From: Candidatus Methylomirabilis limnetica
GTDB lineage: Bacteria > Methylomirabilota > Methylomirabilia > Methylomirabilales > Methylomirabilaceae
Direction of reading: 5' to 3'
DNA: 32,000 nucleotides
NCBI RefSeq assembly: GCF_003044035.1
Contig: NZ_NVQC01000023.1
Coordinates: 109,301 to 141,300, forward strand
Shown: positions 1 to 32,000 of the stretch, in pieces
Layout: each line of letters opens with the position of its first letter
Position numbering within the stretch: position 1 is the stretch's first letter
Made by a program: the position numbers and the translations under genes
Notes under the pieces: model-generated
Told to the model about the DNA's origin: nothing
The model's input: only the letters and a program-made list of their open reading frames with translations
The model's database searches: none

Positions 1-1030
1 GGCGGTTCTTCTCCAGTATGGCGTAATGGGTTGAATCCCCAATGTCCAAGCGCCGCTTGGATGGCGCCGATGTGAGCTTCTGGAGGAGCTCTTCAGCGGC
101 CTCGTTGCTTATCAACTCTTCGGCGCTCCCTCGAACGATCATGGTCGGTGCCTTGATCCTCGCTGGATCGAACAACGATCGGCCCGCGTGGATTTCGTGC
201 CAATCGATGTACGGGCCGTTGGGAACCTGGATCGATTCCGGAGTGCGTTGTTTGGCTGTGGGGTCGGAGTTCAAGAGTGTGCTGATCCAAGCATCAATGA
301 CCTCCCTGTCTCGCCAGTCATCCTGGAGTTCCGCCTTGATCCATCCATCCCACTGCTCAAGCATTGCCTTCCGAGATAGATAGCGATAGGCCCCCATTTC
401 AAAATGCGGTCGATCGGTGTTGGTCGGGTCGCCGAACGTACTGACGAAGGTAGAATTCTTCCCATAAATCGCCCCGTACATCACCAGTTTATTCACCTTT
501 TCCGGATGCATCGTCGCATACAGGGCGGACCAGGAAGCGCCAATAGAGTGTCCGATGATGTTGACTTTATCCACCTTTCGCTTGGAACGGATGTAATCGA
601 CGGCAACATCAATATCCCGCATCACCTGATCCGCTCGAACCAGGGGAAGGTTCTGTTCCGGAGATTCCTTCATTTCCGGTGGCCTGGTCGAGCGTCCGAA
701 TCCCCTGATATCCACGGTAAAAGCGTCAAAGCCGCGTTCGGCCACATACTCCAACCAGGAATATCCGGGAAGCGCAAGGTCAAAAATGACTGAGCCAGGG
801 CCTGGAAGACCATGGACGAACAGGACCACATTCTCTTTGGTAATCTTTGGCAAGTTCGAGAGCCGCTTCTCTCGAACGAACAGTTTGACCCCCTGATCCC
901 TGCCCTGCACCAAAAATTCCTCCTTGACGATGGCGTTCTCCTGCTCCGCCGCACCCACTGCAGAAGCGCTTATCGCGACAACCGCTAACGCCACTCGACA
1001 CATCCTGCCGATTCGCAACCAGTGATCCAT
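1..1030 (-). CDS. Secreted alpha/beta-fold hydrolase, 3' end truncated by the left window edge (absent from the supplied ORF track)
   Basis: Hand translation of the reverse strand from the ATG at 1030-1028 (GGAGAAAGGAGAG upstream) stays open to position 1. It reads MDHWLRIGRMCRVALAVVAISASAVGAAEQ (signal-like) ..VLFVHGLPGPGS.. NIIGHSIGAS (GxSxG nucleophile elbow) ..GDSTHYAILEKN. The track ORFs at 42-1001 are short, mutually overlapping and in other frames. Confidence 0.7.
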   Translation of the reverse strand, partial: MDHWLRIGRMCRVALAVVAISASAVGAAEQENAIVKEEFLVQGRDQGVKLFVREKRLSNLPKITKENVVLFVHGLPGPGSVIFDLALPGYSWLEYVAERGFDAFTVDIRGFGRSTRPPEMKESPEQNLPLVRADQVMRDIDVAVDYIRSKRKVDKVNIIGHSIGASWSALYATMHPEKVNKLVMYGAIYGKNSTFVSTFGDPTNTDRPHFEMGAYRYLSRKAMLEQWDGWIKAELQDDWRDREVIDAWISTLLNSDPTAKQRTPESIQVPNGPYIDWHEIHAGRSLFDPARIKAPTMIVRGSAEELISNEAAEELLQKLTSAPSKRRLDIGDSTHYAILEKNR

Positions 1031-1132
1031 CCTGCTCTCCTTTCTCCGCATATTCTATCGAAGCACCAATGTCTTATCTATTGAAGGCCCATCATTATAA
1101 GGCTAGAAGAGGCAGGAGTGTCAACTTCTTTT

Positions 1133-1272
1133 GTAACTACAGGTAGATAGACTGAAGGCTGAAGGCTGTTAGTGGTAGGAACCGAGAAGGTCTTGAACGG
1201 CTCGATTCGTGTCTTGCGAGATATTTATAACCTTCAGTCTTCAGCCTTCAGCCTAAACACCTGGGTAGTTAC
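1133..1272. repeat. MITE/REPIN-like inverted-repeat element, core type A, complete copy (AGATAG end on the left)
   Basis: GTAACTAC-AGGTAGATAGACTGAAGGCTGAAGGC ... GCCTTCAGCCTAAACACCTGGGTAGTTAC. The core matches the copies at 7702, 26248 and 30903. Confidence 0.85.
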
Positions 1273-1329
1273 ACTGATACCAGTGATTGCCATTTGCCTC
1301 TGGGACCTGATTTTCTTATAATACGATCT

Positions 1330-2187
1330 ATGAGTCAGGTAGATGACCTTCGAAGCGTCAGCCGCCAGGTAACCAAAAAGAGCGGCTCGAACTTCTACTA
1401 CTCCTTTCTCTTCCTCCCAAAGCCAAAACGCGAGGCGATGTACGCCGTCTACGCCTTCTGTCGGTTGAGCGACGATCTGGTGGATGAGTCAAAGGCTGGA
1501 GGCGATCCCTCGGCCGCGCTGACCCGATGGAGAAAAGCGCTCGATACCTACTTTCAGGACGGCGTTGGGCCCCCTGTCATCATGGCTGTTGGCCAAGCCG
1601 CGTGCCGGTTCAATATCCCAAAGGTCTACTTCGAGGAGCTGCTCAATGGCATGGAGATGGATCTCACGCGCGCCAGATATGCGACGCTTGACGAACTCTA
1701 CCCGTACTGCTACCGCGTGGCGTCGATTGTAGGCCTCATCTGCATCGAAATCTTTGGCTACACCAATCCGCAGACAAAGACGTACGCCGAACAACTGGGC
1801 ATTGCCTTTCAACTGACCAACATTATTCGGGATGTGGGTGTTGATGCACAACGAGGACGGATCTACCTTCCGCAGGATGAGTTGAAGCAGTTTGGATATT
1901 CTGAAGAAGAGCTGCTGGCCGGACGATACAACCGCGCCTTCATGGAGCTGATGCAGTTTCAGTGTGAGCGAGCCCGAGGCTTTTTTCACGCAGCCTCAGC
2001 CGCGTTGTCGGCAGAGGATGAGCGGTCGCTGCTGGCCGCAGAGATCATGCGGGCTATTTACTACCGCCTGTTGCTCAGAATCGAAGCGCAACAGTACGAT
2101 GTCTTCCGCGGGGATATCACTCTTGGTAAACCCCGGAAGCTTTTGTTGGCCGGCGGTCTGTGGCTCCGATCGATACTGCGCTTTTAG
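1330..2187 (+). CDS. Squalene/phytoene synthase family protein (HpnD/CrtB-like)
   Basis: Motifs SNFYYSFLFLP..REAMYAVYAFCRLSDDLVDE (first Asp-rich motif) and FQLTNIIRDVGVDAQRGRIYLP (second Asp-rich motif). The ATG at 1330 is preferred over the TTG at 1294 used by the track. Confidence 0.85.
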   Translation: MSQVDDLRSVSRQVTKKSGSNFYYSFLFLPKPKREAMYAVYAFCRLSDDLVDESKAGGDPSAALTRWRKALDTYFQDGVGPPVIMAVGQAACRFNIPKVYFEELLNGMEMDLTRARYATLDELYPYCYRVASIVGLICIEIFGYTNPQTKTYAEQLGIAFQLTNIIRDVGVDAQRGRIYLPQDELKQFGYSEEELLAGRYNRAFMELMQFQCERARGFFHAASAALSAEDERSLLAAEIMRAIYYRLLLRIEAQQYDVFRGDITLGKPRKLLLAGGLWLRSILRF

Positions 2188-2219
2188 TGTAATGTCCCCT
2201 GAGTCTCTTTGCTTTGATT

Positions 2220-2340
2220 GTCATTCCGGGCTTGATAAGCCTGCCCCGTACTTGATACGGGGGGAATCCAGTCGGGCCCTATGGATACCGGCTTCCGCCG
2301 GTATGACGAACTCGCGGCAAGCCTCGGGGAATGAACCCCC
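2220..2340 (+). repeat. Hairpin-rich repeat family R2, copy a
   Basis: GTCATTCCGGGCTTGA..GGAATCCAG..GGATACCGGCTTCCGCCGGTATGACGAACTCGCGGCAAGCC..GGGGAATGAACCCC recurs at 10237, 28457 (reverse complement) and 30065 (reverse complement). It translates to the artefact peptide ALWIPASAGMTNSRQ in ORF 1964-2362. Confidence 0.75.
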
Positions 2341-2344
2341 AGTG

Positions 2345-2433
2345 GATTCAAGATCTTTCTGAAGTTTTGCGTGATCACGCATGACTTACACCTAACAGCC
2401 TTCAGTCTTCAGCCTATCTACCCGAGTAGTTAC
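2345..2433. repeat. MITE-like element, right half only (core A plus AGATAG end), fused to R2 copy a
   Basis: GATTCAAGATCTTTCTGAAGTTTTGCGTGATCACGCATGACTTACACCTAACAGCCTTCAGTCTTCAGCCTATCTACCCGAGTAGTTAC. It aligns to the right halves of the 7702 and 30903 copies. Confidence 0.75.
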
Positions 2434-2473
2434 GCTGAAACATCTACACGGCAGAGACGGGGTCACGTCCTGA

Positions 2474-3070
2474 TTAGCGACCCTTACCGTGGTGGTCAAT
2501 CCCAATGTGGGCTTTGATGAACTTGACGATCCGCGCCTCGTCAAACTCATCAAACTTGTCGATCCTGCCCCATGCCGTCAGCGCAATCTTTCGATCCAGT
2601 CCGGTGTATGGCGCAAGGATAACGTGATCGTACCGCTCGGCAATCGCGGTGAGCTGTTTGATCAGGTCAGGGCAATCCTGACAGAAGTAGTTGATCGCCA
2701 CGCCGCCATCTTCGAGATTGTGAACCTGCATCTCCTTCGGGACCGGTTCGCTGTGAACGCCCCATTTTGCCACCCCGGCAGCATGAGGTCCAGAGGTTGG
2801 TGGATCGCTATTGTACGGCGGATGAGGGGTACCGAGGGCAACGTGGGGGCTCGGCAGGGTCGCAACGGAGGTCCAGCTCACCTTCTCCGTCATCTTGCCG
2901 TAACCCCAATAGGCGGCAACCATCAGAACGACCGCAATGGCGGAATAGAGCCCGATCTGCCCCATAACCCCCTGACGTCGCTTCGCTCTTTCCGCCTCAG
3001 CACGTTCCTGCTTTGCCTTTTGGTTAGCCTCTTTCTTGATTTGCGATTTCGCGATCTGCGGCTTTGCCAT
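2474..3070 (-). CDS. DUF3105-like membrane-anchored protein
   Basis: Lys/Glu-rich N-terminus, one TM helix (LYSAIAVVLMVAAYWGY), then PPTSGPH and HNLEDGGVAINY motifs that I associate with DUF3105. Confidence 0.7.
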   Translation of the reverse strand: MAKPQIAKSQIKKEANQKAKQERAEAERAKRRQGVMGQIGLYSAIAVVLMVAAYWGYGKMTEKVSWTSVATLPSPHVALGTPHPPYNSDPPTSGPHAAGVAKWGVHSEPVPKEMQVHNLEDGGVAINYFCQDCPDLIKQLTAIAERYDHVILAPYTGLDRKIALTAWGRIDKFDEFDEARIVKFIKAHIGIDHHGKGR

Positions 3071-3118
3071 CCACCCCCCTTTAATATTATCGCTGTGAGA
3101 CCGGCCTTGAACGCCAGG

Positions 3119-4003
3119 CTATTTGCTTCCTCCACTCTTCCGACGGTTGCCGACACCCTTACGCTCGACCGGCTGCGGCGTTTCTGGAGTGGCGACCAGT
3201 GTAAGCACCTCGCTAGCCGCCTCCTCGATCGATTTGCAGCTCATATCGATGACCGGCCAGCCCGCCTTGCGGAAGAGTGACCGGCTGTATGAAAGCTCAG
3301 CGCGCACATCCTCCACCTTCGCGTAGGCTTCAGCCGCAGGCGCAAGCTTGCGCTCGAGTCTGTCCCGCCGCAGATCCACCAGCCGTTCCACCCCCACAAT
3401 GAGCCCAACGATTCGGCCCTGATCGATCGTCATCAACCGGCCTGGCAGCGGAAGATGTAAGATCACGGGGACGTTCGCAACTCGCCACCCCTTTCCCGCC
3501 AGGTAGAGGCTCAACGGAGTCTTGGAGGTTCGTGAGACGCCGACGAAGACGATCTCGGCGCGGTCTAGGCCAAGCGGGTCCTGGCCGTCGTCGTGCTTGA
3601 AAGTATATTCGATAGCCTCGATTCGTTGGAGGGACTCCTGCCCTAGTTGTCGGAATAGACCGGGCTGCACAAGCGGGGGCATACACAACTGGTTGCTCAG
3701 GCGAAGCAGCAGCGGCCCGATCAGGTCGATGGTCTCTACCCCTCGCTCCCGTCCCTCCCGTAACAGGACATGCCTAAGCTCCTCTGACACCAGGGTATGC
3801 ACAATGATCCCTTTGTTCGCTTGGGCAGTCTCAATCGCACGTCGCACCTCACCCACCGTCCGGATATTGGGAAGACGGCAGATCTCCACCTCTGCCACCT
3901 GAAACTGAGCCAGCGCGGCACGGACAACCAGTTCCGCGGTGGCGCCGGTGGCGTCGGAAACGATAAAGATCTGATAACGGCCTCCGGATGAGGAGCGGTT
4001 CAT
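3119..4003 (-). CDS. ppsR: Pyruvate, water dikinase regulatory protein (bifunctional kinase/pyrophosphorylase, DUF299)
   Basis: IFIVSDATGATAE near the N-terminus and the P-loop VGVSRTSKTPLSLYLA. Size (294 aa) is typical for the family. Confidence 0.85.
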   Translation of the reverse strand: MNRSSSGGRYQIFIVSDATGATAELVVRAALAQFQVAEVEICRLPNIRTVGEVRRAIETAQANKGIIVHTLVSEELRHVLLREGRERGVETIDLIGPLLLRLSNQLCMPPLVQPGLFRQLGQESLQRIEAIEYTFKHDDGQDPLGLDRAEIVFVGVSRTSKTPLSLYLAGKGWRVANVPVILHLPLPGRLMTIDQGRIVGLIVGVERLVDLRRDRLERKLAPAAEAYAKVEDVRAELSYSRSLFRKAGWPVIDMSCKSIEEAASEVLTLVATPETPQPVERKGVGNRRKSGGSK

Positions 4004-4023
4004 AGCGGCTATCCTATCATCCC

Positions 4024-4189
4024 GTAACTACTCAGGTAGATAGACTGTAGGCTTTTAGACTGTAGGAACGCACCATGCGAGACCATACCAAGCCGAGAGC
4101 GCGTGAACTGGCCGACGAAGCGCCCTGATTCGGTCCGTGCGCAACTACTAACAGCCTTCAGCCTACAGCCTAAACACCTGAGTAGTTGC
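4024..4189. repeat. MITE-like element, core type B, complete copy (AGATAG end on the left)
   Basis: GTAACTACTCAGGTAGATAGACTGTAGGC ... GCCTACAGCCTAAACACCTGAGTAGTTGC. Flanked by ATCATCCC (4016-4023) and CTCATCCC (4190-4197). Confidence 0.85.
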
Positions 4190-4199
4190 CTCATCCCCA

Positions 4200-4649
4200 T
4201 TACAGTTCGAGGAGGACCGCCACTTCGTCGCAGCGGTACAACTTGCTGCAATTGAGGCAATCCTTCCACACCTTCTCTGGCAGTGTCAACTTGTCAACTA
4301 CGTGAAATCCAAGGCGCTCAAAGAAAGTCGGCTTATAGGTCAGGGCAAAGACTCGCCTCATCGGGAGGTCTTTCGCTGTGGCGATGCAGGCCTCGGTCAC
4401 TGCCCGACCGATCCCCTTCCCCTGGTACTCCGGCCAGACGGCCAGCGATCGAACCTCAGCCAGGTCTGCCCCGTAAACGAAGAGCGAGCACACTCCGGCA
4501 ATTAGCCCGTCCTGCTCAAAGACCTGAAAATCGCCGACCCGATCGTAGAGCTCCTGCGGCGCCAGTGGTAACAGTTCGCCCTTGCCGGCGTAGGCATTCA
4601 CCAAGCGCGCAATTGCCGGAACATCGGTCGTCTTCGCCTTCCTGACCAT
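4200..4649 (-). CDS. GNAT N-acetyltransferase (short ArgA/N-acetylglutamate-synthase-like)
   Basis: Acetyl-CoA motif VWPEYQGKGIGRAV. The C-terminal KVWKDCLNCSKLYRCDE Cys cluster is typical of short ArgA-like GNATs. Confidence 0.8.
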   Translation of the reverse strand: MVRKAKTTDVPAIARLVNAYAGKGELLPLAPQELYDRVGDFQVFEQDGLIAGVCSLFVYGADLAEVRSLAVWPEYQGKGIGRAVTEACIATAKDLPMRRVFALTYKPTFFERLGFHVVDKLTLPEKVWKDCLNCSKLYRCDEVAVLLEL

Positions 4650-4879
4650 GCGCTACTTCACCTGTCTGCGTGCGACTTGTCTTCGTGCGGCGCGCTGGCA
4701 TGGGTGCGGTCCGCCGCTATCGCCCCCTCACCGTATGATCCATCGATCCTTAGAACGGCATTCGCCACTACGCTCCTACTATCCTCGCCATTGTGAGGCG
4801 CACCCCGAATCTGAAAAGGTATTATTTGCCCGCTAGCGGAAACTGTCAAGGGAACTCTTAGACGGCAGATCCAACAGCT

Positions 4880-5290
4880 TTACTCACGAGGCCCTCGCCC
4901 CTCTCCCACCTTTTTTCCGGCCTTCGCGTGGAAGCGTGTGAGGTCAACAATGACCCGCTCGTGCTGACACTCGGCAATCTTCTCCACCTCGTCGAAGGCC
5001 TCGATCCGGAAAGTGAGACGCCGTCCATCAATCTGCGTCAGTGTCGCCACCACCTTCACCATAAGCCCGATCGGGGTTGGCGCCAGGTGCGTCATCTTTA
5101 TGATGCTGCCGACTGTGCCCTGCCCATCCGACAGATGCGGCTGCACGCTGGCTGTCGCCACCTCCTCCATCCACTCGACCACAACCGGCGTGGTAAGCAC
5201 ATGGACCAACGGGTTGCCATGCCGGTCGGCCGCCTCGGCCCCGGTCACCCTCCAGGCCCTCTCACACGTCATCCCTTCATGCAGGCTCAT
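4880..5290 (-). CDS. Hotdog-fold thioesterase family protein
   Basis: About 136 aa with a hotdog-like pattern (LTTPVVVEWMEEVA..GTVGSIIKMTHLAPTPIG..). The ATG at 5290 follows GGGAGGAG; the track start at 5314 is 8 codons upstream. Confidence 0.65.
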   Translation of the reverse strand: MSLHEGMTCERAWRVTGAEAADRHGNPLVHVLTTPVVVEWMEEVATASVQPHLSDGQGTVGSIIKMTHLAPTPIGLMVKVVATLTQIDGRRLTFRIEAFDEVEKIAECQHERVIVDLTRFHAKAGKKVGEGRGPRE

Positions 5291-5336
5291 CGACTCCTCC
5301 CATCTCGGGCGCATTGTGCCGGTTGTCTCTGGACGC

Positions 5337-5504
5337 GTAACTACTCAGGTGTTTAGGCTGTAGGCTGAAGGCTGTTAGTCTTTGCGCATGGACCGAATCA
5401 AGGCGCACTTCGTCGGCCAGTTCAAACGCTCTGAGCTTGGCATGGTCTCGCATGGCGCGTTCCTACAGTCTAAAAGCCTACAGTCTATCTACCTGAGTAG
5501 TTAC
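5337..5504. repeat. MITE-like element, core type B, complete copy, inverted relative to 4024-4189
   Basis: GTAACTACTCAGGTGTTTAGGCTGTAGGCTGAAGGC ... CTACAGTCTATCTACCTGAGTAGTTAC. The core is the reverse complement of the 4024 copy at roughly 85-90% identity by eye. Flanked by CTGGACGC and TTGGGCGC. Confidence 0.85.
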
Positions 5505-5520
5505 TTGGGCGCAATAATAC

Positions 5521-5549
5521 TTGACAGGCTCAGGAAGAGTGACTAGATT
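5521..5549 (+). promoter_or_regulatory. Putative sigma70-type promoter for the APC permease/trkA region
   Basis: TTGACA (5521-5526), a 17-nt spacer, then TAGATT (5544-5549), preceded by AT-rich GCAATAATAC. It lies about 180 nt upstream of the CDS. Confidence 0.4.
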
Positions 5550-5732
5550 GAGCCGGTTTTGCTGAACTCCATACCCTGCGTGCTCCATGCTATCACACGA
5601 ACATGCCTGTGAGAGCGAAGGTCTTCATTGCGCCCGCCAACTTGACGAAATACGCTGACCGGGATAGCATCCTAACAGGCGTGCTGGCGCCAAGGTGACC
5701 AACGAGCCTCGCTGATCCGAGCATACTGTACC

Positions 5733-7685
5733 GTGAGGCAATCTGTGCCTACAATCGAGGAAGAGAGCGGAACGACCGTCTTGCGGCGAACCGCCGAACA
5801 CCAGCCGCCTCGCTCGTGGCGAAGTTGGCTGATCGGGCGTCCACTCCGGACCGCCGATGCCCCTGATCAGGCCATCGGAAAGACGGTCGGCTTGGCCGTC
5901 TTCGCCTCCGACGCGCTGTCATCGACCGCATACGCGACCGATGAGATTCTGTTCGTCCTGGCCGCCGCTGGAACCGCCGCACTCGTCTACGCCCTTCCGA
6001 TCTCGCTGGCCATAGTGGCACTGCTGGCCATTGTCACGCTCTCGTATTTGCAGACGATACATGCCTATCCAGGAGGCGGCGGAGCCTACATTGTGGCTCG
6101 TGACAACCTGGGAGGATTCCCATCCAAGATCGCCGGCGCGTCGCTGCTTACCGACTATATCCTCACCGTGGCCGTTTCAGTCGCTTCGGGCGTGGCCCAA
6201 CTAACCTCAGCGTATCCGTCAATTTTTCCCTACCGAGTGCCGTTAGCCATCGGGATGGTGCTGGTCATGATGGTCGTCAACCTGCGCGGCGTCAAAGAAT
6301 CCGGCGCGATTCTCGCTATACCCAGCTATTTCTTCTTGGCTATGATGCTTCTGACCATAGGCAGCGGCCTCAGTCAGTACATGATGGGGAGCCTCCATAC
6401 CGTAGTGAACCCGCCGCAGGGAAGGGAACATGTCGCGCAATCGATCTCACTCTTCCTGATTCTCCATGCCTTTTCCAATGGCACTACAGCCCTGACCGGG
6501 GTGGAGGCTATCTCTAACGGGGTCCCTGCGTTTAAGGAGCCACGTAGCCGCAATGCAGGCATCACGCTGATCTGGATGTCTGCCATTCTGGGCACGCTGT
6601 TCCTGGGCGTTACCTTCCTGGCCGGCAAAATGGGCGCGACGCCTTCGGAGACAGAAACGGTGATCTCGCAACTGGCGCGTACGGCCCATGAGGGACGGGG
6701 CTACCTGTACATCTTCACCATCGCCGCCACAACCCTTATCCTGATCATGGCGGCCAATACGGCCTATGCCGGATTCCCGCGGTTGAGCGCCCTGCTGGCG
6801 GCGGATGGCTTTTTGCCCCGGCCGCTCACTTACCGGGGAAGCCGACTCGTCTACTCGCGAGGCATTGTGGCGCTGGCCCTCATCGCCTCACTCCTGATCT
6901 GGCTGTTTCAGGCCAGCGTCAACGCGCTGATCCCGCTCTATGCCATTGGCGTCTTCCTCTCCTTCACGCTTGCCCAGGCCGGCATGGCGCACCGCTGGTG
7001 GAAGGCCGGACATCTCTCGCCAGAGCAGGAAGCCCAAGAGCATGGCTCAATACTCCGTCACGACCCGCGCTGGGCACTAAAGATGGTGATCAACGGCTTT
7101 GGCGCGCTCTGTACGGCCGGGGTCATGCTGATCTTTACCGTCACAAAGTTTCGCGATGGGGCGTGGCTCGTGATCCTGTTGGTGCCGATTCTCGTGGCGA
7201 TATTCTCTGCCATCCATTCCCATTACCGGGACTTGGCCGCCCACCTTTCATTGGAACAGTATGGTGGGCCGCCTCGAATCTCGCGTCAGCGTGTGATCCT
7301 GGCGATTAGTGGTGTGCATCGCGGGACGCTGGCGGCGCTCCGCTATGCCCGAACATTGTCCGACGATATTACGGCCGTGCATATCTGCACCGACCCCGTC
7401 GAGGCCGAGACGCTGAATCGGAAATGGGAATCGTGGGGCGATGGAATCCGCCTGGTCGTACTTGATTCCCCTTACCGGTTGTTCCTGGAACCCTTATTGG
7501 GGTATATCGAGGAGATTGCCGCACGGCGCCAGCCGAACGAGATTATCACCATCGTCGTGCCGCAGTTTGTCCCCCGCCACTGGTGGCACAACCTCCTACA
7601 CAACCAGACCGCGATGCTGCTCAGACTAATGCTGTTGTTCAAGCCAGGGATCGTGATTATTGACGTACCCTATCAGATAGAGTAA
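5733..7685 (+). CDS. APC-superfamily permease with a C-terminal cytosolic domain (KimA-like, possible K+ transporter)
   Basis: About 12 predicted TM helices (GLAVFASDALSSTAYATDEILFVL ...) and a soluble tail of about 150 aa. The start is uncertain: GTG at 5733 (track), or GTG at 5745 preceded by GAGG. Two trkA-like genes lie immediately downstream. Confidence 0.8.
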   Translation: MRQSVPTIEEESGTTVLRRTAEHQPPRSWRSWLIGRPLRTADAPDQAIGKTVGLAVFASDALSSTAYATDEILFVLAAAGTAALVYALPISLAIVALLAIVTLSYLQTIHAYPGGGGAYIVARDNLGGFPSKIAGASLLTDYILTVAVSVASGVAQLTSAYPSIFPYRVPLAIGMVLVMMVVNLRGVKESGAILAIPSYFFLAMMLLTIGSGLSQYMMGSLHTVVNPPQGREHVAQSISLFLILHAFSNGTTALTGVEAISNGVPAFKEPRSRNAGITLIWMSAILGTLFLGVTFLAGKMGATPSETETVISQLARTAHEGRGYLYIFTIAATTLILIMAANTAYAGFPRLSALLAADGFLPRPLTYRGSRLVYSRGIVALALIASLLIWLFQASVNALIPLYAIGVFLSFTLAQAGMAHRWWKAGHLSPEQEAQEHGSILRHDPRWALKMVINGFGALCTAGVMLIFTVTKFRDGAWLVILLVPILVAIFSAIHSHYRDLAAHLSLEQYGGPPRISRQRVILAISGVHRGTLAALRYARTLSDDITAVHICTDPVEAETLNRKWESWGDGIRLVVLDSPYRLFLEPLLGYIEEIAARRQPNEIITIVVPQFVPRHWWHNLLHNQTAMLLRLMLLFKPGIVIIDVPYQIE

Positions 7686-7701
7686 AAGTAAGCGTTCAGC
7701 A

Positions 7702-7878
7702 GTAACTACTCAGCAGTAACTACTCAGGTGTTTAGGCTGAAGGCTGAAGACTGAAGGCTCTGCATTATCTCGCAAGGCACGAATCGAGCCATTCAAGATC
7801 TTTTCGGAGTTTTGTATGATCACGCATGACTTACTTCTAAAAGCCTTCAGCCTTCAGCCTATCTACCTGAGTAGTTAC
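7702..7878. repeat. MITE-like element, core type A, complete copy (GTTTAG end on the left) with a 14-bp terminal duplication
   Basis: GTAACTACTCAGCA+GTAACTACTCAGGTGTTTAGGCTGAAGGCTGAAGACTGAAGGC ... GCCTTCAGCCTTCAGCCTATCTACCTGAGTAGTTAC. Perfect 8-bp direct repeats GTTCAGCA at 7694-7701 and 7879-7886. Confidence 0.85.
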
Positions 7879-8015
7879 GTTCAGCAGTCAGCCGTCAGCT
7901 TTCAGCAACAACAAGGAAAGAACGAAAATGGCCGACCATTTCCAAATCAAAAGCTTGGACCTCTGTGGTTAGTTTGCCTCATCTTGCTGACGGCTGAGCG
8001 CTGACCGCTGAATGC
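7879..8015. repeat. Inverted arrays of four heptamers (TCAGC-type) separated by about 80 bp
   Basis: Left arm GTTCAGCaGTCAGCcGTCAGCtTTCAGC (7879-7906). Right arm GCTGACgGCTGAGcGCTGACcGCTGAA (7986-8012). The 7-nt period matches the CTGAAGG heptamers of the MITE arms. Confidence 0.5.
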
Positions 8016-8040
8016 TATTTTCTGAGGAGCAGAACACGCT

Positions 8041-8700
8041 ATGCATATCATTATCGTGGGGTGTGGGCGGGTAGGCACAGAGCTGGCTTATCGGCTATTC
8101 CAGAAGGGACATCAGGTGGCGGTAATCGACCAGGTAGCTGCCTCCCTGAGTAACCTGTCCGCAGAGTTCCGTGGACACACAGTGCAAGGTGAAGCGCTGG
8201 CCGCAGATGTGCTGCGCCGAGCGGGCATTGAGCAAGCCGATGGTCTCGCCGCCGTCACCAACTCCGACTCGCTTAACGCGGTGGTAGCGCACGTGGCGCG
8301 GACCGTCTATCACGTACCCCAGGTCGTCGTCCGCAACTATCATCCGCGCTGGCGAGCTTTACATGAGGCCTTTGGCTTCCAAGTGGTCAGCTCGACCAGT
8401 TGGGGCGCACAACGCATCGAAGAACTGCTATACCCCTCGTTCGCTCGATGCGTATTCTCGGCAGGCAATGGCGAAGTTGAGATCTACGAACTGGTCGTGC
8501 CTGAGGCTTGGTACGGTCGGTCCCTCCAGGATCTCCTTCCCGCAGGCGAGTGTCTGGCCGTGGCGTTGTCCCGCGCAGGCAAGGCCATGCTCCCCTCTTC
8601 TGAGGACCGTCTCGAGGCGGGCGATATTGTACACCTGAGCGCCACCATGGCAGGGATCGACACGTTGCGTAAGCGGCTGCAGACGCCGCAAGGGGGGTAG
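8041..8700 (+). CDS. trkA: TrkA/RCK-domain potassium-transport regulatory protein (TrkA-N plus TrkA-C)
   Basis: Rossmann motif IIIVGCGRVGTELA and a C-terminal TrkA-C-like segment (GDIVHLSAT). Its stop lies 1 nt before the next trkA-like gene. Confidence 0.85.
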   Translation: MHIIIVGCGRVGTELAYRLFQKGHQVAVIDQVAASLSNLSAEFRGHTVQGEALAADVLRRAGIEQADGLAAVTNSDSLNAVVAHVARTVYHVPQVVVRNYHPRWRALHEAFGFQVVSSTSWGAQRIEELLYPSFARCVFSAGNGEVEIYELVVPEAWYGRSLQDLLPAGECLAVALSRAGKAMLPSSEDRLEAGDIVHLSATMAGIDTLRKRLQTPQGG

Positions 8701-8701
8701 C

Positions 8702-9385
8702 ATGTTTGTGCTGATCGCCGGCGGAGGCCGAACTGCTTCACACCTGGCCACCCTCTTGCTGGCTCGCCAGCACGAGGTCCGACTTATCGAGCACCGACGG
8801 GACGTCCTCTCACGTCTTCACCACGAGTTGCCCACCGAGGTGATCTACGAAGGCAACCCCACCGATCCACAAGTATTGGAACGGGCCGATATCCGTCGGG
8901 CGAAGGTGTTAGCTGCGTGCACCTCTTCCGATGAAGATAATCTCTCGCTCTGCTTCTTTGCCCGCACCCTCTATCGGGTGCCCCGTACTATCGGCTGGAT
9001 CAACAATCCCCGCACCGCTTGGCTCTTCGACGAGAAGTTCCACGTAGACGTGGCCCTCAACCAGGCGCAGATCTTTAGCAGTCTGATCGAAGAAGAGATG
9101 TCGCTCGGCGATATGATGACACTGCTCAAATTGCGGAGGGGCCGCTATTCCCTGGTAGAGGAGAAGATCCCCCCGGGCGCCCGCGCTCTGGGTATCGCTA
9201 TCAAGGACCTGCGCTTGCCGCCGGATTCGGTGATCGCCACCATCATCCGGGACGGGCAGCTCCTCATTCCGCGCGGGGATACCCGATTTGAAGTTGGGGA
9301 TGAGGTGCTCGCGATTGCAGATCATGAAGGCACCGAAGAGCTCGCCGGCCTGTTCGGCCGACCGGATGCGCAACAGAAGACGTAA
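8702..9385 (+). CDS. trkA: TrkA/RCK-domain potassium-transport regulatory protein, second paralog
   Basis: VLIAGGGRTASHLA Rossmann motif and C-terminal EVGDEVLAIAD (TrkA-C). Its TAA stop (9383-9385) lies inside the MITE terminus GTAACTAC. Confidence 0.85.
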   Translation: MFVLIAGGGRTASHLATLLLARQHEVRLIEHRRDVLSRLHHELPTEVIYEGNPTDPQVLERADIRRAKVLAACTSSDEDNLSLCFFARTLYRVPRTIGWINNPRTAWLFDEKFHVDVALNQAQIFSSLIEEEMSLGDMMTLLKLRRGRYSLVEEKIPPGARALGIAIKDLRLPPDSVIATIIRDGQLLIPRGDTRFEVGDEVLAIADHEGTEELAGLFGRPDAQQKT

Positions 9386-9429
9386 CTACTTAGGCGTTTA
9401 GACTGAAGGCTGAAGACTGAAGGTTATAC
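9382..9429. repeat. MITE-like element, left (GTTTAG) end only
   Basis: GTAACTACTTAGGCGTTTAGACTGAAGGCTGAAGACTGAAGGTTATA. Homology to the other copies stops at about 9429. Confidence 0.7.
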
Positions 9430-9679
9430 ATTCAAACGATAGTTGCTCTGAAGTATCAGCCTCAACATACGGCCCTTCGTTTTTCGACTTAAAGGCCATC
9501 GTTTCATAGTAACGCCCACCTGCGCCAATAGTGTCTAGTGCCTCCTTACTGCGGAACGCACCAACCGTCGAGACAACAATCCCTTCCTTTCCGTTTTCCA
9601 GTAGAGTGTTGCGCCTAAACATGCAGCGAGACGCACAAATAAAGTGTCCTGCCCACCCTCTTTCAGTTCTCTTTACCAT
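9398..9679 (-). CDS. Small hypothetical protein (phage-like, Cys-containing)
   Basis: The ATG at 9679 is preceded by GGAGGA. The protein reads MVKRTERGWAGHFICASRCMFRRNTLL..VSTVGAF..GGRYYETMAF. The last 7 codons and the stop are supplied by the MITE end (..FSLQPSV*). Local GC is low. Confidence 0.5.
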   Translation of the reverse strand: MVKRTERGWAGHFICASRCMFRRNTLLENGKEGIVVSTVGAFRSKEALDTIGAGGRYYETMAFKSKNEGPYVEADTSEQLSFECITFSLQPSV

Positions 9680-9746
9680 TGTGTCCTCCAATCGCGCCCT
9701 CGTGTACAGGCGTCTCCATCACCTCACCCCCGCTCTCAGTAGCCCC

Positions 9747-10094
9747 TTACTCCCTCCCCCAACACTCCCCCAATTCTCCTCCCACACCACCCCCCTCCAA
9801 CACCCAGCTAAGCTCTATCACCGCCTGCTCCGCCCGTATACAATTCTCACCAGCAGCTCTGCCCTCGCGTAGCTCGTGATCAAATCTTTCTCGATACCAG
9901 GCGAGTCGTGCGCGTATCTCCTGCTCAGTTCTCAGAGCCAAAAGCCGTTTGAAAGTGTAGATGAGAAGTGATATGAAAAATATGAGTAACCAATACTCGT
10001 CTACCCAGCGTCCCAACCACGTGTCAAAAACGTATTCCCTTAAGAAGAACTCAATAGCTTGAGTGCCAGCGTAAATAGCCTCAATGATGGTCAT
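9747..10094 (-). CDS. Small hypothetical protein with one TM helix
   Basis: The ATG at 10094 follows GGGGGTGAGGTGA. TM segment YWLLIFFISLLIYTF. The Gly-rich C-terminal tail may be over-extended. Low-GC segment. Confidence 0.4.
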   Translation of the reverse strand: MTIIEAIYAGTQAIEFFLREYVFDTWLGRWVDEYWLLIFFISLLIYTFKRLLALRTEQEIRARLAWYRERFDHELREGRAAGENCIRAEQAVIELSWVLEGGGVGGELGECWGRE

Positions 10095-10236
10095 GGCGTC
10101 ACCTCACCCCCGCTTTCACTAACCATCGCCCACGCTTAACCTGCGTCACCCCTCGTGCCTGCCGCGCCTGTAGCTGCTTGAGTGATAGCGCCATAGCATG
10201 AGCCTCACATAAGCTCGCAAGACGCGAATCAAGTCA

Positions 10237-10382
10237 ATGAACTACCCCGCAGCAAGCTGCTTCGGTATCGTCTTCTGTTCTGGCCCGTCATTCCGTGCTT
10301 GACACGGAATCCAGCCGGGCCCTCTGGATACCGGCTTCCACCGGTATGACGAACTCGCGGCAAGCCGCGGGGAATGAACCCC
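10237..10382 (+). repeat. Hairpin-rich repeat family R2, copy b (long form)
   Basis: ATGAACTACCCCGCAGCAAGCTGC..GTCATTCCGTGCTTGACACGGAATCCAG..GGATACCGGCTTCCACCGGTATGACGAACTCGCGGCAAGCCGCGGGGAATGAACCCC. Nearly identical to the reverse complement of 30065-30208. Confidence 0.8.
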
Positions 10383-10386
10383 AGTA

Positions 10387-10478
10387 GATTCAAGACCTTC
10401 TCGGTAACTCTTCTTTCGGAAACCCTGTGATTACCCCTAACAGCCTTCAGCCTTCAGCCTATCTACCTTGTAGTTAAC
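10387..10478. repeat. MITE-like element, right half only (core A plus AGATAG end), fused to R2 copy b
   Basis: GATTCAAGACCTTCTCGG...CCCCTAACAGCCTTCAGCCTTCAGCCTATCTACCTTGTAGTTAAC. The junction with R2 is the same as at 2340/2345. Confidence 0.75.
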
Positions 10479-11250
10479 AGCCCAGTCGATCGAGGAAGGC
10501 TTCAATGCCTCGGTTCACCTCGTCCGGCTGCTCCATCATGACCATGTGGCTGGCAGCGGGAACGAGTTGAAGCTGCGATCCGTTGATCTGGCTATGCAGA
10601 TACTCGGCGTATTTGGGTGGCGTCACCAGGTCGTCGGTCCCGCAGATCACAAGCGCTGGAATGGAGACCGCCTTCACCTGCTCCATGAGATCAAAGGCAT
10701 CGCACGCCAGAAGGTCTCCCTCGATCACTGGGATCGAGATGCGCAGCATAGCGTCGGCATCCTGCTTCAGCACCTCCGCCGGGGTGCCTGGCGCGTGCAC
10801 CAATTTGATTATCAGATCGACCGCTCGCCCTGCGTCGTCTCGAAGTCCCGCGAGGATCTGCGGCTGCACCCGCAGCCTTACTCCGCTCCCTACCAGCACA
10901 ATCGCCGCAAGCAGCTCAGGGTAGGCCAAGGCAATACTCTGGGTAATCGCCCCGCCCATCGAGTGGCCCACCATGACGATTCGATCAAGACCCAAGGCCG
11001 CGATACACCCCTTGACGATGTCGCGGTAGGCCTCGATCCGATCGGCTCCGCTCCCGTTCGAATCGCCATGCCCAGGGAGGTCCACGGCGATGGCCTTCCG
11101 CCGCCGTCCCAACGACTTGAGCTGCTGGAGCCACACCTGATGGCTCCCACCCGCCCCGTGGATGAAGACGATCGGTGACAGATGGCTCGCCAGACTTGGA
11201 CCTTGTTCAACGAAGTGGATACGAGTGCGCCCAACCTGTACGTACGGCAC
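10474..11250 (-). CDS. Alpha/beta-fold hydrolase
   Basis: IVFIHGAGGS, nucleophile elbow VGHSMGG, and C-terminal ASHMVMMEQPDEV (catalytic His region). The TAA stop (10474-10476) lies inside the MITE terminus. Confidence 0.85.
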   Translation of the reverse strand: MPYVQVGRTRIHFVEQGPSLASHLSPIVFIHGAGGSHQVWLQQLKSLGRRRKAIAVDLPGHGDSNGSGADRIEAYRDIVKGCIAALGLDRIVMVGHSMGGAITQSIALAYPELLAAIVLVGSGVRLRVQPQILAGLRDDAGRAVDLIIKLVHAPGTPAEVLKQDADAMLRISIPVIEGDLLACDAFDLMEQVKAVSIPALVICGTDDLVTPPKYAEYLHSQINGSQLQLVPAASHMVMMEQPDEVNRGIEAFLDRLGC

Positions 11251-11259
11251 GTCCCGCCT

Positions 11260-12258
11260 CTACGTCTCTTCAGATTTCAACGCCCTGCTCAGGAGACTCA
11301 CCACCGCCTCCCGGGGCGATCGATGCTCGAAGAATACGGCATAGCTTTCCCGGCAGATTGGCATGTCTACGGAGAAGCGCTGCGCAAGCTCGACCGCAGC
11401 CTTCGAGGCATTGACCCCTTCCTTCACAGTCGGGCTACGCTGTAGCAGCTCGGAGAGCGCCGCACCCTTGCCCAGCGCCAGCCCAAGTTGCCGGTTTCGC
11501 GAGAGGTCCCCGGTACATGTCAGCACGAGGTCCCCAAGCCCAGCCAGCCCGGCGAATGTCTCGGCGCGCGCGCCCATCGCGACGCCCAGCCGGGTCATTT
11601 CGCGTAACCCCCTTGTGATGAGAGCAGCCACCGCATTGTGCCCCAGTCCAAGACCGTCCACTATCCCAGCGGCGATGGCAATCACGTTCTTGATCGCCCC
11701 CCCCAACTCCACGCCCAACGGATCGCTCCCGGCATACACGCGAAAGGTTGGGGTGCTCAGCAAGTCCTGAACCCGTAAAGCCGCTTCCGCCTCCTCAGAC
11801 GCCGCGACCGCCGCCGTTGGCAGTCCTCCGCTCACCTCCTTCGCGAAGGTGGGACCTGAGAGCACGGCCACCGTCCTCAAGTGGGGAGCGACGTCATGCA
11901 TGACCTGAGATATGGTCATGCAACTAATTGGTTCTAGCCCCTTTGTTGCGCTTACCAAAACCGTAGATGGATCAACGAACGGAAGTAGGTTTGTAAACAC
12001 CGAACGGAACACATGAGAAGGAGTGACCAGCAGAAGGGCCGAGCAGCCTCGGGCGACCTCAGTGAGTGAAGCCGTGATCTCAAGCGCCGCTGGCAGTTTA
12101 ACCCCCGGCAGATAGAGGCTGTTCTCGCGCTCCCTCGCCATTGTCACGGCGAGATCACGCTCATGGACCCAGAGGCTGACCGAGTGCCCTTTCTCGGCTA
12201 ACAGCTTGGCGAGCGTGGTCCCCCAGGCTCCGGCTCCGACGACGCCGATCCGCTCCAT
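11260..12258 (-). CDS. gpsA: NAD(P)H-dependent glycerol-3-phosphate dehydrogenase
   Basis: MERIGVVGAGAWGTTLA (Rossmann), GAIKNVIAIAAG, TCTGDLSRNRQLG. The ATG at 12258 is preferred; the track start at 12312 would overlap lgt. Confidence 0.9.
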   Translation of the reverse strand: MERIGVVGAGAWGTTLAKLLAEKGHSVSLWVHERDLAVTMARERENSLYLPGVKLPAALEITASLTEVARGCSALLLVTPSHVFRSVFTNLLPFVDPSTVLVSATKGLEPISCMTISQVMHDVAPHLRTVAVLSGPTFAKEVSGGLPTAAVAASEEAEAALRVQDLLSTPTFRVYAGSDPLGVELGGAIKNVIAIAAGIVDGLGLGHNAVAALITRGLREMTRLGVAMGARAETFAGLAGLGDLVLTCTGDLSRNRQLGLALGKGAALSELLQRSPTVKEGVNASKAAVELAQRFSVDMPICRESYAVFFEHRSPREAVVSLLSRALKSEET

Positions 12259-12277
12259 CACCCTGCTCCTATCCGCG

Positions 12278-13060
12278 CTAAAACCGCTTGGAAGCAACAC
12301 GCAACCAGGCAAGTCCGGTAAGAGAGAGGGCGATCAAGCCGAGGCTCATAACCTGCGCCGCGCGTAAGGGCCCCAGCATCAGACTGTCGATGCGGAGCCC
12401 TTCGACGAAGAATCGGCCGATAGAGTACAACCCCACGTAACAGAGCAGCAGCGCGCCAGGGGTCCGCTCTAGCCGCCGGCAAAGCACGAGGTAGAGAATC
12501 GCGAAGACCAGGAGGTTCCACAACGATTCGTACAGGAACGTCGGATGGAAATACTCGAAGGCGGCCAGATCGGGCGGCCGGTGGTACGGCTCGATGTAAA
12601 GCTTCCACGGCAGATCGGTCGGGATCCCAAAGGCCTCCTGATTGAAAAAGTTTCCCCACCGACCAATCGCCTGCCCGAGCGGAAGCGAAGTGGCCATGAT
12701 ATCCATGTAGGTCAGCGCGGGCAGCTTCTTCCGGACGGTATAGATGGCCGTAGCCAGTGCCCCAGCCAGGAGACCGCCGTGTATGGCGAGCCCCCCCTCC
12801 CACACCGCCAGGATCTTCAGCGGCCTCGTGCCGTAATAACCCCAATTGAACAGAACGTAGTATAGCCGCGCGCCTAGTAAGCCCCACATCACGCCGCACA
12901 CGATAACGTTGAGGAGCTGATCAGGATCCTCCCCCCGGCGGATCGCCTCGCGGTTCGCAAGTGTGGTCCCCAGCAGGACAGCGGTGGCGAAGAGCAGGCC
13001 ATACCAACGAATGGAAAGCGGGCCGATCTGCATGACAAATGGACCAGGCGATGCGAACAT
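12278..13060 (-). CDS. lgt: Prolipoprotein diacylglyceryl transferase
   Basis: IRWYGLLFA, GGLAIHGGLL and the Lgt signature GRWGNFFNQEAFG. Multi-TM protein of 260 aa. Confidence 0.9.
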   Translation of the reverse strand: MFASPGPFVMQIGPLSIRWYGLLFATAVLLGTTLANREAIRRGEDPDQLLNVIVCGVMWGLLGARLYYVLFNWGYYGTRPLKILAVWEGGLAIHGGLLAGALATAIYTVRKKLPALTYMDIMATSLPLGQAIGRWGNFFNQEAFGIPTDLPWKLYIEPYHRPPDLAAFEYFHPTFLYESLWNLLVFAILYLVLCRRLERTPGALLLCYVGLYSIGRFFVEGLRIDSLMLGPLRAAQVMSLGLIALSLTGLAWLRVASKRF

Positions 13061-13114
13061 TCAGACCTCAGTAGGGGTTGGCGTCAGATTTCTCAGCGGG
13101 TTACGTTCGGGCTC

Positions 13115-13142
13115 ACTCTAGCCAAAAATCGAGTGAAGTCAA
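13115..13142 (-). promoter_or_regulatory. Putative sigma70-type promoter of lgt-gpsA
   Basis: On the minus strand: TTGACT (13142-13137), a 16-nt spacer, TAGAGT (13120-13115), about 50 nt upstream of the lgt ATG. A paralogous copy lies at 24806-24833. Confidence 0.4.
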
Positions 13143-13303
13143 GGTAAATTTCGGCACGCGGAGCGCTTCCTCCGCCGCTTGTTCTTCCGGGCCACCCACA
13201 GCCGCTTGGCGCCGATGCGGGAGGCCGCCTACACCATCAAGACGCATTGGACAGGAGTGCTCCGCGCTTTACCGAATCTTCTCCCCCGGGAGACTCGATC
13301 ATT

Positions 13304-15160
13304 CTACACATACGCATTGGCGGCATACTGTTGGACCATCCGGTGCGTGTTGAAAAACGACGCATTAAACGCGATCGTTTGCCGCATGATATCGAGCCAT
13401 CTGTCCCGGTCCCGGTAAAACATCGGGACGATCACCGTTCGCAGCTTGTGATACAGCTCCTGAGCATCTCGGCCGTTCACCGAATCCGAATCAGAGTGAT
13501 TCGTGAGACCAGGCCCGATAGACCATCCCGTCACACCCTCGATATGACCCTCAATCCACCAGCCATCGAGAACGCTGAAGCTTGGGACCCCGTTGTGAGC
13601 AGCTTTCATGCCCGAGGTGCCGGAGGCCTCCAGCGGACGCAAGGGGGTGTTCAACCAGAGGTCTACACCGGAGGTAAGCAGCCTGCCAAGCTCCATGTCG
13701 TAATTCTCAAGATAGGCGATTGAGATCTGATCCTTCAGTTGCCGTGCAAAATGAAACACTCGCCGAATCAGGTCCTTCCCAGGCTCATCCTTCGGATGCG
13801 ATTTCCCCGCAAAGACGAGTTGGATCGGGCCGACGGTGCCGGCGATCTCCATTAATTTACCGGGATCGGAAAATACCAGATCGGTCCGCTTGTATAGCGT
13901 CGCGCGTCGGGCAAACCCGATGGTGAGCACGTCAGGCTTCAAAGCCATCCCGGTCCGCCGATGCACCTCCTCGATCAACCGCCCCTTGGCCTCAACGTGG
14001 GCCTCCCATATCTCGCTCTTCGGGATGCTGATGGCGTACCGGAGCGAGAAAGAATCATTGACCCATCCGGCGATGTGACGATCGTAGAGCTTCTTAAAGC
14101 TATCGCAGGTCCAGGTGAATGAATGAACTCCATTGGTGATGGAATCGATAGAATAGCCTGGAAACATCTCTTGTGAGACTTCTCCGTGCTTCTTCGCTAC
14201 TCCGTTTACGTACTGGCTCAGGTTCAGCGCGAGAAGCGTCATGTTCAGGCGTTCCCCGCCCCCCAGCATCCGCATGAGCTCCAGCGGCACAGGTTCCCCG
14301 AGAACGCTCTTCACCAGGTCATACGAGAACTGATCGTGACCGGCCGGGACGGGTGTGTGCGTTGTGAAGACACAGCGGCTTCTGACACTATCGAAATCCC
14401 ACGCGTGAGGAGCACTCTCCCGCTGCTCTCGCAACAGCTCCAGAGTCAGGAGACTGGCATGGCCTTCGTTCAGGTGAAATCTTTGTAGTTGCGTGTACCC
14501 GAGCGCTCGGAGCATCCGGACGCCTCCCATGCCCAGGATGATCTCCTGAGCCAGGCGGTATCGTTCGTCCCCACCGTAGAGAGAAGCGGTCAACTCCCGG
14601 TCAGGGGGCGTATTCTCATCGACGTTTGTGTCCAGAAGGATCAAGGGAACCGAATATCCAGTATAGCCTGTAATGTCATACTGCCAGGCCCTGACGACCA
14701 CGGACCGGTTTTCAATCGGCACTTGAACGGTGACCGGAAGCAGGCGCACATAGCGGGAAGGCTCCCATCCAACCGGGAGTTCTTGCTGGTTCCCCCATTC
14801 GTCCAGTTTTTGATCGAAGTACCCCTTGGCATACAGGAGGCTTACAGCCACAGTCGGAATCGTGATATCGGCGCAGGACCTCAGGGTGTCCCCCGCCAGC
14901 ACTCCTAAGCCGCCGCTGTACGTCGGCATACGGGGATCCACGGCCACCTCCATCGAAAAGTAGGCAATCCGTCGAGTGGTGTCGGCATCGCCCGGGGTGC
15001 TAGCTGGAGTTGCTGCGGCATACTTTTCGGGATCGGCCAGGAAGGTCCGCTTGCAGAGATCAGAGCAGAAGGCGTACGCCTTACTCTGGTGGAAGACTAT
15101 GAAGCCCTCCTCGGCACGGGCCACCATCCCACACACCGGGTCTTTGTCGACATTCGCCAC
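13304..15160 (-). CDS. Alpha-glucan phosphorylase (GT35, short bacterial/archaeal type) with an N-terminal YHS metal-binding domain
   Basis: The N-terminus DKDPVCGM..YAFCSDLCKRTFLADPEKY is a YHS/TRASH-type motif. It is followed by IAYFSMEVA..YSGGLGVLAGD and the PLP-lysine region ASGTSGMKAAHNG. GTG start at 15160 after GGGGGTGA. Confidence 0.85.
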   Translation of the reverse strand: MANVDKDPVCGMVARAEEGFIVFHQSKAYAFCSDLCKRTFLADPEKYAAATPASTPGDADTTRRIAYFSMEVAVDPRMPTYSGGLGVLAGDTLRSCADITIPTVAVSLLYAKGYFDQKLDEWGNQQELPVGWEPSRYVRLLPVTVQVPIENRSVVVRAWQYDITGYTGYSVPLILLDTNVDENTPPDRELTASLYGGDERYRLAQEIILGMGGVRMLRALGYTQLQRFHLNEGHASLLTLELLREQRESAPHAWDFDSVRSRCVFTTHTPVPAGHDQFSYDLVKSVLGEPVPLELMRMLGGGERLNMTLLALNLSQYVNGVAKKHGEVSQEMFPGYSIDSITNGVHSFTWTCDSFKKLYDRHIAGWVNDSFSLRYAISIPKSEIWEAHVEAKGRLIEEVHRRTGMALKPDVLTIGFARRATLYKRTDLVFSDPGKLMEIAGTVGPIQLVFAGKSHPKDEPGKDLIRRVFHFARQLKDQISIAYLENYDMELGRLLTSGVDLWLNTPLRPLEASGTSGMKAAHNGVPSFSVLDGWWIEGHIEGVTGWSIGPGLTNHSDSDSVNGRDAQELYHKLRTVIVPMFYRDRDRWLDIMRQTIAFNASFFNTHRMVQQYAANAYV

Positions 15161-15229
15161 AGGATCACCCCCTTTTGGGCTGGTCTGGATCGCTTGAAAG
15201 AACCGATTCGTCGCCGAAGCTGCGCCCGG

Positions 15230-15820
15230 TCATGACCCAGGGGCAGGGGCAAAGGCGGCCTCGAGCTGCGCCAGGACAGCGGCCTCGGCATTCGAAACCT
15301 TTGAACCTATGCCGAACACGCCGCCGCTCGCGCTGGCCACCGTACGCGCTCGTTCCAACAAGCCTGCCTTAAGGCGAGCGGCTCCATCAGGCCCGAGATG
15401 CTCGCACATCCCCTGGACCAGGTACGTCCATGCAGTGAGGAGCTTGGGGTCCGGTCGGCGATCGAGCCAAGCTTCTAGCAAGGCATACTCGGTGGATCCG
15501 CGGGCGACTCCCGAGTCGCCCGCACGGTCGAGGATCGCGCGGCGCTCCTTGGCATCGAGCGTGCCATCGGCCCATGCCACCTCGACGAGCGGGACGATTA
15601 ATAGCGCAGTGACCGTCTCTGCCCGGATCCCCAACGCCATCAACCTGTCGAGAACCGCAGGCTTGGTGATGCCCGTGGCCTTGGCGAGGGCCTCCCGGGT
15701 CGTCTCGGCGACCTTCAGCTCGTTCAGCCGCTCGATCAGCCGCTGGTCCTCGCGGTGGAAGAATTCGTCCTCGAGATCCCGCCCGCGATCCCGCAGGCTC
15801 TCCGGCTCCTGTAGCGTCAT
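15230..15820 (-). CDS. TerB-like (tellurite-resistance TerB / DjlA N-domain family) protein
   Basis: Helical protein with the VEVAWADGTLDAKER motif typical of TerB-like domains. Confidence 0.6.
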   Translation of the reverse strand: MTLQEPESLRDRGRDLEDEFFHREDQRLIERLNELKVAETTREALAKATGITKPAVLDRLMALGIRAETVTALLIVPLVEVAWADGTLDAKERRAILDRAGDSGVARGSTEYALLEAWLDRRPDPKLLTAWTYLVQGMCEHLGPDGAARLKAGLLERARTVASASGGVFGIGSKVSNAEAAVLAQLEAAFAPAPGS

Positions 15821-15850
15821 CGGTCTTCCCTCCCTGTTTCTCGCGAGTCC

Positions 15851-17299
15851 CTACTTCACCTCATCGACTACGATCATGTTGTGTCCGGTGGCGGTCCAAT
15901 GGGTGCTCGCAACGAGTACGACCCGGTCTCCAGGACGAAGCAAGTCTCGTTCGCGAGCCCAGTCAGTCACGCGCCTCAGCAGTTCGCCGCTGTCGTGGGC
16001 TTCTGAAAAGTGGAGCGGGGTTACGCCCCAGTATAGGCTCATGCGACGAACAGTGGCTTCGTGATGACTGATGCCCAGAACCGGGGTGCGGCTGCGTTGC
16101 TTCGACAGCAACAGGGCGGTGTTGCCGTCCCGGGTGGCCACGAGCACAAGCGTGGCCCGGATCTCCTCCGCAAGACGGCTCGTCGCCTCGACGATGCCGT
16201 CGATGATCGACGACGCAGCCTTGGGCGAGCGAACTCCTGGCTCTGGGCCGACCAATGGCTCGATCATCGGCTCCGTTTCGCGCGCGATGGACCCCATCAT
16301 CGCCACGGCCTCCACCGGATAGTGGCCGATCGCGGTCTCAGCAGAGAGCATGAGGGCGTCGGAGCCGTCGAGGATAGCGTTCGCCACGTCAGTGGCCTCC
16401 GCACGAGTGGGCAGCCGACTCGACCGCATGCTCTCGAGCATGTGTGTTGCGGTGATGACAGGGACTCGCGCTTGCCGGCATCGCCGGATGATCTGCTTCT
16501 GCACTCCGGCGATCCGCGCGATGTCGATCTCAACGCCGAGGTCCCCGCGCGCCACCATGATGGCGTCGGCCTCGTGGATGATCTCGTCCAGGGCCTCGAC
16601 CGCCTCGGCCCTCTCTATCTTTGCTACGATCCGGGCGCCGGAGTCGAGGCGCCGGAGCTCGTCACGCAGCTCGCGCACGTCCTCCGGGCGGCGGACGAAG
16701 CTGAGACCGAAGAAGTCGACGGAATGCCCGGCCGCCCAGCGCACGTCGCCATAGTCCTTCTCGGTGAGCGCTCCACCCGGCAACTGGACGCCCGGCACAT
16801 TGATGCCGGCGCCCGAGCGAATCTCGCCGGGCTGGACGACACGGCAGACGACGGCGCCTTCCTGCTTCTCTTCGACCCGCATCGAGACCAGGCCGTCGAC
16901 CAACAATACCACGTCCCCGACCTCCAACTGTTGAACCAGCGCGCGGTGGCTCGACGTCAGATCATTTGGCCCGCGCGCCGCCGCTGGGTAGACGACGATG
17001 CGGAACCGGTGGCCAATCTCACAATTCACGCTCCCGCCGGCGATCGGCCCCAGCCGAATTTTCGGCCCGCCCAAGTCAGCCAGAATGGCCAGCGGACGAT
17101 CGAGATCCTCGCTGACCCGACGAATCCGTCCGATGACGGCTTCATGCCAGTCACGCCGGCCGTGGGCCATATTGAGCCGGAACAGGGCGACGCCGGCCTC
17201 GACGAGTTGAGTCAATCGCTCGACCGTTTCACTCGCCGGACCGATGGTCGCGACAATCTTGGTCTTTGTGCTGATAAGGGGCTTGGCGGTCAGGCTCAC
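15851..17299 (-). CDS. pyk: Pyruvate kinase
   Basis: TKIVATIGPAS, IMVARGDLGVEI, and LDGSDALMLSAETAIG. Confidence 0.92.
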   Translation of the reverse strand: MSLTAKPLISTKTKIVATIGPASETVERLTQLVEAGVALFRLNMAHGRRDWHEAVIGRIRRVSEDLDRPLAILADLGGPKIRLGPIAGGSVNCEIGHRFRIVVYPAAARGPNDLTSSHRALVQQLEVGDVVLLVDGLVSMRVEEKQEGAVVCRVVQPGEIRSGAGINVPGVQLPGGALTEKDYGDVRWAAGHSVDFFGLSFVRRPEDVRELRDELRRLDSGARIVAKIERAEAVEALDEIIHEADAIMVARGDLGVEIDIARIAGVQKQIIRRCRQARVPVITATHMLESMRSSRLPTRAEATDVANAILDGSDALMLSAETAIGHYPVEAVAMMGSIARETEPMIEPLVGPEPGVRSPKAASSIIDGIVEATSRLAEEIRATLVLVATRDGNTALLLSKQRSRTPVLGISHHEATVRRMSLYWGVTPLHFSEAHDSGELLRRVTDWARERDLLRPGDRVVLVASTHWTATGHNMIVVDEVK

Positions 17300-17416
17300 G
17301 CGAGTGTCCGCTGAGTGGGATTCGCTACCGCCCGCATTATACCACGGAGCACGATGCCTCGGTGAGAAGGGCCACGGAATCCGCCCGTGCTCTCTTCGTT
17401 TGCCATGGTTCCACCT

Positions 17417-17605
17417 CTAGCTTTCCCCCTCGTGAAGGGTCTGTGTCGCGCCAGTTCGCGCGAGCTGCCGGCCCCTCCAGACCTCGAAGATGACGGGGCA
17501 CACGACCAGATCGAGGATGAACGACGTGACAACGCCACCGATCATGGGGGCGGCGCTCCGCTTCATGACGTCCGCGCCGGCGCCGTGGCTCCACATGATC
17601 GGAAT
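17417..17605 (-). pseudogene. C-terminal remnant of a CusA/CzcA-type heavy-metal RND efflux pump
   Basis: Hand translation gives IPIMWSHGAGADVMKRSAAPMIGGVVTSFILDLVVCPVIFEVWRGRQLA...* with no start codon. It resembles the last TM helix region of CusA (G.GSEVM.RIAAPMIGGMIT..LL.L.VIP). It starts one codon after the ATPase TGA and is in the same frame. Confidence 0.5.
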
Positions 17606-17608
17606 AGT

Positions 17609-20236
17609 TCAACACACCAAGGCCGGCGCGTTCCGCCGGTCGGCCCTCCGCTTCAACCATTTCTCCCCCTCAACGGCAAAAAAGATGACAGAAGATACCC
17701 CAAGGGCCAGAGCCAGCTCCACAGGGCTCAGGGGTTCGGTCTTGAAGATGCCGTTTAGGATCGGGAGGTAGATGGTGGCCATCTGCAGAAGAAACGTCAG
17801 GACGACCGCCCCCAGAAGCGGTATGTTGGTCAGAAGCCCCTGGGTCAACAGCGATTCCCGCTCCGAGCGGATGGCGAGCACATGGCCCAACTGGGATAGA
17901 CAGAGGACGGTGAAGACCACGGTCTGCCAGTGGGCGGACCCGATGGAGGTGAACCACCCCTCCGCGCTTAGTGTCAGGGCTGCCATCAAGAGTCCCACCC
18001 AGATGACGTGGATGCCCAGGCCATGGGAGAAGACCCCCTCCTGCGGCGGTCGTGGGGGCCGCCCCATGACATCCCTCTCCTCCGGCTCCGCCGCCAGCGC
18101 AAGGCCGGGCAGACCATCTGTTACGAGATTGATCCAGAGGATTTGAATCGGAAGGAGCGGAATCGGTAATCCGAAGAAGGGTGCAAGGAAAATGGTCCAA
18201 ACCTCGCCTGAGTTAGTGGTCAACCCGTACTTGATGAACCGCCGCATGTTGTCGTAGATCTTCCGCCCCTCTCGCACCGCCCGGACGATGGTGGCGAAAT
18301 TATCGTCCAGCAGGATCATGGAGCTGGCCTCTTTCGCCACATCGGTGCCGGTTATTCCCATGGCCACCCCGATGTCAGCCTGCTTTAGCGCCGGGGCGTC
18401 ATTGACCCCGTCACCGGTCATGGCCACGAACTCCCCCCGGGCCTGAAGCGCCTTGACAATCTTCAGCTTTTGCTCCGGCGCGACCCGCGCATATACCCGC
18501 ACCTTCTCGACCCGCGCCTCAAGCTCATGTTGGGAAAGGGTGGCCAGCGCGGGCCCGGTCATGACGGCATCGCCGTCGTCGTCCAGGATCCCGAGCCGCC
18601 GGGCGATGGCCCGGGCCGTCAGAGCATGATCGCCAGTGATCATCACGGGGATGATGCCGGCCGCGCGGCACGTAGCGACCGCCTCGCGCGCCTCCTCGCG
18701 GGGCGGATCCATGATCCCCACGAAACCAAGCAGCGTCAGCTCCCGCTCCACCGTTTCCGGAGTTACCGTCGCCGGCAGGGCCGCCCACCGGCGCAGACCC
18801 ACGGCGAGCACCCGGAGCCCGTCCGCTGCCATCCGCTCGCTGATTGTCTCGAGGTGGTCCCGCCGGATCTCGACCGTTCCCGACGAGGTCAACATCTGTG
18901 AGGATCTTTCGATGATGACCTCGACCGCCCCCTTGGTAAAGGAGACGAAGCCGCCTGCCGGGTCCCGGTGCAGGGTCGTCATGCACTTGCGCTCCGAATC
19001 GAAGGGGATCTCCGCCACCCGGGGATAGTCCTTCTCGACCTCCCGCTTCTCCATCCCAGCCAGCCTGGCGGCCATGAAGAGCGCCGCCTCCGTCGGATCC
19101 CCAACGATCACTTCCGCGGTATTGACGCTGGCGTCGTTACTGAGCGCCATTGCACGAAGGAACTCGTCCCAAGGGTCGCCGGATCCGGGAGCGGAGACGA
19201 TGGTCCCATCGCAATAGAACTCCTCTACTTGCATCCGGTTCATGGTCAGCGTGCCGGTCTTGTCGGAACAGATGTAGGTCACAGACCCCAGGGTCTCCAC
19301 GGCAGGGAGCTTCCGCACCAGTGCCTTCTTCTGCACCATCTTCCTCGCGCCGATGGCCAGAGAGATGGTGACGACTGCGGGAAGGGCTTCCGGGATGGCG
19401 GCCACAGCCAGGCTGCCGGCCGTCAGGAACATGAGGAGGGGAGCCTCGCCGCGCAGAATCCCCGCCATGAAGATGATGGCGCAGATAGCCAGGGCAGCGA
19501 TCGCCAGGTGCCGACCGAAGCCGGCCAACCGCTTCTGCAGCGGAGTCTTGCCTTCGCCTGTTTTCTGAAGCAGAGTGGCGATCTTCCCGAATTCGGTCTG
19601 CATGCCGGTCGCCACCACCACCCCGCTTCCCCGCCCGTACGTCGCAACCGTCCCCTTGTAGGCCATGTTTTTCCGATCGCCGACCGAAAGCAACTCTTCA
19701 TGGAGCGGTGCTGTCACCTTTTCGACAGGAACGGACTCCCCGGTGAGGGCGGCCTCGTCAATCCTGAGCTGCGCCATATCGAAGAGTCTCAGGTCCGCGG
19801 GCACGATCGCGCCGGCTTCGAGGATGACGACATCCCCCGGAACAACATCCGACGCCGGGATCACCGCTCTCCCTCCGTTCCGGAGAACTACGGCGGCAGG
19901 AGCGGCCATGGCCCTCAGTGCCTCCATGGCCCGTTCGGCCCGGTACTCCTGGACGAAGCCGATCACCGCATTCAGAATGACGATCGCCACTATGGCGATC
20001 GTATCCTTTGCCTCACCGATCACGCCCGAGACAACAGCGGCGGCCAGCAGGACAAGGATCATAAAGTCGGTGAACTGGTCGAAGAACATCCCCAGAGGCG
20101 TCCGCCGTTTCCCTTCCGCGAGCACGTTAGGACCGTGCTCGCAGAGTCGGCGCTCCGCCTCTGTCGTCGTGAGACCTTCGACGGATGTCCTCAGTGCGTC
20201 GACAACCGCCTGGGTGGATTGCTGATGCCAAGTCAT
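17609..20236 (-). CDS. Cation-transporting P-type ATPase, type II (Ca2+/SERCA-PMCA-like)
   Basis: N-terminal Cation_ATPase_N-like segment, LTGES, phosphorylation site CSDKTGTLT, TGDGVNDAPAL, IPEALP in TM4. Length 875 aa. Confidence 0.9.
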   Translation of the reverse strand: MTWHQQSTQAVVDALRTSVEGLTTTEAERRLCEHGPNVLAEGKRRTPLGMFFDQFTDFMILVLLAAAVVSGVIGEAKDTIAIVAIVILNAVIGFVQEYRAERAMEALRAMAAPAAVVLRNGGRAVIPASDVVPGDVVILEAGAIVPADLRLFDMAQLRIDEAALTGESVPVEKVTAPLHEELLSVGDRKNMAYKGTVATYGRGSGVVVATGMQTEFGKIATLLQKTGEGKTPLQKRLAGFGRHLAIAALAICAIIFMAGILRGEAPLLMFLTAGSLAVAAIPEALPAVVTISLAIGARKMVQKKALVRKLPAVETLGSVTYICSDKTGTLTMNRMQVEEFYCDGTIVSAPGSGDPWDEFLRAMALSNDASVNTAEVIVGDPTEAALFMAARLAGMEKREVEKDYPRVAEIPFDSERKCMTTLHRDPAGGFVSFTKGAVEVIIERSSQMLTSSGTVEIRRDHLETISERMAADGLRVLAVGLRRWAALPATVTPETVERELTLLGFVGIMDPPREEAREAVATCRAAGIIPVMITGDHALTARAIARRLGILDDDGDAVMTGPALATLSQHELEARVEKVRVYARVAPEQKLKIVKALQARGEFVAMTGDGVNDAPALKQADIGVAMGITGTDVAKEASSMILLDDNFATIVRAVREGRKIYDNMRRFIKYGLTTNSGEVWTIFLAPFFGLPIPLLPIQILWINLVTDGLPGLALAAEPEERDVMGRPPRPPQEGVFSHGLGIHVIWVGLLMAALTLSAEGWFTSIGSAHWQTVVFTVLCLSQLGHVLAIRSERESLLTQGLLTNIPLLGAVVLTFLLQMATIYLPILNGIFKTEPLSPVELALALGVSSVIFFAVEGEKWLKRRADRRNAPALVC

Positions 20237-20405
20237 TACGTCTCCGCTGTGACAGGGGTCGGAATCATCAGCCTCGAGGGTGTGTGGATCTGTGCTCCTG
20301 TGCCCGAGGCCGGCTGATCTTCTTCCCTTGCAACTCTTACCGAGTGTTCGCGCCGCACAGCGGGAGCGCAGCGGACGCTGTAAGCCGTCGTCTGGACAGC
20401 CTCGG

Positions 20406-21755
20406 TCAGGTGGTGCATTTTGCCGAGGAGACGGGCCTTGGAAGCAGCCAAAACAAGAGCAGGGTCCCTATCACCGCGGACAATGCCGACCCAGACAGAA
20501 TCCCCACCTTGGCGGCGTTGAGCAATACGCCCTCCAACGCCAAGCCTGCGATGAATAGCGCCATGGTGAAGCCGATACCTGCCAGTATGCCGCCCGCTGT
20601 AAGTATGCTCCAGTTCACACCCTCAGGCAGCTTGGCAATGCCCAAGCGCACCGCCAGCCAACTAAAACTTACAATGCCTACAGGCTTGCCGACTCCTAGG
20701 CCTACCATGACCGCCACCGCAACGGGTTCACGAAAGTCCGTGAGGTTGATCGATACCCCAGCATTTGCCAACGCAAAGAGGGGCATGATCACAAAGCTCA
20801 CCCACGGGTGCAGTGCGGTCTCAAGCCGTTCAAGGGGGGACAAAATCTCTCGTGCCGCCACCTGGATATCACGCAACGCCGCGTGGTTCTTCCCCTCATT
20901 ACTCCAGCGTTCCCCTTCAACATACGCAGTAAACTGCTGGACGATCGCGTGCAGGCGGCCCGCACTGACCCACACATGGGCCGGCGTGAGCAGACCCAAG
21001 ATCACGCCGGCAATCGTGGCATGGACCCCGGATGCATGGAACGCCAACCAGATCACCGTCCCAACGATGCAATAGATCGGGACACTGCGCACCCCAAGGC
21101 GGGCCAGTCCTCTCACGACACCAAGACCCAGCAAGCCCAAGAAAAGCGCAGCGAGGTTGATGTGGCTTGTATAGCCGATAGCGATGACGAGGATGGCGCC
21201 GACGTCGTCAGCGATCGCCAGCGAAAGGAGGACAATACGCAAGCCCTGCGGGACCCGTGTCCCCAAGACCGCCAGACAACCAACGACAAAAGCGATGTCG
21301 GTCGCCATGGGAATACCCCAGCCGCGCTCGCCGGGCTGTCCGAGTTGGCCCGCGAGATAGAGAGTAGCCGGTACGACCATGCCGCCCGCCGCTGCAATGA
21401 TGGGGAGCGCGGCCGTTCGCATGTCCCTGAGTTCCCCGAGTACTAATTCGCGTTTGACTTCTAAGCCAACCACGAAAAAGAAAATCGCCATGAGACCGTC
21501 GTTGATCCAATGCCTTAAAGAGTGGTTCATCTCAAACGTACCAAACGTGAGACCGAATGGAGTCTTCCACAGGCCCAGAAATGCATTTGCCAAAGGTGAG
21601 TTGGCGAGAGCGAGCGCAAGACATGTAGCAAAAAGCAGGAGAAACCCACTGGCTGCCTCGATACGCAAAAAGCGCGCGAGCGGCTCGATGATGCGATCGA
21701 CCGGTTTCGCGGGCAGGCGAGCCAGGTCGTTGGAGTGTTGAGGTTGTTGCAACAT
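20406..21755 (-). CDS. nhaA: Na+/H+ antiporter NhaA
   Basis: FLRIEAASGFLLLFATCLALALANSP, FFFVVGLEVKRE, and ATDIAFVVG (the NhaA Asp pair). The ATG at 21755 is preferred; the 39-codon upstream extension in the track is not NhaA-like. Confidence 0.85.
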   Translation of the reverse strand: MLQQPQHSNDLARLPAKPVDRIIEPLARFLRIEAASGFLLLFATCLALALANSPLANAFLGLWKTPFGLTFGTFEMNHSLRHWINDGLMAIFFFVVGLEVKRELVLGELRDMRTAALPIIAAAGGMVVPATLYLAGQLGQPGERGWGIPMATDIAFVVGCLAVLGTRVPQGLRIVLLSLAIADDVGAILVIAIGYTSHINLAALFLGLLGLGVVRGLARLGVRSVPIYCIVGTVIWLAFHASGVHATIAGVILGLLTPAHVWVSAGRLHAIVQQFTAYVEGERWSNEGKNHAALRDIQVAAREILSPLERLETALHPWVSFVIMPLFALANAGVSINLTDFREPVAVAVMVGLGVGKPVGIVSFSWLAVRLGIAKLPEGVNWSILTAGGILAGIGFTMALFIAGLALEGVLLNAAKVGILSGSALSAVIGTLLLFWLLPRPVSSAKCTT

Positions 21756-22013
21756 ACTGCGGCACCCAATTCTGACAAGGTCTCTGCCGGTAGAGTCGAA
21801 GAAGGGTGCGGTGGTCTTAGGAACGGGGAATCGCTGTTGTCGGAAGCCTTCGCTGCTGTACCGGCGCCTCAATCCGTCCCATCACTCCGTCTCCCGACTC
21901 TGCTCATCGAACCGGACGTGCGGATTTACCGCATCCGGCTCTCCGACTGGTATTACACACCAGGACCCACGCAGGCGGCGTCACCCGTGGCGCTCCTAGC
22001 GTGGGGATACGCA

Positions 22014-22436
22014 CTACTCCTGCTGAATCGAACCCAGGTAGTCGGTGAGGGCTCGTGAGTGCAGAAGCGAGGTGTAGGCAGGGTAGCCTTCACGTCGATG
22101 CTCATCCTCGAACACCGCCCCCCAGACAGGCATCTCCCTGGTCCCATGCTCGGCCACTGCGCGCCGGCCGTCGATGATTTGCATCACATAGCTCTCATCA
22201 AATCGCCCGTCGTAGCGCTTCGAGATCAGCCGAAGGTCGGATGGGTGTCGCCGCATGGATGCTGCCACCGAACCGTTTCCGTCTCCTGACTCGCCGTGAC
22301 ATGAGGCGCAATGCCGAAGATAGAGGGCCTGTCCGGTAACCGGCTCCGAAGCGCCACGGCACGAGACGAGCATCGGACTGACAGCGAACGCGAGGACAGC
22401 GGTTCCCTTAGCGATTCTAGTTAGCCTCGCGATCAT
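22014..22436 (-). CDS. Class I c-type cytochrome, probable lipoprotein
   Basis: One CxxCH (CASCH) followed by a distal MPVW Met region. Signal peptide with the lipobox LVSC. Confidence 0.8.
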   Translation of the reverse strand: MIARLTRIAKGTAVLAFAVSPMLVSCRGASEPVTGQALYLRHCASCHGESGDGNGSVAASMRRHPSDLRLISKRYDGRFDESYVMQIIDGRRAVAEHGTREMPVWGAVFEDEHRREGYPAYTSLLHSRALTDYLGSIQQE

Positions 22437-22594
22437 CCCAAGCCCTCCTTTGCGCCGTCCAACGTTGACCTAACGGGCGTACAAAAGCCGAGGGAAGCGT
22501 CGCTATTGCACGTCCGTGTTGAGCGAATTGTTAAGCTGCTTGCCGTTGAAGTAGGAAACTCGGAACTCGTCCACGATTCTCTCAAACGCGCTCC

Positions 22595-22858
22595 CTACTC
22601 GACGTCGCGGTAGGAATTCTCACTCCCCCAGACATTGGGAACTTTTGGGGCAAAAGGGTCGTTCCACCACTCCTTGCCGTCTACGAAGAATTTGTACTCA
22701 TATCGACCAGGCTCTAAGGATAGTGAGATGATCCAGACCGTCTGGAGGCCGTCGTAGACCATCGGGTGATCCGACACATTCCAGCCGTTGAAATCCCCTG
22801 CCAGGGTCACCGACTGGGCTCCAGGGCAGTGGAAGCTGAAGCTTACGACCTTTCCCAT
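22595..22858 (-). CDS. Stand-alone CBM48 / AMPK-beta-type glycogen-binding-domain protein, paralog A
   Basis: VSFSFHCPGAQSVTLAGDFNGWN...GRYEYKFFVDGKEWWNDP. The ATG at 22858 follows GGGAGGA; the track start at 22879 is a GTG. Confidence 0.8.
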   Translation of the reverse strand: MGKVVSFSFHCPGAQSVTLAGDFNGWNVSDHPMVYDGLQTVWIISLSLEPGRYEYKFFVDGKEWWNDPFAPKVPNVWGSENSYRDVE

Positions 22859-22962
22859 CGCGAATCCTCCCAGCCCCACTTCTCGTATAAGCCGTCTGAA
22901 GTGTCTATCCGGATTCCATCGGTCATGATCCGGCCGACCAGGGCGGCGATGAAATATATCGC

Positions 22963-23922
22963 TTATTTAGCTACAGATCCTGATGACTGATCGCCTACCC
23001 CCTTGCTCTCCTTGCTCTCCCTGCTCCCTCTGCTCTCCCTGCTCTCCCTGCTCCCCTTGATCTCCCTACTCTCCTGCGGCCCACCTACGCCAATAAACGG
23101 CACAGCCCCAGCGCCTGTAACCTGGGGAAGTATGCCATTCCATTTGTCTATAGCCCGGAGATTGGCCTCTATCTTTCTCAGTTCTATCAGGTCCGGTGAA
23201 ATATTTGCTTTCTGCAGCCTCAGGGACTCTGCCTCTGCCCTGGCTGCTGTAATCGTCTGCTCTGCCTCTACCTTTATCCTGTCCAGGTCTCTCTTTGCCT
23301 TCAGTGCAAGCTGTTCTGCTGTCTGCTTTGCCTCAATAGCCTCAGTAAATACTCGTGAGAAGCTGAATGTGACAATAGAAAACGCATCCACTACTATGTT
23401 ATACGCTAGGAGTCTTTCTGAAAGGGCTGCTCTTATTGCCTCGCTTACCGCTGGCCTCTTTGTGATAAGCTCTTCCGCTGTGTATTTGGCCGACACCGCC
23501 TTCATTACCTCTTGTATTGCAGGGTCTATAATACGCACCTTGAACTGAACTCCAAGCGTTTGATAGACAACATTTGCCTTCTCAGGTAGGATATGATAGT
23601 TAAGCGCAACCGACAAAGTCACATCCTGAAGATCAGCCGATGCAGATGCGGCATCAGTCACTGCCTTCTGAACCTTGACATCCATTGGGATAACGCTTTG
23701 CATTATAGGCACCCTGAAATGCAGTCCTTCTCCAAGCACAATCTCTTGAACAGCGCCAAAATTAAGGACAACCCCTCTTTCACCTGCACCAATCTGAACC
23801 CATGGATGTAAAATCATAAAACCGACCAGAATTGCTGCAAACATCAGCGCTAGCATCACAGGGCCTTTCATCAGTACAGACTGCACTGCCTTCTTGGCCA
23901 TGAAGATCTCTCTCTCATCCAT
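22963..23922 (-). CDS. SPFH/band-7 (prohibitin/HflC-like) membrane protein with a repetitive charged C-terminal tail
   Basis: N-terminal TM helix (VMLALMFAAILVGFMIL), then GERGVVLNFGAV...a typical band-7 core, a coiled-coil segment, and the tail ESREIKGSRESRESRGSRESKESKG. GC is clearly lower than in the flanks. Confidence 0.85.
   Translation of the reverse strand: MDEREIFMAKKAVQSVLMKGPVMLALMFAAILVGFMILHPWVQIGAGERGVVLNFGAVQEIVLGEGLHFRVPIMQSVIPMDVKVQKAVTDAASASADLQDVTLSVALNYHILPEKANVVYQTLGVQFKVRIIDPAIQEVMKAVSAKYTAEELITKRPAVSEAIRAALSERLLAYNIVVDAFSIVTFSFSRVFTEAIEAKQTAEQLALKAKRDLDRIKVEAEQTITAARAEAESLRLQKANISPDLIELRKIEANLRAIDKWNGILPQVTGAGAVPFIGVGGPQESREIKGSRESRESRGSRESKESKGVGDQSSGSVAK
23002..23075. 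repeat. About 8 tandem copies of a 9-bp unit (CTTGCTCTC-like) inside the SPFH 3' end
   Basis: cttgctctc cttgctctc cctgctccc tctgctctc cctgctctc cctgctccc cttgatctc cctactctc. Encodes the [ES][RK] triplet tail on the minus strand. Confidence 0.8.
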
Positions 23923-23968
23923 TCTATATACCCCTTCCGGCTCTATGAGCCTACGCGAAACAACTTGA

Positions 23969-24507
23969 TCAACTTAACCGCTTCGACTTCTTTAGCTTTC
24001 TGAGCTTGATCGTATAGTTCCATTCCCCGTGGAACTTATGGGGGTTCGATGTTGAGAGCGGCCAGTTCCTCATTCGAGACCTTGATCTTGAGGGAATACT
24101 CCCGTGTGTCCAGCTTGGCTTTGACCTTCAATCCTGTCTTGGGCATGGTCGCACCGATCTGTTGTACCACAACTTCATGGCTCATCAACGGACGCTCTCT
24201 CCAATTCATGCTGATGTAGGAAAATAACCGATATTCGATCTTGTTCCACCTTCTTGGTGTCGACCGAGATGATGGGGTCGCCCGCCTTCAAGAAATGATG
24301 AACGTGACGACTGAGATGCTGAAATTGCCGGTCGTGATCTGGATAGGCCGCGCCTTCCGCCAGCGTTTTCATGATGCTCTGGTCTCTCAGGGCGATCGGC
24401 TTGCGATCGCCGCCCGTCGCTCGGACCCCGCACCCTGCCGCTACCTGGCGGCTCATCTCCTCGCGCTCAGCGAAGGTGAGTCTCTTGTAAGTTGTCATCC
24501 AGCACAA
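23969..24507 (-). pseudogene. ISAzo13-family (DDE_Tnp_ISAZ013-like) transposase remnant, internally deleted and frameshifted
   Basis: ORF 24175-24507 contains ..AEGAAYPDHDRQFQHLSRHVHHFLKAGDPIISVDTKK.. . A second frame at 23969-24180 gives ..TGLKVKAKLDTREYSLKIKVSNEELAALNIEP, then after a frameshift HKFHGEWNYTIKL..*. Both are motifs I associate with ISAzo13 transposases, which are over 400 aa when intact. Confidence 0.55.
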
Positions 24508-24567
24508 CTCCTTTCTCTTGAGCTATCCCAGGATACAGGTGTTGCGCTAGAAACTTGAACTCAGGTT

Positions 24568-24603
24568 AAAAAAAAGCCGCCTCCGCCTCTCGCGGATGGC
24601 GGC
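24568..24603 (-). terminator. Strong Rho-independent terminator
   Basis: Minus strand: GCCGCC-A-TCCGC GAGAG GCGGA GGCGGC followed by TTTTTTTT. This is an 11-bp GC stem with one bulge and a T8 tract. Confidence 0.75.
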
Positions 24604-24805
24604 CCGACCACCCTCTGTCCTCCGAAAATAGCTAGACGCTATCTCCGGACCCCTCTGGAATAACCTGTCACAACGTTATGTCCTAAGAAGTCATTTTGAT
24701 GATCGGCGACAACCTCACAACACCCTACGAAGAGACCATTCGATGCGAACATGCGACCTCAGCAGGCGTCAGCTTCAGATGTGTCGACGCGTTACACTAA
24801 CGCTC
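24604..24805 (-). other. Orphan transcription unit between a duplicated lgt-type promoter and the terminator: candidate sRNA, or mRNA for a 37-aa micro-ORF at 24639-24752
   Basis: No ORF of 60 aa or more. The micro-ORF MFASNGLFVGCCEVVADHQNDFLGHNVVTGYSRGVRR starts after CTGAGGTCGC and shares its first 4 residues and its leader with lgt (MFASPGPF..). Confidence 0.35.
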
Positions 24806-24833
24806 ACTATAGCCCTAAATCGAGTGCAGTCAA
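24806..24833 (-). promoter_or_regulatory. Putative sigma70-type promoter, paralog of the lgt promoter
   Basis: Minus strand: TTGACT (24833-24828), a 16-nt spacer GCACTCGATTTAGGGC, then TATAGT (24811-24806). Compare the lgt promoter TTGACT-TCACTCGATTTTTGGC-TAGAGT. Confidence 0.5.
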
Positions 24834-24855
24834 GGTCAATCAGGCTCTGTGCCCC

Positions 24856-25119
24856 CTACTCGATATCGAGGTATGAATTCTCACTCCCCCAGACATTGGG
24901 AACTTTTGGTGCGGAGGGGTCGTTCCACCACACCCGACCATCCACGAAGAACTTGTACTCGTATCGGCCAGGCTCTAACGGAAGCGCGACGGTCCATACC
25001 TCCTGGATGCCGTCATAGACCATCGGGTGGGCCGACACATTCCAGCCGTTGAAATCCCCCGCCAGGATGACCGACCCGGCTCCAGGACAGCGAAAGCTGA
25101 AGCTGGCAATCCTTCCCAT
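24856..25119 (-). CDS. Stand-alone CBM48 / AMPK-beta-type glycogen-binding-domain protein, paralog B
   Basis: IASFSFRCPGAGSVILAGDFNGWN...GRYEYKFFVDGRVWWNDP. Roughly three quarters of residues are identical to paralog A by eye. The ATG at 25119 follows GAGGGA. Confidence 0.8.
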   Translation of the reverse strand: MGRIASFSFRCPGAGSVILAGDFNGWNVSAHPMVYDGIQEVWTVALPLEPGRYEYKFFVDGRVWWNDPSAPKVPNVWGSENSYLDIE

Positions 25120-25570
25120 AGCCAATCCCTCTGTCATCAATGCTCATGTAGCGCGCCCAAGGTTTCTGCGCGGAGCTAATTCATGCTGAGCTCATCAGTG
25201 ATGAAATTACACAATGGATCGCAAATAGGCAAGTTCTTTATGCCTGGAACGTACCGCGCGATTCCCTGGAGAGCTCGCAGGTCTTAACGGCTACTCTGGT
25301 TAATCTGAAACGTCTGAACTGCACAGCATGGGAGGTGGGATGGCGAAGGCATACTGCAGCGGATGTGGGATCACACCGGTAGATCCTTCAGCGTCGCTAC
25401 CAGCGCCCGTGGTGACTGGTCGACTCCGGCCAGCACCGTAATCTGGGCGCACGACACGTACTGCTTGGGAATTCAACTGGACCTCGGTCCCTCTGGTGAG
25501 GGCTCCAGTCGGTTAATCCTTTCGGTTACAGAACTGCCTCCTCGACAGAAAGGTGTGGTAGAATACAACC

Positions 25571-25759
25571 ATGATACAGAAGATTACCAGGAAATATCAC
25601 TTGCAAGAGCACGCCACCACACAAGCTGACTTAGCCTACTGGCTGAGTAAAACGCCCGAAGAACGCGTCGCTACCGTCGACTATTTGCGCGGACAATATT
25701 ATGGAAACGCAACCAGACTTCAGAGAGTTGCTCGCGTTGTTCAGCGCCCACCGCGTTGA
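25571..25759 (+). CDS. Small hypothetical protein, possible partner of the downstream nucleotidyltransferase
   Basis: MIQKITRKYHLQEH..LAYWLSKTPEERVATVDYLRGQYYG..TRLQRVARVVQR. TAGAAT lies about 10 nt upstream. Overlaps the next gene by 59 nt in another frame. Confidence 0.45.
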   Translation: MIQKITRKYHLQEHATTQADLAYWLSKTPEERVATVDYLRGQYYGNATRLQRVARVVQRPPR

Positions 25760-26147
25760 GCACCTGATTGTCGGCGGGTATGCGCTCGCCTTTCACGGCG
25801 CACCACGTTTCACCGGCGACCTTGATATCCTCGTGAGGCCTGATGCGGCCAATGCTCAACGCATCGTCACCGCACTCGAGGCCTTCGGCTTCACCTCCGT
25901 GGGCCTGACTCCAAACGATTTTGAGCACGTGGATCAGGTCATACAACTCGGTACACCTCCTGTGCGCATAGATCTGATCACCTCGATCACTGGTGTCTCC
26001 TGGGACGAGGCGTGGGCAGGCAGGACCGCTGGGCGCTACGGGGATATTCCGGTGTACTACATTGGCCGGGCACAGTTTATTGCCAACAAACGTGCGACTG
26101 GTAGAATGAAGGACATCGCGGACTTGGAAGTGCTCGGGGAAGCGTAA
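25701..26147 (+). CDS. Nucleotidyltransferase-fold protein (MNT/AbiEii-like, possible toxin-antitoxin component)
   Basis: FRELLALFSAHRVEHLIVGGYALAFHGAPRFTGDLDILV (GG..hG..R.T.DlD NTase motif) and C-terminal FIANKRATGRMKDIADLEVL. Confidence 0.7.
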   Translation: METQPDFRELLALFSAHRVEHLIVGGYALAFHGAPRFTGDLDILVRPDAANAQRIVTALEAFGFTSVGLTPNDFEHVDQVIQLGTPPVRIDLITSITGVSWDEAWAGRTAGRYGDIPVYYIGRAQFIANKRATGRMKDIADLEVLGEA

Positions 26148-26247
26148 AGCCAAGTACATACTATGCGCTAAAAACCCAACCTCTACCCACACGAGACCCG
26201 AAAGAACCGAATATAGATTAACAGCGCAACCCGTTTATTGGCCTGTC

Positions 26248-26401
26248 GTAACTGCTCAGGTAGATAGACTGAAGGCTGAAGGCTTTTAGGGGTAAGCCGC
26301 GTGATTATTTAAAACCCCGAGAAGGTCTTGAGGGGCTCGATTCGTGTCTTATGAGATAATTTAGAGCCTTCAGCCTTCAGCCTAAACACCTGAGTAGTTA
26401 C
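26248..26401. repeat. MITE-like element, core type A, complete copy (AGATAG end on the left)
   Basis: GTAACTGCTCAGGTAGATAGACTGAAGGCTGAAGGC ... GCCTTCAGCCTTCAGCCTAAACACCTGAGTAGTTAC. Confidence 0.85.
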
Positions 26402-26486
26402 AATCCGAGATATCATCTGAGAAAAGGCGCTGGAGCGTTTATACGCTCGTGTAAGGGACGATGCGCCACACTGGAGGCTCTTTCAC

Positions 26487-27125
26487 GTGCTACACAGGCC
26501 CAAGGGAAAATCCCTCATGTTTGCCGCGACCCTGTTACTGCTTCAGGCAGCCTCTTTAGGGACGGGTGAGTCAGCAACCACTGGACTTACGGCAGGTGAA
26601 TTAACCAGGATGGAAAAGGGTGGCGTGGTGGTCAAGACAGATACCTACCCCACGGGGGACGGCGCGCGCGGCGCCAAAGTCAAAGCCTACTGCATCATTA
26701 ACAAGCCACCGGACGTCGCGTGGGCGGTCATGCTGGACTATCATAAGTTCGACGAATTTATGCCGCGGCTCGAGAAGGTTGAGGTTCTGGAAAAGACAAC
26801 AAGCACCATGAAGGTCACCGAGACGGTTCGCGTTCCGCTCGGCGTGATCAGCTATACGATCGATCTGATTTTTACGCCCGCGCAGAGGACAGTGAACTGG
26901 ACGCTGGATAAATCGAGGAAACACGATATCGCGGAGACGTTCGGTGCGTGGGAGATCCTCCCGTATAGACAGGATAAGACCATTCTTCGATACACAACCA
27001 CCTTGAACAGCGGCTTCTTTGTCCCCAGGTTAGTGGAAGAATTCCTGATCAGGAACGATTTGTCTGATGCGCTGTTGGGCCTGAAGCAGCGCACCGAATC
27101 CGACGGGACGTGGAAGAAGAAATGA
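26487..27125 (+). CDS. Secreted SRPBCC (polyketide cyclase/dehydrase-like, lipid-binding fold) protein
   Basis: Signal peptide (MFAATLLLLQAASLG) and KAYCIINKPPDVAWAVMLDYHKFDEFMP, typical of Polyketide_cyc2-type domains. The start is GTG at 26487 or ATG at 26517. Confidence 0.6.
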   Translation: MLHRPKGKSLMFAATLLLLQAASLGTGESATTGLTAGELTRMEKGGVVVKTDTYPTGDGARGAKVKAYCIINKPPDVAWAVMLDYHKFDEFMPRLEKVEVLEKTTSTMKVTETVRVPLGVISYTIDLIFTPAQRTVNWTLDKSRKHDIAETFGAWEILPYRQDKTILRYTTTLNSGFFVPRLVEEFLIRNDLSDALLGLKQRTESDGTWKKK

Positions 27126-27161
27126 GACGTGCGTAGCAGTCGCACCGCCTTTGCGGCGCCT

Positions 27162-28373
27162 CTACTCGACGTAGACGATTAGCTGCACGCCCATAAGGAT
27201 CACGAAGAGAGCCGGAACCAACCCCCACCAGCGTTGTTTCATAATCCCTAACGTTCCCATGAGATACGTCATACCGGCAAGGAGCGCGGTGACCCCCTCG
27301 GTCGTGTGAGGCGAATTGGCTCGCCCGACGTAGTTGAAGTTGCTGATCGGATGCAGATGGAATAACAGGGTCACCCCTCCCATGATGGCGAGCCACGGAA
27401 AGATCATTCCCCATATCGAATGAGAGAGTATACGGCGCGCCCGCAGCCATTCCACAGACCCCATGGCGAGGACGATGATGCCGGAGAGCTTATGCTCGAT
27501 GGCCTCCCGGTCACCCAGGAGTTCGGTCAGCGTCTTTGGGCCGAACGGCCAATACTCCGGGTCGCTCCGGTAAAGGATAAACATTGCTACGCTTAGCGTC
27601 AGCAGAGGCCATAGATGGGCGAACCTGGACTTCTGACCTCCCCAGAGGGCGGAGCCTGTCATCGCCATACCCATGACGAGTACCAGCCATCCGGAAAAGT
27701 GATGGTTAAAGTTCGAGAACTCCGTATGCGCTTTCCATGTCTCCCAGCTTCCCGCTTCGTCCGGCGGGATCGTTCGATCATCGAACGGGGCCAGAAGAGG
27801 GTTCATGCTTGCGAACAACCCGTACGGATTCGGGTACCAGATCCAGAGACGGATAGCCCACATGTCCGGATACCAGGCAGTGAATGAGCTTTTCGTCTCA
27901 GGATGAATCTGAGGGCAGCCTTCTCGGGATAGTGATCGATATTCCTGCCAGTCCGCATAGCGACAGATCGCCAGGCTCCGATCCCAGTCTATTCCGGTAA
28001 ACGGGCTCTCGGCGGGACGGGCTCCAGCGGCTGTATATTTCAGCGCAACCAGTTGCCATTGCCCCTGCCTCTCGGTGTAAAGTAGTGTGGAGGGGTGGGC
28101 ATAATCAATTTGCGTGATACCTGCCTTGTAAAAGTGGTAGCCTTCTAACGGCACATTTCCCGATATCTGCACGTACCCATCCGCTTTCGCCTGCTCCAGG
28201 TCCTGATACCGCGAAGTGGACGTCCGAATATCGGCGAGAAGTCTCGCGAGGGCGAAGTCCTTTTCCGGCTCCTTCGCGTACCAGTGCCCATGATTCATAT
28301 AATAGTCAGAGCCCCAGGCCAGGCCACCGGCCAGCAGCGTGATGACCACAAACGCGATGAGTTGTCTCTTCAC
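27162..28373 (-). CDS. Hypothetical membrane protein: periplasmic N-domain plus a His-rich 5-6 TM C-domain
   Basis: Signal/anchor MKRQLIAFVVITLLAGGLAWG and a soluble part of about 210 aa. The TM helices carry conserved-looking His residues (NHHFSGWLVL, FAHLWPLL, EHKLSGIIVL, LLFHLHP, SPHTTEG). I do not recognise the family. Confidence 0.75.
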   Translation of the reverse strand: MKRQLIAFVVITLLAGGLAWGSDYYMNHGHWYAKEPEKDFALARLLADIRTSTSRYQDLEQAKADGYVQISGNVPLEGYHFYKAGITQIDYAHPSTLLYTERQGQWQLVALKYTAAGARPAESPFTGIDWDRSLAICRYADWQEYRSLSREGCPQIHPETKSSFTAWYPDMWAIRLWIWYPNPYGLFASMNPLLAPFDDRTIPPDEAGSWETWKAHTEFSNFNHHFSGWLVLVMGMAMTGSALWGGQKSRFAHLWPLLTLSVAMFILYRSDPEYWPFGPKTLTELLGDREAIEHKLSGIIVLAMGSVEWLRARRILSHSIWGMIFPWLAIMGGVTLLFHLHPISNFNYVGRANSPHTTEGVTALLAGMTYLMGTLGIMKQRWWGLVPALFVILMGVQLIVYVE

Positions 28374-28456
28374 GTACCCTCCTCCTTGTCAGCCGATCGA
28401 ACCACGGCAACATCCCCGCTTCATATTCCCCGCCGGATGCCGCCTCTAAGCCAAAT

Positions 28457-28573
28457 GGTCTTCATCCCCGCGAAGCTTGTCCCCGCATGCTTGAAACGGG
28501 GAGCGGCAATCCAGAGAGGCGCTGGATTCCCCCGTATCAAGTACGTGGCAGGCTTGTCAAGCCCGGAATGACA
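28457..28573 (-). repeat. Hairpin-rich repeat family R2, copy c (variant second half)
   Basis: The reverse complement reads GTCATTCCGGGCTTGACAAGCCTGCCACGTACTTGATACGGGGGAATCCAG.., matching 2220-2270. The second half has the same hairpin architecture with different sequence. Confidence 0.7.
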
Positions 28574-28596
28574 CCCAAGCACAGAGATACAAAGTT

Positions 28597-28661
28597 GTCA
28601 TTGCGAACGAGGTGAAGCAATCTCGCAGATTGCCACGCACCCTGCTGGTGCTCGCAATGAC
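28597..28661. repeat. Nested-hairpin repeat module (perfect 10-bp inverted repeat)
   Basis: GTCATTGCGA (28597-28606) ... TCGCAATGAC (28652-28661), with the inner stem GCAATCT-cgc-AGATTGC. Confidence 0.7.
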
Positions 28662-28729
28662 AGAAAGAAGCTAGTGATTGTGCAGTCTATCGCTGTTCTT
28701 GGGTAACAAACTGTCTGCTGTTCGCCGCA

Positions 28730-30055
28730 TCACGACACCGTTTGATTCTTCGCGAAGAGGATATAGGACCTTGCTCGGCCCTCACGGATGGCCTGCTCGA
28801 CCAGGGCCCGAGGCTCCTTCGCCTTGACTCTTGGCAGGATCGCCTCGAAGAACTGGATGTAGAAATCGTCTGGCACCACGACTACGGAGGCACGCATTGT
28901 GAGCCCCGCCCGGTCGATGGTTCTCGCGTAGCGAACAGTACGGCTTTTACCGGACGCAATCCTGGTGTCAAAGAGTTCTTGTGTCAGATCAAGCGTGACC
29001 TCTCGCCCGATCCGTTCCTCTTGCACACTCTCATTCACCTGCTTACCATCCGTATCTACTAACTCCCATCGGACTATGATCTTCGGCGTAACGTAGGTTG
29101 GGACATGATGCCCAACCCCGGTATTAGCCAGCGTGATTTCAGCCTGAACTTGCTCGCCGACCTGGTAGCGCTCCTTATTTACCGAAAGACGGACGGATAC
29201 GCCTTGCTTGACCATCTCAGGATCATGGATCCCCCGCCATAGATGCCGCCGCTCCGGCATATGGCAGCCCTGACAGGTCATCCCTCCCAGCGCATACGGC
29301 CCCTCTTTCCATTCATTATAGGTGTTTTCGAGCAGCTTACCGTTCAGGGCAGACCCACTCGGCTCGAACTGGTGGCACCCTTTGCAGAACTCGGATCGCT
29401 CAAAGGCCGCCGTCCTGATGGCGCCGGCGTGGGGGAGCTGTGCTACCGGAGCGGAATTCTCAATCGAGCCGTCCCGCTTTGGCGGCCCGAAGCGCTGGTG
29501 CTTCCGAACATGGCACCCGGCACAGGTCAGACCCTTTTGCTGCAGCGAGGCCGAAAAGGCGCGGTTCGTTTTGAACTTCAACGCGGTGCTGCCCCAGACC
29601 CCTGACGCGCTCGGCAATGGCGTCGCAACGGCGCGGCGCTTCTTGAACAGAGAGGGGGAACCACCGCCTTTCTTCACGACCTTCTCCTGCTGCTCGGTGA
29701 GAGGAGCATGACAACTGTAGCAGAGGATCGCCATATTGGGATCACCATGGATAAACTCCATCGTCTGGCCTATCACGCCCGGCCCCATACTTTTACTGTG
29801 GAGGCTGCTGCTCCAATCCTCGTACTGAGTTCGATGGCAGACGGCGCAACTTTCCGGGTCAAGAGATGCCTCTATCGACGAGAAATGGGCGGGCGGCTTA
29901 CCTTGAGGCGGGATGGGCGTCTGCCAATGGCGCGTGAGAAACTCAAGCTGCGCGTCGTCATCGGCAGCGGGTGGCGGGTCTTTCATCGCCCATGCGCCAA
30001 CCGAAAGCCCCAGGCCTGCGATCACGACAGCGGTATACAGAAGAAGCCGTTTCAT
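28730..30055 (-). CDS. Secreted pentaheme c-type cytochrome
   Basis: Five CxxCH motifs (CAVCH, CYSCH, CAGCH, CKGCH, CQGCH). Signal peptide MKRLLLYTAVVIAGLGLSVGAWA from the ATG at 30055. The 77 upstream codons of track ORF 28730-30286 are read-through of repeat R2 (..ALWIPASAGMTNSRQ..). Confidence 0.85.
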   Translation of the reverse strand: MKRLLLYTAVVIAGLGLSVGAWAMKDPPPAADDDAQLEFLTRHWQTPIPPQGKPPAHFSSIEASLDPESCAVCHRTQYEDWSSSLHSKSMGPGVIGQTMEFIHGDPNMAILCYSCHAPLTEQQEKVVKKGGGSPSLFKKRRAVATPLPSASGVWGSTALKFKTNRAFSASLQQKGLTCAGCHVRKHQRFGPPKRDGSIENSAPVAQLPHAGAIRTAAFERSEFCKGCHQFEPSGSALNGKLLENTYNEWKEGPYALGGMTCQGCHMPERRHLWRGIHDPEMVKQGVSVRLSVNKERYQVGEQVQAEITLANTGVGHHVPTYVTPKIIVRWELVDTDGKQVNESVQEERIGREVTLDLTQELFDTRIASGKSRTVRYARTIDRAGLTMRASVVVVPDDFYIQFFEAILPRVKAKEPRALVEQAIREGRARSYILFAKNQTVS

Positions 30056-30064
30056 TCTCGTCGA

Positions 30065-30208
30065 GGGTCGATACCCTGCGGCTTGCCGCGAGTTCGTCAT
30101 ACCGGCGGAAGCCGGTATCCAGAGGGCCCGACTGGATTCCGTGTCAAGCACGGAATGACGGGCCAGTACAGAAGTCGATACCCCGTAGCTTGCCGCGGGG
30201 TAGTTCAT
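30065..30208 (-). repeat. Hairpin-rich repeat family R2, copy d (long form)
   Basis: The reverse complement is nearly identical to 10237-10382. It fills the gap between the TlpA-like gene and the cytochrome gene. Confidence 0.8.
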
Positions 30209-30224
30209 CGATGGCGCCCACTCC

Positions 30225-30893
30225 TTACCTCTTGCGGGGCGTCTTGCCGGCGTCCAAAAGGATTCCGATGAGCCTCTGAGCATCATCTCCCGCCCAATCC
30301 CTCGGCCCGATGCTCCCAGCCACGACCTTCCCGTCGCGATTGATCAGGAGCCGGGTTGGCGTGGCGCGAACCCCGTACAGGTTGGCGACGCTTGAGCTGG
30401 TGTCCACAAGAGCGGGAAAGGTGAGCTTATGCTTGAGCACATAGTTCCGGACCTGGTCGGGCGGCTCGGCGATGTTCACTGCGAGCACGACGAAATCGTT
30501 CTTCTGAAACTGCTGGTAGAGGCGCTCGAGTGAGGGAAACTCCCTCAGGCAATAGCCTCACCAGGTTGCCCAGAAGGTCAGGAAGACGACCTTTCCACGC
30601 TGGTCAGCCAGCCGGACCGACTTCCCTGACACGTCCTGGAGTGTAAAGTCGGGAGCAACCGATTCGTTTCGGAGCTTAATGAACCCGAGGGCTTCCAGGG
30701 AACTATCTATGGAGACGGTTTCCTGACCAGCGCCGACAGAGATAACCGGGGAGGCGACGAGCATACAGCCGAGTAAAAGAACGGCCACCCACCCAGGGCT
30801 CTTTCTTGAGAGGTGTCGGTTTATCTTCACTGCCTTACTCTCACTTCTTGCTACCCACTGTCGCTGGTCTTGCGCCAGCTCTGAGCCAATCAT
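30225..30893 (-). CDS. TlpA/ResA-like membrane-anchored thioredoxin-fold oxidoreductase with in-frame UGA (probable selenocysteine, UxxC active site)
   Basis: Track ORFs 30558-30893 and 30225-30488 are in the same frame. The first ends ..[10 protein letters not shown] at TGA (30560-30558). The read continues [28 protein letters not shown].., giving WATW-U-GYC where this family has W-C-x-x-C. An anchor helix ([13 protein letters not shown]) is present. Confidence 0.7.
30531..30547 (-). promoter_or_regulatory. Candidate bacterial SECIS mini-helix
   Basis: The mRNA reads UGA GGCUAUUGCC UGAGGGA-GUU-UCCCUCA. This is a perfect 7-bp stem with G and U in the apical loop, 17 nt long, starting 10 nt after the UGA. 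Confidence 0.55.
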
Positions 30894-30902
30894 AGTTCAT
30901 AA

Positions 30903-31058
30903 GTAACTACTCAGGTGTTTAGGCTGAAGACTGAAGGTTCTAAATTATCTCGCAAGGCCCGAATCGAGCCATTCAAGATCTTTTCTGAGTTTTCTTTGAT
31001 CACGCATGACTTACCCCTAAAAGCCTTCAGCCTTCAGCCTATCTACCTGAGTAGTTAC
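30903..31058. repeat. MITE-like element, core type A, complete copy (GTTTAG end on the left)
   Basis: GTAACTACTCAGGTGTTTAGGCTGAAGACTGAAGG ... GCCTTCAGCCTTCAGCCTATCTACCTGAGTAGTTAC. Confidence 0.85.
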
Positions 31059-31118
31059 AATACCCCCGCCCATGAAGGCTGGACAGGATCATTTTCCACT
31101 TCAGCTCGTTTTGACAAC

Positions 31119-31158
31119 GCAAAAGGGACCCACCGTGATAAAGCAAAAGGAACCCACC
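31119..31158. repeat. Two 16-bp direct repeats, candidate IS21-type multiple terminal repeats
   Basis: GCAAAAGGGACCCACC (31119-31134) and GCAAAAGGAACCCACC (31143-31158), 15 of 16 identical. Confidence 0.45.
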
Positions 31159-31418
31159 TCTGTTCAGTGATAGTCGGGCCTGTGGGAAGCATGGGAAAGC
31201 CGGAGGCTTTTCCATGCTGCGGTCGAAATCCGCACTGGTTGCGGGTCGTTACCACAGCGGGACGCTTCACAGGCCTGTCGCCTTCCTTCCGTTTGATACC
31301 TTGAGACTCTCGCACCAGAATCTCTCGCACTAGGATCGCCCAGCAACAACGATCGATGAGACGACCCTCAGCTCGTTCGTAGTGTCACGCCCCGCCGCGT
31401 CGATCCATCGGATCAGGA

Positions 31419-32000
31419 TTAGGTAGTAGCCACAACACGAGGAGCAGGCTTGTGAGCCAGGCTCTTCTGCTTCAGGCTGTCCGTGAATCGGATACTCTCC
31501 CAGCCGAACTCGTGGATCGCACAGTGATGGGTGAGCCGATCCAACAGGGCCGCCGTGAGCGAGGCATCGCCGAAGACGCTCGTCCAGTGCGCAAAGGCCA
31601 GGTTCGACGTCACGATCATCGACCCCTTCTCGTAGCGATCTGAAAAGACCTGGAACAACAGTTGGGCCCCCTCGGCAGAAAAGGGGATGTAGCCAACCTC
31701 GTCGATGATGAGGAGCTCATAGCGCGACAGCCTGGCTAACTCGCGCGTGAGCTGCCGCTCCTCTCTCGCCTCGATCAGCGTAGTGGTCAGGTGCGCAGCA
31801 GTCGTGAACAGCACCCGATACCCCTTACGGCAGGCCTCGACACCCAAGACCGTGGCCGCATGCGTCTTTCCCGTACCGTGCTTCCCTAACAGGACCAGGT
31901 TCTCCCGCCGGCTGATGTACTGACACTCAGCGTACGCGCGCACCTGGGTGACCTCGAATCCCGGCCACTTGGTCAGGTCCGTCGTCTCCAGGGTCCTCAG
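31419..32000 (-). CDS. istB: IS21-family helper ATPase IstB, 5' end beyond the window
   Basis: Walker A LLGKHGTGKTH, Walker B LLIIDEVGY, and SMIVTSNLAFAHW..LLDRLTHH. The frame stays open from 31943 to 32000 (..LRTLETTDLTKWPGFEVTQV..). Confidence 0.88.
   Translation of the reverse strand: MRTLETTDLTKWPGFEVTQVRAYAECQYISRRENLVLLGKHGTGKTHAATVLGVEACRKGYRVLFTTAAHLTTTLIEAREERQLTRELARLSRYELLIIDEVGYIPFSAEGAQLLFQVFSDRYEKGSMIVTSNLAFAHWTSVFGDASLTAALLDRLTHHCAIHEFGWESIRFTDSLKQKSLAHKPAPRVVATT

Follow-up and report, generated by a model that had tools for sequence, protein, structure and literature searches.

In this study, we asked what the short palindromic elements are that lie densely between the genes of a 32,000-nt stretch of Candidatus Methylomirabilis limnetica DNA (the window), where their internal sequence originates and what could move them. 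The initial annotation had listed six complete and three partial copies, all of which are present with the sequence described, and their 14-nt end GTAACTACTCAGGT, allowing at most two mismatches, matched 14 times in the window, where shuffled sequence led us to expect 0.05 matches; the hits fall exactly at the annotated copy ends (Table 1). The three-part arm, in which the 14-nt end is followed by AGATAG or GTTTAG and then by two to three heptamers, could be confirmed; the hexamer differs between the two ends in all complete window copies, and every copy is located between ORFs with Pfam support, as had been stated. Several entries had to be revised. The sequences listed as half copies exist, but 9382–9429 and 10387–10478 belong together as the opposite ends of a single old copy that has been split, and the 177-bp copy at 7702–7878 is really a 163-bp element plus a 14-bp tandem duplication of its junction (TCAGCAGTAACTAC).

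Table 1. Elements of the window, with mapping onto the 453-bp full-length element (positions in nt of the window)
Feature	Coordinates	Strand	Basis	Target duplication	Details
MITE copy, gene-5′ side at left	1133–1272	+	full-element positions 10–42 and 355–453	sought, none recognisable	left end short by 2 nt (GTAACTAC^AGGT); remnant VVGTEKVLNGSIRVLRD matches C-terminus of cassette gene
Truncated MITE copy	2345–2433	-	full-element positions 1–71		gene-5′ arm, gene start and short 3′ gene remnant retained; cut at abutting second repeat family (2214–2339)
MITE copy, "type B" deletion variant	4024–4189	+	full-element positions 1–95 and 416–451	ATCATCCC (4016–4023) / CTCATCCC (4190–4197), 7/8	remnant MRDHTKPRARELADE matches N-terminus of cassette gene
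MITE copy, "type B" deletion variant	5337–5504	-	maps to full-element ends; empty site in relative	CTGGACGC (5329–5336) / TTGGGCGC (5505–5512)	
MITE copy, type A	7716–7878	-	ends, full-element mapping and target duplication	GTTCAGCA at 7694–7701 and 7879–7886, 8/8	junction duplication alongside, at 7702–7715
Old MITE copy split by ~1 kb nested DNA	9382–10478	-	segment mapping; relatives' copies at same site	left CAGAAGAC (9374–9381) kept; right one gone via ~15-bp deletion	gene-3′ arm at 9382–9429; gene-5′ arm with remnants at 10387–10478
MITE copy, type A	26248–26401	+	full-element positions 1–44 and 364–453	sought, none recognisable	
MITE copy, type A, both ends exact	30903–31058	-	full-element positions 1–74 and 362–453	sought, none recognisable	remnant SEKILNGSIRALRDN matches C-terminus of cassette gene
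Separate hairpin of inverted heptamer arrays	7879–8019	.	GTTCAGC AGTCAGC CGTCAGC TTTCAGC ... GCTGACG GCTGAGC GCTGACC GCTGAAT		without IS66-type ends; MITE 7716–7878 sits inserted in its first heptamer array; RNA fold −59.4 kcal/mol, z = −3.6; missing from relatives

All window copies map onto both ends of a 453-bp reference copy (locus L090, 467–919), which carries an intact ORF and is flanked by an 8/8 target duplication (TATTTTAA). The ORF matches the four-helix-bundle family PF05635 (E = 8e-34), TIGR02436 (E = 2e-34) and PDB 2GSC (E = 3e-26), and additional intact cassette copies were found at L040, L128, L136 and L137. Remnants of this gene persist in the window copies (MRDHTKLR... and ...EKVLNGLIRALRD), and the two cores, previously considered unrelated, each correspond to the 5′ and 3′ termini of a single 354-bp gene and differ in their deletion breakpoints. 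We propose that the window elements are very probably non-autonomous IS66-family MITEs (ISBst12 group) in the chromosome, and that they arose by internal deletion of a 445–453-bp cassette. In this parent cassette, the 14-bp terminal inverted repeat GTAACTACTCAGGT stands outermost, inverted at the far side, and encloses a 3-nt spacer (RGA towards the start of the gene, RTT towards its end) and a purine-rich heptamer array (TAGRCTG / AAGGCTG) with its inverted counterpart beyond the gene.

Real transposition had been claimed from 8-bp flanking repeats matching at 8/8, 7/8 and 6/8 positions, and these repeats are present. Of 82 copies drawn from many genomes, 48 have a target-site duplication of at least 7/8 (32 at 8/8, 16 at 7/8), compared with 1 of 82 in a shifted control, and no duplication length other than 8 bp gave a signal; among the six complete window copies, three are without a recognisable duplication. 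Orthologous regions of relatives, where empty and filled sites confirm the 8-bp duplications, point the same way. In the close Methylomirabilis relative L271, the site of 5337–5504 is empty, with a single TTGGACGC in place of the CTGGACGC–MITE–TTGGGCGC arrangement of the window, which proves insertion at this position. The site 9382–10478 is filled in relatives by a complete (L275), a degenerate (L271) and a 33-bp copy (L273), all flanked by CAGAAGAC, while at the site of 7716–7878 the permease and trkA genes of relatives are just 33 bp apart. Further copies were found in about 64 species-representative genomes, where they make up at least 120 stretches.

The window encodes no transposase with these ends, as had been noted, and neither there nor in the 120 MITE-carrying genome loci listed could an IS66-family transposase be found. 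Elsewhere, long copies with the same termini do encode such a transposase, as had been expected of a partner outside the window. Scanning metagenomes for the 14-nt end without heptamers yielded 120 loci, with an IS66-like coding sequence beside or between the arms in 26. Sixteen loci are complete elements of 1.5–2.7 kb with identical 14 nt at each end; the IS66 DDE domain PF03050 is present in all four such elements scanned against Pfam, together with zf-IS66 and/or DUF6444, and target duplications of complete IS66-type elements amount to 8/8 in L181, L198 and L243, 7/8 in L215 and 9/9 in L153. The terminal inverted repeat of these metagenomic elements comprises the 14 nt alone, beyond which the internal sequence diverges, and insertion sequences with exact 14-nt ends carry a single-ORF transposase (ISBst12 group). 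The ends of the window elements are identical to those of IS66-family insertion sequences. Since the 14-bp ends and the 8-bp duplications are the same, IS66-family transposases probably move cassette and MITEs in trans. The DDE transposase of an ISBst12-group element located elsewhere in the genome or community would bind the 14-bp ends and insert the element via an 8-bp staggered cut, with a preference for AT-rich, mostly intergenic targets; gene-less copies retain both ends and could therefore still be moved. An insertion sequence combining transposase and four-helix-bundle gene was not seen among the elements examined.

The heptamer arrays are absent from IS66-type insertion sequences and go with the PF05635 gene, not with the transposase. 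The inverted repeat across the gene scores 10–31 for 13 of 15 plasmid PF05635 genes (cyanobacterial, Azospirillum, Gemmatirosa), compared with 10 or less for 46 of 48 neighbouring control genes, the two exceptions sharing an array with the four-helix-bundle gene. Protein pairs that are 72–83% identical have the same heptamer type despite different genomic contexts. The Azospirillum plasmid copy presumably lies inside a 23S rRNA gene, judging from flanking rRNA sequence recognised by eye. In this reading, arrays and gene constitute an older unit, with the architecture of classical 23S rRNA intervening sequences.

The cassette gene is under purifying selection, with dN/dS values of 0.08–0.46 among intact cassette genes (values biased downward by the restriction of the comparison to intact genes), and near-identical proteins occur in metagenomes (7,976 matches, the best 120 clusters being at least 89% identical). 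Such selection is not accounted for if the cassette is purely a passive cargo mobilised in trans, and it hints at a contribution of the protein to spread. It is conceivable, though rather doubtful, that the 453-bp cassette is semi-autonomous, its protein binding the heptamer arrays as DNA or as RNA hairpin and recruiting or assisting the transposase or protecting the host transcript, so that it would be needed for element success and gene-less MITEs would parasitise it. Consistent with such putative roles of the four-helix-bundle protein, selection acts across independent insertions, the metagenomic matches are many, arrays and gene travel together with heptamer type following protein similarity, and the family is homologous to Avd, a nucleic-acid- and RT-binding accessory protein. 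However, copies without the gene greatly outnumber those with it and are flanked by intact target duplications, and the protein is therefore dispensable in cis. Other MITEs of 60–350 bp share the ends and 8-bp duplications and contain neither heptamer arrays nor gene, while co-inheritance explains the covariation of heptamers and protein equally well and the dN/dS values carry the bias mentioned.

The gene remnants allowed 36 copies to be oriented independently. In about 30 of the 36, RGA(TAG) or something close to it marks the gene-5′ side and RTT(TAG) the gene-3′ side; the ends of a few others are divergent or symmetric, and there is no clearly reversed copy. This fixed difference between left and right is real and polar; since it follows the ancestral gene orientation, it may be inherited rather than functional.

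The predicted RNA structure agrees with the hairpin and 3-nt bubble described in the initial annotation, consisting of a 14-bp terminal stem, a 3×3 internal loop and a heptamer stem, with −72.9 kcal/mol (z = −8.0) for 26248–26401 and −63.9 kcal/mol (z = −5.5) for 4024–4189. In RNA, the arrays would pair as a long stem. In the Coxiella intervening sequence, the ORF is preceded by GACAGAT heptamers, the first of which coincides with an RNase III site (PMC4990558), and by analogy the heptamer stem of the cassette may likewise be cleaved by RNase III. We consider it improbable that the host has domesticated the copies as RNase III sites, transcript stabilisers or attenuators and that they persist for this reason without movement. 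The high stability of the predicted hairpins would suit such a use, as would the cleavage of the analogous Coxiella stem (PMC4990558), the position of copies 10–25 bp off gene ends, some of them between co-oriented genes, and the retention of the site-9382 copy across Methylomirabilis lineages with TrkA 87–94% identical. This copy, however, decays differently in each lineage (complete, degenerate, 33-bp remnant, split by 1 kb), which therefore indicates neutral decay and not conservation; furthermore, the orientation of the window copies is unbiased with respect to their flanking genes, a U-tract for termination is lacking, and an Rfam search returned no family matching the elements. The "REPIN-like" label, implying REP/REPIN-type elements dispersed by a RAYT (IS200/IS605-like HUH) transposase, is practically untenable, as the likeness is superficial (short, palindromic, dense, intergenic), whereas target duplications are fixed at 8 bp, a DDE transposase family has inverted repeats identical to the ends, elements measure 140–450 bp as opposed to paired 20–35-nt REPs, no protein family is common to the 120 loci listed, and none of 10 cluster representatives checked contains a transposase or RAYT.

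Bacterial MITEs and mobile insertion cassettes (MICs, e.g. MIC231 of Bacillus cereus) have insertion-sequence inverted repeats and target duplication but no transposase. Read as IS66-family MITEs and their parent cassette, the present elements correspond to both, the 453-bp form bearing a passenger gene like a MIC and the 140–170-bp forms being MITEs. In contrast to known examples, the passenger gene belongs to PF05635 and brings inverted heptamer arrays of its own, the MITEs very probably derive from the cassette and not straight from an insertion sequence, and among the matches listed the arm is 24/24 identical in MAGs whose labels span about 10 phylum-level groups, a breadth resting partly on MAG labels, with some MAGs probably mis-binned (e.g. 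L114).

Within the ISBst12 group (ISDge4, ISBst12), the terminal repeat begins with GTAA, as in the window elements. ISDge4, for which transposition has been observed, has ends GTGACTACTCAGCA / GTAACTGCTCAGCA that agree with GTAACTACTCAGGT at 12/14 positions and shares the 8-bp direct repeat with the window family (PMC12898284). Compared with elements of this group, the window copies are without a transposase; between their ends lie heptamer arrays and what is left of an unrelated small gene. Avd, the accessory protein of diversity-generating retroelements, belongs to a homologous fold family, with matches far below family cut-offs (bAvd, E = 0.002; NF033474, E = 1e-5; PMC10053308); unlike in these retroelements, neither reverse transcriptase nor template or variable repeat lies near the cassette gene. 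Intergenic tandem heptamers, as found here, are also present as STRR arrays in cyanobacteria and Xanthomonas (GGGAATC, GGGGA(C/T)T), and we observed cyanobacterial PF05635 genes framed by such arrays. The Xanthomonas heptamers often form convergent pairs able to fold into hairpins, but published work on both groups connects the arrays with neither a gene nor mobility (PMC4692102).

The 23S rRNA intervening sequences with S23p ORF (Leptospira, Coxiella burnetii, Brucella) encode the same protein family as the cassette, and inverted heptamer arrays flank the gene of the Azospirillum plasmid 23S rRNA copy as they do in the cassette. Intervening sequences are also similar in size (about 430–760 nt) and share with the cassette terminal complementary sequences forming a long stem, tandem heptamers upstream of the ORF and ORF-deleted variants (PMC4990558). 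Classical intervening sequences are located in rRNA helices, and transposase ends or target duplications are not reported for them, whereas the present family resides between protein-coding genes and displays IS66-type ends and 8-bp duplications.

We could show that the repeats of this Candidatus Methylomirabilis limnetica stretch are gene-deleted derivatives of an element built in two layers, with outer ISBst12-type ends and 8-bp target duplications, and an inner array-gene-array module of the intervening-sequence type. With up to two mismatches, the window contains 14 matches to the 14-nt end GTAACTACTCAGGT, where 0.05 would be expected, and the matches coincide with the element ends assigned by the initial annotation. 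The sequences are as described there, each arm consisting of the 14 nt, AGATAG or GTTTAG, and two to three heptamers. RNA folding of the copies yielded a terminal stem of 14 bp that is separated by a 3x3 internal loop from a heptamer stem, so that the proposed hairpin with a 3-nt bubble was reproduced, the bubble being the 3x3 loop; for two copies the predicted fold energies were −72.9 kcal/mol (z = −8.0) and −63.9 kcal/mol (z = −5.5). The hexamer difference between the ends, read initially as a left/right distinction, is polar relative to the ancestral gene: of 36 copies oriented independently, about 30 have RGA on its 5′ side and RTT on its 3′ side, and the polarity is clearly reversed in none. 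All copies lie between protein-coding genes, as previously noted, in ordinary chromosomal surroundings (phytoene/squalene synthase, PEP synthase regulator, permease, two trkA genes, gpsA, lgt, pyruvate kinase, P-type ATPase and nhaA), which exact protein matches assign to Candidatus Methylomirabilis limnetica of the phylum NC10. The repeat family also produces the spurious ORF calls suspected before. The junction of target duplication and element end at 7696–7723 is covered by a tandem duplication of 14 bp, TCAGCAGTAACTAC, which accounts for the extra partial end GTAACTACTCAGCA at 7702–7715. Immediately adjoining the copy that starts at 30903, an AhpC/TSA-like ORF ends after the first ~37 profile positions and is probably a truncated pseudogene.

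The origin of the cores became apparent from a full-length form of the element, the cassette at 467–919 of locus L090. Its 453 bp are flanked by an 8/8 duplication of TATTTTAA and carry an intact ORF of 118 aa, the product of which matches PF05635, the four-helix-bundle family of 23S rRNA intervening-sequence proteins, with 116.5 bits (cut-off 33.8), and the four-helix-bundle model TIGR02436 with 117.9 bits (cut-off 24, E = 2e-34). It is also similar to the pentameric XCC0516 structure 2GSC (E = 3e-26) and weakly matches Avd models. The arms are the same in further intact cassettes of 445–453 bp, which sit within operons in the orientation of the neighbouring genes; one of these cassettes is flanked by an 8/8 duplication of AAAGGAGA. 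Thousands of near-identical four-helix-bundle proteins are found in metagenomes, and dN/dS among intact genes is 0.08–0.46. Every window copy aligns to both ends of the L090 cassette and retains only remnants of the gene's N- and C-terminal parts (MRDHTKLR... and ...EKVLNGLIRALRD). The type A core corresponds to approximately positions 1–72 plus 362–453 of this reference, and type B to positions 1–95/99 plus 416–453. Since both map to the ends of the same cassette, they are deletion variants of one gene, and the earlier description of two unrelated cores has to be abandoned. In three genomes (L063 6250–6330, L100 and L109) the cassette gene is interrupted, at a seemingly similar position, by a mini-hairpin of ~75 nt with the same GCTGAAG-type heptamers and different ends.

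The elements really transpose. For 82 paired copies of 86–483 bp, flank comparison gave 8/8 matches in 32 copies and 7/8 in 16, thus 7/8 or better in 48, compared to a single copy when the right flank was shifted by 8 as a control. A length of 8 bp was the only one with a signal, and the duplicated targets are AT-rich. We additionally compared orthologous loci of four Methylomirabilis relatives with the same gene order (TrkA 94, 89, 87 and 82% identical). At 5337–5504, the closest relative has a lone TTGGACGC, where the window has CTGGACGC and TTGGGCGC on the two sides of the element. The relative therefore displays the empty site, and the 6/8 repeat in the window is a decayed true duplication. 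Together with the flank statistics, this bears out the initial interpretation of the 8-bp repeats as target-site duplications. At 9382–10478, three relatives carry a copy at the identical spot with CAGAAGAC on the flanks; it is complete (~155 bp) in one relative, degenerate in another and down to 33 bp in the third. The stretches 9382–9429 and 10387–10478, taken initially for separate half copies, are consequently the two ends of one old insertion, which is interrupted by ~1 kb of nested DNA and whose right duplication disappeared with a ~15-bp deletion. Where the window has the copy at 7702–7878, the permease and trkA genes of the relatives are only 33 bp apart. For the three window copies lacking duplications, comparison of the flanks by eye revealed no match that would indicate exchange by recombination between copies.

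Ends starting with GTAA and 8-bp duplications are the signature of the IS66 family. GTAACTACTCAGGT starts with 5′-GTAA and matches family members, and the 8-bp signal in 48 of 82 copies agrees with the duplication length of the family (8 bp, occasionally 9 bp). An IS66-type transposase with these ends is present neither in the window, in accordance with the initial annotation, nor in the 120 listed genome loci bearing MITEs. A metagenome scan for the 14-nt end without following heptamers gave 120 loci, 26 of which have an IS66-like coding sequence beside or between the arms. Among these 120 loci are 16 complete elements of 1.5–2.7 kb with both ends identical to GTAACTACTCAGGT, and all four long ORFs from complete elements submitted to a Pfam scan contain the IS66 DDE domain PF03050 plus zf-IS66 and/or DUF6444. 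The long transposase-encoding copy with the same termini, which had been proposed as a check, thus exists in metagenomes; no RAYT was found among the proteins checked. Target duplications of the metagenomic IS66-type elements were 8/8 in three cases, 7/8 in one and 9/9 in one. Their inverted repeat is limited to the 14 nt and their transposases are only ~30–63% identical to each other, so the 14 nt are near-invariant across phyla while the interior varies. Other small elements of 60–350 bp have identical ends and 8-bp duplications. The ISBst12-group element ISDge4 of Deinococcus geothermalis, with a 449-aa transposase, an 8-bp direct repeat and observed transposition, has the ends GTGACTACTCAGCA and GTAACTGCTCAGCA (PMC12898284), which are like GTAACTACTCAGGT at 12 of 14 positions. 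No element among the 120 metagenome loci carries both a transposase and the four-helix-bundle gene. In some ISBst12-type elements, 2.7 kb in length and with the same 14-nt ends, an extra ORF or N-terminal region (L179 1702–2592, also L228 and L164) matches the Druantia DruA domain (PF14236, E = 1e-35).

Other partners were considered and rejected. A pair of arms in locus L041 (2783+ and 6271−, 3.5 kb apart) would form one long element, and has no target duplication. The ISAzo13-like and IS21 IstB fragments in the window are of the wrong family and in the wrong position. When ORFs of 100 aa or more from the 120 listed genome loci were clustered, widespread housekeeping families, e.g. AAA/DUF4143, radical SAM, ABC transporter and sigma-54 activator proteins, were the only ones shared. 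REPINs mobilized by a RAYT, the affinity first suggested, are at odds with the target duplications, the ends of a DDE family, the missing shared protein and the absence of RAYTs among the proteins checked. A classical rRNA intervening sequence would reside in a 23S or 16S rRNA helix and be excised from its precursor by RNase III; the copies studied here are found between protein-coding genes, and the window has no rRNA according to Rfam.

The heptamers could be regarded as subterminal binding sites of the transposase. This reading fails in both directions, since metagenomic IS66-type insertion sequences with the same ends have no heptamers, and homologous PF05635 genes elsewhere have heptamers without IS66 ends. 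From 15 PF05635 genes on plasmids of cyanobacteria (the majority), Azospirillum and Gemmatirosa, 13 showed an inverted-repeat score of 10–31 across the gene with period-7 arrays, while 46 of 48 neighbouring-gene controls scored at most 10 and the other two share an array with the four-helix-bundle gene. Each PF05635 subfamily has its own heptamer (e.g. GTAGGGA, GGTGACA, AAGGGAA, GGCAGAA, AGTCAGG, AGGGAAC or GGGTGTG), which upstream of the gene is purine-rich on the sense strand. The arrays fill the entire spacer between neighbours such as cas6|cas4 (twice), cmr2|cmr3, ribonucleotide reductase subunits and genes of conjugation operons. A heptamer type is common to protein pairs of 72–83% identity in unrelated contexts; therefore, the array-gene-array unit moves as a whole. 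On the cyanobacterial plasmids (L125–L127 and L259–L269) these operon spacers are very tight, the two cas6/cas4 cases come from different genera, and in several cases the downstream start codon abuts the pyrimidine-rich array, no ribosome-binding site being obvious. The Azospirillum copy resides within a 23S rRNA gene, presumably in helix 45, as judged by eye from the flanking rRNA sequence. It has inverted GGACAGA/GGACGGA arrays. The Coxiella intervening sequence reportedly has a terminal stem of 28 bp and GACAGAT heptamers upstream of the ORF, is cleaved by RNase III at the first repeat, and in some strains has its ORF deleted (PMC4990558). The window itself contains an array-only hairpin at 7879–8019 (xTCAGC x4 ... 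GCTGAxx x4, core ~80 nt), which has no IS66-type ends, is absent from the Methylomirabilis relatives and may represent what is left of an array-type cassette after loss of its gene. The MITE at 7716–7878 is inserted into its first array.

Beyond the window, the exact 24-nt arm occurs in at least 120 stretches of species-representative genomes, from ~64 assemblies as counted from accession prefixes among the matches listed, so that the further copies anticipated earlier do exist. The listed matches bear labels of Nitrospirota, Desulfobacterota, Methylomirabilota, anammox Planctomycetota, Nitrospinota, Elusimicrobia and others, a breadth that depends partly on MAG binning, and several are on contigs of 0.2–4.6 Mb. 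Short contigs and the ends of contigs harbour many of the gene-carrying copies and arms, in line with a repeat at which short-read assemblies break. The contig DATMXF010000044.1 (L114), labelled Patescibacteria, carries Methylomirabilis-type type B copies and is probably mis-binned, which calls for caution with the phylum count; the Methylomirabilis pyruvate kinase cluster likewise includes one protein with this label. BLAST with the element gave no match in the PLSDB plasmids, and the arm had none in IMG/VR. The family is present in environmentally important uncultured lineages, namely NC10 methanotrophs, Nitrospira, anammox bacteria and sulfate reducers.

Further features of the window are compiled in the table. 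The second, unrelated repeat family consists of several short GC-rich palindromes (GTCATTCC..GGAATCCAG..GGATACCGGCTTCCGCCGGTATGACGAACTCGCGGCAAGCC.CGGGGAATGAACCCC). Two of its copies adjoin a truncated MITE, in both cases at the same internal position, so that insertion or recombination may favour this point. A small palindromic element with the arms TATAGACTTTCAGATAA(T)TAATTTCACAA was seen at L004 6015–6125, L041 ~6000–6035 and L032 3070–3096, in L004 nested within a MITE of the window family.

Further features of the window and their coordinates
Feature	Position	Strand	Remark
nhaA-I (Na+) riboswitch	24594–24652	−	Rfam 46.3 bits; sole Rfam match in the window above gathering score
nhaA gene	20406–21872		~2.7 kb downstream of the riboswitch; ISAzo13-like fragment, Band-7, CBM48 and cytochrome c genes in between
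ISAzo13-like transposase fragment	24175–24507	−	ISAzo13-type DDE domain with HTH
IS21 IstB fragment	31419–31943	−	profile positions 83–236 only
300-nt direct repeat	22590–22889 and 24851–25150		81% identity; two small CBM48/AMPK1_CBM genes, 94 aa each
Tandem 9-nt repeat	22999–23070		CTCCCTGCT-like, ~8 units; inside Band-7/SPFH ORF 22963–23922 (−)
Second repeat family, ~120 nt	2214–2339, 10264–10382, 28529–28578, 30065–30182		copies 92–95% identical
AhpC/TSA-like ORF	30558–30893	−	

Small, multicopy and without a transposase, with inverted repeats of the insertion-sequence type and target duplications, the elements are of a known kind as MITEs or mobile insertion cassettes of the IS66 family, and the full copy L090 is a PF05635/TIGR02436 cassette. 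The Rfam search suggested earlier was run and gave no family for the elements at gathering or permissive thresholds, leaving only weak matches of miRNA-precursor type (22 bits against a gathering score of 100). The 14-nt end sequence was in no paper found by a literature search. Within an incomplete literature coverage, the passenger module appears to be undescribed. The same appears to hold, within this coverage, for its identity with the ORF-bearing rRNA intervening-sequence architecture and for the general array-gene association, as no paper retrieved on intervening-sequence ORFs or heptamer arrays draws these links.

We propose a model in which an ISBst12-group transposase would move the elements in trans, RNase III processing of the hairpin may render insertions into transcribed DNA tolerable, and the four-helix-bundle protein would have some function at the level of the element. 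A broader reading, which we consider possible and on balance rather doubtful, is that the array-gene-array unit constitutes a general, so far unrecognised class of small selfish cassette. This cassette would equal the ORF-bearing 23S rRNA intervening sequences. It would insert into rRNA helices and between operon genes (cas6|cas4, cmr2|cmr3, ribonucleotide reductase beta|alpha, conjugation operons), since its hairpin would allow excision from the transcript by RNase III. The encoded protein would recognise the heptamer array of its own cassette, and gene-less relics of the cassette would account for many unexplained heptamer arrays of bacteria, paired ones included. ISBst12 ends would additionally have been captured in the Nitrospirota, Desulfobacterota and NC10 lineage, accounting for the spread across phyla. 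The elements offer a concrete lead on the origin of the abundant heptamer arrays in cyanobacteria and Xanthomonas, and a genetic tool could be developed from the 14-bp end and the single-ORF transposase, which together make a compact system.

23S rRNA intervening sequences that contain a conserved ORF were already known in 1993, and the literature still describes their origin and mobility as unclear (PMC4990558). The cassette family described here shares their gene family and their array and stem architecture. It adds transposase-type ends, exact 8-bp duplications, empty sites in relatives and a candidate transposase family. The occurrence of the same gene and architecture in an element with these features therefore makes it a testable hypothesis that intervening sequences are transposable cassettes, tolerated where RNase III excises them.

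Follow-up and report, generated by a model that had tools for sequence, protein, structure and literature searches.

Results and discussion

Gene organization and annotation

The window analysed in this study is a stretch of 32 000 nucleotides from Candidatus Methylomirabilis limnetica (phylum NC10/Methylomirabilota; contig NZ_NVQC01000023.1, positions 109,301–141,300), and all coordinates given below are those of the window. Near its end, on the reverse strand, lies a gene interrupted by a TGA codon, followed by a cytochrome gene, with these features:

30225–30893, reverse strand: complete predicted selenoprotein gene, 222 codons including Sec111, with stop codon TAA at 30227–30225
30726–30791, reverse strand: N-terminal hydrophobic segment W35-G56, 22 residues following the basic stretch KINRHLSRK
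30558–30560, reverse strand: in-frame UGA, probably read as selenocysteine (Sec), replacing the N-terminal nucleophilic Cys of CxxC
30549–30551, reverse strand: TGC codon of the resolving Cys (Cys114) of the UxxC motif U-G-Y-C
30531–30547, reverse strand: putative SECIS apical stem-loop UGAGGGA-GUU-UCCCUCA, 17 nt, 7 bp, beginning 10 nt after the UGA
30513–30564, reverse strand: putative extended SECIS hairpin, 52 nt, 20 bp, with two internal loops and one bulge
30056–30224, reverse strand: structured intergenic spacer of 169 nt containing a repeated palindromic element
28730–30055, reverse strand: five-haem (5 × CXXCH) c-type cytochrome, 441 aa from MKRLLLY, the gene partner directly downstream

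Translation of 30893–30225 on the reverse strand gave one frame of 222 codons, in which the TGA at 30560–30558 is the sole internal stop. The open reading frames 30558–30893 and 30225–30488 (both reverse strand) lie in this same frame, so that the first-pass annotation of the window, which had described them as a single frame interrupted only by the TGA, is borne out. The gene starts at the ATG at 30893, or possibly at the GTG at 30830, which is called in some orthologues. It had also been anticipated that gene callers would split the gene, and this is what NCBI, ENA and JGI all do: NCBI lists two hypothetical proteins, PTL35553.1 (111 aa) and PTL35552.1 (107 aa), while the ENA and JGI gene calls are fragments of 111 and 87 or 84 aa. 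One JGI call (P0167, 264 aa) has the TGA translated as Trp.

The hydrophobic segment W35-G56, read from the translation, is kept in the orthologues. It is probably a signal peptide or a membrane anchor, and would imply an extracytoplasmic catalytic domain, as in TlpA and ResA.

Protein family and active site

When Cys was put in place of the stop, the predicted protein matched the Pfam families AhpC-TSA (PF00578; 1e-30, 106.6 bits against a cut-off of 26), Redoxin (PF08534; 3e-27, 95.5 bits against a cut-off of 26.6) and Thioredoxin_8 (57 bits against a cut-off of 27), and the matches cover residues 79 to about 200, i.e. both sides of the TGA. The best match among solved structures was ResA from Bacillus subtilis (PDB 3c71, E 2e-28), with other TlpA/DsbE-like proteins next; the TlpA structure 1jfu was matched at E 3e-18. 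In the alignment with 3c71, the two active-site Cys of ResA stand opposite U111 (the TGA) and C114. The ResA alignment and the Pfam matches thus agree with the earlier proposal that the TGA occupies the first Cys of the W-C-x-x-C motif in a TlpA/ResA-like protein. On this sequence evidence, the predicted product is a TlpA/ResA-like thioredoxin-fold thiol:disulfide oxidoreductase with the active site U-G-Y-C.

The scores for ResA proper (NF002854, 119.5 against an NCBIfam cut-off of 170) and for TlpA proper (NF047696, 83.5 against 230) are both below cut-off, and the window protein is therefore not an equivalog of either, though related to both. It shares with ResA the FxxFWxTWCxxC...EFP motif and the thioredoxin fold, which would probably be membrane-anchored and extracytoplasmic here too (the anchor being read from the sequence). 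In addition, ResA and CcmG act on apocytochrome c, and in the window a cytochrome c gene follows. The window protein differs from ResA, Bradyrhizobium TlpA and CcmG/DsbE in having a predicted Sec where these have Cys.

UxxC selenoproteins of the same fold have been catalogued as the Prx-like thiol:disulfide oxidoreductase (PF00578), thiol-disulfide isomerase-like (cd02966) and Redoxin (PF08534) families and the UGC-containing TlpA family, which agrees with the description of UxxC thioredoxin-fold oxidoreductases as an established class in the first-pass annotation. The criteria for the first of these families (Zhang et al., 2006, PMC1794560; Zhang et al., 2026, PMC13188914) are a PF00578 domain and a UxxC or UxxU motif; both the domain and a UxxC motif are found in the window protein, which would belong to the family by these generic features. 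It also shares with the Prx-like selenoproteins the PF00578/PF08534 match with Sec at the first Cys, a predicted SECIS directly downstream within the coding region, and the fact that Cys homologues are commoner. What sets the window group apart is that it forms an NC10/Methylomirabilis clade, has the motif WATW-U-[GSP]-[YH]-C, is paired with a pentahaem cytochrome and is annotated only as fragments in the databases consulted. The ResA-like WAxxUGC selenoprotein family NF041054 is likewise ResA/TlpA-like and has W-A-x-x-U-G, where the window protein reads W-A-T-W-U-G; however, NF041054 describes a 'long' protein of 354 residues with UGC, whereas the window protein has 222 residues and U-G-Y-C, reaches 70 bits, where the cut-off is 300, and is not a member.

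Homologues and the TGA column

Scans of genome and metagenome collections with the TlpA sequence returned 74 homologous loci. At the column of the TGA, nine distinct sequences from at least three lineages (42–100% identity) have TGA, and 54 others have TGC or TGT, so that the alternation of Sec and Cys codons expected for a selenoprotein family is present. The TGA forms include a Methylomirabilis sp. MAG (L006, 86% identity to the window), metagenome variants of 61–86% identity (L023/25, L024/28, L026/27, L030/31 and L032), a Nitrospinota MAG (L007, 43%) and a further lineage (L067/72, 42–43%). Their active-site motifs are U-G-Y-C, U-S-Y-C, U-P-H-C, U-P-T-C and U-G-V-C, the resolving Cys being kept in all of them. 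A 640-codon open frame upstream of L067 was considered as part of a fusion protein, but no Pfam domain was found in it, and it probably does not encode a protein.

The closest full-length proteins in the databases (P0001–P0003, 60–64% identity) carry Cys in the motif WCPYC. In a neighbour-joining tree (built without support values), the Cys forms L001 and L029 fall within the TGA clade, and the outgroup is the TGA form from Nitrospinota. These closest Cys homologues (L001/P0001 and L029, 61–64% identity, WCPYC) have retained a 6-bp apical helix and the GUU loop of the hairpin discussed below. The simplest reading of this pattern is that their hairpin would be a fossil SECIS left after a Sec-to-Cys reversion, a phenomenon that Zhang et al. 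(2006, PMC1794560) had described before.

The hairpin downstream of the TGA

The perfect 7-bp, 17-nt helix with G and U in its loop that had been noticed 10 nt past the UGA was found again at 30547–30531. Its loop, GUU, is at 30540–30538, 17 nt after the UGA, and the stem-loop is presumably the SelB-binding element. It is the tip of the 52-nt extended hairpin, which folds at −29.5 kcal/mol (76 nt from 30565; z = −3.5, with none of 200 shuffled sequences as stable). In the lower stem, the UGA and the Gly codon GGC are paired with the downstream GCCUC/ACCAG; this stem arises partly from the TGA itself and from the unusual Gly codon (GAGGC with GCCUC). The lower helix is partly conserved, with 79% of cells paired, and is absent in the Cys homologue L001.

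Covariation was studied in a gap-free alignment of the nine TGA sequences (A1). The hairpin is conserved among them: 95% of the cells of the apical helix are paired, and compensatory double changes occur in four of its seven pairs. For example, Arg AGG and Pro CCC in the two arms become Lys AAG and Pro CCU in L007, and Ala GCG and Pro CCG-Arg CGC in L067; amino-acid changes in the 5' arm are thus matched by changes in the 3' arm, some of them synonymous. Such a compensatory pattern is what one would see where the RNA structure of a coding sequence is itself under selection.

The TGA and Cys forms can also be compared directly. The mean number of in-register pairs (out of seven) is 6.7 in the nine TGA forms vs 2.9 in the 54 Cys forms, the mean folding energy of the 23-nt core is −9.5 vs −3.1 kcal/mol, and the GUU loop occurs in all nine TGA forms vs three of the Cys forms. 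At least six in-register pairs together with the GUU loop are found in 8/9 TGA forms and 2/54 Cys forms (Fisher p = 1e-7, phylogeny being ignored). The conserved residues R-E-F-P-S dictate some of the helix. The possibility that the hairpin is a by-product of the EFP motif was considered and rejected, because Cys forms that have E-F-P (L015–L017) make only two to three of the seven in-register pairs.

The likeness to the SECIS of Escherichia coli fdhF that had been claimed for the mini-helix stands in part. In each, the apical stem-loop is 17 nt long and its loop contains G and U, the UGA is found at the foot of a longer hairpin, and the spacing from the UGA is similar (10 nt in the window element vs 11 nt in fdhF). 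The element is, however, the tip of a longer hairpin and not a mini-helix on its own, and it is without the bulged U of the 5' arm of the E. coli type, having a perfect 7-bp helix and a loop of 3 nt (or of 5 nt, if read as A-GUU-U). No SECIS family of Rfam matched the whole window at the gathering threshold or the region 30400–30650 at E ≤ 10, where only noise was returned; as the bacterial SECIS models of Rfam are lineage-specific, this null result is uninformative.

The published bSECIS model (PMC13188914, Fig. 2A) allows a loop of 3–9 nt, an upper stem of 4–16 bp, a minimum free energy of −7.5 kcal/mol or lower and a distance of 16–37 nt from the UGA to the loop, and calls for a G, with G or U after it, within the first two positions of the loop. 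The window element lies within every one of these limits, with the loop GUU of 3 nt (or A-GUU-U), 7 bp, GU in the loop, 17 nt from the UGA and −9.9 kcal/mol for the 23-nt core; its loop has the minimum size allowed by the model.

Alternative explanations for the in-frame TGA

A sequencing error is ruled out, since the identical N-terminal fragment is present on seven contigs from at least four samples and diverged alleles, with 7–14 nucleotide differences mostly at third codon positions, retain the TGA. More consideration is due to a pseudogene, in which a nonsense mutation from TGC or TGT to TGA would have struck a Cys-type TlpA gene whose downstream half is now decaying: a single base change would suffice, the closest full-length proteins P0001–P0003 have Cys at this position, IS remnants are found nearby (IstB at 31419–31943), and the databases annotate fragments. 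However, the TGA is common to lineages at dS of about 0.6–1.0 and to proteins merely 42–43% identical, and no TGA lineage shows a second stop or a frameshift, the frame after the TGA being intact for 103–114 codons in every one of them. Among the TGA sequences of the NC10 clade, dN/dS (Nei-Gojobori) is 0.17–0.50 downstream and 0.07–0.36 upstream of the TGA, with dS up to about 1, and the downstream ω of about 0.2–0.3 is like that upstream. The relaxation after the TGA that a pseudogene should show is thus not seen, and the similarity of the two values implies that the downstream half is translated; to judge from these substitution rates, it is under purifying selection like the upstream half. 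Moreover, the compensatory changes at the RNA level lie exactly downstream of the TGA. We regard the probability of a pseudogene as close to negligible. A functional split protein would likewise conserve both halves, and open reading frame finders do report a GTG-initiated frame of 87 aa; translation could stop at the UGA and resume at an internal start (GTG 30488 or similar), giving a split fold or a functional N-terminal fragment. Yet the 69 nt between the TGA and this GTG are conserved at the protein level and include the resolving Cys, a split would cut the active-site motif, gene callers differ on the internal start (84, 87 or 107 aa), and the Cys homologues are single polypeptides. Two separate products are accordingly extremely unlikely.

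It may also be asked whether the UGA is recoded without selenium, either by a near-cognate tRNA inserting Trp or Cys with the hairpin as a stimulus, or by reassignment of TGA. The JGI call P0167 does have Trp at this position, and hairpins 3' of stop codons can promote read-through. On the other hand, TGA is the terminator of four of the 18 confident genes of the window (NhaA, a P-type ATPase, the cytochrome and a cyclase) and of the TlpA gene itself in L006 and L030–L032; the genetic code is therefore standard, and its reassignment is ruled out. In addition, the codon occupies the position of the catalytic Cys, at which no residue other than Cys or Sec would keep the function, the hairpin conforms to the bSECIS model of the SelB type down to the G-U motif of its loop, and the genus has been reported to utilise Sec. 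Decoding without selenium is very unlikely on these grounds. What the first-pass annotation had called a probable selenoprotein is supported by the alternation of Cys and Sec, by the purifying selection that acts past the TGA and by the covariation in the SECIS, and we consider with high confidence that the locus is very probably a genuine selenoprotein gene in which UGA encodes Sec.

Selenium utilisation in Methylomirabilis

No tRNA-Sec was found in the 32-kb window (ARAGORN detected no tRNA at all there), nor did a Pfam analysis of 20 window ORFs reveal selA, selB or selD in it. At the genus level, Table S2 of Peng et al. (2016) places the congener Ca. M. oxyfera among the Sec-utilising organisms and gives it six known selenoproteins, Sec utilisation being defined in that study by homologues of SelD, SelA and SelB. 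A 2026 review mentions one Methylomirabilota MAG for which 63 selenoprotein genes have been predicted. These records lend support, at the level of the genus and the phylum, to Sec use in M. limnetica. A literature search on Methylomirabilis together with selenocysteine or selenoprotein retrieved only Table S2 of Peng et al. (2016) and a remark on the fmd operon, and the supplementary files that accompany Secmarker and deep-Sep make no mention of Methylomirabilis.

The neighbouring cytochrome

The pairing of the TlpA gene with the pentahaem cytochrome is found in all the NC10-clade loci that extend far enough, i.e. the window, L006, L023, L024, L026, L030/31 and the Cys form L029. The spacer between the two genes folds at −72.7 kcal/mol (z −2.4), and its 24-nt core is repeated exactly at 10291–10314 on the forward strand.

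The best PDB match of the cytochrome was MccSep/ExtKL (9wt8, E 4.7e-9), a recently described pentahaem, polysulfide-reducing selenoenzyme of Geobacter. The score against NF040886 was 65 bits, under the cut-off of 250. MccSep has Sec325 and a haem-ligating Cys239, whereas the window cytochrome has Tyr opposite Sec325 and no Cys at position 239; judging from the alignment, it is a distant homologue of MccSep/ExtKL without its Sec or its haem-ligating Cys. One might speculate that the Sec-TlpA supplies the missing selenol in trans, as a dedicated partner of the cytochrome instead of a general cytochrome-maturation reductase, but we think this improbable. If it were true, nitrite-dependent methanotrophs would have a periplasmic reductase that depends on selenium and is made up of two proteins, TlpA and the cytochrome. 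No TlpA-like gene has been described in the ext/MccSep cluster of Geobacter.

Proposed mechanism and role

By analogy with the established bacterial mechanism, a ribosome meeting the UGA at 30560–30558 would insert Sec in place of termination, the downstream hairpin with its 7-bp apical helix and G-U loop recruiting SelB-GTP-Sec-tRNA(Sec). The full-length protein of 222 residues would then be exported, or anchored, via its N-terminal hydrophobic segment. Disulfides would be attacked by Sec111 as the nucleophile and reduced through a selenenylsulfide intermediate with Cys114, the resolving residue.

ResA and CcmG reduce the CXXCH disulfides of apocytochromes c. Because of the function of ResA, CcmG and TlpA, and because of the conserved gene pair, the CXXCH pairs of apocytochromes c, particularly those of the downstream pentahaem cytochrome, would be the most likely substrates. 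The most likely role of the protein is therefore that of an extracytoplasmic thiol:disulfide reductase which would keep the CXXCH motifs of apocytochromes reduced, perhaps those of its neighbour.

Conclusions

The predicted protein represents a known class of selenoprotein, and what is new is one more member and the correction of its annotation: the two fragments called "hypothetical" or "peroxiredoxin" by NCBI, ENA and JGI should be merged into one selenoprotein. Knowledge of selenoprotein families and of the recoding mechanism is unchanged. The small data set assembled here comprises nine Sec and 54 Cys forms, among the latter a nested clade that has kept a putative fossil hairpin; it illustrates SECIS covariation within a coding region as well as Sec-to-Cys reversion.

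For Methylomirabilis, an environmentally important nitrite-dependent methane oxidiser, the gene would add a periplasmic Sec-dependent thiol reductase, which implies that the organism would need selenium for some of its cytochrome or redox maintenance.

Selenocysteine and cysteine forms of the family

Sec-TlpA, the TlpA/ResA-like selenoprotein of the window, has relatives outside NC10 with an in-frame TGA and a hairpin, and Cys-containing relatives that retain a SECIS-like helix:

L007, 3159-3489, and L067, 2719-3082 (also L072): Sec-form TlpA-like loci outside NC10, TGA plus hairpin
L001, 2023-2101, and L029, 3288-3366: Cys-form SECIS-like regions, 6-bp apical helix plus GUU loop

The Sec form in L007, a Nitrospinota MAG, has the motif U-P-T-C, and that in L067 (also L072), from an unassigned metagenome lineage, has U-G-V-C; in L007 and L067, the hairpin position and the GUU loop are those of the NC10 members of this one TlpA-like family. 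The nearest Cys-containing homologues, L001 and L029 (WCPYC, codon TGC), retain a 6-bp form of the apical helix with its GUU loop. A neighbour-joining tree places both of them within the Sec clade. They are probably Sec-to-Cys reversions in which a fossil SECIS was left behind.

Genomic context

28730-30055, minus strand: five-haem cytochrome c, downstream of Sec-TlpA
30056-30224, minus strand: structured TlpA-cytochrome intergenic spacer (fold -72.7 kcal/mol, z -2.4)
31419-31943, minus strand: IS21-type IstB ATPase ORF

The TlpA-cytochrome gene pair is kept across the NC10-clade loci; no cytochrome neighbour is present beside the family gene in either L007 or L067. The window cytochrome matches PDB 9wt8 (MccSep, E 4.7e-9) and is a remote homologue of MccSep/ExtKL, a multihaem selenoenzyme. 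The window protein has Tyr at the position of Sec325 in MccSep and lacks a Cys at that of the haem-ligating Cys239. Its NF040886 score, 65 bits, is below the cut-off of 250.

The cytochrome ORF call is lengthened to 518 aa through the spacer, which contains a 24-nt palindromic core, TTCCGTGCTTGACACGGAATCCAG; the exact recurrence of this core at 10291-10314 (plus strand) suggests a REP/MITE-like repeat.

In the IstB ORF, the match covers only profile positions 83-236 of 238, so the ORF is truncated at its N-terminal end. This IS remnant lies some 500 nt upstream of the Sec-TlpA gene, whose upstream context varies by sample, with a PIN/PhdYeFM toxin-antitoxin pair in L003 and other ORFs in L004 and L005, which suggests rearrangement around the gene.

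24594-24652, minus strand: Rfam nhaA-I match (Na+/Li+ riboswitch class), 46.3 bits (gathering score 37)

Elsewhere in the window, an insertion may have parted this predicted riboswitch from its usual target, since the ORF directly downstream (24175-24507) is a DDE_Tnp_ISAZ013 transposase fragment, and the NhaA antiporter gene (20406-21872) lies about 2.7 kb further along.

A misleading database entry

P0167, a JGI gene call of 264 aa in the cluster of the window ORF 30225-30488, has Trp at the Sec TGA (…FWATWWGYCLREF…), presumably through the use of an alternative genetic code. This translation is a database artefact, and it conceals the selenoprotein.
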